Virus record (IMG/VR): IMGVR_UViG_3300045988_166693
Span: 32,001-96,000 of that record
Direction: 5' to 3' (one strand)
DNA: 64,000 bases
From: a virus
Part shown: one piece after another, positions 1-64,000 of the stretch
How positions within the stretch are numbered: position 1 is the stretch's first letter
How the letters are laid out: each line of letters starts with the position of its first letter
Notes under the pieces: generated by a model
What the model was told of the DNA's origin: nothing
What the model saw: the letters and a program-made list of their open reading frames with translations, nothing else
Databases searched by the model: none
Translations under genes and position numbers: made by a program

Positions 1-1149
1 GTTCAGCAGGCGACGGATGGTTTCCGACGAAATCTCCACACTCTCGGAGTGGGGAAACACCACATGAGCGTCGCTATGGAAGTACACATTGATGGCATCG
101 CGCGGGCCGGAACAGATTACGATACGGCAGAATACGTCGGCAAAAGCGCGGGTGCGCCGTCCTTGCTCGTCCACACGGGTTTTGTCTATGTTGATAATGG
201 GATGTCCTTCCTTGTCGGAGGTCTCCACACGTCCGGTCTGCAGGGCACGCATCACGTCTGCATCGCCGTAGATTTCCTTGTGGAATCCTTCCGGGCGGCT
301 TCCTCCCTGGTACCACCATGTAAACTTGTAGTTGGGCTGTCGGCGGCCGTCCGCATCGGTCGTCTCGCGGAAATAGGGCTCGTACTTCCGTGCCCACCAG
401 CCGTTCTCGTCTTCGTAGCGGAAAAGGAATACCGGGTAAGAAGGTGTGGACTTCACTTCGTAGCTGGTCAGCACGCCGTCGGAATCGGCCTTTTCGGGGG
501 TAACGTAGCTTTCCAGCGGATAGAGGTTGAAAATGGTGCTTAGCTGGGTGCTGTCGAAGGGAGCGGGCATGTCGCCACGGTAAAAATCGGGATTGAACGA
601 ACAGCGCAACAGGTTGTTTCCGTCGGCATCGGTCACGGCTGTCTGCTCGGTGCCTTCGCTTGTGTTTTTCCCGGTGCGGAACACGGGGAGCACCTGACAG
701 CCCAGCGCACGGAGCTCAGCGGGTGTAAACTCGCCCTTACGGATGCGGAAATCCACTTCCGGCTGCGGGGCGGTCTTGCGTGCCCGGTGGAAGAACCCGT
801 TCTTGTAATCTCCTTCAATAATCAGGTTAAAGTCTTTGGCCAGCCGGTTCACCGCGTCCGGAAAGTCGTGTTTCTCTCCTGCGCGTTCCAGAAGGCGCTG
901 CTGCAGCATGATGGCCCCTACCCCTTTGCTACGGTTCTGCTCGCCGCATACGAAGCAATTGAAGGCGGCATAGCGTTCTCCCTTTGGCGGGAACTTGCTC
1001 ACACAGAAACTCCCGTTCTTCTCCTGATGGAACGGACAGCGGTAGAATACGCTGCGTGCGGTCTGCGAAGCCGGCAGATATCCGTTGTTGCGCATCACGT
1101 CTGCCAGCGGAAGCGCATTGAGCTTATCTATTGTTTTATCCGAGAACAT
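1..1149 (-). CDS. DNA primase, CHC2 zinc-finger type (partial; C-terminus beyond left edge)
   Basis: Absent from the ORF track because it is open to the window edge. My minus-strand translation from ATG 1149..1147 gives MFSDKTIDKLNALPLADVMRNNGYLPASQTARSVFYRCPFHQEKNGSFCV... CPFHxEKxxSF is the CHC2 primase zinc-finger signature. The frame stays open to nt 1. Plus ORFs 49..543 and 787..1284 are its antisense shadows. Confidence 0.7.
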   Translation of the reverse strand, partial: MFSDKTIDKLNALPLADVMRNNGYLPASQTARSVFYRCPFHQEKNGSFCVSKFPPKGERYAAFNCFVCGEQNRSKGVGAIMLQQRLLERAGEKHDFPDAVNRLAKDFNLIIEGDYKNGFFHRARKTAPQPEVDFRIRKGEFTPAELRALGCQVLPVFRTGKNTSEGTEQTAVTDADGNNLLRCSFNPDFYRGDMPAPFDSTQLSTIFNLYPLESYVTPEKADSDGVLTSYEVKSTPSYPVFLFRYEDENGWWARKYEPYFRETTDADGRRQPNYKFTWWYQGGSRPEGFHKEIYGDADVMRALQTGRVETSDKEGHPIINIDKTRVDEQGRRTRAFADVFCRIVICSGPRDAINVYFHSDAHVVFPHSESVEISSETIRRLLN

Positions 1150-1157
1150 GATGATTT

Positions 1158-1451
1158 TCAAGAAAGAAATGTTATTTCAAAATTCATGCCTTCCATTACC
1201 GAACTGATCATCGACTTGAGGTCATCTTCGCCGCACATCCATGGATCAGGATTCCCGAGCAGGATGCCTTCATCGGTCACCTGACCGCTTTCGGCATATC
1301 CGTCGTGTACCAGTTCGTCACACAGGGTTCGCATGCGGGCCTGTGAGAGTCCGTCCATTTCCAGACGGATATCTTCTTCCTGTCCGATGATCCTGCAGGT
1401 AGCATGATGCTGCTCGAACTTGCGTTCGTATAGTCCTTTGTAGTGCATCAT
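1158..1451 (-). CDS. hypothetical protein (97 aa)
   Basis: ATG ORF packed tightly between the primase and the regulator gene (4-nt overlap with the upstream gene). No motif recognised. Confidence 0.5.
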   Translation of the reverse strand: MMHYKGLYERKFEQHHATCRIIGQEEDIRLEMDGLSQARMRTLCDELVHDGYAESGQVTDEGILLGNPDPWMCGEDDLKSMISSVMEGMNFEITFLS

Positions 1452-2068
1452 CTTAACCGTTTGCCTTCGAGCATCTTCATCAGCTCCGGGCGGGTGGATA
1501 CGCCCAGTTCCGCAAAGATGCGCTTCCGGATGTTGTCAATATTGGAATAACTGCATCCCAGTCTGTCTGCGATCTCTTCGTATGAAAGTCCGGTGTTGAC
1601 CATCAGATCGGCCACTTCAGCCTGCGTGTTGGTCAGCCCGCATTCATATATCGGGTTGCAGCACACCTGTTTCTTGTCGCGGTATGCAGGATTGAATCCG
1701 TTGAGCGGACAGTTGTAGCGCTCCGGACAGAGAGTAAATTCCGAGTTGAAATCGTCCGGTCCCTCGTGGTCGGGAATGTTGTCCTCCCGGCCGAAACAGC
1801 AGTTCAGACTGATCAGGGCCAGTTCAGCCATGTATCTTCGCTTGATCTCGCGAATGGTCTTGTAAGAACGTCCCAGACGCATGCGCAGCTTGATGTCGCA
1901 CGCCTCCAGGTGTGACGGATAATTTTTCCGCATTTCCTCCAGATATTCCTCAACAAAGGCAAATCCTGTCACTCCGTCGTTTTTGACCGTCAGTTCCTCC
2001 CCGTCCTCGAAAACAATTCTCGATAACCCGTCTCTCAAATTTGTATGTGCTTCCCACTTTCTGTTCAT
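1448..2068 (-). CDS. LuxR/GerE-type HTH transcriptional regulator with Cys-rich central region
   Basis: C-terminus LTNTQAEVADLMVNTGLSYEEIADRLGCSYSNIDNIRKRIFAELGV matches the LuxR/sigma-70 region-4 type HTH. The track start at 2074 is TTG; the first ATG is 2068, 2 nt after the upstream stop. Confidence 0.6.
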   Translation of the reverse strand: MNRKWEAHTNLRDGLSRIVFEDGEELTVKNDGVTGFAFVEEYLEEMRKNYPSHLEACDIKLRMRLGRSYKTIREIKRRYMAELALISLNCCFGREDNIPDHEGPDDFNSEFTLCPERYNCPLNGFNPAYRDKKQVCCNPIYECGLTNTQAEVADLMVNTGLSYEEIADRLGCSYSNIDNIRKRIFAELGVSTRPELMKMLEGKRLR

Positions 2069-2070
2069 TC

Positions 2071-2451
2071 TCAATCCTCCAGCTGTTCCATGTATTCCTT
2101 ATAAATATTATCCAGTCCTTTCAGCTCCACGTCCGAAAAGTCGAAGGCACGGAAGCGGATACTGACTGTCCGTCCGCCCATACCCATCTTTTCACTCATA
2201 AACTTCCGGAAACTTCCCTTATCCGGAAGAGATTCGTAGAAATCTTTCGCATCACCGCTGTATTCGGGTGAGAAAAGCGCGATGCAGCCTGATATCCCCA
2301 CCAATTCCCATTTGCGGAAACGGGACGTGCGGATCTTGGGATAAGCCGTCGATGCGGACATGCCATACTGCTCCACCAGGTACCGCGTAAAGCCCAGTCT
2401 GAACGGCTTGTGTTTCTGATCAACTAACCGGCTAATAGTGCTTTTTTTCAT
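2071..2451 (-). CDS. hypothetical protein (126 aa), possible DNA-binding
   Basis: ATG ORF, first gene of a leftward operon that diverges from 2590..3900. Basic N-terminal half. Confidence 0.5.
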   Translation of the reverse strand: MKKSTISRLVDQKHKPFRLGFTRYLVEQYGMSASTAYPKIRTSRFRKWELVGISGCIALFSPEYSGDAKDFYESLPDKGSFRKFMSEKMGMGGRTVSIRFRAFDFSDVELKGLDNIYKEYMEQLED

Positions 2452-2589
2452 ACTCTTTTCCTTTTTCTCAACTTTTTAGAAATGCGTTTTTGAATGTTTT
2501 TTGTTATATTTACCATCCAAAGTAACGAAAAAGTTACGATAAAACTCACTTTTTTGAAATGTTTATAACAATTTTTAAACTATCACTCT

Positions 2590-3900
2590 ATGTACTATTT
2601 TAATTCATACCTTTTCTCAAAGCTCCCGAAGCTCCTGAACATGCTCCAGAAGGAAGTTTCGGAAGTCGTCTACGGAAATGATTTCATTTACGCCAGAAGA
2701 ATTGGGAATCAGGATAGTATAAAAGTCAACGAAATTATAAATATCTGTAACAGATTCCATATCAGCACACGTCATTTCTTCCTTACCCAGCCTGCTCCCA
2801 TGGAATTGGAGCCTCGTTCATCTTACATCATTTCGGATGACTATTTTGAAACGGTCAGATTTTATCCTGAGCATATCAAATGGATCTACGGGAAAAACGG
2901 AATGGCCAAAGGGCTGACACGCGACAAACTGGTGGAAAGCCTGCACATCAGTCCCGCTACCCTGCTGCGGTGGGCCAACCCGTCGCTGGGCGGAGAAGTC
3001 CCGGTGAAAGCCATGCTGGATATGTGCAACCTCTATAATCTGGATCTGTATGCGTTCATCGAAGACAAAAACGTGCAGGCGGACCAGCCCTGCGAGGAAA
3101 AAGAACCTGATCCCGATCCCATGGTACTTACTACCCGCACCTGGCAGGAACTCACCGAACTGCGGAAAATGCTGGTGGAAAGCCAGCGGAAAATCAATCT
3201 GCTGACCGAGGAAAACGAACGCCTGAAAATGCAGGGCAGCCAGTACGCCAGCGCACTCTCGGAAGACGAGACCTACGACTATGACAAGTCAAAGCCGAGA
3301 GGATGGACGGCCAACTGGGAGCTGCTGAAGAATCTGACTTATGTGACGGGAGCGAGCAGAAGGGAACTCATGCGAATTGCGCAGATCGGCACATACAGCG
3401 GTTCACTGAACGACGGAAACCTGAACATCCCTTCGCTGGTCAGGATCTGCAATGCCTTCCAGATCAGCAGCCGGCATTTCTTCATGCGTGACACCGGGGA
3501 AAAGATTGCGCTGCGGGCGTTCAGCCAGTACCGGTCGGACAACTGGAAAAAGGTCAGCTTTCATCCGGAATACCTGAACGATCTGTTCGGGAGGGAGAGT
3601 CTGACCGGACTGAGCCGGAAAGAAGTTGCAGCGATGGCCGGCGTATCGGAAAACACCATCCGCTCCTGGAAGATGGAATACAGCACCATGCGCGTAAAGG
3701 ATCTGGTGAATATCTGCAATGCCCTGTCACTAAGTCCCTGGTGCTTCATCAGCGACGGCAACCGGCCGGACCTGCAATACGGAGTGACGCATACGGAATT
3801 TCTGCTGGAAGAGAATCTTCTGCTCCGCCAGCAGATCATCCGGCTGCATGAACAGATTTTCCGCATGAAGGAAAGATACGGAATCTCAGCGGACAAATGA
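2590..3900 (+). CDS. tandemly duplicated multi-HTH regulator (candidate repressor)
   Basis: Four XRE-like segments ending in similar strings: NICNRFHISTRHFF, DMCNLYNLDLYAFI, RICNAFQISSRHFF and NICNALSLSPWCFI. Two leucine-zipper-like coiled coils: LRKMLVESQRKINLLTEENERLKMQ and LLEENLLLRQQIIRLHEQIFRMKE. Confidence 0.6.
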   Translation: MYYFNSYLFSKLPKLLNMLQKEVSEVVYGNDFIYARRIGNQDSIKVNEIINICNRFHISTRHFFLTQPAPMELEPRSSYIISDDYFETVRFYPEHIKWIYGKNGMAKGLTRDKLVESLHISPATLLRWANPSLGGEVPVKAMLDMCNLYNLDLYAFIEDKNVQADQPCEEKEPDPDPMVLTTRTWQELTELRKMLVESQRKINLLTEENERLKMQGSQYASALSEDETYDYDKSKPRGWTANWELLKNLTYVTGASRRELMRIAQIGTYSGSLNDGNLNIPSLVRICNAFQISSRHFFMRDTGEKIALRAFSQYRSDNWKKVSFHPEYLNDLFGRESLTGLSRKEVAAMAGVSENTIRSWKMEYSTMRVKDLVNICNALSLSPWCFISDGNRPDLQYGVTHTEFLLEENLLLRQQIIRLHEQIFRMKERYGISADK

Positions 3901-5007
3901 ATTGTATGTTCCGCCGGTGAAGGAATAGCGCACGTCGAAGTTGACTGCCAGCAGAGACGGTTTGGAGCGGTCGAGCACATCCACCGTGTCGTCCGGAAGA
4001 ATGGCTACGGGCAGGAACCGGCCGCCGACCAGCATCCAGGCGCGGCGGGTCATCAGGAACTCGTTGATCCACCATTCGGCCCACTCCCTGCTGACATATC
4101 CGCTGCTCATTGCAAAGGTGGCTACCGGATCGGCCGCATAGTTGACCACGCGGGTGGTGCCCCGGAAGTCAATGTCCTGCGGTACGGAATAGGTGTTGCT
4201 TTCAATGTCATACGACAGGGACTCGCGCATGACGGCTGTCACGCTCTCGATCAGTCCGAAGGTGTTCTGAAACAGGAAATGCCGCATTCCGGGGGATGAC
4301 TCCACCACATAGCGCTCCACTCCTCCCTCGTCGGAAGTGCTGACAACCGTTTTTCCGGCGGCGAGCGACGACGTATCAATCCGCAGGGATGCGGGAACCA
4401 GCGCTCCGCCGGTGTACTGAGAATAATCACTCTTCTGCCCGGCATTGGTCACGCTGAAAGAAATCGTGTCGCTGCCCGTGCTCACAGCCGGGACGTAGAG
4501 GTCAATTCCCTTCACCAGCGGCTCGCCGGCCGGCTTCCGGCTCAGGATACGTCCGCTGCCCAGCTGTACGGACGTATCGGCATTGGGGGCTGTGAGCCGT
4601 TCAAACTCGGTGTAACGACCCAGTATAGCCTTGTACTCTTCCGATGTGACCTCCCCTTCTTCTATCTCTACGTTGTCGTACAGATAGACTTCCTTGTAGG
4701 TCAGCGTATAGCTGGCCGCATACATCGTCTGCGTGAGTGTGGTTCCGCTCACCTCCTGCACGATGCAGCGCTCCAGGGCCGTGCGCACCGTGTCACTCAC
4801 GTTGAAGGTTGCAAGGCCGTCGGAACCGACCTCATACACATATTTTTCCGAATAACTGATTTCCTCTCCGCTTCGGGTGGCCTTGACGTCGCACGACATC
4901 CGGATGCGGAGAAAGGTTTTTCCCGTCAGGGTCGTCTTTGCCTTGACGATGATCGGATTTCCTGCCAGCGAGACAGACGCGGGCTGCTGTAATACCTGTA
5001 TTGCCAT
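3886..5007 (-). CDS. tail/baseplate structural protein (373 aa)
   Basis: Last gene of the operon headed by the tape measure. Function inferred from position only. Confidence 0.5.
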   Translation of the reverse strand: MAIQVLQQPASVSLAGNPIIVKAKTTLTGKTFLRIRMSCDVKATRSGEEISYSEKYVYEVGSDGLATFNVSDTVRTALERCIVQEVSGTTLTQTMYAASYTLTYKEVYLYDNVEIEEGEVTSEEYKAILGRYTEFERLTAPNADTSVQLGSGRILSRKPAGEPLVKGIDLYVPAVSTGSDTISFSVTNAGQKSDYSQYTGGALVPASLRIDTSSLAAGKTVVSTSDEGGVERYVVESSPGMRHFLFQNTFGLIESVTAVMRESLSYDIESNTYSVPQDIDFRGTTRVVNYAADPVATFAMSSGYVSREWAEWWINEFLMTRRAWMLVGGRFLPVAILPDDTVDVLDRSKPSLLAVNFDVRYSFTGGTYNSFVR

Positions 5008-5020
5008 GTTCTTTTTGTCT

Positions 5021-7138
5021 TTAAAGTGTGTATAGTTCGATTTTCACGTCCGCTACTCCCGTGACACCGAGCGTATAGGAAATTCTGTTGATAAAACCCG
5101 TGAACCGGCCGATCCGGTAACGGCGGAAAAAGTCAATGTTCACAATCTGCATGATATCCATGCGCACCTGGAGTGTGACGGTTTTCTTGTTGGACATGAA
5201 GTAGAGATATTCCGACAGGAACTTCGCCACAAATCCGCGGCCCTTGTACTTCTCCCCGATGGGATAACCGTCTTTTTCGGCCACCGGCTTCAGGGAAAAG
5301 CGGTTGGTCTGATCTGCGCCGCCGGCTTCCGTCCCGTTGTAGTCAAAGAAACGGCCGAAGTTGTCACAGCTGTCCGAAGTGAAAGCGTAACTGCCCACGG
5401 TCTGAATCCAGGAGTCGTTGTTTTCTCCGTCGTAATTGGCATTGATAATCTCCACGCCGGAGTCATTACCCGGGCCTCGCATGATTCCCAGGGTATAACC
5501 TGCATCGTAGGTGGCGAGCGGGGATTCCGTGGTTTCTTCGCGGTCAAAATTTTCTCCGGTGTCGAAGGTGACATCAGCGGTAATATCCTTGATGTTCTGA
5601 AGGAACAGGAAGTTCCCCATGAGCGGAAGGACAGAAACCGTAGTCCTGGTGTCCGAAAGCAGGCTCACATCGGCAAATACGGCCAGTCCCTGCTGGGCTT
5701 CCTTGCCTTCGGAAGCCATCTGGCTGGTAGATGCCCCGGAAATGTCGTTCACAATGACCGGCGAGAAAGACAGCTTGATCTCTTCCGCTTCTTCCGGATC
5801 AGCGCCTTCGGTCTCGTAGTCGCGGAAACCGCCCACCTCGAACAGTGACGGATCACCGCCCGTATCCTTGTTGACCTTGATGCGGTAAGCATTTCCGGTG
5901 ATCCGGTCGATGTAGCAGGTCGTATCGTAGGCCGACTGCCCCATTTTCAGGATTTCCAGATAGCCGTCTTTCTCCGACACGTTTGTATAGTCGGTGTAGT
6001 TGAACGTCGTATCGTCATCCTGCCCGTATGTGATGCGGTAACCCTTGTTCTTCTCCTTGGTAACAGCATACGAAAGAATATCCACATCGAGCGTATTGGT
6101 TTCCCGGTTCTGGAAAATGTTTCTCAGCAGGTAGATCCGCATCAGCCGGTCGCGCTCGTCGTACACAAAACGCACCCCGAACGCATTCTGAAGGTCTTCG
6201 ATCACGTCCTTCACTTCCAGATCCGGAAAATTCGCATTGGTGGCATACACATCACGCACGGAATAGGTGAAATCGCTGTTTCTGAAGGTTCCCATAATAG
6301 GCACAATTCCTTTCCCGCCGGTCACTTTTACTTCCAGCGAGAAGGAAGGTCCGATGAACGACTCACTGATCACGTCCGTATACTGGATGGTCCGGCTTTC
6401 ACCGCTCTTCACCTCGCAACGGGTAGAGAAGAAAGCCAGACGGCAAAGGTCTTCCACATCGAGCATTTCGTTCTTGTCGACACCTATGTCCAGTTTCTTC
6501 ATCACCAGGTCAATGAGATACATCACGTAGAAGCATACGCCGCTGTACGAGCGCTTTGCTTCGAGAGCTGGAGCATATTTCCCGTTCTCGTCGGATGCAC
6601 ACACCCGGACGTTGCAGAAGGTCTTGACGGGATACGGATCAGATACATTGAACTCGGTGAAATTCATCAGGTTCCTGTACGGGAGATAAACATACATGGG
6701 ATAGACGGAGCCCTGTATTTCGGGTGCCGTGTCTGCCCGGTAAAGCTCATATCCCAGCTTCAGCTCGCGGTCGAGCGGGATCTCGTTGGCCTTCATGCCC
6801 TCCAGCTTGTCCATAAAGTTACCAGTCCCGGAAGAAAAGGTAACCGGCAGGCTGTCCTCAAATTCAATCTCGTCGTCGGTAGCGATGGTTCCGCGGTAGA
6901 TCATTACGCCGTTGAACCAGATCTCCGTATCACTCTTGTCGATCTCCCGGAGCGGACGGTCCCCGAAGGGATCGTCCACATTCTTGAACACCTCGCGGTT
7001 GGGAGCGAGCGGGATCTCAAAGGGGAACGAAAATGTTCCCTGATCATTGAATACCGGGCTGGTCTGTTCCAGGTCGATGGAGAAATCATCCGGAAGGCAG
7101 ATCCACTGCCCGCCTATCTTAATCTGTAGTCCTTTCAT
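5021..7138 (-). CDS. tail/baseplate structural protein (705 aa)
   Basis: Lies immediately downstream of the tape measure (6-nt gap), the usual position of a distal-tail or hub protein. No motif recognised. Confidence 0.5.
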   Translation of the reverse strand: MKGLQIKIGGQWICLPDDFSIDLEQTSPVFNDQGTFSFPFEIPLAPNREVFKNVDDPFGDRPLREIDKSDTEIWFNGVMIYRGTIATDDEIEFEDSLPVTFSSGTGNFMDKLEGMKANEIPLDRELKLGYELYRADTAPEIQGSVYPMYVYLPYRNLMNFTEFNVSDPYPVKTFCNVRVCASDENGKYAPALEAKRSYSGVCFYVMYLIDLVMKKLDIGVDKNEMLDVEDLCRLAFFSTRCEVKSGESRTIQYTDVISESFIGPSFSLEVKVTGGKGIVPIMGTFRNSDFTYSVRDVYATNANFPDLEVKDVIEDLQNAFGVRFVYDERDRLMRIYLLRNIFQNRETNTLDVDILSYAVTKEKNKGYRITYGQDDDTTFNYTDYTNVSEKDGYLEILKMGQSAYDTTCYIDRITGNAYRIKVNKDTGGDPSLFEVGGFRDYETEGADPEEAEEIKLSFSPVIVNDISGASTSQMASEGKEAQQGLAVFADVSLLSDTRTTVSVLPLMGNFLFLQNIKDITADVTFDTGENFDREETTESPLATYDAGYTLGIMRGPGNDSGVEIINANYDGENNDSWIQTVGSYAFTSDSCDNFGRFFDYNGTEAGGADQTNRFSLKPVAEKDGYPIGEKYKGRGFVAKFLSEYLYFMSNKKTVTLQVRMDIMQIVNIDFFRRYRIGRFTGFINRISYTLGVTGVADVKIELYTL

Positions 7139-7144
7139 CGTTTT

Positions 7145-10100
7145 TTATTTTGTGAGTCCGTTTTTGTTCATAAACTTGCTGGCCTTGCTGAGCTGGTTCA
7201 CCGCGCCCTTGCGCCCGTAAGGATCTACCGTCGCACTGATGGGCTGGTTCAGTCTTTGAGTCAGGGCATTCACGGCATCGGTCACTCCGGTAAGCACCTG
7301 CGACATTTCGGCAGCCGACATGCCTGATCCTCCTGCCTGCTGCGCAGCCTGTGAAGCCTGTGCCGGCATGGACGGATAACTTCCGCTGGCAAAGGTCGGC
7401 ATGGCCGCCGATTTGAGCTGGCCATGACGGGCAATGGTAAGAATGCTGTCGTAGATGTGCGGATAGTTCAGAATAAGCTTCTGAGTGGTGTCACCGTCCA
7501 CAATCATTTCAGGCTTCTTTTCAGAGAAAATGCCGAAATGCGCACCTCCGCCGTACACGCCCGTCTTCAGTTCCTTCTGGTAGCGTGCGTTGTATATCTG
7601 TCCGTCGTTTCCCAGTACCGGATAGTCACCCTCTGCGTAGGTAAGCATTCCGGCTGCTACACGGCCCTTGCTGCTGCTTACTCCGGTAGCAGCTGCCACA
7701 TCCTGCTTTGCTTTGTTTAACTTACCCATTGCAAGGCCCATCAGGGCGGAAAGCGCCGCACTGATAACTGCAATCAATGGGATACCCCACCAGCCTAGTT
7801 CTCCGATTATCTTTGCAGCTCCGGAAGCCGTACCTGTCGAAACATCTGCCGTGGTTTTAGCTCCCTGTACTGTCAGATCCGTAATGGCCTGCGAACCATG
7901 AACGGCGGTGATTGTAGCACTTGTAGCCGATTCCTGTGCCACTTCCTGAGCGTTCAGGGCCTTCTTCATTACCAGTTCCTGAACTTTCTGCATGATCAGA
8001 TCCTTGGTAAGTTTCATCATCGTCTGAAGCAACTGCTTTGCCGCTTCCTTGCGGTCGGATACTTCAGAGAACGCAGCCTCTCCCATCTGCTCACTGAAAT
8101 CCACGACTGCATCGGTGTAGTTCTTTAGCGTGCTCAGCTTGCTCTCGGTTATTTCAAGTTTTTTGCTCTGCTGTTCCTCCCGGGCCTGAGTCAGTGCGTC
8201 CAGCGCTTCCTTTTCGGCCATACGATAGGATTCTTCAGCCTGCTGTTCGGTTGCACCGGAAGCAATGGCCTGCTGTATCAGTTCTTCTTTGCGGGCATAA
8301 AACTCTTCATAATACTGACGGGCAGCTTCCAGCCGGATGCGCAGCGCTTCCAGCTCGGCATTGTCCGTGTCGGAAGTACCAAGGAAGGAACTTTGAGTAG
8401 ATGCCAGTCCCAGATTACCGGCTGCACCCATCAGCTCACTCTGATCGTCGGAACCTTTTATCCGATCCTCCCAAAGTTTCTGGTTTCCGCTGGTCTCCCA
8501 CTGCACGTCGATCATTTCCTTGATATCCTTGGCATACTTCTCGGCAGCTGCCTTGGAGTCCTGGTAGAAGTCACGCAGCTTTTTCAGCATGAGCGACATC
8601 TGTTCGGGGCTCATGCTTTCGGCCCATATTTTATCTATTCCTAACAATCGGCCTCGGAGTTGTATCTCATTCATATTGTAAGCATCTTCCGACAGAGAAA
8701 CAAGCGCATCCATTCTTTCCTTGACCGCACTCTCGTCGATGACTCCGCTAAATCCCAGACTCATGCGGAACTCTTTCTCCGCGTCGGTATTCAGCAGACG
8801 GAGCTTGTCGAGCGACTCCTCAAACTGGTTAACCAGACTTTCAAACGGGTTGTATTTGAGAAGCTCCTTCTCGATCGTCTGACGGTATTTCACTGCCATG
8901 TTCTGTACTTCAAGAAGGTCTTTTTCCAGATTTTTCCGCACACCGTCAGTTTCCTTCTCTCCCATTTTCTTGAGAAGGGCAGCAGTAGATTCCAGATTCT
9001 TTCCTTCCATTCCGTAAAGCTTCTGGTTGAACGTATTCGATTCTCCCAACAGCTTTTTCCGCAGTTCCACACGTGCGAGCAGGTGCTCTTCTTCCATCGC
9101 ATCAATCTGCCGGTTCATTTCCTCGGTCGTGATTTCCTCATTCAGATACGCCTGACGGATGGCCTGCTGGCGACGAAGGAAATATGCTTCCAGTGCGGCC
9201 ATGGCTGCACTCACCTGGTCATTCAGTTCTTTCTGCTCTCCGCGGGTACCGGACTTCCGGACTTTGAGCCAGTTTCCGCTGGTGTCGCGTCCCCATTTCT
9301 CAGCCAGCACCTTTGCCACATCCTGCTCCATCTTTTTCAGTGCCTCGTATTCTTCCTTGGCCGACTTGAATCCGCGGGCAGCGAAGGTGTCTGCATAGTC
9401 CTTGTCCTCATTAATGCTCTTCATCATGGCCTCCAGCTTTTTGTAGGTAGCTACCAGTTTGTCTACGCCAGCCGTTTCCAGCGATACGCCTTGTCCCCAG
9501 ACAGATTCCAGTCCGATGGCCTTGATCCGTTTCTCTACCTGACTGATGTTGTTCTGGTAGACTCCGAGCTGGCGGTTCTTTTCAGCAAGTTCGTCTGTCT
9601 CCGCCTTCGTGAGCTTTTCTCCTTTCTCTCGCTTTGCGTTCAGGTCATCCACATCCTCACGCAGGCGCTGGACATAGGTAGTGGCCTGCTGCAGGTAAGT
9701 ATTCAGTTCCGAAAGGTCGGAGGAAGAAAGAATACCCTGGTTGGACTTCCGTAGGTCTTGCAGCATAAGTTCTTCGGTCTTGCTCTCGGCAGCACGCTGT
9801 GTACTTTCCAGGAAAGTCTGAGTCTGCCCGGCTTCCTTCCGGATGTTTTTCAGAATGTTCATCAGCTTCAAAGCGTCGGAACTGAACGGGAGCTGCTTTA
9901 TGTTCTTGTTGTATTTCTCCATAAAGTCATCCAGCGCGTCGTACAGATTGCCGCCTTCTTCCACCACCTTGTTCATCCCGTCCATAATACGGGCCATGGC
10001 ATCGCCGGCGTTGGTCTCTCCCACATTCTGCATTTTGTTCAGCGAAGCAATGATCTTCGACTGAAGTTCCTGAATCTGGTCGGTATATTTGTCGGCAATG

Positions 10101-12889
10101 TTTTCCATCATTTTGTCGCGCATCTTCAGCGCAAGCGTTTCGCGAAGGCGGGCATTGATCAGGCTGTAGATGTATTCCTGCTTCTCGGCATAGTTGTTTT
10201 CAGTGACCATAAATCCCAGGTAGGCCCCGTACTTGTCATTCAGCTGCTTAATCAATGCCGCACGCTCGCCGTTTGATACATTTGCCTTGTCAATGGCATA
10301 TTTCAAGTTGTTCAGTTCAAATGTCTCCTTCTGTATGGATGATTCAAATTCCGACTGTGCCTTTGCTGCCTGATCTACTGTTTTCTTAAACATAGTAACA
10401 GCCGAAGTCAGCGCAGTAAAGCCCAAAACAGCCCATCCGATCGGATTCTTGCTCATGGCAAATGTAAGGGCCTGCCATGCCGTCTTGAATACATTCAGTG
10501 ATACGGTGCCGGCCTTCATCATCTTACCGAAAAGCAGGATGTTTGCACTGGCCTTCTGCACCGCCGAAGAAGTGGCTATCATTACTCCCACCAGCACCTG
10601 AAGCGCAACTGCCATCAGACGTATGGAAGTTTCCCCGCGTTCAAACCGGTTCGGAATGCTCGCTATATAGCGAAGTACATCCGTGAGCCATTCCACAAAA
10701 CCGCTATTGATAAACGATTCCTTGATGGCGTTACCCATACGCAGCATGATGGCCATGGCGTTTTCGTTCTTGATGTTGTATTCATCTGTCACGCTGGTCG
10801 CTTCCTTAAACGCACGAGAAGAAGTAAATACCTGTGCCTTGAGCTCGTCCACTCCGGAAGAAAGGGTAACGAGCACCTGCTTGATACGCTCGCCATCGCT
10901 ACCGAGGTCTTTCATAATCGGAGCCAGCACATCCAGTCCGCCCATGGCATTCATCTTCTCAAACACGGCGATAATCGCTTCCATGGTTCTGCCCTGCTCG
11001 ATCAGGTTTTTCAAATATTCATCACTCAGCCCAACAGCCTGCGCCACTTCGGTGGTGTTGCTGGTCAGTGTAGAAATAAAGGTATTCAATGCCGTACCAC
11101 CCATTTCGGCGTGCTGACCGAGGGCATCGAGGGTACCGGCCAGCGCAATCAGGTCGGACATGGAAAGTCCTGCCGCTTCTCCGATAGCTCCGATACGGTT
11201 TACTACATCGACAATCGGGCCGGCGGAAGCACGGCTGGTCTGGGATATTTCGTTGATAGCAGAACCGGTAGCGAGCAAGGCTTTTTCCACACCGAGTTTC
11301 TGTGTCTCTCCCAGAATGGCATTTACCTTCATCAGCTGACGTACCGCTTCGGCACCGCCCAGATCCTCACCCAGCGCCACGAGCAACTGGTTACCTGCCT
11401 TCACGAATCCCAATACATCTTCTTTAGCAGAGATACCCAGCTTACCGGCTTCGTATGCCAGGTCGTGAAGTTCCTGCTGTGCGGTACGGGTGTCGATACT
11501 GTCAATTTCACGGCTTAACTCGGCTACTGACTCAGTGGAAAGCCCGGTGGTCTTCTCGATGTCGGCCAGACTGTCGCTCAGCTGCAAGTTAGCCTGATAC
11601 AACTGCTTGATACGTCCTACCACCTCATTGAATCCGGCATATACCAGCACATAACTTGTCAAACGCTTGATGGTAGCTACAATCTGGTTATCGTGTTCCT
11701 GCCAGCTTCGCTTCACTTCATTAATCTGCTCGTTTACCCGACGCAGATTCATTGAAGTTTCCATGTATTCGCGCGTGTCACGCTCAGCTTCCGAAAGTTC
11801 TTGCTGAAGCTGTGACGCGGCCTTTTGCAAATCTTCCAGTGGAGCGGCTTTCAGGTTAAGAATTATATCATCTAGCTCTTTCGCACTCAGTAAAGCTCCC
11901 TTCTGCTTCTTATCAATGACCTCAAGCGCAACCTGGATTTTTTTCAAGCCTTTTGTATCGCTCACTTCAAGCGACTTCTTATACTCTTCAAGCGATTTTT
12001 TCAGCTTTTCAAGGTCTTCGTATGTACCGTCAAACGTACCCATACCAACTTCTTCCGCCTTGAGTAGTGCTTCGTCCATCGTAGAAAATTGGACAGATGA
12101 TTGTTTCAGCTTCTCATTGAGAGAATTAATGGCTGACTCCACATCCTTGATACCCTTCGTGTCGCTGGTCTTGAGTTGCTGCTTGTACTGTTCAAGCAAC
12201 TTGATAGCTTCCTTTGTCTGGGATATTGTCCCGTCGAATGTACCTGTCTGGACTTTCCCAAGTGTGGTTTGCGCACGCTGGGAGACACGGCGGGTTTCTT
12301 CCGCTTCCACCTGAGCAAGCTGGTCACGGTATTTTTGAATTTCCTGTGTGTTAAGTTCTGTGGATTTAATAAGGTCTTGCAACCGTTCCTTTGCCTTTCC
12401 CAGAGATTTGTCGCTCACATTGCCAATATCTCCGATGATGTCAGAAAATTCTACGATGTTCCCTTTACGACGCTGGATTTCATCGGCAATCTGCTTGATA
12501 TACTCACGAACTGTTTGTAGCGTTTCAGCATTTTTAGGATTTATACCAAGAAGCATCTGGTTTAATCCCTTACGAGCCTCTCCTAGATTTCTCAAGGTCT
12601 GACCTGATATGTCATTTAGGTACTTGTTGACCGTGTTGACATTTCTCTGATTTTCCCTGATTAGTTTAGTCAGTCTCTCAAGCTGTTTTACTTTTTCATT
12701 ATAAATTTTCTTGTTGTCATCGTATAGCGTGGTATTAGTAGTCGCATTCATCTGTTCTTGCGCATTTTCCACTTCTTTACGCAACTTTTTCCATTCATCA
12801 CGCATCTTGTCAACCTGCTTCTGCGCCTGTTCCGCCCCTCCGATAAGCACGTCGATTCTAGCCAGTCTGGTACCTAAACTATTTGCCAT
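7145..12889 (-). CDS. tail tape measure protein (1914 aa)
   Basis: Very long, coiled-coil-rich ORF with a central hydrophobic block. The segment GLSTESVAELSREIDSIDTRTAQQELHDLAYEAGKLGISAKEDVLGFVKAGNQLLVALGEDLGGAE resembles the TP901-type tape-measure core. The track start 12955 is TTG and overlaps the promoter element, so ATG 12889 (MANSLGTRLA...) is preferred. Confidence 0.85.
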   Translation of the reverse strand: MANSLGTRLARIDVLIGGAEQAQKQVDKMRDEWKKLRKEVENAQEQMNATTNTTLYDDNKKIYNEKVKQLERLTKLIRENQRNVNTVNKYLNDISGQTLRNLGEARKGLNQMLLGINPKNAETLQTVREYIKQIADEIQRRKGNIVEFSDIIGDIGNVSDKSLGKAKERLQDLIKSTELNTQEIQKYRDQLAQVEAEETRRVSQRAQTTLGKVQTGTFDGTISQTKEAIKLLEQYKQQLKTSDTKGIKDVESAINSLNEKLKQSSVQFSTMDEALLKAEEVGMGTFDGTYEDLEKLKKSLEEYKKSLEVSDTKGLKKIQVALEVIDKKQKGALLSAKELDDIILNLKAAPLEDLQKAASQLQQELSEAERDTREYMETSMNLRRVNEQINEVKRSWQEHDNQIVATIKRLTSYVLVYAGFNEVVGRIKQLYQANLQLSDSLADIEKTTGLSTESVAELSREIDSIDTRTAQQELHDLAYEAGKLGISAKEDVLGFVKAGNQLLVALGEDLGGAEAVRQLMKVNAILGETQKLGVEKALLATGSAINEISQTSRASAGPIVDVVNRIGAIGEAAGLSMSDLIALAGTLDALGQHAEMGGTALNTFISTLTSNTTEVAQAVGLSDEYLKNLIEQGRTMEAIIAVFEKMNAMGGLDVLAPIMKDLGSDGERIKQVLVTLSSGVDELKAQVFTSSRAFKEATSVTDEYNIKNENAMAIMLRMGNAIKESFINSGFVEWLTDVLRYIASIPNRFERGETSIRLMAVALQVLVGVMIATSSAVQKASANILLFGKMMKAGTVSLNVFKTAWQALTFAMSKNPIGWAVLGFTALTSAVTMFKKTVDQAAKAQSEFESSIQKETFELNNLKYAIDKANVSNGERAALIKQLNDKYGAYLGFMVTENNYAEKQEYIYSLINARLRETLALKMRDKMMENIADKYTDQIQELQSKIIASLNKMQNVGETNAGDAMARIMDGMNKVVEEGGNLYDALDDFMEKYNKNIKQLPFSSDALKLMNILKNIRKEAGQTQTFLESTQRAAESKTEELMLQDLRKSNQGILSSSDLSELNTYLQQATTYVQRLREDVDDLNAKREKGEKLTKAETDELAEKNRQLGVYQNNISQVEKRIKAIGLESVWGQGVSLETAGVDKLVATYKKLEAMMKSINEDKDYADTFAARGFKSAKEEYEALKKMEQDVAKVLAEKWGRDTSGNWLKVRKSGTRGEQKELNDQVSAAMAALEAYFLRRQQAIRQAYLNEEITTEEMNRQIDAMEEEHLLARVELRKKLLGESNTFNQKLYGMEGKNLESTAALLKKMGEKETDGVRKNLEKDLLEVQNMAVKYRQTIEKELLKYNPFESLVNQFEESLDKLRLLNTDAEKEFRMSLGFSGVIDESAVKERMDALVSLSEDAYNMNEIQLRGRLLGIDKIWAESMSPEQMSLMLKKLRDFYQDSKAAAEKYAKDIKEMIDVQWETSGNQKLWEDRIKGSDDQSELMGAAGNLGLASTQSSFLGTSDTDNAELEALRIRLEAARQYYEEFYARKEELIQQAIASGATEQQAEESYRMAEKEALDALTQAREEQQSKKLEITESKLSTLKNYTDAVVDFSEQMGEAAFSEVSDRKEAAKQLLQTMMKLTKDLIMQKVQELVMKKALNAQEVAQESATSATITAVHGSQAITDLTVQGAKTTADVSTGTASGAAKIIGELGWWGIPLIAVISAALSALMGLAMGKLNKAKQDVAAATGVSSSKGRVAAGMLTYAEGDYPVLGNDGQIYNARYQKELKTGVYGGGAHFGIFSEKKPEMIVDGDTTQKLILNYPHIYDSILTIARHGQLKSAAMPTFASGSYPSMPAQASQAAQQAGGSGMSAAEMSQVLTGVTDAVNALTQRLNQPISATVDPYGRKGAVNQLSKASKFMNKNGLTK

Positions 12890-12909
12890 GTCTTTGTGTT
12901 TGTTTTCCT

Positions 12910-12944
12910 CAAAGTTAGGCAGCCGGAAGGTGGAAATGAAGGAC
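12910..12944 (-). promoter_or_regulatory. late-operon element GTCCTTCA-N19-TAACTTTG (copy A)
   Basis: On the minus strand: TTTTTTTGTCCTTCA, then 19 nt, then TAACTTTG, ending 20 nt before the tape-measure ATG. One of seven copies with identical spacing. Confidence 0.6.
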
Positions 12945-12951
12945 AAAAAAA

Positions 12952-12995
12952 GCAACCTCTCAAGTGGTTTGCCGCAAACCTCTCGAGAGGTTTGC
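12952..12995 (-). terminator. two stem-loops; the proximal one is followed by T7 on the minus strand
   Basis: gcaaaccacttgagaggttgc followed by ttttttt (minus strand), plus the perfect 22-nt palindrome gcaaacctctcgagaggtttgc at 12974..12995. Confidence 0.55.
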
Positions 12996-13186
12996 AGGGA
13001 ATCGCGTGAGAGGTTTGCTGCATATCGCTTGACAGCCCCTACAAGGTGATCTGAAAGGGCCGGAATGTATGTTTCATTTTTATTATGTCACGTTTAATTT
13101 TAGTCAACAATATGGCTTTTTGTTACTAAAATAAGCACTATTTTGAATTAGTTTATAAATAATTTTCGGGTTGAAATGCGAAACCA

Positions 13187-13194
13187 TACTTTTG
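13187..13194 (+). promoter_or_regulatory. -7 box TACTTTTG for the lipoprotein moron
   Basis: Matches the Bacteroides TAnnTTTG consensus and ends 21 nt upstream of ATG 13216. No clear -33 TTTG. Confidence 0.4.
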
Positions 13195-13215
13195 CATGAA
13201 ACCAAAACATTATTT

Positions 13216-14106
13216 ATGAAAAAATCATTTACATTACTTTTGTTATTGAGTCTCTTCACATGGGGATGTTCCAACTCAGACGATCCCACAGAAAAACCGG
13301 AACAGGAAGAAACAGGAGACGGAGAAAAAGAGGAAAATTCTGTTGATATCAGTAAAGATTTATGCGATGGGAAAAGATTTATAGACCGGACATATAAAGA
13401 TTTCAGTTCTCCGGAACTCGGAGTCTATAAAGCTGTAATGACACAACGAGAATATCTTTTTGGAGAAGAAGGGAACGGAACATTAACAACCTATGTTGCA
13501 GACAATAAATATATAGGTTATTCGCAAGATGTTACCGATTTTACCTGGAGTGCAACAGATAAAAATCCAGTCTCTTTGAAAATTTTTCTTTCAGACGGAG
13601 AGAAAATTATACTAAACGATGTTGAAATTAAAGACAATGAGCTATATTCCTCTGAACACATTTGGGATAAAGAATTATGTGTAAAATCCGCATGGTCTTC
13701 GAGTGATATTTCATCATACTCAATTGATATGTCTACAACAGACACAACTTATCCAGAACCACCATACATGATTTGTCTTAAAGTGTCACCATCTCGCCTT
13801 ACCGTTAAGACAGAAGGCGGTGAAGTTACGTTTATTTCATTACAATCCGGATACAACCCGACACTGATTGGGATGCAGTGTTTCAGCAAGGATAATGGAC
13901 CACTACAATATTATGGAAGTTATATTTATGCCTGTGTAGATACGAAAAATCCATATTACCCATATAGTTTCTTTGATATAATTGCGGAAAAAGAACAGAA
14001 GCCATTTGAAGAAGATGGGAAAATGTATTTTTATCTAGGGAAATTTAATAAAGATACACATGAGTTCAGTTTGATAGAAAGTAATAAAGACTATAATGTA
14101 AATTGA
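13216..14106 (+). CDS. lipoprotein of unknown function (moron)
   Basis: MKKSFTLLLLLSLFTWGCSNSDD is a signal peptide plus lipobox Cys. The gene is AT-rich and on the opposite strand, inserted inside the tail module. The track start 13171 is TTG. Confidence 0.65.
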   Translation: MKKSFTLLLLLSLFTWGCSNSDDPTEKPEQEETGDGEKEENSVDISKDLCDGKRFIDRTYKDFSSPELGVYKAVMTQREYLFGEEGNGTLTTYVADNKYIGYSQDVTDFTWSATDKNPVSLKIFLSDGEKIILNDVEIKDNELYSSEHIWDKELCVKSAWSSSDISSYSIDMSTTDTTYPEPPYMICLKVSPSRLTVKTEGGEVTFISLQSGYNPTLIGMQCFSKDNGPLQYYGSYIYACVDTKNPYYPYSFFDIIAEKEQKPFEEDGKMYFYLGKFNKDTHEFSLIESNKDYNVN

Positions 14107-14111
14107 TGCAC

Positions 14112-14603
14112 ATGAAAAAATTATTTGTTATATCCGTACTTATAAGCTTATTCTCCTGTCTGAATGCACAGGTAGCTTTTTCTAAATTCACATTTAAAAA
14201 AGACTCTCCGTTCGGATGCTGCCCGGGAAGAAAAATGACAGATACCAAATTTAAGGTAACCGGCGAAAAGGATATCAAGTATATACGGGTTCATTATTAT
14301 GGAGTCAACCAGGTTGGAGATGCAGTATCCAGCGACATCGTTGGCGGTGTAAATGCAAATGTAAAGCACACCAAATATTATATACTGGATCTAACAGGAC
14401 CTTTTGTAAGCGGTAAAAGTTATTCCCGGTGGGCCAGCGGAACATTTATATATCCCATGAAAGTAACAGCCTTCCCTTATCTTATCAAGATCATATACAT
14501 GGATGGAGAAGAACAGGAAATACAAATAACAGAAGAAAATCTGAAAACTTATTTCCCGGGGATCAAAAAATGGATTAATGTAAATTTGAAAGACGGATTC
14601 TAA
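14112..14603 (+). CDS. secreted protein of unknown function (moron)
   Basis: MKKLFVISVLISLFSCLNAQ is an N-terminal signal peptide. The gene is coupled to the previous one. The track start 14103 is TTG; ATGs are at 14106 and 14112. Confidence 0.6.
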   Translation: MKKLFVISVLISLFSCLNAQVAFSKFTFKKDSPFGCCPGRKMTDTKFKVTGEKDIKYIRVHYYGVNQVGDAVSSDIVGGVNANVKHTKYYILDLTGPFVSGKSYSRWASGTFIYPMKVTAFPYLIKIIYMDGEEQEIQITEENLKTYFPGIKKWINVNLKDGF

Positions 14604-14629
14604 TCTACTTACTACTCTATATATAAACA

Positions 14630-14670
14630 ATGCAGCCGTGGAAGAAACGACAAAACCACGACTGCATTTT
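14630..14670 (+). terminator. stem-loop plus T-run after the moron pair
   Basis: atgcagccgtgg ... ccacgactgcat (12-bp stem, one mismatch) followed by tttt. Confidence 0.5.
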
Positions 14671-14694
14671 CATTATGTGGAAAGACAAGCTACA

Positions 14695-14871
14695 TTATCT
14701 TTTTCTCATTAAGATATCGCCCACCACATTTGCCAGCACATTCGATCCGAATCCTCTGATGCCGTCCAGTTCGGAAACCATCCGGATCAGCAGATCCAGC
14801 TTCTCTTCTATGCGGCTGTTACATGACGGAAGTCTCTCCGTACATGCGTTTCTTGAAGTAATGGCGTACAT
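14695..14871 (-). CDS. 58-codon ORF in the +1 frame overlapping the 3' end of 14819..15367
   Basis: My translation: MYAITSRNACTERLPSCNSRIEEKLDLLIRMVSELDGIRGFGSNVLANVVGDILMRKR. It is below the 60-aa cutoff of the track. The distal part has a coding-like composition. Confidence 0.3.
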   Translation of the reverse strand: MYAITSRNACTERLPSCNSRIEEKLDLLIRMVSELDGIRGFGSNVLANVVGDILMRKR

Positions 14872-15367
14872 GAAAGTTCATGTCCTTATCCTTCAGGTAG
14901 GCCACTGCCTTTCGGTAGCAGGACAACGCCATGCGTTCGTTGGGCACCTCGGCAGGAGTCTTGTAACCCATGTCTTCGGCGATGCTGTATGCCATATCGC
15001 TGTAGATCATGTTCGCCGTTACGCACAGGGCGTATGAATTGTAATAGGGCTTTTCCTCGGGGATTCCTCCCAGCTGCTTGACAGCTGAAACAAATGTGTC
15101 GTGTCCCCAGTGAAATCCTTTTACTCCGTCTTCGTTGATCATCGTTTTACCGATGTTAACGGCTTCTGTTTCAGACAAAAAATTATTCCAGCACATAGCT
15201 TCGAGGTGGCTCAGCCAGCTCATTGCCATTTCCGGGTGCATTTTGGCCATTTCCTTGAAATAATAGGTAGCAGCTTCGCCGAATATTTTCATATTCTTGA
15301 CGTCCTTGCTCTCCTTCATTTTATCGTATAGCTCCTCGTAACGGGCTATCAGTTGTTCTCTGTCCAT
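14819..15367 (-). CDS. hypothetical protein (182 aa), tail-assembly-chaperone position
   Basis: ATG ORF located between a small tail-tube-position gene and the tape measure (ignoring the inserted morons). Function is inferred from position only. Confidence 0.5.
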   Translation of the reverse strand: MDREQLIARYEELYDKMKESKDVKNMKIFGEAATYYFKEMAKMHPEMAMSWLSHLEAMCWNNFLSETEAVNIGKTMINEDGVKGFHWGHDTFVSAVKQLGGIPEEKPYYNSYALCVTANMIYSDMAYSIAEDMGYKTPAEVPNERMALSCYRKAVAYLKDKDMNFHVRHYFKKRMYGETSVM

Positions 15368-15403
15368 ATTTCAATGTTTTTATTGGTTATTGTTCCTTCA
15401 AAA

Positions 15404-15427
15404 CTCCCCGCCCTCGCGGGCAGGGAG
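15404..15427 (-). terminator. GC-rich stem-loop plus TTTT
   Basis: Minus strand: ctccctgcccgcgagggcggggag followed by tttt, downstream of 15517..15933. Confidence 0.6.
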
Positions 15428-15516
15428 CAACTCAAACTTTCCTTTTCCTACGCTTTTTTACGGGTTCGGCGGCAGGCTCAAGGCTCAAAGCGCTGAATGA
15501 GGCTGCCTGAACTTCG

Positions 15517-15933
15517 TCAGGCGGGAAAGGTAGCAGTAATCGTAACCGGGACTGCAATCAGTGCGCCGCAGGCAGAGCAACCGCATCCGTTTTCGTTGTA
15601 GGGGAATACTTGCGGAACAAGTGGAGTGACTACCACGCTGGTCGGTGCTGTGTTGGCTGCTCCGATGAAAGTTACCGGAAACTGTTCGGTCCACTGGATA
15701 GTCTTTGCCGCACATCCGTTTTTCGGAGTGTAGGTCAGAGTTACAGCTGCGTTGATAAGCGCAATGTTCTGCGTGTTGTTGTTTGTCACGCTGGCTACAC
15801 TGAATACGACGGTAGCAGTGGGCTGAACGCCGTTGTTCACGCAATAAGCCTGACGCAGTTTCTTAGTGATGTTTACCGTCAGTGGCAGGACGGTAGCTGT
15901 CGGAACTCCCGACAAAGTAATTGACTGAATCAT
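15517..15933 (-). CDS. virion structural protein (138 aa), possible tail tube
   Basis: ATG ORF with a CA-rich leader. It is followed by an attenuating terminator and sits in the position of a major tail protein. The overlapping ORF 15485..15844 is rejected. Confidence 0.45.
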   Translation of the reverse strand: MIQSITLSGVPTATVLPLTVNITKKLRQAYCVNNGVQPTATVVFSVASVTNNNTQNIALINAAVTLTYTPKNGCAAKTIQWTEQFPVTFIGAANTAPTSVVVTPLVPQVFPYNENGCGCSACGALIAVPVTITATFPA

Positions 15934-15994
15934 AGTTGTGTTGTGTTTGTGTTATATATCTTTTACAGGACACCAGGCCGCCTGTATTCGGCAC

Positions 15995-16492
15995 TTATTT
16001 CTCTTCTTTTTCTCGTGTTTCATTCTTTGGTGCAGGCTGCGGTTGTGGGTGCGACGGCTGTGCGGGCTGCTGCGGAACCTTCACCACATATTCCTCGGGT
16101 TTCTGATACGGAAGGTTGCAGTCCAGATATTTCTTCAGTTCCACCAGGTCATTGCGGTCGAAGGTGAAAAATCCGTCGATTATGGATAGCTTTCCCTGCT
16201 GGATGGCAGAGTCAACATATCCGTGAGCCAGTTCCGGGATCATGTCGTCCGGAATGCGGGACACAAATTTTTCGAGGAACGGGCGGATCAGCTTTGTGCC
16301 GCCTACGGCTGCCAGCGAATTGATTTCATTGGAAATCTGCCATCCGGGGCCTGCGAGTCCGATTGACTTGAATAACTTTTCTACCGGAAGCATGCCGGCG
16401 GAGATACCGTTGAGCGTATTGCCCATCATAACCGGAATGACCGGCTCACCCCATTTCAGGATGACAGCGGTCAGAATCTGTGCGTTTGTCAT
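15995..16492 (-). CDS. hypothetical protein (165 aa)
   Basis: ATG ORF with a CA-rich leader and a Pro/Gln-rich C-terminal tail. Confidence 0.5.
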   Translation of the reverse strand: MTNAQILTAVILKWGEPVIPVMMGNTLNGISAGMLPVEKLFKSIGLAGPGWQISNEINSLAAVGGTKLIRPFLEKFVSRIPDDMIPELAHGYVDSAIQQGKLSIIDGFFTFDRNDLVELKKYLDCNLPYQKPEEYVVKVPQQPAQPSHPQPQPAPKNETREKEEK

Positions 16493-16582
16493 TGTGCTGC
16501 GTGTTTGAGTTGTTTGTGTAGAGTATGAAAATCATAAGGGAAAGGGGAAGGCCGATGCCCTCCCCCGGATTTCAGCAGTTGA

Positions 16583-17074
16583 TTACTGGGCAGACGGACA
16601 TCCGCAGCATCCATCCTGACATACGTTGCTTGACGGAATGTATGTCTTGGTGATAGCCTGCAATGCGGCGATGCTGTTCTGCATGCACTGCAGAGTAGCG
16701 GTGTTGGTACCGTTGTAAACGGCCTGTTGCATGTTGACAGCGGTCTGAGCGTCCTTGTTGGAGCGAACTTCCCCTGCAAGTTCCTTGATCTGACCCTGCA
16801 AGTCCTTGTAGGCTTCCACAATCTTCTGATCAGTGTACTTGTCAGCCTTCAGTAAAGCGTTTTCTGCTTTCAGAGAATCGTTTTCGCGAGCCATGCCAAG
16901 CTCATAACGGCTCACCGGCATGTTGTCTGAACATACGCCTTCTGCGTTCCATCCCCAGCCATTGCGACCCAGGATGTTACCACCGTTGATACCCAAAAAT
17001 GATGCAATACCTGCTGCTGCCATCCATTCAGTCAAGTTCGTTACTCTTGACCCGTCTGCGGAAGACTGCTGCAT
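16583..17074 (-). CDS. hypothetical protein (163 aa)
   Basis: ATG ORF with a central coiled coil and a Cys-rich C-terminus (CQDGCCGCPSAQ). Confidence 0.5.
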   Translation of the reverse strand: MQQSSADGSRVTNLTEWMAAAGIASFLGINGGNILGRNGWGWNAEGVCSDNMPVSRYELGMARENDSLKAENALLKADKYTDQKIVEAYKDLQGQIKELAGEVRSNKDAQTAVNMQQAVYNGTNTATLQCMQNSIAALQAITKTYIPSSNVCQDGCCGCPSAQ

Positions 17075-17145
17075 ATTACTATGCAGATTTGACTATATCT
17101 TCATCCCTTTCGGGAGCCTCCCATTTCCACTCACTTGAGTGTACT

Positions 17146-17988
17146 CTACTTGCTTTCGCTTTCGATAGTCGATGAACCTTCAGTTTGATGCTGATTATAC
17201 CATTCCCATCTGTAACCTCGTGCCGACTTTATCTTTACACCATTTGAATTTACATATCCCTTACAGCATTTGGATATGTCGACAGAAGCCTTGATATTTC
17301 CGCAGACGCTTAATGCAGCTTCGTTAAGAGACTGATATACTGCTATTATACGGCCTGTGTTTTTATCTATCTGGGCAACAGGTTTTCCGAATTTTTCACG
17401 AAATATGTTTTTCACTTCTTCTGTGTGGTGACGGCCGTAGAAAGGATTCTTTTCTCCGGTGCGCTGTCTGGATAGAACCGCCAGCCTTTCTATAAGTTCG
17501 CGGGAAGGTTTCCATCCGTAATTAGGATTTTCCTCTCCGAACTTCTTTCTGGTGTTCATTTTCATTTTCTTTATGCTTTCAGGAGTATGTCCTTTACCCA
17601 AAAGCGGATGACCTTTTTCCCTTATCCACTCTTTTGTGTTTCTGGAAATAATCATTCTTGACTCTTCCGGCATAAAGAATCCCACATTGCCTGCACCACC
17701 TTCATTCATGTTGTAACCATTCCGGAATGAATCAAAGTATGCGATAAAATACCTCTCCTTCTCATTGAGAACACGTTCCATTTCTTTTTCGTCCTGGAAT
17801 GTGCCTCTGAAAAGAACTTCATACGAAAAGTTTTCCGGTCCGTACTTCAATCTAGCCATATCCATACGATGACCTCCATAAGACTGTGACAATCTTCCGA
17901 ACTCCATTCTTCTTCTGTGCTCGTTGGATGTCTGTCCTATATAAACCTTTCCACCTGGAGACGTGTATTTGTAAACAATTCCTTCCAT
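17146..17988 (-). CDS. GIY-YIG homing endonuclease
   Basis: N-terminus IVYKYTSPGGKVYIGQT...R...ERYFIAYFDSFRNGYNMNEGG parallels the I-TevI catalytic domain. Repeated NUMOD3-like motifs (HTPESIKKM, NPNYGWKPS, NPFYGRHHTEE) and a C-terminal IENR1-like segment (IAVYQSLNEAALSV). AT-rich relative to flanks. Confidence 0.8.
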   Translation of the reverse strand: MEGIVYKYTSPGGKVYIGQTSNEHRRRMEFGRLSQSYGGHRMDMARLKYGPENFSYEVLFRGTFQDEKEMERVLNEKERYFIAYFDSFRNGYNMNEGGAGNVGFFMPEESRMIISRNTKEWIREKGHPLLGKGHTPESIKKMKMNTRKKFGEENPNYGWKPSRELIERLAVLSRQRTGEKNPFYGRHHTEEVKNIFREKFGKPVAQIDKNTGRIIAVYQSLNEAALSVCGNIKASVDISKCCKGYVNSNGVKIKSARGYRWEWYNQHQTEGSSTIESESK

Positions 17989-18120
17989 TCAAACCGATAT
18001 GTATCTCATGCAAATATCGGAATTATAATCAACATTTCAAAGAGCTTGGCTGCTGATTGTCCTTAGCATTACCTATTAGGAGTTCCCAGCAATTAAAGAG
18101 GTTTTAAGTGAGCACAATTT

Positions 18121-18204
18121 TTAAGGTTTACCCACCGTGTTAAAATTACCTTGTCCCTGGCCGGTTACATTGTAACTCTGACCATCCATACCTTTGATTG
18201 TCAT
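18121..18204 (-). CDS. 27-codon micro-ORF (MTIKGMDGQSYNVTGQGQGNFNTVGKP)
   Basis: Its ATG is preceded by the same CA-rich leader (cacgacaacacaaacacaaaacagt) seen before four larger genes of this operon. Otherwise unsupported. Confidence 0.3.
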   Translation of the reverse strand: MTIKGMDGQSYNVTGQGQGNFNTVGKP

Positions 18205-18271
18205 ACTGTTTTGTGTTTGTGTTGTCGTGACAGGAACTATTTCCTGACACGACAAAGGTACACAAGGCCAG

Positions 18272-18577
18272 TCAGAGGGGGAAAGGTTTGTTTCCGAGCC
18301 ATTTCCGCATATTTTCGCATTGTATTCGCAACATTTTCTGCGTAGAGAGGCGGGCGTCAAAGTTCGTGAGGATATGTGTCACGGTACGCTCCCTGACACC
18401 TATTTTGGCAGCTATATAAGAAGGTGAGAAACCGGTCTCCGAGAGGAAATGCACAAGAAGGTAGCGTGCGTCGACCGTCTCCATGTCTTTGCGCCGCGAG
18501 AGAATCTGCGGGCACGAGATTTCTGTTTCCTCCGACACCTTGCGGAGGATATCATTAAATATGTCACTTTTACTCAT
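18272..18577 (-). CDS. small HTH DNA-binding protein (101 aa)
   Basis: The internal ATG of track ORF 18272..19120 gives MSKSDIFNDILRK...VDARYLLVHFLSETGFSPSYIAAKIGVRERTVTHIL, which is HTH-like. The upstream 181 codons of the track ORF are out-of-frame shadow over the lipoprotein gene. Confidence 0.5.
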   Translation of the reverse strand: MSKSDIFNDILRKVSEETEISCPQILSRRKDMETVDARYLLVHFLSETGFSPSYIAAKIGVRERTVTHILTNFDARLSTQKMLRIQCENMRKWLGNKPFPL

Positions 18578-18648
18578 CGTTTCTTTTATTTGGTTGGGAC
18601 TTGCGCCCCGTGTTTTTCGTATCTTCCTTTGCAGACAGCCTGCTGCCG

Positions 18649-19227
18649 TTACCATTGCAGCAGGTTGTAGTTGAGAGTCACCGCCACGACAGCGCCCATC
18701 TTTCCGTCCGGTCCGACGCCGTAACCGACACTCAGTCCGATGCCCCACCGCTTCCTTTTCGGAGCAGGAGGCGTCACAACGCCGGTCTGAGTCTGCCGGT
18801 AGAACTCGGCCGAAACCAGCCGGGGACGGTAGCCGGAAACCACGATCCGGTAGTCGTCGGTGCGGTATTCCTTTTCGGTGATGGGGATCAGTACGTCGGC
18901 ACTGTCCGCCGCGATGGAGTCCTTCCGGACAGGGAACCGGCCTGTCTCCAGCGTATCGGGCCGGGAGACGGCAGCCGAATCTTCCGCACCGGAAGCCGGT
19001 ACGGAAGGTTTCTGCGGCCGCAATACGGGCAGTCGTGCGGTGTCGGTACCCGCCGGACGTTCGGACACGGGCGGAGCAACAGCCGTGTCGCGCAGTGTGT
19101 CCACCCTGACGGGCAGCCACACCGTGTCTGCGGTTCCCGAACCTGGGTCAGCGCATCCCCGGAAGAAAAGCGAGAAGAGGAGCGCCGCCGTCAGAACGCC
19201 TGCCAGTATCCACGGAAGCTGCTTCAT
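18649..19227 (-). CDS. lipoprotein coupled to the endolysin (spanin-like position)
   Basis: MKQLPWILAGVLTAALLFSLFFRGC is a signal peptide plus lipobox. Its start overlaps the amidase stop by 4 nt. Pro-rich linker and Gly-rich C-terminus. Confidence 0.6.
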   Translation of the reverse strand: MKQLPWILAGVLTAALLFSLFFRGCADPGSGTADTVWLPVRVDTLRDTAVAPPVSERPAGTDTARLPVLRPQKPSVPASGAEDSAAVSRPDTLETGRFPVRKDSIAADSADVLIPITEKEYRTDDYRIVVSGYRPRLVSAEFYRQTQTGVVTPPAPKRKRWGIGLSVGYGVGPDGKMGAVVAVTLNYNLLQW

Positions 19228-19796
19228 ACGCCCAGGTATTTGCAGATACCGTCCACATGGATGGCGGTAATCTTCTGTTTGCCTTCTTCAGACAGCAGGA
19301 AGTCCACGTCTTCCCGGTTGTCCTGAAACAGGTTCTCCGTGAGCACGGCCGGGCATGCGGTGTGCCTGAGGATGTAGAAACCGCTTTCCTTGTCGCTGTC
19401 GCCGTCGGAAGTGTCCTTGCGGATCTTCATACCCTTGAGCACCTGCGAAGCCTGCTCATACAGGCACTCGGCCAGGGTGTCGGCCCTGGTCTGACCTACA
19501 CTGGTCCATGCTTCCCAGCCGCGTCCGGTCATCCACTGCGAGCCGTTTCCGGCTGCATTCAGGTGGATGGAAACCAGAATGCTGTCCTTCACGCGGTTGG
19601 CGCGTGCGCAACGCTCCTGCAGGGAGATGTCTTTCTCTTCGGGGACGAGCAGCTGTGCGTCCAGACCTTTGGCCTTGAGCGCACTGACCACTCTTGCGGC
19701 TATTTCTCGGGCGTAGGCATACTCCCTCACCCGTCCGTCGGGAGACCGCTTCCCGGCGGTATCCGATCCGTGCCCGTTGTCAATCCAGATTTTCAT
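19224..19796 (-). CDS. N-acetylmuramoyl-L-alanine amidase (endolysin)
   Basis: IWIDNGHGSDTAGKRSPDG ... VSIHLNAAGNG ... VLTENLFQDNRED match Amidase_3-type metal and active-site segments. Confidence 0.85.
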   Translation of the reverse strand: MKIWIDNGHGSDTAGKRSPDGRVREYAYAREIAARVVSALKAKGLDAQLLVPEEKDISLQERCARANRVKDSILVSIHLNAAGNGSQWMTGRGWEAWTSVGQTRADTLAECLYEQASQVLKGMKIRKDTSDGDSDKESGFYILRHTACPAVLTENLFQDNREDVDFLLSEEGKQKITAIHVDGICKYLGV

Positions 19797-19862
19797 TTCG
19801 GGAAAAGTTTAGTGTCAGTTTAGTTTTTGTGTTGTGCTTGTTTCTTTGTGTTGTGGCTGTTC

Positions 19863-20438
19863 TTATGCAGAAGCCAGGACTCCGGCTTTTTCCAGCTCGT
19901 CAATAAGCTTGTTCAACACCGTGTGGGCATCAGCCTGTCCGGTTGCGTCAGTCACGTGAGCGCCCTGTTTCACCAGACCTGCCTTACCCGACGTAGCATT
20001 GGTGTAAGTCGTATCGGTCCAGTTTACCGTTACATAGGCTTTCCCGCTTCCGTCTACCTTTACAGCATAGTTCTTGCTGTTTTCGGAATAGCCGGTCTGG
20101 ATACCTCCCAGCGCAGAATCAGTGGCTTTCGGAAGCACATAGCTTTCACCACCGCCGCCACCGCCGGCTGCTGCGGAATCCTTGATGACCAATGCCTTGA
20201 CTTTTTTCACCTCTACATCGCTCAGCAGACGCACCTTCATGCCGGCAGGTACGTTGATTTCGATGACGGTATTGGTGAAATTCACCGTCTCCATCGTGAC
20301 AGGTTCCATGGTGTCAATAAACTGGGAGATTGTAAGTCTTCCGGATTTCACACCCTGAATCTGCACCATTGTACGTCCTTCGGAAGTATATTCGGCCATA
20401 TAGCCTTCTGCTCCCTTCTTAAAACTGATTTCGTCCAT
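19863..20438 (-). CDS. virion-associated protein with fibre-like C-terminal half (191 aa)
   Basis: ATG ORF with a CA-rich leader, a poly-Gly linker (AAAGGGGGGE), then LPKATDSALGGIQTGY... which resembles phage fibre repeat segments. Confidence 0.45.
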   Translation of the reverse strand: MDEISFKKGAEGYMAEYTSEGRTMVQIQGVKSGRLTISQFIDTMEPVTMETVNFTNTVIEINVPAGMKVRLLSDVEVKKVKALVIKDSAAAGGGGGGESYVLPKATDSALGGIQTGYSENSKNYAVKVDGSGKAYVTVNWTDTTYTNATSGKAGLVKQGAHVTDATGQADAHTVLNKLIDELEKAGVLASA

Positions 20439-20467
20439 TGTTTGTGTTGTGTTTATGGTTTGTAACT

Positions 20468-21100
20468 TTATTTATACGGATTCTCCCGGTACTCCGGAAG
20501 AATGAACTGTATGTTCACCGCCGCTTCATGCAGCACCTTGTGTACCTGCTCCTCGCTCACCTCCATTTCGTCGGTAAATTCGGTGAAGATGTTTCCTACC
20601 CAGTCGGACGCGCTGTTGAGTCTCTTGATGGCTACGGCCTTGCATCCGTTTGTGACGAAAAGCGATTTCGCCATCTTGTCCTTCACCTGCGTGTCGATGT
20701 CGGTGAAGCAGAGATACAGGTTCTCCGCCAGTCCCTGACTGAACACCGCCATCTCGCTCATGGGCAGACGCTGTACATTGTCCTTCATGCCCGAAACCCC
20801 CTTGCGCTTTACCTCGAAATAGATGGAAAGAAAGGCTGCGTTCCCCAACGGGTGTGGCTGCACGATGTAAACCCTGTCGGCTTTTGTTTCGTAGAGCACT
20901 TTCCACAACTCGCCGAACACCTTTGCCGTGTTCTCGCTCCGTTTGAATCCCAACCGTTCGGTCTCCTGTTTGTATCGCTCCAGCTTGAGATCATTCATTT
21001 TGTCGCGAAACTTCCGGTTCCTTTTGTCAATCCAGTTGAGAACAAAGGTTATGATAGAAAGTGCACCTGCAAAAATAGCCGCTACCATTTCTGCACCCAT
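20468..21100 (-). CDS. membrane-anchored hypothetical protein (210 aa)
   Basis: ATG ORF with an N-terminal TM helix (MVAAIFAGALSIITFVLNWI). Confidence 0.5.
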   Translation of the reverse strand: MGAEMVAAIFAGALSIITFVLNWIDKRNRKFRDKMNDLKLERYKQETERLGFKRSENTAKVFGELWKVLYETKADRVYIVQPHPLGNAAFLSIYFEVKRKGVSGMKDNVQRLPMSEMAVFSQGLAENLYLCFTDIDTQVKDKMAKSLFVTNGCKAVAIKRLNSASDWVGNIFTEFTDEMEVSEEQVHKVLHEAAVNIQFILPEYRENPYK

Positions 21101-21118
21101 TCCGTCTGCTCCTTTCTG

Positions 21119-21520
21119 TTATTCCTTCTTAGGTAGTGTCTGATCTTTTTTAAAAAGTTCCCCGATGGCTTTCACCAGATTATAGAACCCGCATCCGGAC
21201 AGTCCGGCAGCCACTCCGTAGATCAGCGCACCCCACCACGCATAAACCGACAGCAGCGGAGACACCTGAAGCGCCCATGCCACCATGCAGACTACAATAC
21301 CCACGGCACACGACATACCGATCTTTGCCAGACGGTTGCCGGCCACGGCAGGGATCAGCTTCGCGATCTGCGTCACGATGGCCGAAATAAGTGCTACGAT
21401 ACCGGTAAACGTACCCAGGTCGATTGCGAAATCACCTCCGGCGGTTTCAGTTCCGGAAACTTCCTGTGCGAAGAGTGCACAGGGCATCAGCATTGCAAAG
21501 AGTAAAATCATCTTTTTCAT
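21119..21520 (-). CDS. multi-pass membrane protein, holin candidate (133 aa)
   Basis: Signal-like N-terminus followed by about three hydrophobic helices. First gene of the operon that contains the amidase. Confidence 0.4.
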   Translation of the reverse strand: MKKMILLFAMLMPCALFAQEVSGTETAGGDFAIDLGTFTGIVALISAIVTQIAKLIPAVAGNRLAKIGMSCAVGIVVCMVAWALQVSPLLSVYAWWGALIYGVAAGLSGCGFYNLVKAIGELFKKDQTLPKKE

Positions 21521-21563
21521 TTTGTCGTCTTTTTTTAGTTAAACATCTGTTTTTCTTGCAATA

Positions 21564-21598
21564 CAAAGTTAGGAATTGGGCATTTCAGAATGAAGGAC
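21564..21598 (-). promoter_or_regulatory. late-operon element GTCCTTCA-N19-TAACTTTG (copy B)
   Basis: Minus strand: TTTTTTTTGTCCTTCAttctgaaatgcccaattccTAACTTTG, ending 43 nt before ATG 21520. Confidence 0.6.
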
Positions 21599-21606
21599 AA
21601 AAAAAA

Positions 21607-21630
21607 TAGCCCGATCTCACGACCAGGCTA
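21607..21630 (-). terminator. 10-bp stem, GTGA tetraloop, T8
   Basis: Minus strand: tagcctggtcGTGAgatcgggcta followed by tttttttt. Near-identical copy at 26812..26835. Confidence 0.7.
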
Positions 21631-21660
21631 ACGATATAATAATTATATCCTATTTTTTCT

Positions 21661-21894
21661 TTACAAACACCCGATAATAATACCTACCGCATCAGCTATA
21701 AGGCCTTTCTTGTCGAATGTGCCTTTCTTCATCAGTTTATCCCAAACAACTTCCTTCCCCACTCCGGCCAATGCGGCAACTAATACCGCTACCCACAGAG
21801 GAAGGATCAGGTTAAGGACAACTACCATCACATTGCTCGCAATGACGTGCTTTAGTCCGTCATGTCCGAAATAATTGAATACTTTGCTTATCAT
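21661..21894 (-). CDS. small two-TM membrane protein (77 aa), holin-like
   Basis: Hydrophobic segments VMVVVLNLILPLWVAVLVAALAGV and LIADAVGIIIGCL. 4-nt overlap with the upstream gene. Confidence 0.4.
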   Translation of the reverse strand: MISKVFNYFGHDGLKHVIASNVMVVVLNLILPLWVAVLVAALAGVGKEVVWDKLMKKGTFDKKGLIADAVGIIIGCL

Positions 21895-22601
21895 GCTTCT
21901 ACTTTTTGAACAAATCCACCACTTACAAGGTCTGCAAGGTTATGAGTTACCTTGTTGCCTGTATTTCTGATACACTTATATACTACTCCGCTTTGGGTGT
22001 AATACTTGCCTTCTTCCAGTATCATTCCCTGCCACATCGGATTTAACTCTTCGTTGTAAGGTATCGGGTCTTCCAATGTTCCTTCGTGATCTTCTACTAC
22101 TTCAACCCATAAAGACGACTGGTTCCCCGGAGACCAGTTAGATTGCGTAGTGTGATCCTGCATTACTTCGTAAAGTTTCCCGTTGTACTTATACTTTTCT
22201 CCCTGTTTTACCTGCACGCTGTCTGCCGACCATTCGGGATAAAACTCTTTAACCGACAATGCTTCCTTGTTGGTAAGATTGAGTGTGCCGATAATCTCAT
22301 TAACCATAGCGACATCTTTTTTCAACCGTTCCAAATCTGAATACTTCGGCATTACTCCACTTTCAGCAGTCCAAATCTCATCTTCCTGCACTTCTTCGCC
22401 TGTTCGTTTCCATATCTGCACGAAGCATACATCATACTCCCTGTAAACACAAAACTCCGCATCGGACGGCTGTTCCACTTCGCAAACAGGTTTATATCCT
22501 TGTGCGATAATTTCCTCTTCGGTAAGCTTTCCGCCCACCTGCACTCCTTTTTCCACTTCAAGCGTCTGAAGTGTTCCTTCTGTAATTTTTCCGTACTTCA
22601 T
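21891..22601 (-). CDS. fibre-associated protein, paralog of 27706..28350 (236 aa)
   Basis: C-terminus GTLEDPIPYNEELNPMWQGMILEEGKYYTQSGVVYKCIRNTGNKVTHNLADLVSG aligns with GTKEDPIPYNNNMELFEGKYYSQNGITYKCTRNTGQAVYQDLSGLVG. The start is placed at ATG 22601 (MKYGKITEG). The track start 22727 would overlap the RT by 89 nt. Confidence 0.55.
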   Translation of the reverse strand: MKYGKITEGTLQTLEVEKGVQVGGKLTEEEIIAQGYKPVCEVEQPSDAEFCVYREYDVCFVQIWKRTGEEVQEDEIWTAESGVMPKYSDLERLKKDVAMVNEIIGTLNLTNKEALSVKEFYPEWSADSVQVKQGEKYKYNGKLYEVMQDHTTQSNWSPGNQSSLWVEVVEDHEGTLEDPIPYNEELNPMWQGMILEEGKYYTQSGVVYKCIRNTGNKVTHNLADLVSGGFVQKVEA

Positions 22602-22638
22602 ATTATTAATGTTTTTAAATATTGCTATCAATTGTCCG

Positions 22639-24111
22639 TTATGCTCGCATATATGCAGGCTCGCGGAGCTGTAGGGGGAACCTCCTTTTCGGATAGTACC
22701 TTGTCGGCGGTTTGAATATGGAAGCATAGTCGTTCAGGTTTAGATATGATGTCTTGTTTGGTTTATACTTGTCTTTCAGCACACAGACGAACCTGCCGTT
22801 CTTGTTGCGGAAATACAGCCATTCGGAGAATGTTTCCAGAGCTTTCTTTGCTATGCGCTTTTTGATGTTGAAGGACGCTGTTCCTTTCATCAGACCGAAA
22901 TAGCTGTTTATGCTTTGCATGACGTGTACGGCGTTATCGTACGACGGCATCCGGCTGTATTCTTCTATCGCTGTATGGAGGGCATGTACTGTACGGTTGG
23001 ATATGTAAATACGGTTCAGCTTTACTACCTTTCCGCAGAACTTTACTCCGTGTAAGGCCGGCTGTATGTAGAATTTATCGGGATGGACTTTGAGTTTCAA
23101 CCGCTCGGCTACTTTGATGAATACTTTCCGGGCATGGATTATTTCGGATGCGGTTTCTGCCACCACGCATATATCATCTACAAACCGTGTGTATCTAACT
23201 CCGGTTTTTATCATTTCCGCATCGGCTTCGGCCATGACGAGGTTTGCCAACAATTGGGAATAGAAGTTTCCAATCGGGAGTCCTTTTTCGGGCGGGAGTC
23301 CGAAAAGGCTTTTGTTGGGCGGTACTTTATCCCACATTTTTATATCGGAACGTCGCTCGCAGTCTGTGGCCGGATTATGCTGTATCAGGGTGTGAAGCAG
23401 GAGGAGTTTTTCCTCCTTATCGGGCTTGTCGTAGTACATATCGGCGTATTTCCGCAAGATACGGTATGCTGTTTCCTTGTCTATCGACATAAAGAAGCCT
23501 GATATGTCCATTGTGGCTACGAAGGCTTTCTTTGTGTAGCCGTCCGTTATATCACGGATGTTCCGCTGTATCTGCTCGATGGCTGTAGATGCGGAATGTC
23601 CGATACGGTTGCCGTGGCTTACATCACCATTGGCTTCATGGACTTTCTCGCATATCTCTCCAAGCATCGGGGCAACGTAGTGGTGCACGATGCGGTCGGT
23701 GTAGTTTGCTGCGAAAACTTCTCTATACACAGGGTAGTCGAGGACAAAGCAGATGCTTGTCTGTGGCTGGTATCCGTTGTCTATCCTGTTTATCAATTCA
23801 TAAATACGCGACAGGTTGAAATGGAACGATGCTGCTTCGAGCGATGCGTGCTTGTTTTTGTAACAGTCGCTTTCGGCAGCTATCCAGGCGGACACTTTTT
23901 CTGATAAATCGGAGGCGGGCACCACACTATAGGTGTTGTTCGTGTTGTTGTTGTTCAAGTTGCCATTGCCCATGTTCACATACCAGGCATTGTTGCCATT
24001 GTTGCGGACACAGCTCCAGACGTTGCCGCCCAGGACTTCTGCCCTGTTAATCGAAATAGCTTGCTCACTGCAAGCACAGGGACCTTTATCATTAAACAGT
24101 TCTGCCGACAT
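22639..24111 (-). CDS. DGR reverse transcriptase
   Basis: LPIGNFYSQLLANL matches the DGR-RT I/LGxxxSQ motif, RFVDDICVV is the YxDD box, and FFMSID is RT motif 1/2-like. The ORF as drawn includes the TR in frame, so the true start is uncertain. Confidence 0.85.
   Translation of the reverse strand: MSAELFNDKGPCACSEQAISINRAEVLGGNVWSCVRNNGNNAWYVNMGNGNLNNNNTNNTYSVVPASDLSEKVSAWIAAESDCYKNKHASLEAASFHFNLSRIYELINRIDNGYQPQTSICFVLDYPVYREVFAANYTDRIVHHYVAPMLGEICEKVHEANGDVSHGNRIGHSASTAIEQIQRNIRDITDGYTKKAFVATMDISGFFMSIDKETAYRILRKYADMYYDKPDKEEKLLLLHTLIQHNPATDCERRSDIKMWDKVPPNKSLFGLPPEKGLPIGNFYSQLLANLVMAEADAEMIKTGVRYTRFVDDICVVAETASEIIHARKVFIKVAERLKLKVHPDKFYIQPALHGVKFCGKVVKLNRIYISNRTVHALHTAIEEYSRMPSYDNAVHVMQSINSYFGLMKGTASFNIKKRIAKKALETFSEWLYFRNKNGRFVCVLKDKYKPNKTSYLNLNDYASIFKPPTRYYPKRRFPLQLREPAYMRA
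23910..24037 (-). repeat. DGR template repeat (TR)
   Basis: 128-bp gap-free match to 24554..24681 with 18 mismatches, all at TR adenines on the coding strand. Rich in AAC/AAT codons. Confidence 0.9.
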
Positions 24112-24114
24112 AGT

Positions 24115-24468
24115 TCAAGACTTTTCGGTTCTGACATTCTTTATCCTCGCAAGCGAAGATAAAATGTTATCGCACAAAACGTCTATTACAGACGCTTTCT
24201 CTTTGCTGCATCCTCCAAGAGCCACTATCAAGTATATCCCAAACTGCAATTCGTATGTCAGTTCTGTAGCTCTTTTATAATAGTCCATTCCGCGGACCTG
24301 ACGCATAGCGTAACTGAAAAGCAATGCGCCTTGCTTCAGCATTGGGTCTATATATGTTCTGCTTATGACCTTATAAGCTTTGCTGTTGATTTCTATGAGA
24401 CAATTATTCAGGCGTATAACGTCCTGAATAATTGGTGCATCCAAATGTTTCCTCCCGGATCTGTTCAT
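24115..24468 (-). CDS. avd: DGR accessory variability determinant (Avd)-like protein
   Basis: 117-aa basic, helical ORF located between the VR-bearing target and TR/RT, the canonical avd position. Assignment rests on position and size. Confidence 0.6.
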   Translation of the reverse strand: MNRSGRKHLDAPIIQDVIRLNNCLIEINSKAYKVISRTYIDPMLKQGALLFSYAMRQVRGMDYYKRATELTYELQFGIYLIVALGGCSKEKASVIDVLCDNILSSLARIKNVRTEKS

Positions 24469-24518
24469 TTCTATTGTCGCGTATTAAATGTTAATATATT
24501 TTAATGCAAAAGTTGATG

Positions 24519-24537
24519 AGCCGTGCTCCGCACGGCT
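24519..24537 (-). other. GC-rich hairpin downstream of VR
   Basis: agccgtg/cacggct is a 7-bp stem (8 bp with C-G closure). It lies 16 nt 3' of the VR/TR homology boundary and 8 nt after the target stop codon. Confidence 0.5.
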
Positions 24538-24545
24538 GAGATAAA

Positions 24546-25964
24546 TCAAAAAGCGGAGGCGGGCACCACACTATAGGTGCTGCCCGTGCTGCTGCTGGTC
24601 AAGGTGCCACCGCCCATGCCCACACACCAGGCACTGCCGCCACCGTTGCGGACACAGCTCCAGACGTTGCCGCCCAGGACTGCAGGAACTCCCCATTTCT
24701 CATAACTGTTAAGATAGTTTATTAATCCTGAAATTATGCTTTTGTTTGTCCAGTATGGATATAATTCTTTCTCTCCGGCCATATATTTATTTTCAAGAGA
24801 TTTAATGTAATACACAGCATGAGAGTCCGCCATATTCCAGTCATAATTTGTACTGGAATTGCCGGGTCTGCTTATGTATGGGGTAATGATATACCAATAA
24901 CCGTCAACGGTAATTGCTTCTGCTCCTTTTGCTCCCGGAGAAAGAAGAGGTCGTTCGGCAGAATTTACTCCGGTGTCGTTCATGTTTACACCGTTTGTTT
25001 TCTGCTGTTCGTACAGCCATTCAGCATATTCAGGTTTGAAATAGTATGCGTTGTTTACCGAATGCCTGTTATTTGTATTGTACATTGCTTTCAAGCCTGT
25101 ATTCTGGCCGTTTACGAAGAAAAACATATCTTCGCCTGCCTGAGCCTGTGTACCTGACGAATTCAGGATTTCCAGATCGGTTATTGTGCCTTCTGCTTCA
25201 GAAGATGTTATGCCGCTACAGATAGCAAACCTGTGGCGAAGCCATTCATTCTGTACATACATGGCTTCAAGACGTTCGGCGTAATTATCCGCTATCATAG
25301 CATTTACATTGCCGCAATTCTTTTCCATTATCCAGCGTTGCCTGGTATTGCCGCTGTAAAGTTCAAGCTTATCGTCTTCAGTTACGGTTACGCTCCAGTC
25401 GGCTGCAAAGTGACTTCCTACGGTATGTGTGCCAAGGTTTTCATCTACTGTCCCATGATAGTCAGTACCTTCGCGTACGCCGGTCATCTGGTCGTATTCA
25501 TAAATTGAGTGTTGCATAGCGTTTGATGCTTTGTTTGTGGTACCGGATGTGGCGTAATATTCTCCCTTCCACGGCCAATAAAGAATGGCTCTGATACCGT
25601 TACATTCCAAAGAAAAACCTACAGGAGGAGCAATGAGTTCATTGTCAAAGCCATTTGCCATGCTTCGGTCGTTCCATTCTTTTACTGTGTAATGTTTCAG
25701 GTCTGCATCTACAATCTTGATATGGTCGTTTGTGGCTATCGCTGCAGTCTTTCCTTCACTCGTGGTGATAATGGTCGAACGTACCGGCAGTATCAGCATT
25801 TGCGATTCAAGGGCGTATTCATCCACTGTCGGAATGGCTGCTATTTTAGCCGGGTATTCGGAAAGGATTTCTCCGACATTTTCCACTCCTTTTGCCTCAA
25901 TAGCTGCCTTAATCGCAGCTTTACTGGCTAATATCTTGTTTAGTTTGTCTGCTGTTGTTCCCAT
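24546..25964 (-). CDS. DGR target protein, putative receptor-binding fibre protein
   Basis: The C-terminal ...GGNVWSCVRNGGGSAWCVGMGGGTLTSSSTGSTYSVVPASAF is encoded by VR. The start codon shares 1 nt with the upstream stop codon (TAATG). Confidence 0.85.
   Translation of the reverse strand: MGTTADKLNKILASKAAIKAAIEAKGVENVGEILSEYPAKIAAIPTVDEYALESQMLILPVRSTIITTSEGKTAAIATNDHIKIVDADLKHYTVKEWNDRSMANGFDNELIAPPVGFSLECNGIRAILYWPWKGEYYATSGTTNKASNAMQHSIYEYDQMTGVREGTDYHGTVDENLGTHTVGSHFAADWSVTVTEDDKLELYSGNTRQRWIMEKNCGNVNAMIADNYAERLEAMYVQNEWLRHRFAICSGITSSEAEGTITDLEILNSSGTQAQAGEDMFFFVNGQNTGLKAMYNTNNRHSVNNAYYFKPEYAEWLYEQQKTNGVNMNDTGVNSAERPLLSPGAKGAEAITVDGYWYIITPYISRPGNSSTNYDWNMADSHAVYYIKSLENKYMAGEKELYPYWTNKSIISGLINYLNSYEKWGVPAVLGGNVWSCVRNGGGSAWCVGMGGGTLTSSSTGSTYSVVPASAF
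24554..24681 (-). repeat. DGR variable repeat (VR)
   Basis: See TR. Covers the last ~43 codons of the target. The 3'-terminal 26 nt, including GGTGCCCGCCTCCG, are identical to TR. Confidence 0.9.
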
Positions 25965-26215
25965 TATATAACTTCTCCGTTTATATTGTCAAGGATTGAG
26001 TTGATATCTCCTATCTGGTCGATTGTCGCATACTTTTTATCTGCTTGTAAACCCGTGATAAAGCCGCTTACATCGGGAATATCACTGGGTTTGGCCAGCT
26101 GATCTGTCTGTATATATTTTTGCGTACCATTATCGGAAACATAAATTCGCTCCGTGCCTTTTATATCTTCCAGTTTAGTCTGTACCTGACTTAATTTTGT
26201 TCCTGTAATTGCCAT
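25964..26215 (-). CDS. small fibre-associated protein (83 aa)
   Basis: ATG ORF translationally coupled to the DGR target. The ending SILDNINGEVI is common in phage fibre-module proteins, as far as I recall. Confidence 0.5.
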   Translation of the reverse strand: MAITGTKLSQVQTKLEDIKGTERIYVSDNGTQKYIQTDQLAKPSDIPDVSGFITGLQADKKYATIDQIGDINSILDNINGEVI

Positions 26216-26269
26216 AATATTATCCTATTTTATATATCTCCAATACTTTTCATATCCAGGCATGGATTT

Positions 26270-26476
26270 CTACAGCTCTGACTCCAGCCTAAAGTACGTG
26301 CCGTCCTCCATCAGAAATAGACTGCCATCCTCCATAAGAAGCGCGTCCGAAATCTGAGGGATATCTTCTCCTCCAGAATCTTCACACAAATTACATGTGC
26401 AAATGTCTTCAGGTATTCTTATTTCAGCAATGCGTATGGCTCCTATATCAGTTTGCGCCAAATGGATTCCTTTCAT
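26270..26476 (-). CDS. hypothetical protein (68 aa)
   Basis: ATG ORF with a 4-nt overlap with the upstream gene. Internal LMEDGSLFLMEDGTYF duplication. Confidence 0.45.
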   Translation of the reverse strand: MKGIHLAQTDIGAIRIAEIRIPEDICTCNLCEDSGGEDIPQISDALLMEDGSLFLMEDGTYFRLESEL

Positions 26477-26754
26477 TGACCAGCCTCCCTTATAGTCGCC
26501 CTAACAGGCTTGTTTGTCACTGAAATCTTTATATTTTTGGGATATACTGCATGACAGAAATCAGCATCAATCACTTCTCCCCAGCTTGACTGCTGGTAGC
26601 ATTTCTTGTACCTTCCCTCGTTACTTCCACGCTGGTATAAGATAAAAGAACCAACCTCTTCCATTTCAATATGCAGATTATAATCTGCATTTACCTGAAC
26701 TTCCGCCGAAAACATATTTTCATCGGGATTGAACACTAATTGTTTTTCTTCCAT
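26473..26754 (-). CDS. hypothetical protein (93 aa)
   Basis: The track start 26805 is TTG and lies within the promoter element. ATG 26754 (MEEKQLVFNP) is preferred. Confidence 0.5.
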   Translation of the reverse strand: MEEKQLVFNPDENMFSAEVQVNADYNLHIEMEEVGSFILYQRGSNEGRYKKCYQQSSWGEVIDADFCHAVYPKNIKISVTNKPVRATIREAGQ

Positions 26755-26768
26755 ATCTTTTTTTATTG

Positions 26769-26803
26769 TAAAGATAAAGATTAACGGAACATATTTGAAG
26801 GAC
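26769..26803 (-). promoter_or_regulatory. late-operon element GTCCTTCA-N19-TATCTTTA (copy C)
   Basis: Minus strand: TTTTTTTTGTCCTTCAaatatgttccgttaatcttTATCTTTA. The -7 box has one mismatch (final A). Confidence 0.5.
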
Positions 26804-26811
26804 AAAAAAAA

Positions 26812-26835
26812 TAGCCCGGTCTCACAACCAGGCTA
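26812..26835 (-). terminator. 10-bp stem, GTGA tetraloop, T8
   Basis: Minus strand: tagcctggttGTGAgaccgggcta followed by tttttttt. It differs from the 21607 copy at two stem positions, and both changes preserve pairing. Confidence 0.7.
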
Positions 26836-26879
26836 GCCTATGGATATTATAAACAAATTGAAGTATTGATCATCCTTTG

Positions 26880-27012
26880 AAAAAAGAAGGAGACGATTTC
26901 TCGTCTCCTCCCCACATTCTATCACTCATTGAGCACTACCTCATTATAGAATGTCGTTTAATTCTCACTCTTCGGAATAGATCGCGTTCTCGGTTTACAC
27001 GTGCGAAATGTT
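26880..27012 (-). ncRNA. candidate ~130-nt short transcript (promoter to terminator, no credible ORF)
   Basis: Bounded by a canonical promoter (27020..27050) and the hairpin ggagacga-gaaa-tcgtctcc plus ttctttttt (26889..26908). The longest ATG ORF on that strand is 19 codons. Confidence 0.3.
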
Positions 27013-27019
27013 TTCGATG

Positions 27020-27050
27020 CAAAGGTATAGAAAAGATTATTTGCAGCAAA
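27020..27050 (-). promoter_or_regulatory. canonical Bacteroides-type promoter TTTG-N19-TACCTTTG
   Basis: Minus strand: TTTGctgcaaataatcttttctaTACCTTTG. Confidence 0.5.
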
Positions 27051-27229
27051 CATTTCTGCGGATATTTGTTTGAATTATGTTAGTTTTAACTTATTTTTAA
27101 CCTATTATTATCCATTTTCGCCATCCGGCGACAAAAAAGGCGGTTTTTTAAGCCCGCCCATGATCTGATCATTCGTCTTTGAGGTAGTCCAACGTATTTT
27201 ATTTATATCTAATCGAAAATATAATAAAA

Positions 27230-27252
27230 AACCTGCCATTTTAAGGCAGGTT
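27230..27252 (-). terminator. stem-loop plus T-run after 27279..27692
   Basis: Minus strand: aacctgcc-ttaaaat-ggcaggtt followed by ttttttatt. Confidence 0.65.
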
Positions 27253-27278
27253 AATTAAATAGAGATAAAAAGTATCTG

Positions 27279-27692
27279 TTAATCAAGCATGATTTTCAGA
27301 AGATCCAGTTTGGACATAGGCCACTTGTTTTCCTTTGCCAGTTGGATTGCTCCTTCATCGGAAATCTTTTCAAGAGTTACTTCTACTTCCTTTTCAAGTT
27401 CCGGTTCACAGGCTGCATCTACTTTCTTCTGGTATGGCGCAAAGAAATTGTTAAGTTCTTCCTTTTCACTCTCCGGAAGTTCATTCCACTTGCGGGCCTT
27501 TTCCTGCATTTCGTCAAAGTTCTTAGGCTTGAACTTTTCCTGTGCATCCTTCAGAAGTGCATCATAGGCTTCCACATGCTTGCGCATTTCCTTCCGGTTC
27601 TTAATAATACTGACTGCATCTTTGTCGTTTACACTTGTGATCACTGCATCATCCAGCATTTTGTATGCTATAACTACTGTTTTAAGTTTCAT
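27279..27692 (-). CDS. hypothetical protein (137 aa)
   Basis: ATG ORF, last gene of the fibre operon. Charged and helical. Confidence 0.5.
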   Translation of the reverse strand: MKLKTVVIAYKMLDDAVITSVNDKDAVSIIKNRKEMRKHVEAYDALLKDAQEKFKPKNFDEMQEKARKWNELPESEKEELNNFFAPYQKKVDAACEPELEKEVEVTLEKISDEGAIQLAKENKWPMSKLDLLKIMLD

Positions 27693-27705
27693 AGAGATAT
27701 AATTT

Positions 27706-28350
27706 TTAGTTTGCTACTTCTACATAAATTCCTACAAGTCCGGACAAGTCCTGATATACGGCCTGTCCGGTGTTTCTGGTACATTTGTACGTGATACCAT
27801 TCTGGGAGTAATACTTTCCTTCAAATAACTCCATGTTGTTATTGTACGGAATAGGATCTTCTTTTGTCCCGGCATTGGTTTCGTTGATTTCTTCGTACAA
27901 TGCTGCCGTATCAACGCTAGGCGGTTGGTTTTCCAGTACATTTTCAATAGTCTGTTTCACTTTATAAAGCCTGTCCTGATAAAGCACCTTGTAATCTTTT
28001 TCAAGTTTCTGACTGATGAAATTTTCCCAGGCTGGGTACAGGTTCTTAAACTGCAATGCCTGTTCGTCCGTAAGGTTCATGGCGTTGATCTGTGAAGCAA
28101 ACAGACCGATCATCTGATTTACCTGTTCTTCCGGATAGACTACCTGACCCCTTGCAGCTTTCTTTGCCTTGAAGATACGTTCCGCATCTTCTTTGGTGAT
28201 TTCAGTCCATTCATCGTTACTTTCATCCAAAGGGATATATACCTGTTTCGCTACTACCCGATCTTCATCTTTTGTTGCGGAAGATTGCGTAAGAAACTTC
28301 CCATACATCGGGGATATCCACTTTCCTTCTTGTTCTGTTCTTATTTCCAT
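27706..28350 (-). CDS. fibre-associated protein, paralog of 21891..22601 (214 aa)
   Basis: Shares a C-terminal ~90-aa domain with the paralog (LYPAWE..., EDPIPYN, GKYYSQNGITYKCTRNTG). Confidence 0.55.
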   Translation of the reverse strand: MEIRTEQEGKWISPMYGKFLTQSSATKDEDRVVAKQVYIPLDESNDEWTEITKEDAERIFKAKKAARGQVVYPEEQVNQMIGLFASQINAMNLTDEQALQFKNLYPAWENFISQKLEKDYKVLYQDRLYKVKQTIENVLENQPPSVDTAALYEEINETNAGTKEDPIPYNNNMELFEGKYYSQNGITYKCTRNTGQAVYQDLSGLVGIYVEVAN

Positions 28351-28352
28351 AA

Positions 28353-29516
28353 TTAAAAATCTGTTTTTCTTATTGTAACTTCAAGTCTTGATAATTCTAT
28401 ATAACTGGAATTCCACCATATAACGACAGCTTTAGTTACACTTTCGTCTATGTCGTTTGTGGTAAAATCGAAGCTGTCTACTATCGGATAATACCTGATT
28501 TCACCGGCTGCTACCGTTAATTCTCCAGCAGGGCCAGTTTCGTACCACGGCTGCTCATACTTATAATTGACATTGCCCGACTTGTATCTGTACACTGCAA
28601 TCTTACTACCAGCTTCCAGCGTACCTCCTGAAAATCCAACGGCTGTAATACCAAACGTAATGTTGTACAGGCGCAATCTCTTAATATCGGAATTGCTTTG
28701 CAGAACCTCACCACGCGGAGTAACAAAGTCGTATGGCTTGGTAGAAAATACTTTAACTTTATACAAGGTTGTTGTATCTTCCGTTGCCTTCATGTTTCTG
28801 TACCTTCCTTTTACATCTTTTGCCATCAGGTGCATACATACGGTATCTTTAGGAGACATTCCGATAAACTCCAGATCTTCCGCGCTTATCTCCAGCATTG
28901 TCTGATGTTTGGGCTGAAACTCTACCAGTTTGTAATATCCAGTTTTACCTTGCACCCAAATTCGGAATACTAGAGTAACACCACCTGTCACATCGTATAT
29001 GTCGTTAAGAGTAAGTTCAGTTTCTCTCTTTTCCGGCATATATATCGGCACTCTCAAACTTTGTCCTATTACAACATATTCCGGCACTACCAATGTGATC
29101 ATATCACTTGTCGCTTTTGCATCATACCCGGCAAAGTCCCCTAACCGGTAAGGTGCATTTTGGCCACCCGGAACTGGTATATAAGACCATGGAACGTCAT
29201 TTGGAGAATTGTTTTCCAAATTATCAATAATAGGAATGTTTATATTACATGTTCCATTCTTTCCGATCCACCATTTATCTTTGATAGTAACCAGTTGACC
29301 GTCCCAGGAATCAACGACAAATGCTCCGGGGTTATCTCTCGTAAAGTTTACAGCACCAATATCAGAAGGCTTATATTTTGCAAACATATTAATGTTTGCT
29401 CCGCTTTGAAATGCTGTAATAGCATTGTTGTTTACAACACCACCATTGGCATTAAGTGTATCTCTCACATCATCCCATTTCAGGTTTTCGGTTGGTAAAA
29501 TATCGTAAACTGCCAT
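28353..29516 (-). CDS. fibre-module structural protein (387 aa)
   Basis: ATG ORF with 2-nt gaps on both sides, within the fibre operon. Confidence 0.5.
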   Translation of the reverse strand: MAVYDILPTENLKWDDVRDTLNANGGVVNNNAITAFQSGANINMFAKYKPSDIGAVNFTRDNPGAFVVDSWDGQLVTIKDKWWIGKNGTCNINIPIIDNLENNSPNDVPWSYIPVPGGQNAPYRLGDFAGYDAKATSDMITLVVPEYVVIGQSLRVPIYMPEKRETELTLNDIYDVTGGVTLVFRIWVQGKTGYYKLVEFQPKHQTMLEISAEDLEFIGMSPKDTVCMHLMAKDVKGRYRNMKATEDTTTLYKVKVFSTKPYDFVTPRGEVLQSNSDIKRLRLYNITFGITAVGFSGGTLEAGSKIAVYRYKSGNVNYKYEQPWYETGPAGELTVAAGEIRYYPIVDSFDFTTNDIDESVTKAVVIWWNSSYIELSRLEVTIRKTDF

Positions 29517-29518
29517 AG

Positions 29519-29746
29519 TTATTCCTCCTTACTATTAAATTTGCATGTAGCGTCTTTATACACTACAAGATTCCCTTCTACGTCAAGAGATCCCTTTACA
29601 GTAACATGACCTTTGACAAGTAAATCTCCTTCAATAACTCCTTTTTCCGGGATCAATACTTGTTTCTCCACTACTTTTGTTACAATCTTCTCGGTCGGAA
29701 TGTCTAACTTAAACACTCTGATCATCCAAAGTACGAACTTCTTCAT
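29519..29746 (-). CDS. hypothetical protein (75 aa)
   Basis: ATG ORF that overlaps the tail-fibre 3' end by 38 nt. Confidence 0.4.
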   Translation of the reverse strand: MKKFVLWMIRVFKLDIPTEKIVTKVVEKQVLIPEKGVIEGDLLVKGHVTVKGSLDVEGNLVVYKDATCKFNSKEE

Positions 29747-32700
29747 AGCCTAGCTTTTTAAGTTGTTTTTTTAATATGACTATTTCTCTCTCAAGTTTCT
29801 TGATTTTCTTATCGGTTCTTGTTTCATAAGTTAGCAAGTGTCTAGCGGTATGAACCGCAAACGTATACGCTACTGTTGCATAGTCCATAGACAGGAAGTT
29901 ATCATTCTCTTCCACGGCCCACGGAAGGATTGACTGAGTATATTGGGCCGATCCTCCCAAGTTCAGCCTATTTTGATTCATATTAGGTCTATTCCACCGA
30001 TACACAAATGAAGGTGCTTTTGCTATGTCCATAAGAGACAAATTTACCTGCTGCATTATTGACTTGTATCGTATATCAGAACTATAAAATGTGGCACCGC
30101 CAGATACAAGCAAGTTACCTACTATTTCAACGTAACCGCCTCCATATATAGAAAATGAGCATCCTGCACTTGTACCTGCGTCATTATTACTTACAGCCAT
30201 AAAAATGCGCCCCCAGTCATTCGCATCATCACGTACAGATCCAAAAACATATCTAGTTTGGTACCCTCTACCATTCACAATATCTCCCCATCTTATGATT
30301 GGCCTAAAAGTACCACCATTTACATATATCCCATCGCTGGAATATCTTATAGACGAAAGGTTAGAAGTAAACATTTCTGATGATTCCAAACCTGTTAAAG
30401 TATTATCTTCTAATATATATCTTGCTCCTCTAATATCACTTGACCCGTAAATACCTCCATTTACATGCAACTTATAACTGGGAGATGTAGTTCCTATACC
30501 AACATATCCGCTGGGATTTATTCCTAGATTTGAACCAAGATTTTGGATAATTCTTGCACCGGCATATCCTATAATATCATTGTTGCCTATATCAATGTTG
30601 CCTGTGACATTACTTGTTCCGTCAAAGGATTGTCCCCAAATAGTTCGTGCTGTCTGTAACTTAGTAGCTGATGCAACATTATCACTTAATAAAGCCAAAT
30701 TTCCGTTTCTTGTTGGCAAAATCAATGTGTTACTATGATCCCCGTCGCATTGCAGTCTAGTTGAATAATCAATGGCTCCAGTTGATGAATTATGAAAATC
30801 AATATATTTTCCGACTTCAAATGTTCCATCAGTTTCTACAAAAGGAATAACTCCCCAATATGTACTTCCGGATCTCTTGTGTGTTCCATCTAACTTGTCG
30901 GCATTGCTGGCATTTCCACTAATATTAATACCCCATGTTCCACTTGCTCCGCTTCCCGTTTTAGTAGGGTACTTGCTGTCGCTTTCACTTTTTGTATATG
31001 CACCGATTCCAGCCGGAGTTATATTGATAGTCTTAGCCCCGGTTGCGTTGTAAGTAAATTGGTTCGTTCCCTCTGTTGTTCCTCCGTTCAGTTTTACAAT
31101 TAAATTCTGCTTCCCTGTGACTTCTGAAATAGTCGGCCAGCGAGTAACGTATGCAGACGGAGCAGCCTTTAACAACGCATCCCAATTAGCGTGCAGATCC
31201 GAGATCGTAGCAATGCTTACAGCCGTTAGCCATGCAGGTTTTTGCGCTGCTAGTACAGAATCCCAGCTAGAATGCAGGTCAGTAATATTTGCAATATTAG
31301 TCGCAAACACAGAAGGCTTTCCGGAAATATTGCCCCATGCAACGCTACCAGCTTCTCCACCTCCTACTGCTACTAATTTCCCGTTTTCCTTCTTTATAGT
31401 AGTACCATCCACTACTACCCCATCCATGACTGTAGACACGGAAACCGGATCTATTGCATACATTGTAACACCGCCTGTAACAGCTAGATTTCCCTCTAGG
31501 GTAATTACTCCGTCTGCGGTTTTGTGCAAGCGAATACCGCCTATATAAAAATCTCCAGTTTTAGTAACTCCGTCTATATTTGCATTTCCACCTAAATATA
31601 AATCTTTCCATTTCGCATCAGACAAGCCTAAATTAATGCTGTTGCTTGCTGCGCCAAAAGGTCTAAAAGATTTAAGTTCTAACAAGACAGATAAAGTATC
31701 ATCATTGTTGATTTTAAATCTTATGTTTTGGTTATTTTTAGTAATTACATCAATAGTTCCACTTCCTGTTATATTTCCAACATTATCTAAATTTCCGCTT
31801 ACATTCTCAGTTCCGTCAAAGCTACGTCCCCATAACGTGCGAGCAGTTTCCAACTTAGTGGAAGCGTAAGCATACAGGTCGGTTATTGTTTTTGTCGTTC
31901 CACCGACAGTTATGGAAAGGTTAGTTGCTGATGAAGTTGATAATGCAGTAAGAAGTCCTGTTTTGTGAGTTCCGTCCAAAAGATCAGCGTCTAGACCGCT
32001 TCCTGCACCGTCATTACCACTATCCCAAACCGTCCTACCTTTCCATAAAAGATTTGTAGTTGTAAGATGAAATGCATGCACGGTATTATCGGTATCCGTA
32101 AGAGATAATCCACCTCTATTAGTTGTAGTAGAATGGAACAAATTGATCTGATCTGTTCTTCCTCTAAATTTTACAGATAGATTTCCGGTCATTGTATCTC
32201 CGGACACATTGACATATCTACTATCAGCGTCCGTCTTGGTATAAGCGTCCGTAATACCATAACCGGACAGGGTTGTCGGCTTTCCGCTGGTTATATCAGA
32301 CCATGCATGTTTATGTCCACTAAGGCTAAACGTACTTCCCTTGGTCAGAGTAAGAGTGTGTCCGCTAATAGATGCAGCAGTTACGGCATTACCTATTCCG
32401 GTAACACTGACAGCATTAATTCCATCTGTTATACCATAGCCAGCTAATGTTGTAGCTTTAACGGCATAGTTTTTCCCGGACACCCAGCTTTCAGTTGCGT
32501 ACCCGGTTAAAGCAGTAGTAAGGTGCGACTTGTTGATCTGTTCCGTGGTAGATCCGGCCAATGCTGTCCACATGGCAGACTTATCAAAGGATGATCCGCT
32601 GCCCTCTCTTGCTTTCAAAACTCTTGATCCGTCAACTTCTTGCCAGTAGATTGTATCGTTGTCTATGGGCAGTCCGTCATAAATTGAAGGGAAAGAAACA

Positions 32701-34322
32701 CCATCAGACGCATACGTTGTGAGACCACCTGTTAATGCCAGATTTCCTTCCAGCATTAGCGCACCATCCTCCAACTTCCTCAGCTTAATTCCAGCAATAG
32801 TAACCCAGTCCGATGCTGCCAGCGAAGGTGCTGTAATAGCTCCGGATGCCTTAATAGCGGCTGTATTCAGCACAGAGGAAAATGTCTTTTCTCCGGTTAT
32901 TGTCTGCTTGGTTCCCAGTGTTACGAAAGTACTATCTACATATTTTTTGTCGGCCTTTGTTTCAAGTATTTCCGCGAGATTATCCGTTTCTGTCATTCCG
33001 GACAAAAACGCTTCCAGTTCCTTCCATTTGTTTATGATTGTATCAGCATCAGAACCTTCCAAGAAGTCATTCAGCTTATTAGACACAGCATTTAAAGCCT
33101 CAGTAGTTGCATAGTTCTTGCTGGCCACCCAACTTTCGGTAGCGTATCCTTTTCCTGTTACCCAGCTTTCAGTAGCATATCCGGCCAGTGCGTTAGTAAG
33201 ATGCGACTTGTTGATCTGGTTGTCCGAAGATCCGGAAAGTGCAGACCACATGGCATTTTCATCGAAGGAACTTCCTGCACCAGCTATAGCTTTTAGTACA
33301 TTGTTTTCCTTTTTGATAGTAATACCATCAACCGCAATAGCATCCATAATTGTAGATACAGATCTACCAGCCGTTGCGTAAAATGTCATTGCTCCTGTAA
33401 CAGCTACATCTGCATCAATGTAGACAACACCGTTTTCTTCGTAGATCTTTTTCTTTGATTCTCCGACTGAAAGACCGGCAGTGAAATGCTTTAATGCTGT
33501 TATCTCCTGCTCGGTATCAATAGTAACATATTTTGAAGCGATCTCTTCTTTCGTATAGAAAGGCTTTTCACCCTGTATCTCTGACCAATTATAGGTCGGT
33601 TTGGTATCACCAATCCATGTGGGCTTACCAGTAATGTTTACCCATTTGACTGATCCTGCTTCACCGCCACCTGTACCTCCAATCACCTCTACTCTCTGTG
33701 TCGCAGGGTTAAACCATATTGTCTGGTTATCATAAGGAATCCCTTCAAATATAGAAGGTACAACAGGATCTAAAGTTGCATACTGTGTAAAAGCGCCCTG
33801 GGATAGAACAGGGTATTTGGTTATTATATATTCATTTCCCTGGGAATCTGATCTTAGCTGCCAGAAATTACCCTCACGGGTTTCATCCGTCTGATACTTT
33901 CCATAATCAAATGTTATCTTTCTTTGCTTGGTTGCACCTTCCAGCGCATCAGTTTCTGTTATTTCCCCAACCTTTACATAATAATAAGCCGGGCTTGGGT
34001 TCTCTCCGTTGATGGTTCCGTCTATAGCATAATCATTGACGGAAAAAATGAGATAAGCCTGATCGCCATCCCGATTAAGGCGAGCATAGATAAAATGATG
34101 ACCTGTCTTATTCAGCTTTGTATTGACCCCGTACAAAAACCACTTGCGGCTTTCTCCGTTTGGCAAATATTGGATACCTCCTCCCTGTTGAGGAGATACA
34201 ATAATAGAGCACCCCAACACAACTGATATCTGTATCAGATTGGGATTACCCAGGGCATTTTCTATCATTGACACTCCCTGGTAGGATATTCTATATAAAG
34301 CACTTTTGTATTCGGTTATCAT
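29709..34322 (-). CDS. tail fibre with C-terminal intramolecular-chaperone (S74-like) domain (1537 aa)
   Basis: C-terminus SSDIRYKSIMQQVNLSLMDIAKAPSFVYRWN...GGSAQYTQSILPWAV...LSMDYATVAYTFAVHTARHL, followed by a coiled coil, matches the endosialidase-chaperone pattern (SDxRxK ... Y.W ... AQ ... DY). Several internal repeat modules. Confidence 0.8.
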   Translation of the reverse strand: MITEYKSALYRISYQGVSMIENALGNPNLIQISVVLGCSIIVSPQQGGGIQYLPNGESRKWFLYGVNTKLNKTGHHFIYARLNRDGDQAYLIFSVNDYAIDGTINGENPSPAYYYVKVGEITETDALEGATKQRKITFDYGKYQTDETREGNFWQLRSDSQGNEYIITKYPVLSQGAFTQYATLDPVVPSIFEGIPYDNQTIWFNPATQRVEVIGGTGGGEAGSVKWVNITGKPTWIGDTKPTYNWSEIQGEKPFYTKEEIASKYVTIDTEQEITALKHFTAGLSVGESKKKIYEENGVVYIDADVAVTGAMTFYATAGRSVSTIMDAIAVDGITIKKENNVLKAIAGAGSSFDENAMWSALSGSSDNQINKSHLTNALAGYATESWVTGKGYATESWVASKNYATTEALNAVSNKLNDFLEGSDADTIINKWKELEAFLSGMTETDNLAEILETKADKKYVDSTFVTLGTKQTITGEKTFSSVLNTAAIKASGAITAPSLAASDWVTIAGIKLRKLEDGALMLEGNLALTGGLTTYASDGVSFPSIYDGLPIDNDTIYWQEVDGSRVLKAREGSGSSFDKSAMWTALAGSTTEQINKSHLTTALTGYATESWVSGKNYAVKATTLAGYGITDGINAVSVTGIGNAVTAASISGHTLTLTKGSTFSLSGHKHAWSDITSGKPTTLSGYGITDAYTKTDADSRYVNVSGDTMTGNLSVKFRGRTDQINLFHSTTTNRGGLSLTDTDNTVHAFHLTTTNLLWKGRTVWDSGNDGAGSGLDADLLDGTHKTGLLTALSTSSATNLSITVGGTTKTITDLYAYASTKLETARTLWGRSFDGTENVSGNLDNVGNITGSGTIDVITKNNQNIRFKINNDDTLSVLLELKSFRPFGAASNSINLGLSDAKWKDLYLGGNANIDGVTKTGDFYIGGIRLHKTADGVITLEGNLAVTGGVTMYAIDPVSVSTVMDGVVVDGTTIKKENGKLVAVGGGEAGSVAWGNISGKPSVFATNIANITDLHSSWDSVLAAQKPAWLTAVSIATISDLHANWDALLKAAPSAYVTRWPTISEVTGKQNLIVKLNGGTTEGTNQFTYNATGAKTINITPAGIGAYTKSESDSKYPTKTGSGASGTWGINISGNASNADKLDGTHKRSGSTYWGVIPFVETDGTFEVGKYIDFHNSSTGAIDYSTRLQCDGDHSNTLILPTRNGNLALLSDNVASATKLQTARTIWGQSFDGTSNVTGNIDIGNNDIIGYAGARIIQNLGSNLGINPSGYVGIGTTSPSYKLHVNGGIYGSSDIRGARYILEDNTLTGLESSEMFTSNLSSIRYSSDGIYVNGGTFRPIIRWGDIVNGRGYQTRYVFGSVRDDANDWGRIFMAVSNNDAGTSAGCSFSIYGGGYVEIVGNLLVSGGATFYSSDIRYKSIMQQVNLSLMDIAKAPSFVYRWNRPNMNQNRLNLGGSAQYTQSILPWAVEENDNFLSMDYATVAYTFAVHTARHLLTYETRTDKKIKKLEREIVILKKQLKKLGYEEVRTLDDQSV

Positions 34323-35320
34323 TTTGCTTTGTATCTCTGATTCATTTCCTTAATTTCCTTTGCTTCCTTCGCCATCGCATTCATAATACCCAGAATGCGG
34401 ACCGCCTCACTGTCGTACACAGCATCGTAGTCATCGAAGCCCTGGTATTTCATCACGTTGTTCACCATTTCCACCTCGATCTTGATCGGGTTCTGACGCC
34501 CGGGCTTCTTCCCGTTGGGAGTGAACAGCTCGGGATACATCCTGGCGTATGACTCCTGCACACTTTGGAAATACTGCACCATGACGGGAAACATGCGGCT
34601 TTCCACCGGCCGGAACCAGCGGGCGTTTTTCCGGATCTGTCCGGAGTAGAATGCCCACACACGGCGGCTGTACTTGCGCAGGTAGCGCCCTTCGCGGATT
34701 TCTCCGGTCTCGCGCACCGACTCGTTGAACAGGGCCGCCAGAAACTGACAGCGGATGTCCCTCATGCGCCGCTTCTGCATCCTCACCGCCGCACGGCTCG
34801 AATTGCGGCGCAGCAGTGTCTGAAGCACCTTCTCCGTGTCCCAGTACATGATCAGCAGGTTCTGGGCCGACTGGTACTGGCCGAAGGAGACATTCAGCAT
34901 GACGTCGCCCGGAGCCTTGAGCCGGAGCGTCCCCATCCGCAGGCGGATGATCCCGTAGGGAGTGACAGTGCGCCCGAACGGCTCGTCCAGGTATCCGAGT
35001 CTCTGACTGATCCACTGGTCCACCTGCCACGCCCGCAAGGGAATGCGCTCAAACAGGTGGCGCAGCCCCTTGCGGCGGAACAGGAATACCGTATCGCCTT
35101 TTTCATCCGTCAGCGTGCGGCGGATCACCTTCAGATCGAGAAACAGCATGAAACATTTCAGCTTGTACACGCGGTCGGCCTGCTGCTCGTCGCCCGCAGC
35201 TGCTTGCGCCATCCTTTTCAGGTAAAGGCGGTTCACTTCTTCCAGTTCTTCCGACGAAAGCCGGTTCCAGCTGTCGGGCAGTCCGGGAAGGTTGATCTGA
35301 TAGTTTGTCGTGCTTGTCAT
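34319..35320 (-). CDS. hypothetical structural/assembly protein (333 aa)
   Basis: ATG ORF, first gene of the fibre operon, 4-nt overlap with the fibre gene. GC-rich, so several shadow ORFs overlap it. Confidence 0.55.
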   Translation of the reverse strand: MTSTTNYQINLPGLPDSWNRLSSEELEEVNRLYLKRMAQAAAGDEQQADRVYKLKCFMLFLDLKVIRRTLTDEKGDTVFLFRRKGLRHLFERIPLRAWQVDQWISQRLGYLDEPFGRTVTPYGIIRLRMGTLRLKAPGDVMLNVSFGQYQSAQNLLIMYWDTEKVLQTLLRRNSSRAAVRMQKRRMRDIRCQFLAALFNESVRETGEIREGRYLRKYSRRVWAFYSGQIRKNARWFRPVESRMFPVMVQYFQSVQESYARMYPELFTPNGKKPGRQNPIKIEVEMVNNVMKYQGFDDYDAVYDSEAVRILGIMNAMAKEAKEIKEMNQRYKAK

Positions 35321-35337
35321 TTTGTCGTTTCTTTACC

Positions 35338-35372
35338 CAAAGTTAGGAATAGGGTTTCTCAGAATGAAGGAC
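35338..35372 (-). promoter_or_regulatory. late-operon element GTCCTTCA-N19-TAACTTTG (copy D)
   Basis: Minus strand: TTTTTTGTCCTTCAttctgagaaaccctattccTAACTTTG, ending 17 nt before ATG 35320. Confidence 0.6.
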
Positions 35373-35389
35373 AAAAAATAAGGTGCGGA

Positions 35390-36418
35390 TTAATGCCTGT
35401 TGAGAGCCTGCGGGCGGAAAACAAAGAGGGCGTTGTCCGGATTGTCGTAGTCGAACAGCGGCGGTTTGGTCTCCGGTTGCGGTGTCTCCGTGACCGGCGG
35501 AACGTAGAGCGGTGATCCCTTGATGAAGTCGCCGAACTGATCCTGGTTGCTGGCGATAAACTTCCGCGCCTGCGTCATCGCATAGGTGGCGTCGTTCTCG
35601 CTGTACTTGCGCTGTTTCTCCGGCCGGCGGGATTCCACATACAGGGCCAGCGTCATGCGGAGCTTGTCCACGGCCTTCTGCCACACGGCATTTACGGCAT
35701 CCTTACCCTCGCCCGTAAACAGATCCGACTCCAGCGAGCGGGTGCACCATTTCACCAGTGCCTCGGTCAGATCCTCCCCTATTTCGGGAGCGATGTAGGC
35801 ATTCTGGCAGTAGCGCACATCGGGGAGCAGGGCGATGAACTTCTCGCGGCTTTCACCGATGTCCAGATAGCGGTTCATCTCAATGGCCGTCGTGAAAAGC
35901 AGGTCGCCCTGCAGGTAGAAGTAACGGCTTTCCCGCCACAGCGCGGCAAATACCGGACTTTCGCTGCACGCATCCTCTTCCAGGAAGATCAGCAGGCGGT
36001 CCAATCCCCGGCGTCCCTTGAAATACGCATCGCGTTCAAACCGGCTCACGGACTTCTCGTCGGCCTTGTCGTAGCCGTCGGTGTACACCTGGTTCAGTCC
36101 TCCCCCGTCGTTCAGACTCACCGTCAGGATGCCGGTGCTGTTGGCCAGTGCGATGTAGACTACCGGCGACTGGCACAGCCGGATCAGCCGGATTTCAGGC
36201 GTGAGCTTTTCCTTGTCCACGTAGGCTGCCGTCACTCCGCCATAGCCCTCTACGGCCTGTTCATAGTCCGCACACACCTTGTCGTAAAGCTTGCGGCCGA
36301 GAATCGGCACAAGGATGTTCTCTTCCGTCTCTTCCATTAGCGTCAGGAGCGACTGGTCGCCGCTGTACACGCTGGTGGGCACGTAAGCCCTGATTTCTTC
36401 GGTTGTATTTACTAACAT
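35390..36418 (-). CDS. hypothetical structural protein (342 aa)
   Basis: The track start 36439 is TTG and lies inside the -7 box. ATG 36418 (MLVNTTEEIRAY) is preferred. Confidence 0.55.
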   Translation of the reverse strand: MLVNTTEEIRAYVPTSVYSGDQSLLTLMEETEENILVPILGRKLYDKVCADYEQAVEGYGGVTAAYVDKEKLTPEIRLIRLCQSPVVYIALANSTGILTVSLNDGGGLNQVYTDGYDKADEKSVSRFERDAYFKGRRGLDRLLIFLEEDACSESPVFAALWRESRYFYLQGDLLFTTAIEMNRYLDIGESREKFIALLPDVRYCQNAYIAPEIGEDLTEALVKWCTRSLESDLFTGEGKDAVNAVWQKAVDKLRMTLALYVESRRPEKQRKYSENDATYAMTQARKFIASNQDQFGDFIKGSPLYVPPVTETPQPETKPPLFDYDNPDNALFVFRPQALNRH

Positions 36419-36436
36419 AGCTGTTTTGTTTTTCCC

Positions 36437-36471
36437 CAAAGTTAGGTATCATATCTGTTAATTTGAAGGAC
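36437..36471 (-). promoter_or_regulatory. late-operon element GTCCTTCA-N19-TAACTTTG (copy E)
   Basis: Minus strand: GTCCTTCAaattaacagatatgataccTAACTTTG. Confidence 0.55.
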
Positions 36472-36577
36472 AGAAAAAGTTCATTAAATTTATTTTTGTT
36501 TCATTTTTGTTGGTTCCATGTGTTGTTTATGAATTATTTTTGTTATTTTTGTCGTGTCAAACCACTGTAATAAAACG

Positions 36578-37036
36578 ATGAAAAAGACTTATGTGCTTAT
36601 GCTTTCGCAATCTTTCCCGGCCAAACACCCCCGGTCGGGAAACGCGACCGGGTTCCGTGAAAAGTTTCTTTCCGGAGAAAAACGGCACACCATCCGCGCT
36701 AACTTTCCGCTTTGGGCGAAACGAATCCGGGAGGTGCAGCAAGGGAAAGCGGAACTTTCCATCCGCCAATGGGAAGGACGTCCTTACCTGAGCCGGCAGG
36801 TCATTATCGGATGTCTGACCGCAGAATCAGGTATAGGAATCCAGAAACTTACGTTTCAGCTTGACAGGGACGGATGTGCCTCTTTCAAATTCTTCGACAT
36901 CGACGGCAAATATCCGGAACTGACAGAACTGGCGGCGAACGACGGCCTGTCGGTAGACGACTGGAAAGAGTGGTTTCGCGGTTATGACTTCAGTCAGCCG
37001 ATGGCAGTTATTCAGTTCGGTAAATTCAGGTATTAG
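36578..37036 (+). CDS. hypothetical protein (152 aa), first early gene
   Basis: ATG 36578 (MKKTYVLMLSQSF...). Possibly ASCH-like, but I cannot confirm this. Confidence 0.5.
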   Translation: MKKTYVLMLSQSFPAKHPRSGNATGFREKFLSGEKRHTIRANFPLWAKRIREVQQGKAELSIRQWEGRPYLSRQVIIGCLTAESGIGIQKLTFQLDRDGCASFKFFDIDGKYPELTELAANDGLSVDDWKEWFRGYDFSQPMAVIQFGKFRY

Positions 37037-37038
37037 TT

Positions 37039-37206
37039 ATGAAAGGATATCTTAAAATAGCCGTAATAATAACAATCTGTTCATGGCTTTTATGGACCCT
37101 CTGCCATTTTTTAGGCATGGATTACGACATTGCCCTCATTGAACTTATGCTTATTTATTTAGTGATTGATAGAGTGAAAGAGAAAATCAGAAACGATAAA
37201 CAATAA
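37039..37206 (+). CDS. small membrane protein (55 aa)
   Basis: My translation: MKGYLKIAVIITICSWLLWTLCHFLGMDYDIALIELMLIYLVIDRVKEKIRNDKQ. Below the track cutoff. It fills the gap between neighbouring genes exactly. Confidence 0.45.
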   Translation: MKGYLKIAVIITICSWLLWTLCHFLGMDYDIALIELMLIYLVIDRVKEKIRNDKQ

Positions 37207-37212
37207 TAATAT

Positions 37213-37671
37213 ATGGATAATATAACCAAACAGCAAGCTGTTGAAATCATGGAAAAGGCTTTCGATCTGAAAGATTTCAACAACAGAGAAGACGGAAAAT
37301 CCTTTTATCGCGAAGATGGCGAAAGCGTTTCCTTCTTTTTTGATACAAGGCAGTATGACAGGCCGACAGTTATAGAAAAACTGAAAGAATGCTTGCAGGA
37401 TATGAATTTAGAACAGGGACAATTCCGTATAGACAGTATGACTCTTCTAAATATAAAAGTGACAATCATGCCAAAAACTGAATTTAAAATAGGAGATACA
37501 TTCCAGTGCGGACTGGTGAAGCTGAAATGTGTGGGTAATATAGAAGGATGCAGAGAGTGTTACTTCGATCAGGAAGAGCCGTGTTTTGCTCATGTTTCAC
37601 TAGTAGGGCATTGTGACAGCCTATCACGTGAAGATAAAACCGATGTAATTTTTGTAAAGGTGGAGGATTGA
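37213..37671 (+). CDS. hypothetical protein; C-terminal Cys-rich domain paralogous to 38474..38689
   Basis: MPKTEFKIGDTFQCGLVKLKC...SLSREDKTDVIFVKVED aligns with MPKKEFKIGETFQIGFVRLKA...ALKREDKTDVIFVKVEE. Confidence 0.55.
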   Translation: MDNITKQQAVEIMEKAFDLKDFNNREDGKSFYREDGESVSFFFDTRQYDRPTVIEKLKECLQDMNLEQGQFRIDSMTLLNIKVTIMPKTEFKIGDTFQCGLVKLKCVGNIEGCRECYFDQEEPCFAHVSLVGHCDSLSREDKTDVIFVKVED

Positions 37672-37674
37672 AAT

Positions 37675-38010
37675 ATGAAAGCAAAAGTTTTATCTACCGG
37701 GAAAATTATTGAAGTTGAGTTGAACCTTAATTCTCAACCTACTTCAAAGTCTGGTGCAAAAAGTGTATATGAAGGCTCTGACGGGCATACCTATTTTGAT
37801 ACCGAACTGGATTTCAAAAATGTTTATCCGGATTGGCAGCAAGTAAGGATACAGGCTGCAATTGCAATAATGGCAGCGAATCATGCGAGTCCTGAGCTAA
37901 TGCAATTTCTAACCACAAAAGAAGATTTCCCATTTAAAGCACTTGCTAAAGTGTCTGTCAAATCAGCGGATGCACTTGTTAGTGAACTTCAAAAATCAAT
38001 GGAGTTATAA
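37675..38010 (+). CDS. hypothetical protein (111 aa)
   Basis: ATG ORF in the tightly packed early array. Confidence 0.5.
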   Translation: MKAKVLSTGKIIEVELNLNSQPTSKSGAKSVYEGSDGHTYFDTELDFKNVYPDWQQVRIQAAIAIMAANHASPELMQFLTTKEDFPFKALAKVSVKSADALVSELQKSMEL

Positions 38011-38011
38011 T

Positions 38012-38212
38012 ATGGCAGCTTATAACGTAAACGGGCGGTGCGAAGACTGCACATTTGCTGACGCATTTGGAAGAAGTTGCCAGCATGGGATTCTCTTCCC
38101 TGTTATGGTTCTGATGTCATTCGGGGACGTGTACAATTGTCCGAACTTTCAGAAGAAAAATGATGAACAGCTTCAGGAACAAATTCGATTAAAGAACAAA
38201 GGAAATAAATAG
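38012..38212 (+). CDS. small Cys-rich protein (66 aa)
   Basis: ATG 38012 (MAAYNVNGRCEDCTFADAFGRSCQHG...), 1 nt after the previous stop. Confidence 0.45.
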   Translation: MAAYNVNGRCEDCTFADAFGRSCQHGILFPVMVLMSFGDVYNCPNFQKKNDEQLQEQIRLKNKGNK

Positions 38213-38215
38213 GAT

Positions 38216-38470
38216 ATGGACTTCAAGAAATTAAAAAGGCTACAAGAACTTATAGACACCCATGAATGGCAAGAAAATTACGGCCTTATGGTATGGATAG
38301 ACTATTCCAATTGCCAGGAGGTGTTTAATGATATATTGAAAGTAGATTTTGAAACTTATGTAGACTGCGTGGCACAAAATACCGGTATTTGCATTTCCCA
38401 TTTTGAAGATGTGCTGAGCTATTATACCAGTGAGAATATTGAGGACTTATTCCCTAAAGACGAGGATTGA
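38216..38470 (+). CDS. hypothetical protein (84 aa)
   Basis: ATG ORF in the packed early array. Confidence 0.5.
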   Translation: MDFKKLKRLQELIDTHEWQENYGLMVWIDYSNCQEVFNDILKVDFETYVDCVAQNTGICISHFEDVLSYYTSENIEDLFPKDED

Positions 38471-38473
38471 AAT

Positions 38474-38689
38474 ATGCCAAAGAAAGAATTTAAGATAGGA
38501 GAAACTTTTCAGATTGGATTTGTAAGGCTGAAAGCAGAGAAACCACCAAAAGGTGTAATCGCATGCTGCCATTGTTTCATAGGCGGTCTAACAAGTGATT
38601 GCCGCGTGTTCAAACAAGTAATTGGTGAATGTTCCGCATTAAAGCGTGAAGATAAAACCGATGTAATCTTTGTAAAAGTGGAGGAATAA
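38474..38689 (+). CDS. small Cys-rich protein (71 aa), paralog of the 37213..37671 C-terminus
   Basis: See 37213..37671. Confidence 0.55.
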   Translation: MPKKEFKIGETFQIGFVRLKAEKPPKGVIACCHCFIGGLTSDCRVFKQVIGECSALKREDKTDVIFVKVEE

Positions 38690-38692
38690 AAT

Positions 38693-39214
38693 ATGGACTT
38701 CAAATCACAAATAGCAACCACACGCGACCAGTCGGAAATACTTCTTTCGCTGGGCCTGAAACCGGAAACGGCCGACATGGTGTATCACCACACTAACAGC
38801 CGCGTAAAATCAATGGAATGGGAACTTCAAACAAAACCTCCCACATTGAGAGGAAAGTTCTGGTCTCCGGAAAGAATCGCAAAACTAAAAAGCCCTTTCC
38901 ATAAACACCCGGACGGTACCCTGATGACTGGTGAGGAGATTTTCGACGCTCTCTGGGGAAAAGATGTTCCTGCATGGAGCCTGGACCGTCTTTTGGAAAT
39001 TATGCCGAAGTCAATCCCTCAAAGTAAACGTCCAAACGCGGATTTTGCAATGAATAGCGACGGAACCTTCTGGTTCATTTCATACGAAGAACTTGGATAT
39101 GATATGAAGCATCAGGAAATGAATATTGGCTCTTTTGACACCGCTATTTCCATGATTAGATGGCTTATAGAAAATAATCACCTGAACAAAGAATACTTAA
39201 AAGCAAAACCATGA
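38693..39214 (+). CDS. hypothetical protein (173 aa)
   Basis: ATG ORF in the packed early array. Confidence 0.5.
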   Translation: MDFKSQIATTRDQSEILLSLGLKPETADMVYHHTNSRVKSMEWELQTKPPTLRGKFWSPERIAKLKSPFHKHPDGTLMTGEEIFDALWGKDVPAWSLDRLLEIMPKSIPQSKRPNADFAMNSDGTFWFISYEELGYDMKHQEMNIGSFDTAISMIRWLIENNHLNKEYLKAKP

Positions 39215-39531
39215 AAAGAGAAGAAATAGAAAAAGCAGCTAAAAAGGAGGCTGAAGAACTGGCATGCTTAGTATATTACGGAGGAAGTTCAATCTCACAG
39301 GAAGATGTTGAGAATGCTTGCGTGAAAATTGCAGAATGGCGTATCAACAGCGTGTGGCATGATGTAAAAGAACGTCCGGACGAAAATGAACCGACTATTA
39401 TAGAAAAGAATAATGGAAAAACATTTTTTGCAGAGAAAGGATATAAAGGTCCATGGAAATACAATGTAGAACAATTTGGATTTAAAAGATGGGCATACAT
39501 AAAAGACTTAATACCTAATACAGAAAAATAA
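39211..39531 (+). CDS. hypothetical protein (106 aa)
   Basis: ATG ORF with a 4-nt overlap with the upstream gene. Confidence 0.5.
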   Translation: MKREEIEKAAKKEAEELACLVYYGGSSISQEDVENACVKIAEWRINSVWHDVKERPDENEPTIIEKNNGKTFFAEKGYKGPWKYNVEQFGFKRWAYIKDLIPNTEK

Positions 39532-39542
39532 AAATAGCTGAT

Positions 39543-39857
39543 ATGAAAATATATGAGACACCAAATCCATTCTTTTTAAGCGACATATTCGTCTTTGCAG
39601 AAGTAGAGGAAATCGGGCTATGTTACATAAAAGTGAATTGTTTTAACAGAATCGAAGAAATTGGTTTTGATATTCAACGAAGAATGTGCCGGACTATTGA
39701 AGACATTATGAAATCTGCTAAAAAAGCTACAAAAATTCACAGACATATTTTCACCAGTATTGATATTGAATATTGGGGAAAAATCCGTAATCAATGGTTG
39801 CGGTCCGTGAAAACTCAAACATACATAGAAAATAATTCTGGAACCATTATTATGTAG
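39543..39857 (+). CDS. hypothetical protein (104 aa)
   Basis: ATG ORF in the packed early array. Confidence 0.45.
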   Translation: MKIYETPNPFFLSDIFVFAEVEEIGLCYIKVNCFNRIEEIGFDIQRRMCRTIEDIMKSAKKATKIHRHIFTSIDIEYWGKIRNQWLRSVKTQTYIENNSGTIIM

Positions 39858-39860
39858 ATT

Positions 39861-40223
39861 ATGGAAGACGTAATGAAGTTAAAAGAACAGAATAACACGT
39901 TAAAGATTAAAATTTGCAGCTATAGAACATGGATTAAAAAAAATCCAAAAGTTCAGAAATACGAATTATGGGATGGTGTAAAAGGTTGGATAAGAGAAAC
40001 AATAAATCCTACTTTAAAGAAAAATGGATGGATAGAATGTATAAATGAATGGGATTATGGGCTTTTTATGAATGAAAAGCCAAAACAAATGGCGATTAGA
40101 TTATTAAAAAATACGTTTGGAGAAGAATGGATGAAAGATAAAGAGTTTGTTTATAATCCTTATTATTACACTGGTAATAATAATTTTATGGATGTTCTAT
40201 ACGTATTTTACAAAAAAAATTAA
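39861..40223 (+). CDS. hypothetical protein (120 aa)
   Basis: ATG ORF in the packed early array. Confidence 0.45.
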   Translation: MEDVMKLKEQNNTLKIKICSYRTWIKKNPKVQKYELWDGVKGWIRETINPTLKKNGWIECINEWDYGLFMNEKPKQMAIRLLKNTFGEEWMKDKEFVYNPYYYTGNNNFMDVLYVFYKKN

Positions 40224-40232
40224 AAATAAATT

Positions 40233-40655
40233 ATGGAACCAATAATAAAATTCAGAGGTCAGGAAATAGACTCAAACAAATGGCTGTATGGCGACTTATT
40301 CCAGCGGCTCGGATGCTATCCCGAGATTATATTCCCATACATCGACGAAAACGGGAAAACGCAATATGCTGAAATAGCAGTAAAGGAAAAGACGGTAGGC
40401 CAGTTCATCGGGAGAAAAGATAAGGACAAAACGGAAATCTACGACGGAGACATAATAACTGTCAACGGAGACTTTCCAAAATTGGTGAAATTTATCCCAG
40501 AGAGAGCAGCCTTTTGTATCGCCAATATTTGTGATTTGAACAATCAGGACCAATTGGATATTTGGATGCAACCTCCTATATCATGGTGGGAGAAAATGGA
40601 TATAGATGTAATAGGTAATATTCACGATAACCCCGAACTTCTAAATATAAATTGA
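40233..40655 (+). CDS. YopX-family phage protein
   Basis: N-terminal KFRGQEIDSNKWLYGDL and C-terminal VIGNIHDNPELL are the characteristic YopX ends. Confidence 0.65.
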   Translation: MEPIIKFRGQEIDSNKWLYGDLFQRLGCYPEIIFPYIDENGKTQYAEIAVKEKTVGQFIGRKDKDKTEIYDGDIITVNGDFPKLVKFIPERAAFCIANICDLNNQDQLDIWMQPPISWWEKMDIDVIGNIHDNPELLNIN

Positions 40656-40657
40656 TT

Positions 40658-41308
40658 ATGAAAACAATAGAAATATACGAAACAAATGATGGTAGCCGAT
40701 TCGACAAAAAAGAAAAAGCTATTAAATATGAAGAACTGTGCGATAAATGCAATTCGATAAATCTAAAACTCGGAATATTAGGACGTGACTTAGAATCAAA
40801 TGAGTATATACAGCATGATCCGGAAGTCATAAAAAACACATTTAGAGAGTTTATGGGTATTGTAGCAGATTCAATACCTGATTATTCCAACATGGCTATT
40901 GAATGTGGTAACGGGGAAAGGCACATGAGCCATATATATCGAGTCATCTCTGATTATAACATTATATGCCTTAGCAATTTAATGTTTAGATTTTACTGTA
41001 TCGACTTTAAAAATGGAAAAGAGTTTCAGCAACCTTACTTCACTTCACATCAAGAAAAAGTGACAGTCAGAGTGAAATTAGACAACTGCGAAAACTTCTT
41101 CCACACCTGCGCAACATGCAACAGCTATGGCGACGGGAAATGTACCAATTTCGGGAAGGAAGTAAAAGCGGAAGATTCCTGCAAATACTATCAGTCGGAC
41201 GTGATTGAATATACCTGCCAGCAGTGTGGACGTAAATACGAAATCACTGATTCCGATGCTGGAAATCGTGAGAAATTTTGCTGCAAAGCATGTGAAAACG
41301 GAAATTAA
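40658..41308 (+). CDS. hypothetical protein with C-terminal zinc-ribbon-like Cys pairs
   Basis: The track start 40652 is TTG; ATG is at 40658. CATCNSYGDGKC ... CQQCGRKYE ... CCKACENG. Confidence 0.5.
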   Translation: MKTIEIYETNDGSRFDKKEKAIKYEELCDKCNSINLKLGILGRDLESNEYIQHDPEVIKNTFREFMGIVADSIPDYSNMAIECGNGERHMSHIYRVISDYNIICLSNLMFRFYCIDFKNGKEFQQPYFTSHQEKVTVRVKLDNCENFFHTCATCNSYGDGKCTNFGKEVKAEDSCKYYQSDVIEYTCQQCGRKYEITDSDAGNREKFCCKACENGN

Positions 41309-41324
41309 TCAAAACTAAGCAACC

Positions 41325-41675
41325 ATGAAAATAGAAATTACACCTGAAGAAATGCTGGAGAGATTCAAGCTCTACGGAGAAATTTATCTGCTTCTGGCTC
41401 CCGTCTGTGAATATGATGACATGGACGATTTCAGTATAGAAAGTTATGAGATTATCGACAAGCTGGATTTAGAGGATGAAATATTTGTCCTGGCAGATGG
41501 CGATGAAGTCAGGTTTAAAGGCGTGGAATTTACAGAAGATATGCTGTATATTCTATATACGAACGAAGATGGATTTGAAGAATATGCACACCCAGTCATA
41601 CACCTGGAAACAGAATCCATCCGAAAAGTGAAATCAATTCTGGAACAATATGTAAATGCAATCATCCATGAGTAA
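41325..41675 (+). CDS. hypothetical acidic protein (116 aa)
   Basis: ATG ORF in the early array. Confidence 0.45.
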   Translation: MKIEITPEEMLERFKLYGEIYLLLAPVCEYDDMDDFSIESYEIIDKLDLEDEIFVLADGDEVRFKGVEFTEDMLYILYTNEDGFEEYAHPVIHLETESIRKVKSILEQYVNAIIHE

Positions 41676-41746
41676 AACCAAATTATATTATCTGTTTTTG
41701 GCAGCCATGTATGTGGTGTTGTCGTAACCTGTAAAACTGGAATATT

Positions 41747-41956
41747 ATGCAGTACATTTTAACCGAAGAAGAATATAGAAATCTCGCACCTGTAAGTAAG
41801 GTGCAAAAGCTGGAGGAAAAGATTGAAAGACTTAATGCTAAGGTTTTAGAACTTGGTCATCATGGAATATGTATGAGAGACAAAGGAGATTACTGTGACT
41901 TTTGCGCTCTGTCCGGACTAGATACATGTAAAAAGAGTAAGAACTATTCAAAATAA
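41747..41956 (+). CDS. hypothetical protein (69 aa)
   Basis: ATG ORF. Its last codons contain a copy of the IS607-end repeat AACTATTCAA. Confidence 0.4.
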   Translation: MQYILTEEEYRNLAPVSKVQKLEEKIERLNAKVLELGHHGICMRDKGDYCDFCALSGLDTCKKSKNYSK

Positions 41957-42037
41957 TAAGTCCTTATAATACAGAAAAATATTAAAACTATTCAATAATA
42001 TATTTGATATTTCATATTATAAGACTATATTTGTGAT

Positions 42038-42646
42038 ATGAAATCATCAAAGGTATTAAAGATATTAAATATTAGCAGGCAAACGCTTGTCAAATATGTA
42101 AAGAATGGCGATATACGTGTAGTGATGCAGGCGAACAAGCAGTATGACTACAACGAAGAAGACGTATATCGAAAAGCCGGACTTTCCGAAAATCGTGTAA
42201 ATGTGGTTTATGCGAGAGTTTCAACTTCTAAACAGAAAAGAGACCTCGAGAATCAGGCAGAAACTCTTATAAGCTATTGTAATTCGAATGGAGTGAAAGT
42301 AGATAAAGTGTATAAGGATATAGCAAGCGGAATGAATTTTGAAAGGAAACAGTTCCGCTCTATGCTGGAAGATGTCTTGAATTATAGAATAAGGAGTATA
42401 TACATTACGTACAAAGACCGCTTCAGCAGAATATCCTTTGATATGTTTGAACGTCTGTTTTTGGAATACAACTGCAAGATTATTGTAATCAACAAAACCG
42501 AATCAACGACTGAAGATGATGAGAAGGAAATATTTTCCGACATCATTTCAATGCTTCACTGCTTTGCCATGAAGATGTATTCAAGGAGACGGAAAAAGAA
42601 AATGGAACTGATAAGGGAGGACTTGAAAAATGAACTTGATATATAG
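42038..42646 (+). CDS. tnpA: IS607-type serine recombinase transposase
   Basis: N-terminal MerR-like HTH (LKILNISRQTLVKYVKNGDI) followed by a resolvase catalytic core (VVYARVSTSKQKRDLENQ). 202 aa, and it overlaps tnpB. Confidence 0.8.
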   Translation: MKSSKVLKILNISRQTLVKYVKNGDIRVVMQANKQYDYNEEDVYRKAGLSENRVNVVYARVSTSKQKRDLENQAETLISYCNSNGVKVDKVYKDIASGMNFERKQFRSMLEDVLNYRIRSIYITYKDRFSRISFDMFERLFLEYNCKIIVINKTESTTEDDEKEIFSDIISMLHCFAMKMYSRRRKKKMELIREDLKNELDI

Positions 42647-43862
42647 TTTTTACATTCCGCAAACGGAACAGCTTGTAAACCTGTGCAGGGTTTCAAACAA
42701 CCTCTACAATCAGGCCTTATACCTGTTCCGTCATTCTCTCAAGAATGAGAATAAATGGCTGTGGTATGCCGACATGGATAAGCTGATGAAAGCTACGCCT
42801 AATCTTGAGGGGGAGATAAACTATAAACTTCTGAAAGCTCAGGTTTCGCAGCAAATCCTGAAGGTTCTGGACAGAAATGTGAAAGCATACTGCAAGGCAA
42901 TAAAGGACTTCAAGGAACAACCTTCTAAATATAAGGCAATGCCGCAGCTTCCGTCTTTCAGAAAGCGCGGCAGTCTGTTTAACCTGTATTACACGAATCA
43001 GGCCGCAAGCATTAAGGATGGAAAAATCCGTCTTGCTAAAGACCTGAATATAATCATTCCGCAATGGGATAAGTACAAGGAGCGTATTCAAGACTTTCAG
43101 CAAGTAAGAATAATTCCTTCCGGAAAGAAACTGAAAGTGGAAATAGTTTACCGTTATGAAATCAAAGATGAAAATCTGGATAAAACCAGATATGCTTCAA
43201 TAGATTTAGGCATTGACAATCTTGCCACAATGGTAACTGATAATGGAAGTTTCCTTTACAGCGGAAAGTTCCTGAAGTCTTATAACAGAAACTTTAACCG
43301 CCAGCTGGCCCGACTGCAAAGTATAAAGGACAAGCAGGGAATAAAGAAAGCTACAAAGCGGATGCAAAATCTTTATGAAAAGCGTGACAGATACTTTGAG
43401 GACGCATTTCATAAATACAGCCGCATGATAGTGAATCATCTTATAGAAAACAGAATAGGAAACTTAGTTGTAGGCTACAACACCGGCTGGAAGCAGTCGG
43501 TAAACATCGGAAAGCGCAACAATCAGAAGTTCGTGCAGATTCCGTTTGCGAGACTGGCTTCCTATCTGAAATATAAATGTGAAATGGCTGGCATACGGTT
43601 CGTGGAAAATGAAGAATCCTATACATCAAAGTGTGATGCGCTTGCCAAGGAAGAAATCGGGAAACATGAGTCGTATCTCGGAAAGAGAGTAAAACGTGGA
43701 CTGTTCCGTTCTTCTACAGGCAGATACATCAATGCCGATGTAAATGGAGCAGTAAACATTTTAAGAAAAGTAGTCGGTGAGTCTGATTGTATCAGTCAGA
43801 TAACCGGTAGCGGGCGGTTGTTGCGTCCGATAAGGTACAGAAGCCCTTTCAGGGTTGCGTGA
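42630..43862 (+). CDS. tnpB: TnpB (RuvC-like, RNA-guided nuclease family)
   Basis: RuvC triad contexts IDLGIDNLAT, ENEESYTSKCD and NADVNGAVNILRK. 410 aa, directly downstream of tnpA. Confidence 0.8.
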   Translation: MNLIYSFYIPQTEQLVNLCRVSNNLYNQALYLFRHSLKNENKWLWYADMDKLMKATPNLEGEINYKLLKAQVSQQILKVLDRNVKAYCKAIKDFKEQPSKYKAMPQLPSFRKRGSLFNLYYTNQAASIKDGKIRLAKDLNIIIPQWDKYKERIQDFQQVRIIPSGKKLKVEIVYRYEIKDENLDKTRYASIDLGIDNLATMVTDNGSFLYSGKFLKSYNRNFNRQLARLQSIKDKQGIKKATKRMQNLYEKRDRYFEDAFHKYSRMIVNHLIENRIGNLVVGYNTGWKQSVNIGKRNNQKFVQIPFARLASYLKYKCEMAGIRFVENEESYTSKCDALAKEEIGKHESYLGKRVKRGLFRSSTGRYINADVNGAVNILRKVVGESDCISQITGSGRLLRPIRYRSPFRVA

Positions 43863-43944
43863 CTTATGCAAAAAACAGAATAGATTTTAATAATTTGAAT
43901 AGTTTTTACAACATAAAATAACAAACCATTAAAACTACATCGCT

Positions 43945-44463
43945 ATGGAATTTAAACATCAGAAAGACCTAGGTCCGGACGCCATTCAGAAATGGTGTGA
44001 GGAACTGGACCGGAAACCAAAGATAGAAATAAATGATACACAAAGAAGACTACTTTCCATTTTCAAAATGAATCATGAAATTGTTGGTAATTTCCTGAAT
44101 GCACATAAAGAACTGTCTTCGCAGTTTGATTACACTTCTTTCCTGATAAATCTTATAGAAAAAAATTTTACTTTCAAGATAGATTATCCTTCAGCACTTA
44201 TAATGAGCACACTGGTAGACCGACCGGCCATCGCTGTAATGTATGCCAATTACCTCCAGTATAAATGTTTCCAGTACGGAATCAAGGAAATAAACATTAA
44301 TGCTCTGAAATATATATTACTTTGTAAAGGAGTATTCAGTGAGGAAGTTTTGCATGAAATGTGGGACAAACAAAAGTATATCAGTGAAAAAGAAAGAGGA
44401 CTTCTCAACATGCTGGATAATGCTTATTTTATGGAAAGTATAAGGGATATTAAAGTAAAATAA
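43945..44463 (+). CDS. hypothetical protein (172 aa)
   Basis: ATG ORF immediately upstream of the radical-SAM gene. Confidence 0.5.
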   Translation: MEFKHQKDLGPDAIQKWCEELDRKPKIEINDTQRRLLSIFKMNHEIVGNFLNAHKELSSQFDYTSFLINLIEKNFTFKIDYPSALIMSTLVDRPAIAVMYANYLQYKCFQYGIKEININALKYILLCKGVFSEEVLHEMWDKQKYISEKERGLLNMLDNAYFMESIRDIKVK

Positions 44464-44472
44464 CAAAGGACT

Positions 44473-45255
44473 ATGCTATTCTGTATCACAAACAAATGCA
44501 GTATGGAATGTCCTCACTGCATGAGCGACTGTAAACCTGACGGACAGTTTCTCGAAAAGAAGGACATCACTACGTTTATAAATTTCTTCAACTTTATGAA
44601 GTTCCGCTCTTTGCTTATAAGCGGTGGAGAGCCGACAGAACATCCGGACTTTTCATGGATTGTGGAAACTCTGGCTCAAAAGTGTAAACCTTTGGCTATG
44701 GTTATAGTTTCAAACGGTTCTTTTATTGACCACAAACATAGGTTTGATGCAGTTGTTGAGCTTATGCGGAAATACCCATTCCTGAGATTACAGATTACTT
44801 CTATTAAGGGATTGTATAAAAACCATGATAGCATTGTACGTGTAGAAGACTTTATTAGAGGACTTTTCTCGGACCGTGTATCATTTGAAACTGAACGCAT
44901 CGTAATGATGAGACCTCTGGGTAGAGCTGCAACAAATCCTGAAATAATGGAAATGGTAAAACAGACCAACAATGGTTACAATGATTGTTCGAACACTACA
45001 CTTATATCCATACAGACACAAAACATTAAGGATTTTGCATACAACTGTGAGAGCCTAGGAAAATTCTGTATGCCTATGGTGGACTACAAGCTTGATGTAC
45101 ACATGAGCGAATCCATGCTTTGCCCTTCTGTAGGAAATCTGAAAGATGACGGTTTCCTTAAGGTTTTTGAACGTATGAAGAACTTTACTCCATGCGGAAA
45201 GTGTGGAAGTACGGATAAGGTTATGAATCTTATAAATCAGATAAAATCAAAGTAA
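44473..45255 (+). CDS. radical SAM enzyme with Cys-rich C-terminal region
   Basis: ITNKCSMECPHCMSDC contains the CxxxCxxC cluster motif at residues 8-15 and SGGEPT is the SAM-binding motif. Further Cys residues lie toward the C-terminus (CSNTT, CESLGKFC, CPSVG, CGKCGS). Confidence 0.75.
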   Translation: MLFCITNKCSMECPHCMSDCKPDGQFLEKKDITTFINFFNFMKFRSLLISGGEPTEHPDFSWIVETLAQKCKPLAMVIVSNGSFIDHKHRFDAVVELMRKYPFLRLQITSIKGLYKNHDSIVRVEDFIRGLFSDRVSFETERIVMMRPLGRAATNPEIMEMVKQTNNGYNDCSNTTLISIQTQNIKDFAYNCESLGKFCMPMVDYKLDVHMSESMLCPSVGNLKDDGFLKVFERMKNFTPCGKCGSTDKVMNLINQIKSK

Positions 45256-45264
45256 AGATATTAT

Positions 45265-45906
45265 ATGACCGCAAACGATTACTCAATAGAAAAATATGTG
45301 TCTGAATACCTGAAACCGCTGGAAGAGAAAGGAATTATCACAGACTTGCGGGTTATTCCATGCAGATGCCGCATCATGTTCAGACTGAATGAACCCTCAC
45401 GAGAAAACTCAATGAAAGTCATTATAGAAACGGAGGAAGACGAAGATCGTATCATATATTTCAAGTCCGATGTTTCGGTGGAGGAAACATTCCGGTCACC
45501 TGAACGGAGGTTTATTTATCAAAGACTGATGAATGCAAATAAAACCCTTAATGATGAACTAAACAGGAAATCAGCAAACACCGATTTATACATTACGAAA
45601 TACCTGAAACCACTGGAAGAGAAAGGACTGATAAAGAACCTCGCTGCGTGTAAGAATCATAGCGTATGGTTTACGATGGTGAAAGAAATTAAAGGTGTGT
45701 CTATCACTGTCAATCTAATCCCAGGGACGACAGTAGATACTGTTGCATTTTACCCTATTCCTCTTGACATAGGTCGTTACGGAGTAGAAACAACATTTAT
45801 ACCCAATCCGGTAAATGATGATCATTACACGGAAAACCTTGAGAAACGTATTCAGGAATCAATGAATACACTGAAAGAAATATTTGATAACCCACTACAG
45901 GAATAA
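45265..45906 (+). CDS. hypothetical protein with internal duplication (213 aa)
   Basis: KYVSEYLKPLEEKGIITDL and KYLKPLEEKGLIKNL mark two repeated halves. Confidence 0.5.
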   Translation: MTANDYSIEKYVSEYLKPLEEKGIITDLRVIPCRCRIMFRLNEPSRENSMKVIIETEEDEDRIIYFKSDVSVEETFRSPERRFIYQRLMNANKTLNDELNRKSANTDLYITKYLKPLEEKGLIKNLAACKNHSVWFTMVKEIKGVSITVNLIPGTTVDTVAFYPIPLDIGRYGVETTFIPNPVNDDHYTENLEKRIQESMNTLKEIFDNPLQE

Positions 45907-45910
45907 GATT

Positions 45911-46321
45911 ATGGAAACGAAATCAGAAGGTGCAAAAAGACTGGAAGATGAAGTCCTCACCATCAAGCAGGAAATGGAAACCAAGCTCGCTCCATACAGG
46001 ATGAAGCTCCTGGAAATACATAATGAAATGACCCGAATCTCGCAACCCTACGAGAAAAGAATCAAGCAGAAAGAACAGGAATATCTCGACAAATTCCTTG
46101 TAGACTGTAACGGAAATAGCGTTCACACGGGAGACATCCTGACAAACAACGTAACTGGTGAGTCATTTAAGGTGGTAAACCGGTTCCAGCAAAAGGTGAT
46201 TCATTACCTCGGGAATCCGCGTGTGGTGGTCGTAAAACTGAACAAGAAAGGAGAGCCTGGTAAAAAAGAATTTTCTATATTTACAAGTGAATTACAGAGC
46301 TGTTATAAGATAAACAAATAA
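45911..46321 (+). CDS. hypothetical protein (136 aa)
   Basis: The track start 45884 is TTG; ATG is at 45911 (METKSEGAKRL). Confidence 0.5.
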   Translation: METKSEGAKRLEDEVLTIKQEMETKLAPYRMKLLEIHNEMTRISQPYEKRIKQKEQEYLDKFLVDCNGNSVHTGDILTNNVTGESFKVVNRFQQKVIHYLGNPRVVVVKLNKKGEPGKKEFSIFTSELQSCYKINK

Positions 46322-46324
46322 ACC

Positions 46325-46807
46325 ATGAAAAAAGAATTTACAGAAGACCAGCTTGTATATATACGAGACATTTTCGCTCAGGAATGTGAGAAATATATAG
46401 ATTTAGGCAAAAGAGATGATGCTCAGGAAGCACTGGATATTGTAAACGTAGTACAGTCAAAATACGAGTGTGAAGAATACGCCGACCTGGAATCCTTTAT
46501 GCTGGATGAAAGCGGGACTTATTACTACATAGAAAAACGTGAATTGGAAGAAAGTGAAGAAGAATCTGTCAGACTGATGATTCAATTTGCCAAATCTTCG
46601 GAACAAAACCCATCTGAGGAACTGAAAGAAGCGGTAAATGAACATTTGGGTTTAATCCATGCAAATCGAGGAAAAACAAAGCTGGATGTAATAATGAATA
46701 GAAAAGTAAATATAAACAGACTCATTGTTCTTTGCATAAATTCATGCGAGGAAAGCGAATTGATAAGACTTGATGACATAGCAGACTTGCTGGCCGAAAA
46801 CATTTAA
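46325..46807 (+). CDS. hypothetical acidic protein (160 aa)
   Basis: ATG ORF in the early array. Confidence 0.5.
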   Translation: MKKEFTEDQLVYIRDIFAQECEKYIDLGKRDDAQEALDIVNVVQSKYECEEYADLESFMLDESGTYYYIEKRELEESEEESVRLMIQFAKSSEQNPSEELKEAVNEHLGLIHANRGKTKLDVIMNRKVNINRLIVLCINSCEESELIRLDDIADLLAENI

Positions 46808-46819
46808 AACGAATAAACC

Positions 46820-47560
46820 ATGGAAGAAAGAAAAATAAACTTTAAAAAGAACGATGATAATACTCCGGTTCTTGATCCGGACGGAATGCTTTACAAAAAG
46901 CTGACAGAGAAACAGACGAAAATAAACGAAAGAATCTATTCATTGCTTTACATGCTAAAAGAAGGGAGCCTGAATGAGGGCACAAAAGAAGCATTGCTTG
47001 AATTGTTTCATAAGAATGCAATAGATATCCTGAACGAACTTGGATATGAAGACAGCCTGAATAAAAAGTACAATGAATACATCCAGGAAATACGCTCACT
47101 TAACCATGAGAACCGGGAACTAAGAAAACAGCTTGGGATGAAAGTATCAAACGAGGATGCAAGAGGACGGTTGAAACTTATCACTGAATCCTTTGGTGAA
47201 TGGTGGTACAATGAAGGAACCGGAAATATAGATAATATTATTTTCGACAGGTACAAAATGACCGCCACATTGAGAGGAGAGATCTTTCCTTCCAGCCTAA
47301 AAAAGCAGGTAGAAATGTTGAAGCAAAAAGGATTTGATGTATCGTCTATTACAAACTACGGGCATCACCTTACTGCCTCCGAAAAAAACCTCATTATGCT
47401 GAAAGAACTCTTTGAAAACGCTTTTCCACATTCTAATATTGACGAAATAAATACAGCCACCTATCTGGGAGGTGAAAGCGGAGAAGAATATGTGTACGTT
47501 ATTACAAAGATCATCGTTAATTTCAATAACCTTGACGACATTAAAATCACAGAGCCATGA
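46820..47560 (+). CDS. hypothetical protein (246 aa)
   Basis: ATG ORF in the early array. Confidence 0.5.
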   Translation: MEERKINFKKNDDNTPVLDPDGMLYKKLTEKQTKINERIYSLLYMLKEGSLNEGTKEALLELFHKNAIDILNELGYEDSLNKKYNEYIQEIRSLNHENRELRKQLGMKVSNEDARGRLKLITESFGEWWYNEGTGNIDNIIFDRYKMTATLRGEIFPSSLKKQVEMLKQKGFDVSSITNYGHHLTASEKNLIMLKELFENAFPHSNIDEINTATYLGGESGEEYVYVITKIIVNFNNLDDIKITEP

Positions 47561-47985
47561 CCGAACTGAATACTGAAAATGTGGACCGAATTTTCGCCGA
47601 CTGCATGTTCCGCAGCCACGAAGAATACGAAGAATGTAAAGGGAAAAACCTCTATCTGTTTGTGAACTCCATTCAGAACCCTACAGTAAAAGTCGGATTC
47701 CATCCGGAACGCATCGAGGTGCACCGGCACGAGATCCGCGAAATGCTTTCACAACTGCCCGACGGATTCTTTCCCGGCACAGGCGATGGAGCCTCTTTCC
47801 TTCAGGCATGTTCTACCAAAGACGGGCAGTTATGGACCGGATTCCATACAGAGACGGAAAAGCTTTGTCTGCTGGGAATAGCTGCAAAAGAAATGATGAT
47901 CCTTACTCCTGATCCGGCGATATGGATTTCACTTCCGGGAGGTATGCCCTACTTCCGTGTAGAAAACAAAAAACAAACTGATTAA
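47557..47985 (+). CDS. hypothetical protein (142 aa)
   Basis: ATG ORF with a 4-nt overlap with the upstream gene. Confidence 0.5.
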   Translation: MTELNTENVDRIFADCMFRSHEEYEECKGKNLYLFVNSIQNPTVKVGFHPERIEVHRHEIREMLSQLPDGFFPGTGDGASFLQACSTKDGQLWTGFHTETEKLCLLGIAAKEMMILTPDPAIWISLPGGMPYFRVENKKQTD

Positions 47986-47995
47986 TTAATTTGGT

Positions 47996-48304
47996 ATGAA
48001 AAAGAACAATCTAAAATCCGGAGACAGACTGATTATGTCCGGCTATTTGTTTACAGCTTTATCTGTAATAATTATTTATTTTACTACTGACGACATTCGC
48101 CTGCTTATACTGGCTACATTTGCCTCTCTTTCGGCATTGGCCGGAATGATCATCAATAGCCTGAGCCTGGTGATGAAAGTGCTTGTCGAAGTAGAAAAAG
48201 AAAAGCACAACACACTGATAAACAATACAATGAAATTCATTTCAGGTACATACAATAACGAAAAGAAAGAAGAAGGAAGGAAAGACGACGAAAAAATTCA
48301 TTAA
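47996..48304 (+). CDS. two-TM membrane protein (102 aa)
   Basis: Hydrophobic helices YLFTALSVIIIYF and LLILATFASLSALAGMIINSLSLVM. Last gene of the early array. Confidence 0.5.
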   Translation: MKKNNLKSGDRLIMSGYLFTALSVIIIYFTTDDIRLLILATFASLSALAGMIINSLSLVMKVLVEVEKEKHNTLINNTMKFISGTYNNEKKEEGRKDDEKIH

Positions 48305-48397
48305 TAAACTCTGAGAAATTTATTAATAAACACTTTTCACGCCTATTAATAAACTCCAAAAAATTTATTCGATGCCACTGAAAAATTTATTAATAAT
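48300..48397. repeat. five phased copies (about 22-bp period) of AATTTATTAATAA(AC)
   Basis: ATTAATAAAC at 48300, 48322 and 48345, a degenerate copy near 48367 (aaatttattcgat), and ATTAATAAT at 48389. Confidence 0.6.
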
Positions 48398-48506
48398 TTT
48401 TTTGGCAGAAAAGAACGCTTTTCTCCCCTCTCATTCACTGGAATAGAAGAAACGCATATAGTTTATGTAAATATTTTTCACATTAAATCTGCTATATATT
48501 TATGAA

Positions 48507-48543
48507 AAATCCCGGCTAGAAAGCGACCTTTCTGCCGGGATTT
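48507..48543 (-). terminator. long stem-loop between the convergent early and portal transcripts
   Basis: aaatcccggc-t-agaaag-cgac-ctttct-gccgggattt, followed by tttttc on the minus strand. Confidence 0.65.
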
Positions 48544-48582
48544 CCAATAAACCAAAAACCTAAAGAAGAAGAAAAATGTATA

Positions 48583-50316
48583 TTATAGTGTAGATTCCGT
48601 TTCTTCTGTGCCGGTTGCGCTCCGGTCGAGTGTGGTAAATGTCTGCTGACGGATGACTATTTCTCCATGCTTGTCCCATTTGTTGAATGTATAGATGTTC
48701 TTCAGGAACCGCAGATAAATGCGCTGCCGGGTAGAAAGCTGATTCTGCTTGAGCAACTGCAATTCGCGCATGTAAGTACCTCCGGTGCTTCCGCTTTTCC
48801 CCGGTGTGCTTCCAATTAAACTAGGATGAACCCCTATGGCAAAGAAGATTATACTGGATATCTCCTCTAATTCATCTTTTAATTCAGTTGCATTTGTCAG
48901 CTGCGGTACATCCACAATCTCCACCGCATGTTGCATCGTCTTTCCGTCAGGACCTACGAAAGAGTCCAGACAGATCGTCTTACCGTTATTCTCGCGGCGC
49001 TGCAGAAACTCGTTTACCTTCTTGTAGATGCTGTCTCTTACTTCCTGCTTTTTCTCCGTCGTATCAGCTCCCAGTTCGTCGAACATCGCACGCAGATACT
49101 CGTTGTTGATGAAGATCATCTTTCCCCACATGGTCGCATTCTGGCGGGCCATGGCTTTGTCGGTAATCAGGGTCGTAGCATAATCGTAAGTCATCGACGG
49201 AAAAATACTCCACCAGGCCGGCTGCGGGTAATAGGGTTTCAGCATCGAAGGGTAATAGCTTGGACAGCAGAACCAGGTAGTACGGTTCCTGGGTGATCTC
49301 TTCTTACTCTTATCCACCTGACGGCGCAGTTCCGTAAGCATGTTTTCCGGCATAAGCGTGGGATAGGCCACCACATCTTTTGCATTCAACTTGGGCGTGG
49401 CATCCTTGCGCCATTTCTCAGCATAATACACGTAGTTGATCCGCATCCGGTCGTCCATCTCCTCCATGCGGCAGCACACCGCCGGAATGTTTCCTAACTT
49501 GACGATCTTCGGGTCCCACTCTTCGTCCTTCCGTCCGATGCTGAGACCGATGGTCGGGAAATAAATATCCATGTGCGCGTCGTCGGTCATGCACTTCAGG
49601 TAGTGAAGTTCCAGATTGTTGTTCTCGCAGAACTTGTCCCATTCCTTGTCAGTCTCTTCCCAGGTGCGGTAATCCTCCCGGAGCTGTTTCAGCTCGTATT
49701 CCGGTGTTCCAACCTGTGCGATATCTTTCTGCTCCTCTCCGGACACGGCCTGCGACCAGGTGATTGTGCCTCCCCCACCCTGCTCTTCGCCGCTTTCTGC
49801 TTTCTGCTGGTCAATCTGTGCCTGAACCTCCATGATGCGGTTACGGATCAGCAGTCCGGCATCCTTGAATGGAATCAGCTCAGTCTTTACCGTACTGTTT
49901 ACATAGCGCGACCAGCGGTACATAAGCTGCGGTCCGAGCCCTACGGTCAGGTCAATAATATATTTGATGGCGGTTGCCGTGTACGGCAGACTGCCTACCA
50001 GCTTGTAGATAGTGTTCGGAAGCATGTTCTCCGGTCCCCAGGGAATGTAACCCAGACCGGGTGTTCCGGCATTGCTGACCGGCACCGGATTCGACTGTTT
50101 GCTGTCGAAGATATTGAACGTGCCCTGAATGGGCAATCCGCCGATGGCCCCTCCCCCTTTCAGCATTTCAGAAGAAGATACGGAAGGGATTTCCGATACA
50201 CGGGCCATGCCGATGTACTCGAAGCCGCGTCCCATGAGCGAAGTAACCTTGCCGCGGAACTGCTTGATCTCCTGAACGGTTTTCTGCCGGTTTGTTTTTT
50301 TTGTGTTTGTCGTCAT
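48583..50316 (-). CDS. portal-like protein (577 aa)
   Basis: The size and the C-terminal half (…IGVHPSLIGSTPGKSGSTGGTYMRELQLLKQNQLSTRQRIYLRFL…) resemble phage portal proteins. Not confirmed by any search. Confidence 0.5.
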   Translation of the reverse strand: MTTNTKKTNRQKTVQEIKQFRGKVTSLMGRGFEYIGMARVSEIPSVSSSEMLKGGGAIGGLPIQGTFNIFDSKQSNPVPVSNAGTPGLGYIPWGPENMLPNTIYKLVGSLPYTATAIKYIIDLTVGLGPQLMYRWSRYVNSTVKTELIPFKDAGLLIRNRIMEVQAQIDQQKAESGEEQGGGGTITWSQAVSGEEQKDIAQVGTPEYELKQLREDYRTWEETDKEWDKFCENNNLELHYLKCMTDDAHMDIYFPTIGLSIGRKDEEWDPKIVKLGNIPAVCCRMEEMDDRMRINYVYYAEKWRKDATPKLNAKDVVAYPTLMPENMLTELRRQVDKSKKRSPRNRTTWFCCPSYYPSMLKPYYPQPAWWSIFPSMTYDYATTLITDKAMARQNATMWGKMIFINNEYLRAMFDELGADTTEKKQEVRDSIYKKVNEFLQRRENNGKTICLDSFVGPDGKTMQHAVEIVDVPQLTNATELKDELEEISSIIFFAIGVHPSLIGSTPGKSGSTGGTYMRELQLLKQNQLSTRQRIYLRFLKNIYTFNKWDKHGEIVIRQQTFTTLDRSATGTEETESTL

Positions 50317-50317
50317 A

Positions 50318-50581
50318 TCACTTAACCAATATCTTTGTGTCGTTAATCTGCAGGATCAGTACGTCGTACACAATGCGGAAATCTCCGTTCAGTAGCACCA
50401 GCTTCCGGAAACCTTTCTCGCGGTTGTACGACACGGCCCGCTGCACGTTGTAACATTCGCTGATCGTCCCGTCCTTGCACACGAAACGTATGTCGAACGG
50501 TTTGTTTTTCCCGTCCGGAGTGCGGGCGTTCATCAGCTTGTACGCCTCAGTCCAGAGCAGTCGTTTGGTAGGTTTCTTCAT
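50318..50581 (-). CDS. hypothetical protein (87 aa)
   Basis: The track start 50686 is TTG and spans the hairpin and promoter. ATG 50581 (MKKPTKRLLW) is preferred. 1-nt gap to the portal gene. Confidence 0.5.
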   Translation of the reverse strand: MKKPTKRLLWTEAYKLMNARTPDGKNKPFDIRFVCKDGTISECYNVQRAVSYNREKGFRKLVLLNGDFRIVYDVLILQINDTKILVK

Positions 50582-50599
50582 TTTCCTCTTGTTTTGACA

Positions 50600-50634
50600 C
50601 AAAGATAAATAAGGCAGAACTGGGAATGAAGGAC
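50600..50634 (-). promoter_or_regulatory. late-operon element GTCCTTCA-N19-TATCTTTG (copy F)
   Basis: Minus strand: TTTTTTTGTCCTTCAttcccagttctgccttattTATCTTTG, ending 18 nt before ATG 50581. Confidence 0.6.
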
Positions 50635-50635
50635 A

Positions 50636-50759
50636 AAAAAATACGCATCTCCCTTCACAGGGAAATGCGATCATGAAACTTTTCAAAAGAAAAAATACAT
50701 CTGTTTAAGCTCACCGGCCTTCACAGGCAAATGAGCTCCGATTCAATATTTTATTATTG
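50636..50759 (-). ncRNA. candidate ~120-nt short transcript carrying two GTGA-loop hairpins
   Basis: Canonical promoter at 50766..50796, an internal hairpin at 50708..50737, and a terminator hairpin at 50644..50669 followed by TA plus T7. No credible ORF. Confidence 0.3.
50644..50669 (-). terminator. hairpin with CCCT-GTGA-AGGG tip, followed by T7
   Basis: Minus strand: cgcatttccctGTGAagggagatgcg followed by tattttttt. Confidence 0.6.
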
Positions 50760-50765
50760 CCTTGA

Positions 50766-50796
50766 CAAAGATACGAATAATTGTTCATCATGCAAA
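50766..50796 (-). promoter_or_regulatory. canonical Bacteroides-type promoter TTTG-N19-TATCTTTG
   Basis: Minus strand: TTTGcatgatgaacaattattcgTATCTTTG. The -33 TTTG is the end of the upstream terminator U-tract. Confidence 0.5.
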
Positions 50797-50798
50797 AA

Positions 50799-50828
50799 AC
50801 CGCACCTCCTTTCACAGGAAAGTGCGGT
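50799..50828 (-). terminator. hairpin with GTGA(A) loop plus T6, downstream of the par operon
   Basis: Minus strand: accgcactttcctGTGAaaggaggtgcggt followed by tttttt. Confidence 0.6.
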
Positions 50829-51031
50829 TATAAAAAATAAAATACGATCATTTGAATCTGTATTCAAAGTATTGCAAAGATAAGTATGTCCTTTGACATT
50901 CCAACAAAAAAAGCAGGAAGTGATGACTCTTCCTGCCTTTTGCCGTCAGAGCCACCGCTCTTAATCATTGAAATTCAATGCGAAGATACAAAAAAGTCGC
51001 AAACAGAAAATTTCTGCCTGCGACTTTTATG

Positions 51032-51556
51032 TTATTCATCCTCTGTCTTCCCGTTTATCCTGTCGAGCGCCTTGCTGATGATGTCCAGTCCCTCTCTGGT
51101 GGCTTTCCCGTTCGGGAAAAACTCTTCCTTGAACCTTTCAACCGCCACATACACAAAATCCTGTATGTCGATCTCGTATTCCAGCTTGATCCGACTGATA
51201 TCTTTGTGCATCTTCTTGTCGAAGCGGAGTGCGATAAGCTTGTCACGTTTCACTGCCGTTTTTGCCCGGCGGCTGCGCTTCGCTTTCTCGTCCGATGGTT
51301 CCGGCGCGACGGCTTCTTCCCCAGACGCTGACTCTGCCTCTTCCGCCCTGCCCTCTTCGGGTTCTTTCGGCTCAGGAACAGGCGCAGCTTCCGTCTGTCC
51401 CGGTGGAACTCCGGTATCCGTATTTACCAGATTCTTGTCCTCTTCTTCCGGCGCATTTCCCGAAGGGGGAACGAACGCTGGCCGGATGTTCTGCTTCGCA
51501 TCGTCAACAAACTGACCTATATTGAGCAAAGCTTTCTTATTCTTTTTGTTGATCAT
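51032..51556 (-). CDS. partition adaptor candidate (small ParB/ParG-like, 174 aa)
   Basis: Immediately downstream of parA. Has an acidic/Pro-rich linker. The C-terminal KRDKLIALRFDKKMHKDISRIKLEYEIDIQDFVYVAVERF could form a ribbon-helix-helix. Call rests mainly on position. Confidence 0.45.
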   Translation of the reverse strand: MINKKNKKALLNIGQFVDDAKQNIRPAFVPPSGNAPEEEDKNLVNTDTGVPPGQTEAAPVPEPKEPEEGRAEEAESASGEEAVAPEPSDEKAKRSRRAKTAVKRDKLIALRFDKKMHKDISRIKLEYEIDIQDFVYVAVERFKEEFFPNGKATREGLDIISKALDRINGKTEDE

Positions 51557-51571
51557 ATACTACCCTCCTCT

Positions 51572-52465
51572 TTAAATCACCGGTTTCTCTTCCGGATCGG
51601 TTTCTGTTGCTTCCTCTTCATCTTCCTGAACACCGTTTGCCGATATCCATGCGTCCAGCGCTATGCTTTGCCAGTTGGACGGACGGGTGCATCCGGTTAT
51701 TTCCTCGGCCAGCGACATGTAGTCCTCTGCCCCATTCGACTCGGGCGCGTGCTCAAAAATTCCTTTGTACTGAAGCGGAGTCTCGTCAAACTTCACATTC
51801 TTGCGGATCTTTGTTTTGAAAACCTTGTCGCCATATCTGCTGTCGAAGAACTCGCTTACTGCACGCGAAATTCGGGTCTGTTTGTCATACTTGATGATCA
51901 GGAAACCCAGGATATCAAGTCTGGGATTTACATTTTCCTTGATCTCGCTGATCCCGAAAAGAAGATCCTGCATACCCTGAAGGGAGAACCCGGAACATTC
52001 TGCCGGTATCAGCACATAATCGGATGCAGACATGTTGTTGTTGTTCATCAGACCTTCTTTCGGACTGCAGTCAATCAGCACATAGTCGAACATGTATGTT
52101 CCGTCCTGCTGTGGCTGCAGGTAAGGTTTCAGTTTCTTGTTATAAAGGAACATTTCCCGGTTTACTTTTCCGTTCAGATATGACTCTATATCGCGGAGCC
52201 CTTTGGAAGAAGGTACATAGAACAGGCCGGGATACTGCTCGTAAATCGGCATGGGCATATCGTCCGTGCGCAACCATTCATTGAGCGTGGCGTCACCTTC
52301 ACTCTGATTAAATCCAAGCATTCCGCTGAGATTACACTGCGCATCCGTATCAATCAGCAGCACACGTTTTCCAAGCGCCCAAAGCGCTACACCCAGATTG
52401 TAAGTAGTGGTAGTCTTTGCTACTCCACCCTTGAAATTAAGAATAGAAATTACTTTTGTCATCAT
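51572..52465 (-). CDS. parA: ParA/Soj-family partition ATPase
   Basis: Deviant Walker A in ILNFKGGVAKTTTTYNLG, followed by LLIDTDAQCNLS. Confidence 0.85.
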   Translation of the reverse strand: MMTKVISILNFKGGVAKTTTTYNLGVALWALGKRVLLIDTDAQCNLSGMLGFNQSEGDATLNEWLRTDDMPMPIYEQYPGLFYVPSSKGLRDIESYLNGKVNREMFLYNKKLKPYLQPQQDGTYMFDYVLIDCSPKEGLMNNNNMSASDYVLIPAECSGFSLQGMQDLLFGISEIKENVNPRLDILGFLIIKYDKQTRISRAVSEFFDSRYGDKVFKTKIRKNVKFDETPLQYKGIFEHAPESNGAEDYMSLAEEITGCTRPSNWQSIALDAWISANGVQEDEEEATETDPEEKPVI

Positions 52466-52499
52466 TAATAGGATTTGAATTTCAACACCACAAAAGTAA

Positions 52500-53135
52500 T
52501 GATAATCTTTGAAATATCAAAGCTATATAGATAAATAAATATATAGCTATACAAATATTCAGTTATTCCGATAACCATATATTCAGCTATACAGATAGTC
52601 AGCTATACAACTATACAAATAGCAAAATATATACATAACCGGCTATGCAACAATATAGTTATACAGATATAAGCCTTCCAAAAACCAACGGGATATATGG
52701 CTATACAGATAGGCAGTTATCCGACTATCTGTATATATAAATATTTAGCTATACAGTTATATGGCTATACATATATTTAATTATATAGCTATTTATATAT
52801 CTACCTATCAGGTTATCCTTATTCCTGCATATCCAGCTATTCAGATATACATATAGCTGGATATATAGATAGTTGTATATGCAGATATACATGTAGCTGA
52901 ATATATGACTAGCTAAATATATAAATAGCTGAATATATGAATATATAAATAGCCGGATATCGGACTAGCCGTATATCTGTATATATACCTGTCTGTATAA
53001 CCGGACATGCGAAATAAATAACCGGATATGTGTAAAGCCATATATCCGGTTATATACAAAGCTATATATCCATATATTTAAATAGCCATATAGCTGGTTA
53101 TGTAAATATATGGATATATGTATTTATGGTTTAGG
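52500..53135. repeat. ~640-bp AT-rich array of short degenerate repeats (candidate centromere and/or origin region)
   Basis: At least ten copies of RGCTATACA(R) in the left half. TAGCTGAATATAT and CCGGATAT/ATATCCGG families, in both orientations, fill the right half. No ORF of 60 aa or more. Lies directly upstream of parA. Confidence 0.6.
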
Positions 53136-53139
53136 TATT

Positions 53140-54015
53140 TCACATCTCGATTTCCTTAACCGGCATCCAGTCGTCAGGATCAGCAAAACTTATCCCGGTG
53201 TTGCCGCTAAACAGCCGGCATGAAGCGTTGGTACACCGGTTGCGGAGTAGGGGAACGGATGGCGCTTCGGCCGAATAAAGCACGTCACCGTCCGCAGACA
53301 GGGCCTCGATGCGGATCGGCGACTGGAACTCTTCGTCCGGGGTAGGGGTGAAGCTGTACATCGAGAAGGAAAGTCCGGTCCGGCCTGTATATTCACTTCC
53401 GGTCTTCCAGGAAAGGGAGTAGGCTGATCCGGAAGATCCGGCTGCGTTTCCCGTCTGAAGGTCCAGCTTCCGGTAGTGGTCGTCGACCGTAAGACGGATG
53501 GAGTCAACGCCTTGCGGCATTGCGTCGCGCAGAGTCACTTTCACCATGGTGACGACCCGCTCCATAGGAACCGTCTGCTGGTCCTGCAGGTTTTCGTCCG
53601 CTTCCAGCGGAAAATCCGTCCAGAAAGTTTCCGTCACCTTTGACGGATAAAAAGTCCGGTCTTCCGACTGCTGAAGGCTGGTGCTGCTGTGGGCGAGGAA
53701 ATAAAGATGGTGCGATCCGTATTTGAGCGTCATGCTGATGGGAGAGGGGAGTGTCAGTGTGTCCGACTGCAGGCAGTCGCCGCCCAGATAGTCCCAGTAG
53801 GAGAGGGTAGTGGCCAGATCGGACAGCGACTCGGCGCGCGACGGCTGCCAGGAAGCAATGTCTCCCTGTGAAATTTCCATGAACGAAGGCACAAAAGATA
53901 CCCTGCACGTCTGATCACTCATTTCGGGATCGTCCGGTTCGCCAACAATGTTTTCCTGACTGCATGCTGCCAGAAGTAGTGCGGCCGCCATGCAAATGCT
54001 TTTTGATAAATCCAT
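53140..54015 (-). CDS. lipoprotein of unknown function (291 aa)
   Basis: MDLSKSICMAAALLLAACSQEN is a signal peptide plus lipobox, from ATG 54015. The longer track ORF (ATG 54153) would translate the inverted iterons. Confidence 0.6.
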   Translation of the reverse strand: MDLSKSICMAAALLLAACSQENIVGEPDDPEMSDQTCRVSFVPSFMEISQGDIASWQPSRAESLSDLATTLSYWDYLGGDCLQSDTLTLPSPISMTLKYGSHHLYFLAHSSTSLQQSEDRTFYPSKVTETFWTDFPLEADENLQDQQTVPMERVVTMVKVTLRDAMPQGVDSIRLTVDDHYRKLDLQTGNAAGSSGSAYSLSWKTGSEYTGRTGLSFSMYSFTPTPDEEFQSPIRIEALSADGDVLYSAEAPSVPLLRNRCTNASCRLFSGNTGISFADPDDWMPVKEIEM

Positions 54016-54094
54016 ACTGCTAAGTTTAAAAGTTCTGTCAATAGAACGCGGAAAGTGAATTTTGTCTCCCTTTTCAGGAAATATTTTTAGAGGA

Positions 54095-54200
54095 GTTCGG
54101 AATCTTTGCACCTTCGTATAGTTCGGAATCTTTGCACCTTTTGACGAAAACATTGAACGATATGACGGAAACTTTACCCGTTAACACGGAATCTTTGCAC
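54095..54200. repeat. inverted-orientation iteron copies
   Basis: GTTCGGAATCTTTGCACCTT occurs twice (54095, 54121). GACGGAAACTTTACCC (54164) is the reverse complement of the direct iteron core. CACGGAATCTTTGCAC is at 54185. Confidence 0.65.
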
Positions 54201-54406
54201 AAAGTTGTTTATAAAATGCTTATATTCAATCGGTTGCTCATTCTATATAATCATCTATATAATATACTGTAAAGAAACGATAGTTTCTTAAATAAAGGGC
54301 AAAAAGAAGAAATACGTCGGTCTGCTTTTATAAAGAATATAATGATATAAGATATATAGGCAAGAGTAATGTTTTATAAAACAGATACTTACATTAATAA
54401 AGGTGA

Positions 54407-54534
54407 AAAGTTTCCGTCAGATTGGGTAAAGTTTCCGTCAATCGGGGAAAACTTTCCGTGTATTGGGGTAAAGTTTCCGTCAATCGGGGGAAACTTTCCG
54501 AACATAAAAGAGAAAAGGTGCAAAGTTTCCGAAC
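54407..54534 (+). repeat. five tandem 21-bp iterons plus one outlier upstream of rep
   Basis: AAAGTTTCCGTCA or AAACTTTCCGnnn start at 54407, 54428, 54449, 54470 and 54491 (exact 21-bp period), and again at 54522. An AT-rich stretch (54200..54400) lies between the inverted and direct sets. Confidence 0.75.
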
Positions 54535-54630
54535 TATTTTGCTTTGTGATTTTCCTATAATGGAAAATATTAGCGTTTTATTTTCCGTTTTTGGAAAATA
54601 TATCTATATTTGTGCCAAATAACCAGACCT

Positions 54631-54885
54631 ATGAAGATTTACTTAGAAGAAAGATTAAAAGAGTCAGGTATAAGCAAGGATGAACTGGCAAAGAGACTGG
54701 GGATTTCCAATTCAAGTCTGACAAAGAAATTAAACGGTCCGTCACGGACTAACCTGCAATTCCTTGAAAGCGTGGCCGATGCGTTGGGGATATCTGTCTT
54801 TTCGCTGATTGAGGATGAAAAATGCGTGAAGGTAGGTACATTCCAGGCTGACGGAAACACTTACGAAATACGGAAAATAAACTGA
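54631..54885 (+). CDS. XRE-family HTH regulator (84 aa)
   Basis: ISKDELAKRLGISNSSLTKKLNG...LQFLESVADALGISVFSLI. The track start 54610 is TTG; ATG is at 54631. Confidence 0.7.
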   Translation: MKIYLEERLKESGISKDELAKRLGISNSSLTKKLNGPSRTNLQFLESVADALGISVFSLIEDEKCVKVGTFQADGNTYEIRKIN

Positions 54886-54891
54886 TAGCCT

Positions 54892-56355
54892 ATGCGACGA
54901 AAGAAAAGTACACCTGAGTCGAGCAATTCACTGATAAAGGAACTCAGCTCTGTTGAGTTTATCAAACAGCCATACCTGTATGCGATGGTGGGTGCCGATT
55001 TCTCGCTTTACCAGCGAAGCATTATGATTGAAATCGTGAAGTCGATGCAGGATCGGATCAATGAATTTCTGAAGAACAAGCGGGCCGACGGGCAAATGTC
55101 TCTTTTCCCAAAAGATCTGAGCGACGACCAGATTGTTACGTTCAGAATCAGCGCTTCCTCCATTGGAGTCAGTCCACGTGATTATGTTTATCTGGACGAA
55201 GCCTGTAAAAATCTGATGGAAATGAATATTTCCTATTACGATTATGACCAGATGGGGAGAAAAATGCGTACATACGCTCACTTGTTTTCAACGATTAAAA
55301 TGCCCGTGACTCCGGTTTCCGGATCGAAAGAGAAGGAAAAACGGATGAACTATGTGGAAGCCCGTATGGATGCAAAAATCCTGAAATACCTTTGCGACCT
55401 CGGGAATGGGAAAGGATATCTGGATCATATCTATCGGATTGCACGTATCTGCAAGCGTAAACGTACACCGAGTATCTACATCTATCTTTCCCGCTGGAAA
55501 GACTTTCCGAAGAAAACGGTGGAATATGTCGAACTGAAGAAGTTTCTGGGTGTGATCACCCTGGAAGAAGAAAAGGTGAACGGGAAAATGGTCAAGACAG
55601 AAAAAGACAAATATCCGAAGTTCAGTAAATTCTGCAAGGAAGTGATGGACCCGATACGGGAGGATCTTGACCGGATGGCCAGCGAAAATCTGGTAGACTT
55701 TACCTTTGATTATGAACCTGTGTACAAAGGTGCAACCAAACGGGGTAACCCGGATGAAATACTTTTCAACATCAAGCTGAGCGAGCTGGGGGAGGAGATG
55801 TCGCGGAAACGAAGGCAGCAAAAGCTACCTGCCGACATCTGGGATCTGCTGCGGTCGGAATACAAGCTGACGGAAACCGATGTGCGTATGCTCACCGACA
55901 TGCTTCCTGATGAACTTATGAATGAGTTCCGGTCCGAAGTGTTGGCCCTGCGTGACCGAATGAACCGGTATAAGGTAAACAATCCGAAAAGCTATGTGGT
56001 AACATCACTCAAGAATTTTATTATCCAGCATACACCGGAAGCGAAAGAAGCCAAAGAGGATGAAAGGGTAGGGGAGAAGAAGGAGACACCTCATACCAAA
56101 CCCATCAGCGAAGAAGACAAGAACAGATGGCAGGCATTTATGGAACTGCTTCAGGGAAGCGTTTCGGTCAATGAGTTTAAGACATGGTTGTCGTCGCTTG
56201 AATTTGTGTCTCTCAAAGGGGATGAAGTCACGGTTTCTGTCCCGGCGGCTTATGTAGCCACCTATATTGACGAAAAGCTGAATATCCCGTTTATACAGGC
56301 TCTCAATGCCGTGTATGGTGAAAACGTGAAACTTCTTTATGAAGTAAGAAAATGA
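54892..56355 (+). CDS. plasmid-type replication initiator with DnaA-N-like C-terminal domain
   Basis: Lies directly downstream of the iterons. The C-terminus NRWQAFMELLQGSVSVNEFKTWLSSLEFVSLKGDEVTVSVPAAYVATYIDEKLNIPFIQALNAVYG resembles the DnaA N-terminal domain pattern. The Rep call rests on context plus this domain. Confidence 0.55.
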   Translation: MRRKKSTPESSNSLIKELSSVEFIKQPYLYAMVGADFSLYQRSIMIEIVKSMQDRINEFLKNKRADGQMSLFPKDLSDDQIVTFRISASSIGVSPRDYVYLDEACKNLMEMNISYYDYDQMGRKMRTYAHLFSTIKMPVTPVSGSKEKEKRMNYVEARMDAKILKYLCDLGNGKGYLDHIYRIARICKRKRTPSIYIYLSRWKDFPKKTVEYVELKKFLGVITLEEEKVNGKMVKTEKDKYPKFSKFCKEVMDPIREDLDRMASENLVDFTFDYEPVYKGATKRGNPDEILFNIKLSELGEEMSRKRRQQKLPADIWDLLRSEYKLTETDVRMLTDMLPDELMNEFRSEVLALRDRMNRYKVNNPKSYVVTSLKNFIIQHTPEAKEAKEDERVGEKKETPHTKPISEEDKNRWQAFMELLQGSVSVNEFKTWLSSLEFVSLKGDEVTVSVPAAYVATYIDEKLNIPFIQALNAVYGENVKLLYEVRK

Positions 56356-56396
56356 AGAAGAAATCCCGGAACGGAAGCGCCGTCCCGGGATTTATT

Positions 56397-56900
56397 TCAT
56401 TCCACATAGTCCTGCGGATCTATACAGAGATTTACCTGCTGTACATCGGTCAGTTCGACGAAGACCGCATACCAGTTGTTCAGGAAAGGTCCGTAGGTTG
56501 AATAGTGAAGCTCCTCCGTTTCAAGGTTTATGTTCCGGAAAATCTTTCGTTTCTCCTGCTGATCGCGAAGCCAGGCCAGGAACTTATGCATGTGCATCTT
56601 TGCTTCCTGAATAGCTTCGTATGACTGCTGCTTGTCCGTCGGCTTCATATTATTCGTTTTAACGAGGAAATAAACCACGTGTACAGGTTTATCCAGACCG
56701 CCTCTGATCGTCCCGTCCTGGGCAAATTCGTAGCCCACACAAGGCGATTTCACATCGGGCAGCTTGCTCATGAACGAGGGAATAGCTACAATGTTGTCGA
56801 AAAGGAAAAACCGTTTGTTCTTTCCGGTTTCTCCGGGCGTATGAAGCATGGGCTTGTACTTCGTGGCCCATTCTTCGATGATTTCTTTTAATTCTGTCAT
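56397..56900 (-). CDS. hypothetical virion/assembly protein (167 aa)
   Basis: ATG ORF with GC content like the structural genes. Confidence 0.45.
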   Translation of the reverse strand: MTELKEIIEEWATKYKPMLHTPGETGKNKRFFLFDNIVAIPSFMSKLPDVKSPCVGYEFAQDGTIRGGLDKPVHVVYFLVKTNNMKPTDKQQSYEAIQEAKMHMHKFLAWLRDQQEKRKIFRNINLETEELHYSTYGPFLNNWYAVFVELTDVQQVNLCIDPQDYVE

Positions 56901-57000
56901 GGGGTTCTTTTTAGTTTGATTAATGTAAATCTCTTTATACCAGGTGCCACATCTTCAAAAAACATGGAGTAGGGGCGTGCATACACTTTGTTTACCCATA

Positions 57001-57537
57001 TCATTTCATCCGGAATTTATAATCACTTCGTTTAAACTCGTCCTGGAAAGAAACCAGTACGCCGTTTTCGATGAAGTCCTGATAATAGGACGACACGAGC
57101 ACTTCCAGTCGCCGGAGCTGGTGACGCACCTCCATGGCGATGACGGGTCGTGACTGGCGGTCGCCTTCTTCCTTCCATATCTGATAAAGCTGGTTGAAAC
57201 GGGCATCCTTGCTGCGTTCCACATCTTCGATGGGCTGTCCGGCACCGACACCCATATCCACGAAATACAGGTAATAGTTGAAGAAGAAGGAAATCTTTTT
57301 TGTGTCACCTCCGGCCCCGTTGAACACCTTGGCATACATGCGCCGGTAAGCCTGCCCGGTACTCCGTTTGGCTGCCGGTGTATTGCGGTACCCGATGTAC
57401 GGACCGGGGAATCCCCCCGGCCATACATGCTGTGTCTCGAAGTTGGTCTGAAGCTGCCGGATCATATTATTTGCCCAGCGTGTCAGGTCAAGAAACTCCT
57501 CTTTTACCGCCTGACTGATGGTTTTCTGTTCTGACAT
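57001..57537 (-). CDS. hypothetical virion/assembly protein (178 aa)
   Basis: ATG ORF. The overlapping ORF 57006..57428 is rejected as a shadow. Confidence 0.45.
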   Translation of the reverse strand: MSEQKTISQAVKEEFLDLTRWANNMIRQLQTNFETQHVWPGGFPGPYIGYRNTPAAKRSTGQAYRRMYAKVFNGAGGDTKKISFFFNYYLYFVDMGVGAGQPIEDVERSKDARFNQLYQIWKEEGDRQSRPVIAMEVRHQLRRLEVLVSSYYQDFIENGVLVSFQDEFKRSDYKFRMK

Positions 57538-57679
57538 GGCTTATACATAGTTTAATGGATTTTCAAAAATATCTTTTATCATTTTCTGTTTGCATCCTTT
57601 GAACCATTTGAAAGGTTTTTTGCAGTAACTGATACCAATGGTTCCGGTTGTAGGACTCCTTTTTCATACATTTATACTT

Positions 57680-58189
57680 TTATGTAAAAGTTGTTTTTCT
57701 TTTAAACCAATAGGCTTTCCCTGCCTGATTCCCTTTTTGGAAACTTCCAGGATAACCTTTTTCCTTACTGACTGCATGGCCTATCAATAAACTTTCAAGA
57801 GATTGCTTCCTGGTGTATTCCTTGTCCTTTTTCAGTCCCAGTTCTTTTGCCTTCACTCTTAATTCCCATGCGGAGATGCCCATTATTTCTGTGATTTCCT
57901 TATTGGGAGTATTGGGAAAATATGTCTTCAGAGCCTGGATCATTGCCGGACTCCAGAACAGTTTCACATTGAATTTTGTACGTTCAACGATCCGTCCGGT
58001 TTCTTTATTGAGAAAAACTCCGGTTTCCCTGGGGTGTTTCTTCCGGTAGCGTTCTCTTTCCTGATCTCTGGCGCATTCTTTGCAGATAGACATCGGCTTG
58101 CCATGACGCATTTTGAAATCTTTCAGTAAAAATGTCCTGCCACATTTACTACATCGTTTTGTATTCTCTTTTTCGTGCTGTATTTCCAT
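57680..58189 (-). CDS. zinc-ribbon plus HTH protein (169 aa)
   Basis: CSKCGRTF...CKECA is followed by NKEITEIMGISAWELRVKAKELGL. AT-rich. Confidence 0.5.
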   Translation of the reverse strand: MEIQHEKENTKRCSKCGRTFLLKDFKMRHGKPMSICKECARDQERERYRKKHPRETGVFLNKETGRIVERTKFNVKLFWSPAMIQALKTYFPNTPNKEITEIMGISAWELRVKAKELGLKKDKEYTRKQSLESLLIGHAVSKEKGYPGSFQKGNQAGKAYWFKRKTTFT

Positions 58190-58190
58190 A

Positions 58191-58829
58191 CTACAATGAA
58201 TAAGCTATCTTAGACATATTATCGTTTACTCTTTTATCAATTTCTTCATAAACTGAAAGATACATGTATTTCTTCCCATTATACTTATTCATTCTTCTGA
58301 TGGAAGAATATAGCCCGTCAACATTTAAGTTCATTTTTCTTGCACATTCGGCCGCAGATAAAAAGACCTCTTTCGTTTCCAGGCAAATTACTTTTTTACC
58401 TAAAGGCTTTGAGGACTTTATATGAGGGCCAAAGTTGCTGTCAGGATCATTGATAAGACGTAAACATTTCTCCCTTGATAATTTCCTTTGTTTTTCCTGT
58501 CTTTCTTTAGACCAGTTATTAAAGCCTTTGCTCGCCTTATTCCCTTTGGCAAAACGTCCTGTATTTATGTCAATGTTAGGATTTCTTGTAAATTTCAGAT
58601 CATCCAGCCGCTGTTCTTCATATATTTTTCTGAAATCCTTTTCATAGTAAAACCTGAGACCTCTACATATAGCGCCACGTAAGCAGCTGTCAGTTATGGA
58701 ATTTCTATCTACTTTACTGATGCTGGCGGCCAGTTTTATAGATCCAAAAAATCCGGCAACGGTTCCATTTGGATTTACCGCAACTACCGGGCGATTGCTT
58801 CCGACTTTATATTGAGTATTTGTAAGCAT
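58191..58829 (-). CDS. homing-endonuclease-type DNA-binding protein lacking a nuclease domain
   Basis: Two IENR1/NUMOD1-like modules: VVAVNPNGTVAGFFGSIKLAASISKVDRNSI...GLRFYY and KKVICLETKEVFLSAAECARKMNL...SSIRR. No GIY-YIG or HNH motif seen. Confidence 0.5.
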   Translation of the reverse strand: MLTNTQYKVGSNRPVVAVNPNGTVAGFFGSIKLAASISKVDRNSITDSCLRGAICRGLRFYYEKDFRKIYEEQRLDDLKFTRNPNIDINTGRFAKGNKASKGFNNWSKERQEKQRKLSREKCLRLINDPDSNFGPHIKSSKPLGKKVICLETKEVFLSAAECARKMNLNVDGLYSSIRRMNKYNGKKYMYLSVYEEIDKRVNDNMSKIAYSL

Positions 58830-58925
58830 CCGATTTCCTCATCTTTATTAAACATTTTATCCATAATATCTTTGTCCTTCACAAAAGTATAGGAAATAAT
58901 TAAATATTGGAAGGATAAAAAATTT

Positions 58926-59387
58926 ATGGCATTATCACACTCAGAAGCTCAGGTTCTTTATGCACGATATTTGAAGAGTGGAATGACACTTGAAAAGTTT
59001 TGCAAACTTCACCAAGTTCCTTATTGGGATTTTTCTGACTGGATTAACCAATGGGAAAAATTATATGGAGCAAAGTACGTTGAGAATTCTACGACAATCC
59101 AGTATAAGCAAGAAAGGAAACTTTTTTCAAGTGAAAATCCGTCTTTTTCTTCAAATGCTCAAAAAATATTTCCAATAGAATTTGTAGAAAACAACTCACC
59201 TCTACATTTCCCTAATGAACATCCTAGTTTCAATGTTGACCTGGAACTCCCTAAACCTGGAACTATTATAAAAGGTGCCAAACTTACTTTCCCAAGTGGT
59301 ATGACTGTTAATATACCGCGCATTACAATCAAAGGATTAGTATTAATAGCGATTATGTATGAAGGAAACTGTACTGGGATTGAATAA
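58926..59387 (+). CDS. IS66-family accessory protein (orf1)
   Basis: First ORF of the IS66-type trio, with an N-terminal HTH-like segment. Confidence 0.55.
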   Translation: MALSHSEAQVLYARYLKSGMTLEKFCKLHQVPYWDFSDWINQWEKLYGAKYVENSTTIQYKQERKLFSSENPSFSSNAQKIFPIEFVENNSPLHFPNEHPSFNVDLELPKPGTIIKGAKLTFPSGMTVNIPRITIKGLVLIAIMYEGNCTGIE

Positions 59388-59679
59388 AGATATGAAATTC
59401 TATTTCTGTCCAGAATATGTAAACATGCAGAAGGGCATAGACAGTCTTTGTGGATTTATACGAAGTAATCTAATGCGTGATCCGTTTTCTAATGAGGTAT
59501 TTATATTTATGGGAAGAAATAAGAAGCAGATAAAGATATTAAGATGGGATGAAGATAAGTTTATACTTTATACAGTTAAGCTATATAATAAAAAAAGATT
59601 TACCCCTTATTATAATCCTAGAAAAAACAATTATTATTTAGAATGGAAACAAATTTGTAGCCTTTTATTTTCCATATAA
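59359..59679 (+). CDS. IS66 Orf2-like protein (TnpB of IS66)
   Basis: MKFYFCPEYVNMQKGIDSLCGFIRSNL...VFIFMGRNKKQIKILRWDEDKF resembles the IS66 Orf2 pattern (DMRKGIDGL ... IFxNRxRxxxKxLxWD). The start is either 59359 or 59392. Confidence 0.65.
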   Translation: MKETVLGLNKDMKFYFCPEYVNMQKGIDSLCGFIRSNLMRDPFSNEVFIFMGRNKKQIKILRWDEDKFILYTVKLYNKKRFTPYYNPRKNNYYLEWKQICSLLFSI

Positions 59680-59789
59680 GGCAATTTTTTGATTAAAAAT
59701 TTCCTTATATGGAAATTTTTGGGTGTTTTAGTATGTATGTCAAATTTGTCTCATTTTGTGCATTAATATATAAAGTCTATTTTTAGTGC

Positions 59790-61346
59790 ATGAAAAGAAA
59801 CCATTTAAACGATTTCCTTGTAGAACAAATAAAAAATAAAGACTCTCAAATTGAAGGTCTCAATCAACTTATTTCCAGCCTTATCGAAAAAATCGAATCA
59901 CTGGAAAAGAATATCTGTTCGTATGAAAATCTTGTGAAAGAACTTCGTGATACTATAAATCTACTCAATAAGAGATTATATGGGTCAAAAAGCGAAAAAT
60001 CTCACTCAGAGAACTCAGAAAGGAAGTATAATGGTGAAAAACTAAGTTCCAAGGGAACTTATCCTAAAGAAAAGATTGAAGAAAAACCGGATAAAAAGTC
60101 GAATCCTCGTAAAGCGTATAAACGTCCAGAAAGACGTACATACGACGATATAGAAGAGAAAATAGAAATACTTGAACCGGATGCTGAAGAATTGATAGGA
60201 GCAAAATTTGTTCGCTCTGAAAAATCATTCCGCTTATATATGATTCCGGCGAAAATTGTAAAAGTAATCTATGACAGAAGGATTTATGCAAAAGACGGAC
60301 ATTTAATTATGCCTAAACTTCCTTATACTCCAGAAGAATTTTACAGAAGGCACGCAGATCCGTCATTGATGGCTGGTATCCTTACTAATAAATTTCTATA
60401 TCATTTACCTATACATCGCCAGTTAAATATGTTTGTAAATGCCGGAGCTAAAATCGCGCGTTCAACTTTATATGACTGGTGTGGTACAGCTATTGATGCT
60501 CTTGAAGGACTTTATTATTCCATCATGTCAGAGGTGCTAAAAGGTAACTATTTGAATATAGACGAAACGACAATCTCTGTAATTGATGAAGATGTCCATC
60601 ATGCAAAGAAAGAATATATGTGGGGGCTTGTTAACACCAGAAGTAAATTGACTTTCTTTGCTTATGAAGATGGCTCTAGAAGCAGGAATGTAATCAGTAA
60701 CATATTAGAAAGCTATATAGGTACAATTCAAACAGATGGATATTCGGCGTATAAGTCTATAGGAGAAAACGAAAATAATAAAATTCAAAGGTTATCTTGT
60801 CTTAGTCATATAAGAAGAAAGTTTTTGGAAAGTAGAGATAACGACAGAGAAAATTCAGAAAAGGCACTTGGAATTATAGATAAAATATATAGGCTTGAAA
60901 GATTTTTCAGAAAACAAAAATTTCATCCTGATAAAATAAGAGAGTATAGAATTAGGTATGTAGTGCCGATATTTCATAAATTCAAGAATTGGCTTGAAAA
61001 AAGTATATCCAATCCTAAGATTCTCGATGAAACTTTAATCGGGAAGGCCATATCGTATGCCTATCGTGAATTTAAGGCTCTTACGTTAATTTTTGATGAT
61101 GGATTCTTTAAAGCTGATAACAATGCAGCAGAAAGAGCTATGCGACCATGCAAACTCGGAATGAATAATTATCTTTTCTTCGGAAATCACGAGAGCGCAA
61201 GGAGAGGAGCTATTATTTACACTATCATTGAAAGTTGTAAATTAAATGGCATAAATGTGTTCGAATATCTTACAGATGTTTTTAGCAGAGAACCCCAACC
61301 AGGAGAAACGTACGATATGTTTCTCCCGAACAGGTGGAATCAATAA
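59790..61346 (+). CDS. IS66-family DDE transposase
   Basis: 518 aa with an N-terminal coiled coil. NIDETTISV, QTDGYSAYK and NNAAERAMRP fit the IS66 transposase conserved blocks. Confidence 0.75.
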   Translation: MKRNHLNDFLVEQIKNKDSQIEGLNQLISSLIEKIESLEKNICSYENLVKELRDTINLLNKRLYGSKSEKSHSENSERKYNGEKLSSKGTYPKEKIEEKPDKKSNPRKAYKRPERRTYDDIEEKIEILEPDAEELIGAKFVRSEKSFRLYMIPAKIVKVIYDRRIYAKDGHLIMPKLPYTPEEFYRRHADPSLMAGILTNKFLYHLPIHRQLNMFVNAGAKIARSTLYDWCGTAIDALEGLYYSIMSEVLKGNYLNIDETTISVIDEDVHHAKKEYMWGLVNTRSKLTFFAYEDGSRSRNVISNILESYIGTIQTDGYSAYKSIGENENNKIQRLSCLSHIRRKFLESRDNDRENSEKALGIIDKIYRLERFFRKQKFHPDKIREYRIRYVVPIFHKFKNWLEKSISNPKILDETLIGKAISYAYREFKALTLIFDDGFFKADNNAAERAMRPCKLGMNNYLFFGNHESARRGAIIYTIIESCKLNGINVFEYLTDVFSREPQPGETYDMFLPNRWNQ

Positions 61347-61351
61347 TTTTT

Positions 61352-61386
61352 GTCCTTCAATGATTTCTATATTCTTTTTACCTTTG
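61352..61386 (+). promoter_or_regulatory. GTCCTTCA-N19-TACCTTTG element on the plus strand (copy G)
   Basis: Same 8-mer, same 19-nt spacer and a consensus -7 box. It points into the 3' end of the minus-strand gene 61447..61974. Confidence 0.45.
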
Positions 61387-61446
61387 AATTATTCTTAATT
61401 ATAAGTTATATGAAAAAAGGTAATATGATAGATATAAAAGAGTTCT

Positions 61447-61974
61447 TCACTCTTCTTTTAATAAGCGTTTTACTAGGTTCTTTGCTGGGTCAGATAGTAA
61501 AACTCCTAATATAAATGCTCCTATAAAACAAAAAATATATTTGATTTTGTTATTCCCAGATGTAATATTTATAAAGAAAGAAATAACACCAACGACAGAA
61601 GCTATAGTAGCCGCAGTAGTGCTTCTTATCTTTAGTTTTGCAATTCTTTTATCGTCAATAACTTTCTGTCGCAAATCTTCAATATATCCTTTTATGCCAT
61701 CAGTACTGCATGCAACCTCAATACCTTTATGGGTTAACGTTATATTATTACCTATTCTTTCAATCAATTGATACCTCTTAATTAATATTGTATCTAAAAT
61801 AGTATATGACATCTTGCGACTATACTGTTCTTTGTATATCTTTTCTAGATAATCATCTAAGGTTGATTCTCGAACATAATCGTCATTACGATGTATATAA
61901 CTTAAAGCATCATTACATATTTTTATTTTAAGGTCATCTAATAACATGTAAATAAAAATAGTTCGCATCTTCAT
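61447..61974 (-). CDS. membrane-anchored protein (175 aa) with soluble N-terminal domain
   Basis: ATG ORF with two C-terminal hydrophobic helices (TAATIASVVGVISFFINI, IFCFIGAFILGVLL). AT-rich. Confidence 0.55.
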   Translation of the reverse strand: MKMRTIFIYMLLDDLKIKICNDALSYIHRNDDYVRESTLDDYLEKIYKEQYSRKMSYTILDTILIKRYQLIERIGNNITLTHKGIEVACSTDGIKGYIEDLRQKVIDDKRIAKLKIRSTTAATIASVVGVISFFINITSGNNKIKYIFCFIGAFILGVLLSDPAKNLVKRLLKEE

Positions 61975-62039
61975 ATCGTGCGCCCACAGAGAACCACTCT
62001 GAATCCGACTTTACGGATTACACGATATGAAGATGCGAA
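61962..62039 (-). promoter_or_regulatory. 19-bp perfect inverted repeat in the 5' leader, occluding the start codon
   Basis: ttcgcatcttcatatcgtg (61962..61980, contains ATG 61974..61972) pairs with cacgatatgaagatgcgaa (62021..62039). The 40-nt spacer holds a 6-bp inner hairpin, aatccg/cggatt. Confidence 0.6.
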
Positions 62040-62062
62040 ATGTAGGTTCATAATGGGCAATA

Positions 62063-62070
62063 CAAAGATA
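62063..62070 (-). promoter_or_regulatory. -7 box TATCTTTG upstream of the structured leader
   Basis: Consensus TAnnTTTG on the minus strand. No clear -33 element. Confidence 0.4.
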
Positions 62071-62233
62071 CGAAAAAATCCCCAATAAAATGAGGTACTA
62101 AATTATATTTTGTATATTTACACCCAATAGGCGGATGCTTACCGAGTATTTAATGGCATATTTTTATCGAATTAAACATAATTCCGTTTATGCGTAAATT
62201 TCCACCTGATAAAATTTGTGTGAATATTTGAAA

Positions 62234-63658
62234 TCAAAAAATAGATAATTGCGCATCTTCACATGACTTGTCGACGAACATTTTCTTGAAGATGTAATAA
62301 AGAACATCTACAACAATGCTGTTCCCGGCCATTTTATATTGCTGCGTCCTGCTGACTCCTGATTTCTGAATATTGTCTATATCTTTTTCGGAAACTCCCA
62401 TAAGGCGGAAACATTCGCGAGGTGTGAGTTTTCGGATGCGGTAATTTGTTGTCAATCCATATATGGAGTTAGGTCGTGCTGAGATTAATGTGGAACCTAT
62501 ACTTTCATCAAAATCTGTCTGCAATTCCGATATTCCGCTTTTGGATTTATCTTTTACATACGGTCTTAAAGACAAGTCAGGATTTATTGTTACATCACAA
62601 TCTTGCTTACGTGTCGCGTTGGCTATAATTTTTAATTTTTCGGCAGCTAATAAAATTTTTGGTTCAGCTACAAAGCAATCAGTATTTCCACCGCTTCCTG
62701 TACTTCCATGAATGGTATTAGCTATATCTGTAAGATGTCTTTTAACAACTTTACCTTTAGAATTTCTAGTATAACCTACACATTTAGGTTCAATAGAAAA
62801 AGGCTCCGAAATAAAACTCATATTAGAAGTATCTACAGTCGTCTTAATTGTGCCACATATATCAGATACCTTTTGATTATATAACTCAGGAATAATAATT
62901 TCCTTTATGAAGTTATCACATGGCCTGTCATTAGGATGAGTCAAAATACTTGTTGCTATACCTTCTCCCATTGTAGGATTAAACTTAAATCCATTTCCTC
63001 TCTCCTTATTTTTCTCATTACGCTGAATAAAAGTATTTACAACCTTTTCACTCAGGTAAAAATTTTCATCTACATCTTTTTCAAGAACATCTTTCAATCT
63101 TTTTTCAAGGGTAAAAGGCTTTGGAAAATGAAAAGAAACCTCTCCCAATATCGACACCATAAAGACACGTTCCCTGTTTTGCGGTACTCCGAAGTCCTTT
63201 GCGTTGAGAACTTTCGTATAATTGCTGTAGCCCTGCCCTTCAAGAAATCTGATCCATTCTTTCAGGTACGGGGTAAACTTCTTCGATACGAGGTTCTTCA
63301 CGTTCTCCATGAGAAGATATTTCGGACGCTTTGCCTCTATTGCCTTACGGCATTCCCATAGCAGACTGCTTCGTGTTCCGCTACCCTCTGCAAGTCCTTT
63401 CTGCTGTCCGGCTGTACTTATGTCGGTACAAGGGAATGAGTATGTCAGAAAATCGAAGTCAGGAACACTGCTCCAGTCTATCTTTGATATGTCGCCATAA
63501 TTAGGAGTGTCTCCATGTACGGCCATATATGCCTGAATGGCGTACTTGTCAATTTCACTTATTCCAATCACCTCAAAGTCTATGCCCAGTCTGCGTAAAG
63601 CCATAGACTGCGAACCATATCCTGCAAATGCTTCAAAGACTCGTATTTTATTCTTCAT
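62234..63658 (-). CDS. DNA (cytosine-5)-methyltransferase
   Basis: Motif I FEAFAGYGSQ, motif IV SFPCTDIS, motif VI LMENVKNL, motif VIII QNRERVF, motif X GNSIVV. About 220 aa lie between motifs VIII and IX. Confidence 0.9.
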   Translation of the reverse strand: MKNKIRVFEAFAGYGSQSMALRRLGIDFEVIGISEIDKYAIQAYMAVHGDTPNYGDISKIDWSSVPDFDFLTYSFPCTDISTAGQQKGLAEGSGTRSSLLWECRKAIEAKRPKYLLMENVKNLVSKKFTPYLKEWIRFLEGQGYSNYTKVLNAKDFGVPQNRERVFMVSILGEVSFHFPKPFTLEKRLKDVLEKDVDENFYLSEKVVNTFIQRNEKNKERGNGFKFNPTMGEGIATSILTHPNDRPCDNFIKEIIIPELYNQKVSDICGTIKTTVDTSNMSFISEPFSIEPKCVGYTRNSKGKVVKRHLTDIANTIHGSTGSGGNTDCFVAEPKILLAAEKLKIIANATRKQDCDVTINPDLSLRPYVKDKSKSGISELQTDFDESIGSTLISARPNSIYGLTTNYRIRKLTPRECFRLMGVSEKDIDNIQKSGVSRTQQYKMAGNSIVVDVLYYIFKKMFVDKSCEDAQLSIF

Positions 63659-63673
63659 CCTTATTGTGTTTGG

Positions 63674-63925
63674 TTATTTGTAAAACTTAAAATGTGAGTG
63701 TGTACCCTTCGGACGCACATTCCGGTTAAACTTTGTATGGTACTTCTTACCGTCCTTCCGGGGAACGTGACGGTTCTGACCGACAATACTGAAATAAAAC
63801 GGCACATGGCGTGAGGTGTGGCGGAGAGTTTGGGCTAGTTTTTCATACGCTTCTGTAGAGCCAAAAACAGAATATGGATTTTGATATATAGTATGACTAT
63901 AAAATGTTTTATCTGTGTACATCAT
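63674..63925 (-). CDS. hypothetical basic protein (83 aa)
   Basis: ATG ORF upstream of the methyltransferase. Confidence 0.4.
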   Translation of the reverse strand: MMYTDKTFYSHTIYQNPYSVFGSTEAYEKLAQTLRHTSRHVPFYFSIVGQNRHVPRKDGKKYHTKFNRNVRPKGTHSHFKFYK

Positions 63926-63928
63926 AAA

Positions 63929-64000
63929 CTATTCCGTTATTTCACCTTTCAACCGCTTAATGGCAAGGTTTCTTGCCTTGATGGTTCCTTCCTGCTCGCG
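63929..64000 (-). CDS. 3' end of a gene entering from the right edge (partial)
   Basis: The minus frame reads ...REQEGTIKARNLAIKRLKGEITE then stop (TAG at 63929..63931). Too short to call a function. Confidence 0.3.
   Translation of the reverse strand, partial: REQEGTIKARNLAIKRLKGEITE

Follow-up and report, generated by a model that had tools for sequence, protein, structure and literature searches.

Recurrence and placement of the element

The locus raises the question of whether a rigidly spaced element recurring upstream of virion and lysis genes marks a promoter class that the phage has for itself. The window analyzed here (64,000 nucleotides; positions 32,001 to 96,000 of IMG/VR record IMGVR_UViG_3300045988_166693) derives from a large gut Bacteroidales phage of ~100-115 kb with partition and replication genes of plasmid type. 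The first-pass annotation had placed seven copies of an 8-mer, GTCCTTCA, at a fixed distance from a Bacteroides-type -7 box. An exact search of the window for GTCCTTCA-N19-TAnnTTTR recovered the same seven (six on the minus strand and one on the plus strand), and none of 100 dinucleotide shuffles contained a match (0 expected versus 7 seen). GTCCTTCA alone occurs 14 times in the window versus 2.25 expected, and a search with two mismatches allowed found no further credible copy there. The order of parts is a T-run, GTCCTTCA, exactly 19 bases, and a host-type -7 box. The T-run, also remarked on earlier, precedes the 8-mer at every copy, and a short A-rich leader follows the -7 element.

12910..12951 (core 12910-12944), minus strand: copy 1, T7-GTCCTTCA-N19-TAACTTTG, heading the tape-measure gene 7145-12889 (ATG at 12889)
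21564..21606 (core 21564-21598), minus strand: copy 2, T8-GTCCTTCA-N19-TAACTTTG, heading a lysis/virion operon
26769..26811 (core 26769-26803), minus strand: copy 3, T8-GTCCTTCA-N19-TATCTTTA, heading an operon with a diversity-generating retroelement (DGR)
35338..35378 (core 35338-35372), minus strand: copy 4, T6-GTCCTTCA-N19-TAACTTTG, no hairpin, heading 34319-35320 and other genes
36437..36478 (core 36437-36471), minus strand: copy 5, TTTTTCT-GTCCTTCA-N19-TAACTTTG, no hairpin, heading the single gene 35390-36418
50600..50641 (core 50600-50634), minus strand: copy 6, T7-GTCCTTCA-N19-TATCTTTG, heading genes for 87 aa (50318-50581) and 577 aa (48583-50316)
61352..61386, plus strand: copy 7 (atypical), GTCCTTCA-N19-TACCTTTG, ending 23 nt before a 34-aa ORF (61411-61514)

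The six minus-strand copies are intergenic, point in the same direction as the genes, and end 14 to 43 nt short of an operon's first ATG. The gap between -7 box and ATG is 20, 17, 14, 17, 18, 18, and 23 nt for copies 1 to 7, respectively; at copy 2, the 17 nt lead to a 3-codon mini-ORF, and the holin gene starts at 43 nt. The tape-measure gene behind copy 1, identified by PHROGs matches, is followed by two more tail genes (5021-7138 and 3886-5007). The copy 2 operon contains a holin-like gene (21119-21520; phrog_1299), an amidase gene (19224-19796; Amidase_3), and more genes to 14819. The DGR behind copy 3 comprises a target gene (24546-25964) with the variable repeat (VR, 24550-24681), an Avd-like gene (24115-24468), and a reverse transcriptase gene (22639-24111; RVT_1) containing the template repeat (TR, 23906-24037); TR and VR match at 86% over 132 nt. 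Copy 4 heads 34319-35320, a fibre-like gene of 1537 aa (29709-34322), and three further genes, and the copy 5 gene encodes a 342-aa DUF6712 protein. The copy 6 gene pair is conserved and syntenic beside ParA in relatives of 120 to 139 kb, where the element is kept at 52 to 57% identity of the 577-aa protein. The gene classes found behind copies include tail, lysis, fibre/DGR, HU-like, and head-module genes, a classification that comes from annotation and not from timing.

Comparison with the canonical Bacteroidota promoter

The canonical promoter of the Bacteroidota primary sigma factor consists of a -33 TTTG and a -7 TAnnTTTG. The -7 element is the same here. As first listed, the boxes are TAACTTTG (four copies), TATCTTTG, TACCTTTG, and TATCTTTA; six of the seven match TAnnTTTG exactly, and one ends in A. 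The -33/-7 pair has served as a promoter criterion (PMC13139388). Its upstream half is replaced at the copies, none of which has a TTTG 19 to 21 nt from the -7 box, the place that GTCCTTCA occupies. The closest TTTG, 26 nt away from the -7 box, is made up of T-run bases and the G of GTCCTTCA, and copy 5 lacks one; this bears out the original remark that no TTTG stands at the canonical distance. Canonical promoters are present in the same window, one at 50766-50796 (TTTG-N19-TATCTTTG) and a second, the parA promoter, at about 52498.

The spacer is exactly 19 nt, as had been claimed, but calling it unrelated sequence went too far. The first two bases after GTCCTTCA are TT or AA, 18 of the 21 nonredundant sites have a T 4 nt ahead of the -7 box, and the spacers of the copies at 21564 and 35338 are identical at 15 of 19 positions. 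The 8-mer is not a palindrome, with the T-run on one flank and variable sequence on the other.

Hairpins abutting the copies

A strong terminator-like hairpin (z about -3 to -5) abuts four of the six minus-strand copies, the exceptions being copies 4 and 5.

12952..12995, minus strand: terminator-like hairpin before copy 1, abutting the T-run (-26.2 kcal/mol, z -5.0)
21607..21630, minus strand: terminator-like hairpin TAGCCTGGTCGTGAGATCGGGCTA before copy 2, within a 40-nt repeat common to copy 3
26812..26835, minus strand: terminator-like hairpin abutting copy 3
50640..50672, minus strand: terminator-like hairpin before copy 6 (-21.2 kcal/mol, z -5.0)
50766..50796, minus strand: canonical host-type promoter, hairpin-T6-G-N19-TATCTTTG, of the same cassette design as copy 6

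Since copies 4 and 5 have the T-run without a hairpin, the T-run is probably more than a terminator tail. The 40-nt repeat (hairpin, T-run, and box) common to the copies at 21564 and 26769 is 95% identical. The hairpins of copy 6 and of the canonical promoter at 50766-50796 are paralogues, and the two designs differ in that copy 6 has an extra 7 nt (TCCTTCA) separating its TTTG from the 19-nt spacer. Canonical promoters with terminators lie directly upstream of copies 3 and 6, so part of late expression could come from read-through; most copies have no such upstream promoter.

An IS66-family element at copy 7

Although all seven copies had been described as heading late operons, this holds for the six minus-strand copies. 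The seventh is atypical: it lies in an accessory region, is flanked by an insertion sequence, and precedes only one ORF, which encodes a conserved, hydrophobic 34-aa product. It begins 6 nt past the stop codon of the transposase gene of the element listed below.

58882..61351, plus strand: IS66-family element, with genes for a TnpA-like protein (58926-59387), TnpB (59359-59679; TnpB_IS66), and a DDE transposase (59790-61346)

The site of insertion is the copy 7 8-mer. The element falls within the 2.4 to 2.7 kb of such elements, carries the TnpA, TnpB, and DDE genes, and is bounded by 8-bp direct repeats of GTCCTTCA (left, 58874-58881; right, 61352-61359, which is the copy 7 8-mer) that represent the IS66 target duplication. 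Relatives free of the element (L049-L053) have the empty site, with a single weaker sequence, GTCATTCA-N19-TATCTTTA, before the conserved 34-aa ORF, and another relative (L184) has an internally deleted IS66 copy with the same ends. Phocaeicola coprophilus DSM 18228 carries the element at 98% identity.

Conservation in phages and scarcity in cellular genomes

A set of 47 loci retrieved through protein similarity and totaling 914 kb yielded 135 copies. Every one of them is on the gene strand and is followed, 17 to 44 nt later, by an ORF that starts with ATG and encodes at least 50 aa. Where the T-run and 8-mer occur in protein-anchored loci, a -7 box lies exactly 19 nt further on in 50 of 52 distinct contexts. 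The copy 4 site is kept in all 47 (47/47). In 46 loci centered on the early/tail-end region (931 kb), the element was found 0 times; judged by annotation, it keeps to a single temporal or functional class of phage genes. A broad range of Bacteroidales phages of 100 to 140 kb retain the signal, even at tape-measure protein identities of only 27 to 45%. Spacers and flanks diverge between relatives, while the T-run, 8-mer, N19, and -7 box are kept; at the site orthologous to copy 1 (kept in L130-L198, L142, L178, L339, and L342), both spacers and hairpins differ. Such invariance of GTCCTTCA across very divergent phages exceeds the conservation of most phage regulators and counts against the phage-factor reading given below. 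The site orthologous to copy 5 is GTCCTTTT in one relative (L041) and a canonical TTTG-N19-TATTTTTG in another (L039); because one swaps for the other at L039, the GTCCTTCA site and the canonical sequence appear to be interchangeable promoters.

The T4-extended pattern was also searched for in 185,579 bacterial and archaeal genomes, one per species. Only 64 matches were obtained, the majority inside genes and in unrelated phyla. The promoter-like matches were in Bacteroidales contigs, where the downstream ORFs, when read, resemble fibre or holin genes. Per Bacteroidales locus, the scan gave at most one copy. Outside phage-like contigs, the signal is essentially absent from the scanned genomes.

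A probable late promoter class and its putative reader

The box sits at a fixed distance from a host-type downstream element that is kept, in place of the -35-region element. The GTCCTTCA-N19-TAnnTTT[G/A] sites are probably late promoters of a phage-specific class. This reading is partly supported, by comparative evidence. Of the original proposal of a distinct promoter class that may depend on a phage factor, the first part agrees with the placement, the conservation, the absence from hosts and early regions, and the replacement of the canonical element; the candidate factor then put forward, an HTH protein, does not hold up as well.

1448..2068, minus strand: LuxR/GerE-type HTH protein of 206 aa, encoded by the second gene of the primase operon

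If this protein were the reader, its C-terminal HTH would recognize GTCCTTCA and stand in for sigma region 4. The C-terminal 60 residues form a LuxR/GerE-type HTH with sub-threshold matches to Sigma70_r4, the protein is found in every long contig of the phage family, and its conserved Cys-rich central part could contact polymerase. Since the primase operon has no copy of the motif, the gene is plausibly expressed ahead of the late genes. However, in two relatives (L339 and L342) the recognition helix of the homologue is NSRRTVEWTGRQVF or NSKRTAEQLGRQAF and not CSYSNIDNIRKRIF, and despite this very different helix their tape-measure promoters keep an exact T5-GTCCTTCA-N19-TAACTTT[G/A]; the covariation test thus disfavors the protein, which was the only region-4-like one found. 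LuxR-type proteins usually bind dyads, as dimers, yet GTCCTTCA has no dyad symmetry. The novel Cys-rich N-terminal part yielded neither a sigma region 2 nor a structural match. We consider this reader unlikely. As a sigma factor in its own right, the protein was rejected, being a LuxR/GerE-type HTH fused to a Cys-rich part.

It is doubtful, too, that a divergent phage-encoded alternative sigma factor reads both halves, with GTCCTTCA as the -35-like and TAnnTTTG as the -10-like element. The rigid spacing, the asymmetry of the box, and its location exactly at the usual -33 position would suit such a factor, as would a -7 box that prefers TAAC (16 of 21 nonredundant sites) and is thereby narrower than the host consensus; most phage ORFs, moreover, have no family match. 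Against it, the -7 half matches the host type perfectly, where a separate sigma factor would be expected to use a downstream element distinct from the host's, and no Sigma70_r2-type match was found among the window proteins scanned or in the Pfam lists for ~30 kb of flanks.

We give very little weight to the idea that hairpin, T-run, and box are mainly a terminator or insulator cassette spread by duplication or recombination, with an ordinary promoter downstream and no role for the 8-mer in initiation. The strong hairpins at four copies, the shared 40-nt repeat, the paralogous hairpins before copy 6 and its canonical neighbor, and the differing gene content between copies among relatives fit a cassette. 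But two copies and many orthologues keep T-run, box, and N19 without a hairpin, and orthologous tape-measure promoters keep the box behind completely different hairpins. A terminator tail would not be expected to hold its distance to the -7 box to the base pair, and the conserved core of 8 + 8 bp is too short for homologous recombination. It is highly improbable that the reader is a host factor (a Bacteroidales activator or minor sigma factor) and that the phage exploits the signal of a host regulon. In favor of a host factor, the box is invariant among otherwise very divergent phages, as if its reader evolved slowly, and the element is also carried by several Bacteroidales contigs of phage-like character whose proteins resemble those of the window weakly or not at all. 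A host regulon, however, would give many matches per genome and not 64 in 185,579 species, with at most one promoter-like copy per Bacteroidales locus and that beside fibre- or holin-like genes where read.

Relation to known phage systems

The middle promoters of phage T4 pair a MotA box near -30 with the host -10, and MotA acts there with AsiA in "sigma appropriation." The sites described here are similar in that the host downstream element is kept, a nonpalindromic phage box at a fixed distance replaces the -35-region element, A/T-rich sequence precedes the box, and one temporal class of genes is served. They differ in host phylum and geometry and in serving virion and lysis (late) genes; no sigma-, MotA-, or AsiA-like protein was detected among the proteins scanned, most ORFs having no family match. 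In P1 (Lpa), Mu (C protein), and P2/P4 (Ogr/Delta), late operons are preceded by a host -10 and a conserved activator site but lack a usable -35, and one early or middle activator turns on all of them. The activators there bind dyad sites, as dimers or as zinc-finger proteins, and some of the sites lie further upstream. The present phage shares with that group a temperate or plasmid-like character and several late operons, each with its own putative promoter; its box, in contrast, is an asymmetric 8-mer exactly at the -33 position, and no homologue of the Lpa, C protein, or Ogr/Delta activators was detected. As at lambda PR'/Q, short canonical promoter and terminator units stand just upstream of late genes (copies 3 and 6), but here the box follows the terminator instead of lying in the upstream promoter, and each copy has its own -7 element.

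A model for late gene expression

In a phage-specific promoter class of this kind, host RNA polymerase with the primary sigma factor would recognize the -7 element (mostly TAACTTTG). A transcription start 5 to 10 nt after the -7 box would place the T-run at about -45 to -40 and GTCCTTCA at about -39 to -32. The T-run and G lie 7 bp too far upstream to serve as a -33 TTTG, and because the TTTG sits beyond its working distance, the promoter may be silent on its own; we infer that it needs a non-host factor. A conserved phage-encoded protein, either a class-II-type activator or a substitute for sigma region 4, would read GTCCTTCA and recruit or remodel the polymerase. Upstream of four copies, hairpin and T-run would end the preceding transcription unit, so that each operon would rely on its own box. 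By this means the tail, lysis, fibre/DGR, and other virion operons of the phage would be switched on together.

Seven copies of a rigidly spaced element

The first-pass annotation had described seven copies of a T-run, the 8-mer box GTCCTTCA, a 19-nt spacer, and a host-type -7 box, located as follows.

12910-12944, minus strand, copy 1
21564-21598, minus strand, copy 2
26769-26803, minus strand, copy 3
35338-35372, minus strand, copy 4
36437-36471, minus strand, copy 5
50600-50634, minus strand, copy 6
61352-61386, plus strand, copy 7

An exact search of the window for GTCCTTCA-N19-TAnnTTT[G/A] recovered all seven, and the same pattern was matched in none of 100 dinucleotide-preserving shuffles. 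The bare 8-mer occurred 14 times in the window versus 2.25 expected. With two mismatches permitted, the window yielded no further credible site. The copies have in common a T-run immediately 5' of the box, seen in context as first annotated, the -7 boxes listed at that time, and an A-rich leader. In five of the six minus-strand copies, the -7 box lies 14 to 20 nt 5' of the ATG; the exception is copy 2, where a 3-codon mini-ORF precedes a holin-like gene that starts 43 nt 3' of the -7 box. The mini-ORF (ATG TTT AAC TAA, 21544-21555), between copy 2 and the holin-like gene, is kept in relatives ('atgtttaactaa').

TTTG spacing was judged by tabulating the window's 73 TAnnTTTG boxes. As had been proposed, no copy (0/7) has the canonical -33 TTTG at 19 to 21 nt from its -7 box. 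The sole TTTG near the copies is made up of the T-run and the G of the box, 26 nt from the -7 box; copy 5 instead has TTTTTCTG. A -7-like box 19 to 21 nt past the T-run and G was sought at the copies and was not found, and the displaced TTTG was rejected as a functional -33 element. At late-type copies, the -7 box favors TAAC (16 of 21 non-redundant sites) and a T stands four nt 5' of it (18 of 21), a preference narrower than the generic TAnnTTTG. Canonical TTTG-N19/22-TAnnTTTG promoters are present elsewhere in the window, with minus-strand examples at 27027, 50773, 50882, and 52498.

Copy 7 borders an IS66-family insertion

Copy 7 starts 6 nt past the stop codon of an IS66-family transposase gene, and a second GTCCTTCA lies at 58874-58881, 2,478 nt 5' of that of copy 7. 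The 2.47-kb insert is absent in related loci L049 to L053, which carry a single site, ATCTTTGTCATTCA-N19-TATCTTTA, and behind it the 34-aa hydrophobic ORF also seen in the window; locus L184 holds an internally deleted IS copy with the same two ends. On the basis of the second 8-mer, the empty sites, and the L184 ends, the IS was delimited to 58882-61351, with GTCCTTCA duplicated as the 8-bp target site. IS66 elements generate 8-bp target duplications, and membership of the insert in this family was borne out by the duplication and by the empty site in relatives. The IS lies exactly in the GTCCTTCA of a motif-like site whose native, pre-insertion form had only TTT 5' of the box, the present T5 run being derived from the IS end. 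The description of seven copies heading late operons thus stands for the six minus-strand copies, while copy 7 is an IS-flanked outlier in an accessory region. The 34-aa ORF (MKKGNMIDIKEF..., 61411-61514), conserved 3' of copy 7, converges on an opposite-strand 175-aa gene (61447-61974) with a 68-nt overlap with its 3' end; it could encode a small membrane peptide or reflect an antisense arrangement.

Gene content of the window

The window covers part of a large phage and is laid out as six minus-strand operons, each beginning at a copy, with plus-strand accessory blocks (13216-14603 and 36578-48304) in between. The features identified were as follows.

7145-12889, tape measure, 1,914 aa
17146-17988, NUMOD3-motif protein, likely a homing endonuclease, within the lysis/virion operon
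19224-19796, amidase
21119-21520, holin-like protein
22639-24111, reverse transcriptase of a diversity-generating retroelement (DGR)
23906-24037 and 24550-24681, DGR template repeat (TR) and variable repeat (VR), 132 nt, 86% identical
29709-34322, fiber-like protein, 1,537 aa
42038-42646 and 42630-43862, IS607-like pair (serine recombinase and TnpB/OrfB-like protein) in the plus-strand block 36578-48304
51572-52465, ParA
54631-54885, small HTH gene
54892-56355, Rep3/DnaA_N initiator
62234-63658, C5 methylase

The DGR is complete, with an Avd-like gene (24115-24468) and the VR at the 3' end of its target gene (24546-25964). TnpB-like genes related to the IS607-like pair are present at other positions in loci L336 to L338. 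Relatives in IMG/VR are contigs of 90 to 122 kb, and a 115-kb ENA contig shares the methylase and the IS66 element of the window, with neighboring genes matching in size and order. Positions 58822-61888 (3.07 kb) are 98% identical to Phocaeicola coprophilus DSM 18228 Scfld10; this match and the -7 boxes jointly indicate a host among the Bacteroidales, and the shared IS suggests Phocaeicola. No near match was found in INPHARED to window positions 20000-44000 or in PLSDB to the IS region (58700-61600).

Plasmid-type maintenance genes (ParA, the Rep3/DnaA_N initiator, and the small HTH gene, 51572-56355) lie inside the phage, and no integrase was seen among the proteins scanned. These genes, and the recurrence of the order ParA, 87-aa gene, and ~600-aa gene in L336 to L338, suggest a phage-plasmid lifestyle. 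The 577-aa protein behind copy 6, first annotated as a portal, had no Pfam or PHROG match, and a homologue search gave 538 relatives, unannotated; most proteins of the phage group have no family match. No RNA families or tRNAs were found in the window.

Hairpins and canonical promoters near the copies

A rival explanation is that the element is a terminator or insulator cassette instead of a promoter box. Hairpins adjoin four copies (-17.5 to -26.2 kcal/mol, z of -3.2 to -5.0); none adjoins copy 4 or 5, and the T-run therefore appears to be conserved as an element of its own. Upstream of copy 6, a cassette made of hairpin, T-run, and G occurs three times in tandem. Two of the cassettes give canonical promoters (TTTG-N22 and TTTG-N19-TATCTTTG), and in the third, an inserted TCCTTCA separates the G from the 19-nt spacer, so that the late form looks like a canonical promoter with its -33 TTTG shifted 7 bp out of register.

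On the minus strand just 5' of copies 3 and 6 (26870-27050 and 50640-50908), terminator-like hairpins stand ~70 to 130 nt or less behind canonical TTTG-N19/22-TAnnTTTG promoters. These units had no Rfam match; they could give short RNAs or leaders. Their presence led us to weigh lambda-Q-like antitermination, which was rejected as the main mechanism, the order of elements being wrong and four copies having no such unit. Reading of the box at the RNA level (leader pairing or anti-Shine-Dalgarno likeness) was also rejected, as the leaders have no common complementary segment.

Conservation of the element in related phages

Loci fetched via the DUF6712 protein, the gene behind copy 5 (35390-36418), carried copies in 47 of 47 cases, always on the gene strand. 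These loci (914 kb) hold 135 copies, each 17 to 44 nt 5' of an ORF that begins with ATG and is 50 aa or longer. Among distinct sites, the spacer and flanks vary and the T-run, box, N19, and -7 box are constant. Across the protein-anchored loci, 50 of the 52 distinct contexts with a T-run plus 8-mer had a -7 box exactly 19 nt farther on; 26 of 33 8-mers without a T-run had no -7 box behind them. No copy was found in 46 loci centered on the LuxR-type gene (931 kb, tail-end and early genes), and the 10 kb past the right end of the window held only the IS-associated one (one mismatch and spacers of 17 to 21 allowed).

Orthologues of the tape-measure promoter have three unrelated upstream hairpins, differing spacers, and an identical core, which is kept where the tape measure is only 45% (L142) or 27 to 37% (L339 and L342) identical. 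At the site orthologous to copy 5, the element is replaced in L039 by a canonical TTTG-N19-TATTTTTG, and the sequence in L041 is GTCCTTTT-N19-TATTTTTG. Contigs of 120 to 139 kb, found via the 577-aa protein (48583-50316; 52 to 57% identity), retain the ParA/87-aa/~600-aa gene order. The site 5' of the 87-aa gene (50318-50581) is the exact motif in L338, the exact 8-mer with TAACTTTA in L337, and GTCCTTCC in L336; L337 has more copies, 5' of an HU-like gene and of homologues of 57001-57537 and 56397-56900. Outside the window span, a close relative has TTTTTA-GTCCTTCA-N19-TAGCTTTA 5' of an HU-HIG gene, followed by an S49-type protease and more genes, a group that we read as a head module.

Distribution in host genomes and IMG/VR

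Genomes of 185,579 species, one per species, were scanned for TTTTGTCCTTCA-N19-TAnnTTTG. Only 64 stretches matched, the majority being lone hits within genes of unrelated phyla. About nine had the full appearance (hairpin or T-run, A-rich leader, and ATG), eight of them in Bacteroidales contigs; the exception, L120, was binned as a Ruminococcus MAG. Of the eight whose ORFs were read, three precede fiber-like proteins (L098, L106, and L120), two precede holin-like membrane proteins (L067 and L069), and three precede nothing recognizable (L061, L064, and L087). The remaining one of the nine belongs to the IS region as found in P. coprophilus. No Bacteroidales locus in the scan had more than one copy; therefore, the element is not a host promoter class. 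These counts speak against a second rival, in which a host factor reads the box. When GTDB genomes were scanned with the DUF6712 protein as the anchor, no relative of it turned up.

The IMG/VR scan gave more than 117 stretches; among the matches listed, most are on the same contigs as the protein-anchored loci, and 10 of 18 other stretches checked have family proteins.

The LuxR-type protein as a candidate reader

The LuxR-type protein (1448-2068, minus strand), which the first-pass annotation had named as the possible reader of the box, has GerE/HTH_23 matches and sub-threshold Sigma70_r4 matches. Its gene is second in the primase operon, divergent from a gene for a 436-aa HTH_3 protein, a location that fits an early regulator. 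In an AlphaFold model (mean pLDDT, 81), only the C-terminal ~60 residues matched structures in PDB and BFVD, as a LuxR/NarL/GerE-type HTH; no solved or viral structure was matched by the N-terminal ~140 residues, in which Cys and Asn-Gly motifs are invariant. With nothing beyond these HTH matches, the protein was ruled out as a sigma factor.

Covariation was tested by a metagenome scan with an alignment of a divergent subgroup of LuxR-type homologues (P0050 to P0052), which led to L339 and L342. Their homologues are 46 to 48% identical overall, with a recognition helix of NSRRTVEWTGRQVF or NSKRTAEQLGRQAF versus CSYSNIDNIRKRIF in the window, and these contigs have exact T5-GTCCTTCA-N19-TAACTTT[G/A] as their tape-measure promoters. 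Changes of this kind would not be expected in a reader that touches an invariant 8-mer with that helix; the proposed link is therefore weakened, and the LuxR-type protein is an unlikely reader of the box, although its conserved Cys-rich part may have a role. A further rival is a cryptic phage sigma factor. No other candidate reader, sigma-like ones included, was seen among the proteins scanned or in precomputed Pfam lists of the flanks.

The divergent control region (2452-2589), which separates the LuxR/primase operon from the HTH_3 gene (2590-3900), contains an inverted repeat, GTAAC-N6-GTTAC, a possible operator, and has no perfect TAnnTTTG on the operon strand. Its counterpart in the divergent LuxR lineage, where the HTH_3 gene again runs away from the LuxR-type operon, carries a second recurring signal, TTCTTTCA-N19-TAAWTTTA (L339, 2369; L341, 322; L342, 7707; L344, 983; all minus strand), with two positions unlike those of the late box.

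Discussion

The elements are likely a phage-specific, phage-dependent class of late promoter, as judged from the conserved box and N19 spacing, the lack of a -33 TTTG, and the absence from host genomes; the original proposal is thus supported in part, the distinct class being likely and the link to the LuxR-type protein weakened. Host primary-sigma polymerase would use the -7 box with its -33 contact unavailable, and a conserved phage factor would read the T-run and GTCCTTCA, supplying the missing contact or remodeling sigma region 4. We tentatively put forward, as a possibility with the odds against it, that this factor is a small, highly conserved phage protein that, on the primary-sigma polymerase of Bacteroidota, replaces or repositions sigma region 4. 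The 7-bp displacement of TTTG would then be a built-in "off" state that the factor overrides.

T4 middle promoters work by a MotA box with AsiA, and P1, Mu, and P2 late promoters are activator dependent; both were likened to the present elements. We do not assign the elements to any of these systems: a search for a homologous factor found none, the box lacks dyad symmetry, and the geometry follows the Bacteroidota pattern. Literature searches that covered Bacteroides late promoters, phage-plasmids in Bacteroides, and crAss001 transcription starts turned up no account of the motif.

If the elements are late promoters, the motif is a sequence-only marker of late operons in large, mostly unannotated gut Bacteroidales phages. 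The 8-mer, with its base-pair-exact spacing, offers a clean bait for a new factor acting on the unusual Bacteroidota polymerase, and the element would offer a design for a tightly off, phage-inducible promoter in Bacteroides genetics. The box is invariant while phage proteins drift to 27 to 50% identity, and how its reader is kept constant is a puzzle. If the small-protein reading is true, a switch resembling sigma appropriation would operate in a phylum whose promoter architecture is unlike the E. coli model, and it would be common to a broad, largely uncultured group of 100- to 140-kb gut Bacteroidales phages with plasmid-type maintenance genes.

Follow-up and report, generated by a model that had tools for sequence, protein, structure and literature searches.

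A phage diversity-generating retroelement with its template repeat inside the reverse transcriptase gene

A 64,000-nt window from an IMG/VR virus record (IMGVR_UViG_3300045988_166693) almost certainly carries a complete, recently active diversity-generating retroelement (DGR) of canonical order, with its recent activity judged from comparison at the population level. The cassette reads target gene with variable repeat (VR), avd, template repeat (TR) and reverse transcriptase (RT), and lies entirely on the minus strand. This layout matches the canonical DGR order, and systems of this kind are already well known. The unusual detail is that the template repeat is inside the reverse transcriptase gene, which is the part that may interest DGR specialists. 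The carrier is an uncultured Bacteroidota-type long-tailed phage with a genome of ~100-110 kb. The catalog of DGRs exceeds 30,000, and gut samples are dominated by phage clades whose DGRs act on tail proteins (PMC8144416); a DGR on a phage tail-associated protein is expected biology. The practical value of the locus is a clean natural data set of 28 near-identical genomes with independent VRs. Two protein families come with it: Avd-like proteins that are orphans by sequence, and an unannotated family of targets with more than 364 clusters.

Template and variable repeats

We compared TR (23910..24037, minus strand) directly with VR (24554..24681, minus strand). The two repeats are offset by 644 nt and align without gaps over 128 nt with 18 mismatches. 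All 18 fall at a T on the plus strand of TR, which is an adenine on the minus coding strand. Half of the TR adenines are substituted (18/36), and there are no non-adenine differences. The chance of all 18 mismatches falling at adenines is 1.2e-10 under a binomial model and 2.4e-12 under a hypergeometric one. A preliminary description of this DNA had reported the same gap-free 128 bp and the same 18 adenine-only mismatches, and our computation reproduced them exactly. The TR and VR translations given there agree with the list of open reading frames (ORFs) and differ in 13 codons. An independent repeat search recovered the same pair (family D1). TR contains 20 mutable codons, 14 of them AAY, and none can become a stop codon.

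We extended the comparison to a sibling set of 27 phage contigs from IMG/VR, comparing each genome's own TR with its own VR. The preliminary description had named non-adenine differences in sibling genomes as the observation that would count against a DGR. Across 27-28 genomes, 506 differences fall at adenines and 5 elsewhere, and the DGR reading stands. The sibling TRs are nearly invariant (0-5 positions differ), but every VR is different, even where the RTs are 94-99% identical. Non-adenine TR polymorphisms, for example T>C at position 52 of the repeat and C>G at position 124, recur in the cognate VR, and the VR of L013 reproduces a 3-nt deletion in its TR. The near-invariance of the TRs, the divergence of all VRs and the mirroring of TR polymorphisms in VR indicate that the element has been recently active in this lineage. 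Among more distant lineages, with 45-63% target identity, 19 of 20 loci retain this cassette and show 0-1 non-adenine differences. The sibling genomes also delimit the mutagenized core, which spans only 24024 to 23930 in TR and 24668 to 24574 in VR (hypervariable core 24574..24668). At 24040, 24038 and 23909 the apparent adenine differences are fixed in every genome; these positions mark homology boundaries, not mutagenesis.

Decay does occur in this clade, since the TR-encoded segment of at least one RT homologue (P0183) has lost most of its Asn codons. It is nevertheless very improbable that the element is a fossil, meaning a former DGR that no longer diversifies in this genome and whose VR has become ordinary fixed sequence. 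The RT reading frame is unbroken and none of its catalytic motifs is missing, TR retains its 36 adenines and 14 AAY codons, and siblings with near-identical RTs carry all-different VRs. The complete lack of non-adenine TR/VR differences in this genome further indicates that the repeats have gained no ordinary point mutation since homing last occurred.

VR ends 5 nt ahead of the target stop codon. Its last 14 nt (24554..24567, GGTGCCCGCCTCCG) are GC-rich, contain no adenine and resemble the GC-rich part of an IMH. A GC-rich hairpin with an 8-bp stem (AGCCGTGC-GGA-GCACGGCT; 24519..24537, minus strand; folding z = -2.4) lies 16 nt past the end of TR/VR homology. It is invariant in the 27 recovered sibling VR flanks, against a background of varying neighboring sequence. 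In other lineages a CGTGC-GGAT-GCACG core persists, and the outer stem covaries. Hairpins described for phage DGRs have a 7-10 bp stem and a 4-nt GRNA loop and lie 4-34 bp from VR (Guo 2011, PMC3240598). The loop here is GGA (3 nt), or GGAT in relatives, and departs from the GRNA tetraloop. We consider 24519..24537 a candidate DGR target-recognition hairpin/cruciform.

We infer the following mechanism for the element. The avd-TR-RT transcript would serve as the template, and RT together with the Avd-like protein would copy TR into cDNA, inserting random bases opposite template adenines. The cDNA would then take the place of VR at the 3' end of the gene for the 472-aa target. This replacement would be directed by the GC-rich 3' segment, which is identical in both repeats and free of adenine, and the hairpin just downstream of VR may assist it, by analogy with the DGR of Bordetella phage BPP-1. 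The predicted outcome is the rewriting of up to 20 codons, corresponding to ~1e20 protein variants without the possibility of stop codons, in a domain of DUF1566/C-type-lectin-like type whose ligand is most likely on the host surface.

Reverse transcriptase and accessory protein

The RT is encoded by a 490-aa ORF (22639..24111, minus strand) that matches Pfam RVT_1 (1e-15) and phrog_1423 (5e-51). Residues 1-25 form a leader, residues ~26-67 are encoded by TR, and the RT core begins at approximately residue 68. The LPIGNFYSQ and FVDD sequences noted in the preliminary description are present in this ORF, with IGNFYSQ at residues 280-286 and FVDD at 310-313. In a motif alignment, IGNFYSQ pairs with QGGPLSP of the group II RT GsI-IIC, and the (I/V/L)GxxxSQ of this RT occupies the site of QGxxxSP in group II RTs. 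Among 120 homologues, the I, G and Q are invariant, S is present in 118 and FVDD in 116-119. The SQ motif is a published marker of DGR RTs (PMC3521204). By its motifs, a (I/V/L)GxxxSQ in domain 4 and a YxDD-type catalytic box, the RT falls in the DGR clade. Its nearest annotated relatives are phage RTs, several of them from phages with published DGRs: Bacteroides phage BS-TP1, Bacuni F1/F2/F4, Faecalibacterium Lagaffe and Mushu, and ANMV-1.

Other classes of RT were also considered. The group II intron RT/maturase profile TIGR04416 scored 76.9 bits against a cut-off of 300, and the Retron St85 profile scored 54.9 bits against a cut-off of 235. For defense-associated RTs (DRT, AbiK), Drt2, Drt3a and Drt4 scored far under their family cut-offs. 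PADLOC returned only generic partial RT matches of at most 82 bits.

The ORF in the avd slot (24115..24468, minus strand), which had been described as a helical protein of 117 aa, is present. Its product has a pI of 9.48 and was modeled as a four-helix bundle (pLDDT 80). The top Foldseek matches all belong to the Avd/S23-IVS family: 2gsc, 2rld, 4dwl_D (Bordetella phage Avd) and the Avd chains of 8ub7, with TM scores of 0.67-0.77 and weak E-values (0.01-0.1) that are usual for helical bundles. At the level of this model, the protein fits the description of Avd as a small, basic, four-helix bundle encoded beside TR. Sequence comparisons gave little. The protein did not match Pfam bAvd (PF22296) or 23S_rRNA_IVP (PF05635) even at E = 10, and only 1 of 21 relatives matched PF05635 (E = 0.023). 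A profile search against PDB sequences gave no relevant match, and hhalign found none to a canonical-looking Avd from L031.

The DGR of BPP-1 (mtd-VR, avd, TR, brt) has the same gene order as this element. In each, TR information passes to VR with adenine specificity, and VR lies at the 3' end of a tail-associated gene whose product has a lectin-like fold. They further share a basic accessory protein built as a four-helix bundle (fold matches 4dwl and 8ub7), an RT with the SQ motif, and a repeat whose 3' end is rich in GC and free of adenine. The GC-rich 8-bp hairpin after VR, a candidate here, has a counterpart in BPP-1. The two elements differ in RT length (490 aa here and 328 aa in BPP-1, with low sequence similarity; 8ub7_A, E = 4e-4), in the hairpin loop (GGA rather than GRNA) and in the target domain, which is of the DUF1566 type here and of the Mtd type in BPP-1. 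Adenine-specific divergence, RT motif, Avd-like fold and target C-terminus, the elements of the DGR reading open to testing, all held.

Target gene and genomic context

The target gene (24546..25964, minus strand) codes for a 472-aa protein with N-terminal helices, a beta-rich middle and a C-terminal domain that contains VR. It has more than 364 homologues, all hypervariable at the same C-terminal positions. We predicted the structure with AlphaFold2 (pLDDT 83), and the best PDB match of the C-terminus in Foldseek was the Legionella Lcl C-terminal domain (8q4e_A, probability 1.00, E = 1.5e-2). Comparison with DUF1566 phage proteins gave an rmsd of 2.5-3.0 A over 87-103 columns. The VR-bearing C-terminus thus models as a DUF1566/C-type-lectin-like domain, a match that is local and at the level of fold. 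The Legionella pneumophila DGR, with DUF1566/'CLec2' targets (category d, Wu et al. 2018, PMC5758913), likewise has a DUF1566-type C-terminal variable domain. The VR scaffold here (W-S-x-x-R ... A-W-x-V ... G) resembles that class when judged by eye. The Legionella DGR is a cellular element with lipoprotein targets, whereas this one lies in a phage late region. By sequence, no Pfam domain matches the target, DUF1566 included.

The unit that holds the DGR is flanked by two near-identical terminator-like hairpins, each followed by T8, at 26807..26835 (upstream, minus strand) and 21602..21630 (downstream, minus strand). The target had been described as co-transcribed and translationally coupled with fiber-module genes. 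Coupling is seen only with a small 83-aa ORF whose stop codon overlaps the target start (TAATG). Co-transcription is unsupported, since strong terminator-like hairpins (27230..27252 and 26807..26835) and a non-coding stretch of ~470 nt lie between the fiber-module genes and the target's unit.

The same description proposed that the element most likely diversifies the receptor-binding tip. The tip assignment is weaker than was claimed, and we infer a role in adsorption from fold and gene context. The DGR could be genuine and yet diversify another adhesin of the virion surface or a secreted one, such as a mucus- or glycan-binding protein, instead of a receptor-binding fiber tip. The hairpins and non-coding stretch that separate the target from the 1537-aa fiber gene favor this alternative, as does the lack of a Pfam or PHROG family for the target; outside its C-terminal domain, the target matched no known structures. 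Adhesins outside phages, such as Legionella Lcl, carry DUF1566 domains too. In addition, the target adjoins lysis genes, for example an ORF (19224..19796) that, from reading its translation, we take to be amidase-like. We nonetheless consider such an adhesin unlikely. The target sits in the late structural region, between the lysis genes and the fiber gene, whose product has a chaperone-like C-terminus (phrog_26019). Proteins named tail fiber and Peptidase S74 fiber proteins are among its BFVD matches, and the targets of phage DGRs in published surveys are mostly tail proteins (PMC8144416).

The template repeat in the reverse transcriptase reading frame

TR sits in frame within the RT ORF, a point on which the preliminary description is silent. 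Of the 120 closest RT homologues, 110 keep an Asn-rich TR-encoded segment in frame within an extension of 36-108 aa, and all 110 start with Met. The TGA-ACT-ATG junction that joins the avd stop codon to the RT start codon is conserved, with a spacing of 3 nt in every lineage (L063 to L086). Indels in the leader and linker are all whole codons. We found no conserved alternative start between TR and the RT core in other lineages. Retention of the frame in 110 of 120 homologues indicates that TR is probably translated as part of the RT ORF. In this RT clade, translation would begin at the ATG 3 nt past the avd stop and continue through TR.

We identified two conserved stem-loops 5' of TR using RNAalifold and pair counts. 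SL-A (24098..24136, minus strand) encloses both the stop codon of avd (24115..24117) and the start codon of the RT ORF (24109..24111), and 7 of its 10 pairs show compensatory changes over ~5 lineages. SL-B (24042..24081, minus strand) consists of an outer 5-bp stem and an inner GCTTGC/GCAAGC stem, which was also caught by a hairpin scan. It ends 4 nt before TR, and 4 of its 11 pairs show compensatory change, with 96-100% of cells paired. Together, the stem-loops have compensatory changes in 11 of 21 pairs and 97.6% of cells paired; slid controls gave 0-1 such pairs.

These structures largely explain the conservation of the leader at the RNA level, which favors an alternative in which RT starts at an unrecognized internal codon past TR and the long ORF is a by-product of TR copying coding sequence. 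TR would then be untranslated, and free of stop codons by descent from VR. An in-frame GTG (Val73) with an A-rich stretch ahead of it follows TR in this genome, and a paper on the DGR of a crAss-like phage states that its own TR is not translated (PMC7290462). We find an untranslated TR rather improbable. No start codon in that interval is conserved in other lineages, and the whole-codon indels, the fixed 3-nt junction and the frame kept by Met-initiated homologues despite extensions of such different length all stand against it.

Translation through TR suggests a further proposal, in which the RT mRNA is also the template. We hold the following joint reading for this large clade of Bacteroidota-phage DGRs with about even confidence. 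TR would be an obligatory translated part of RT, whose N-terminal extension of 36-108 aa would include an unmutated copy of the variable segment of the target, and the RT mRNA itself would be the mutagenesis template. SL-A would make RT translation depend on that of avd. SL-B, which abuts the 5' end of TR, may halt cDNA synthesis and would replace the avd:spacer duplex of BPP-1 as the stop. Should TR indeed be translated and the RT mRNA act as template, translation and reverse transcription would compete on one molecule.

The arrangement departs from BPP-1, in which a non-coding spacer of ~140 nt after TR primes cDNA synthesis and pairs with an avd segment. This element has no such spacer; its TR is inside the RT ORF, and its conserved RNA structures are local stem-loops 5' of TR. 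We searched downstream of TR for BPP-1-type spacer RNA, with its Avd-binding stem-loop and long-range duplex across TR (cPRT Stop). RNAalifold on 7 sequences found none (-5.6 kcal/mol, covariation -0.3), although a weak long-range pairing could escape a comparison of so few lineages. If the RT mRNA is the template and its TR is translated, the priming RNA scaffold must be organized unlike that of BPP-1, the only structurally characterized DGR, and the generality of the spacer-based mechanism would become directly testable.

Overlap between TR and the 5' end of the RT ORF has been listed, from annotation only, as the 'Group 3' DGR architecture (Schillinger et al. 2012, PMC3521204). The overlap described here is in frame, clade-wide and kept through many whole-codon indels, which argues that TR really is translated. 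Bacteroides phage BS-TP1 (PQ571274) is an isolated phage of 111.7 kb whose RT is 33% identical to the one studied here and among the nearest annotated. It has no nucleotide similarity to the 64-kb window. Its target is ~2187 aa rather than 472 aa, and its accessory protein is 171 aa with a pI of 6.3 and a weak Pfam bAvd match. The BS-TP1 genes follow the same order (target, four-helix-bundle protein, RT), TR is also inside the annotated RT coding sequence (493 aa), and we confirmed that its TR/VR differences are adenine-only.

Adenine-specific divergence between the repeats

Direct comparison of the template repeat (TR, 23910..24037) and the variable repeat (VR, 24554..24681) reproduced the alignment claimed in the preliminary description, which spans 128 nt without gaps and contains 18 mismatches. 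All 18 fall on adenines of the TR, which has 36 of them on the minus (coding) strand and thus T on the plus strand. Such a placement has a probability of about 1e-10 by chance, which rules out a chance repeat. The same pair, spaced by 644 nt, was recovered by a repeat search. The repeat peptides with their 13 differing codons, the LPIGNFYSQ and FVDD motifs, and the 117-aa ORF reported from the initial reading are all present in our ORF list. Scanning both strands of the whole window with TR adenines as wildcards returned the known VR as the sole match and no second VR. Mutagenesis can alter 20 codons of the TR, 14 of them AAY, but can turn none of them into a stop codon; about 1e20 protein variants are therefore possible. 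Adenine is absent from the terminal 18 nt of the repeat, whose GC-rich final 14 nt (GGTGCCCGCCTCCG) are identical between TR and VR.

We examined this divergence in related genomes by scanning IMG/VR with the reverse transcriptase (RT). The scan gave 30 sibling loci with RT identities of 94-99%, on contigs whose lengths reached 123 kb and were often about 100-110 kb. Both repeats were readable in 27 of the 30, and each TR was compared with the VR of its own genome. Differences at non-adenine positions in siblings had been named beforehand as evidence against a diversity-generating retroelement (DGR), and the proposal withstood this comparison: 506 differences lie at TR adenines and 5 elsewhere. 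Substitutions at TR adenines comprise 257 A>G, 143 A>T, and 106 A>C changes. The sibling TRs are almost identical, and no two VRs are alike. Non-adenine polymorphisms in the TR are mirrored in the cognate VR (e.g., T>C at repeat position 52 and C>G at position 124). The mirrored TR polymorphisms, together with the differing VRs, therefore indicate that information flowed from TR to VR after the genomes diverged. An indel passed between the repeats is exemplified by one sibling (L013, IMGVR_UViG_3300045988_156510), whose TR at ~5850..6010 has lost 3 nt, equal to one AAC codon, and whose VR ~640 nt upstream is equally shortened.

The sibling data narrowed the mutagenized span to TR positions 24024..23930 and identified the differences at 24040, 24038, and 23909 as fixed boundary differences rather than products of mutagenesis. 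Of the adenines inside the span, two are unsubstituted in all 28 genomes, and a third is changed in a single genome of the 28. The two that are never substituted form the first base of scaffold serine codons (AGC and AGT), consistent with purifying selection. The cassette is also preserved in more distant lineages, with target protein identities of 45-63%, where 0-1 non-adenine differences occur at 19 of 20 loci. Judged from these sequence comparisons, we consider the element to be a genuine, complete, and recently active phage DGR. Its avd-TR-RT arrangement with an upstream target matches the commonest DGR architecture, B1 of Wu et al. (PMC5758913). DGRs have been catalogued by the tens of thousands (PMC8144416), and the present element therefore belongs to a known kind. 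Its only features beyond the textbook picture are the stem-loops 5' of the TR and the embedding and probable translation of the TR itself.

A hairpin follows the VR. Its GC-rich 8-bp stem (24537..24519, minus strand; AGCCGTGC-GGA-GCACGGCT) lies 16 nt beyond the end of the repeat. Its sequence does not change among the siblings, in contrast to that of its flanks, and other lineages retain the core CGTGC-GGAT-GCACG with covarying outer pairs. Homing in Bordetella phage BPP-1 requires a hairpin/cruciform located 4-34 bp from the VR, with a GC-rich stem of 7-10 bp (PMC3240598). The stem and its distance from the VR agree with the BPP-1 hairpin, but the loop departs from the GRNA consensus. Several lineages have no T-run after the hairpin, which rules out a simple intrinsic terminator.

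A TR within the reverse transcriptase gene

The 490-aa RT ORF (24111..22639, minus strand) matches Pfam RVT_1 (1e-15) and phrog_1423 (5e-51). The preliminary description had assigned the enzyme to the DGR class, and its motifs agree with this. Scores against group II, retron, and DRT profiles are far below cut-offs and PADLOC returned generic matches only, which rules out a retron, group II intron, or defense RT. In an alignment to the GsI-IIC RT, IGNFYSQ occupies the QGGPLSP position of group II RTs. The (I/V/L)GxxxSQ motif is a published marker of DGR RTs (PMC3521204) and is conserved without change in 118-120 of the 120 closest RT homologues. A tblastn search placed the RTs of the isolated Bacteroides phage BS-TP1, Bacuni F1/F2/F4, the Faecalibacterium phages Lagaffe and Mushu, and ANMV-1 nearest among annotated phage RTs. 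Several of these phages have published DGRs, and we confirmed a TR/VR pair in BS-TP1.

The TR lies in frame within the RT gene. All lineages that we examined have an ATG 3 nt after the avd stop codon (…TCTTGAACTATG…). The frame from this ATG runs through a leader, the TR (residues ~26-67), a linker of 15 aa with the pattern (D/E)-(L/F)-x6-W-x2-A-E-x2-C, and the RT core. We found no conserved start codon between the TR and the RT core in these lineages, and leader length differences are whole codons without exception. A 35%-identical element (L031) likewise has its TR in frame in the RT gene, and the annotated RT CDS of BS-TP1 also spans the TR. An Asn-rich, TR-encoded segment is in frame at the N-terminus of 110 of the 120 closest RT homologues (39-100% identity), with extension lengths of 36-108 aa and a Met start in all 110. 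Among the remaining 10, most have either a shorter gene call or a segment poor in Asn. Preservation of the frame through many indels argues for translation of the TR as part of the RT, and we regard such translation as probable. The 70-nt leader has three variable sites among siblings, too few for dN/dS, and an in-frame TR deletion in one sibling disturbs position-based counts.

TRs overlapping an annotated RT ORF constitute "group 3" of Schillinger et al. 2012 (PMC3521204). We found no further analysis of this overlap in the literature searched; one phage DGR paper describes a TR that is not translated (PMC7290462). In two RT homologues (P0183, at 57% identity, and P0176), the TR-encoded segment is mostly stripped of Asn codons and resembles a mutagenized VR (…WSCVRVSGYNAWYVYLGVGNCGYVSTSTRLSVWP…). 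Such segments could have arisen if mutagenic cDNA overwrote the TR, if the element decayed, or if the assembly is chimeric.

We tested covariation just 5' of the TR on ten sequences from about five lineages. Two stem-loops there have 97.6% of cells paired and compensatory changes in 11 of 21 pairs, against 0-1 in slid controls. SL-A (24136..24098, minus strand) spans both the stop codon of avd and the start codon of the RT, a position that suggests dependence of RT translation on avd translation. SL-B (24081..24042, minus strand) ends 4 nt ahead of the TR. In BPP-1, the polymerase is blocked by a "cPRT Stop" duplex directly upstream of the TR (bioRxiv 10.1101/2023.10.23.563531), and by analogy we infer that cDNA synthesis may stop at SL-B. 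BPP-1 also has a spacer downstream of its TR, whereas we found neither BPP-1-like elements nor a convincing consensus structure at that site here. RNAduplex on long flanks was uninformative.

The accessory and target proteins

The 117-aa protein encoded in the avd slot (24468..24115, minus strand) has no sequence-level match in Pfam, PHROGs, NCBIfam, or PADLOC. It also had no match among PDB sequences by phmmer or two profiles, or to a canonical-looking Avd by hhalign. One homologue search gave 4 matches and an exhaustive search gave 32 representatives at 50% clustering, which makes the family a small one. The protein is basic, with a pI of 9.48, and the published mean pI of Avd is 9.5 (PMC5758913). 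The helical character proposed initially was upheld by a single-sequence structural model with four helices (pLDDT 80). The top structural matches of the model all belong to the Avd/S23-IVS family (2gsc, 2rld, 4dwl_D, and Avd chains of 8ub7; TM 0.67-0.77). Of these, 4dwl_D is the Avd of the Bordetella phage and 8ub7 is a DGR ribonucleoprotein. The protein is identified as Avd-like through comparison of its predicted fold alone.

The 472-aa target (25964..24546, minus strand), whose VR ends 5 nt ahead of the stop codon, has no match in Pfam, PHROGs, NCBIfam, or PDB sequences. Its homologues form more than 364 clusters, all hypervariable at identical C-terminal positions within a conserved scaffold (W-S-C-V-R ... 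A-W-x-V ... G-x-G). As anticipated for a C-type-lectin fold, the C-terminal domain in our model (pLDDT 83) resembles the C-terminal domain of Legionella Lcl (DUF1566, C-type-lectin-like; probability 1.00, E = 1.5e-2). It also matches several phage DUF1566 and tail-fiber proteins with rmsd of 2.5-3.0 A. A receptor-binding role for the target is inferred from its fold and gene context. Three target clusters at 90% identity (P0007, P0038, and P0005) have 892, 673, and 208 distinct member sequences, yet only 1-2 contigs each, as would be expected in assemblies if a single locus were hypervariable.

Operon limits and phage context

An 83-aa ORF precedes the target on the minus strand, and its stop overlaps the target start (TAATG). 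Two near-identical terminator-like hairpins, TAGCCTGGTYGTGAGAYCGGGCTA followed by T8 (26835..26807 and 21630..21602, minus strand), flank a unit of ~5.2 kb that contains three small ORFs, the DGR, a CBM5/12-like gene, and a 77-aa ORF. A third copy is absent from the window. About 470 nt of non-coding DNA (26810..27280, minus strand) separate the 137-aa gene from the small ORFs that precede the target; this stretch has several hairpin-plus-T-run elements and no Rfam match. The preliminary description had placed the target in one transcript with the fiber-module genes. The upstream terminator-like hairpin and the non-coding gap, with its further hairpins, intervene between the DGR unit and those genes, and co-transcription is therefore not supported.

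A promoter-like, Bacteroides-type TTTG ... TAccTTTG was judged by eye at ~27015..27055 (minus strand). A 12/12 sigma-70 consensus (TTGACA, 18 nt, TATAAT) occurs at 25963..25992 (minus strand), where the -10 element overlaps the start codon of the target. Bacteroidota promoters differ, and with a host from this group the consensus would be of doubtful relevance. Paralogous genes at 21891..22727 (phrog_30034, Pfam CBM_5_12) and 27706..28350 (phrog_27545), both on the minus strand, flank the DGR unit. The gene that follows the RT in BS-TP1 carries a DUF4376 annotation.

The window encodes a 1936-aa tape-measure protein, a 1537-aa fiber gene, and lysis-type genes, which marks the phage as long-tailed. 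No close relative among annotated phages emerged when 21800..26300 was compared with INPHARED by megablast, and Rfam and tRNA scans of the whole window gave no matches. The best matches of the tape-measure protein, at 25% identity, are in Flavobacterium phages. Gene calls are ambiguous in a GC-rich segment at 18272..19330, which adjoins an amidase-like gene (19224..19796) and in which several long ORFs overlap one another on the two strands. GC content swings between 33 and 55% along the window, which suggests a mosaic origin or an inserted element. A 518-aa transposase-like ORF (phrog_688, 1e-89) is located at 59790..61346 on the plus strand.
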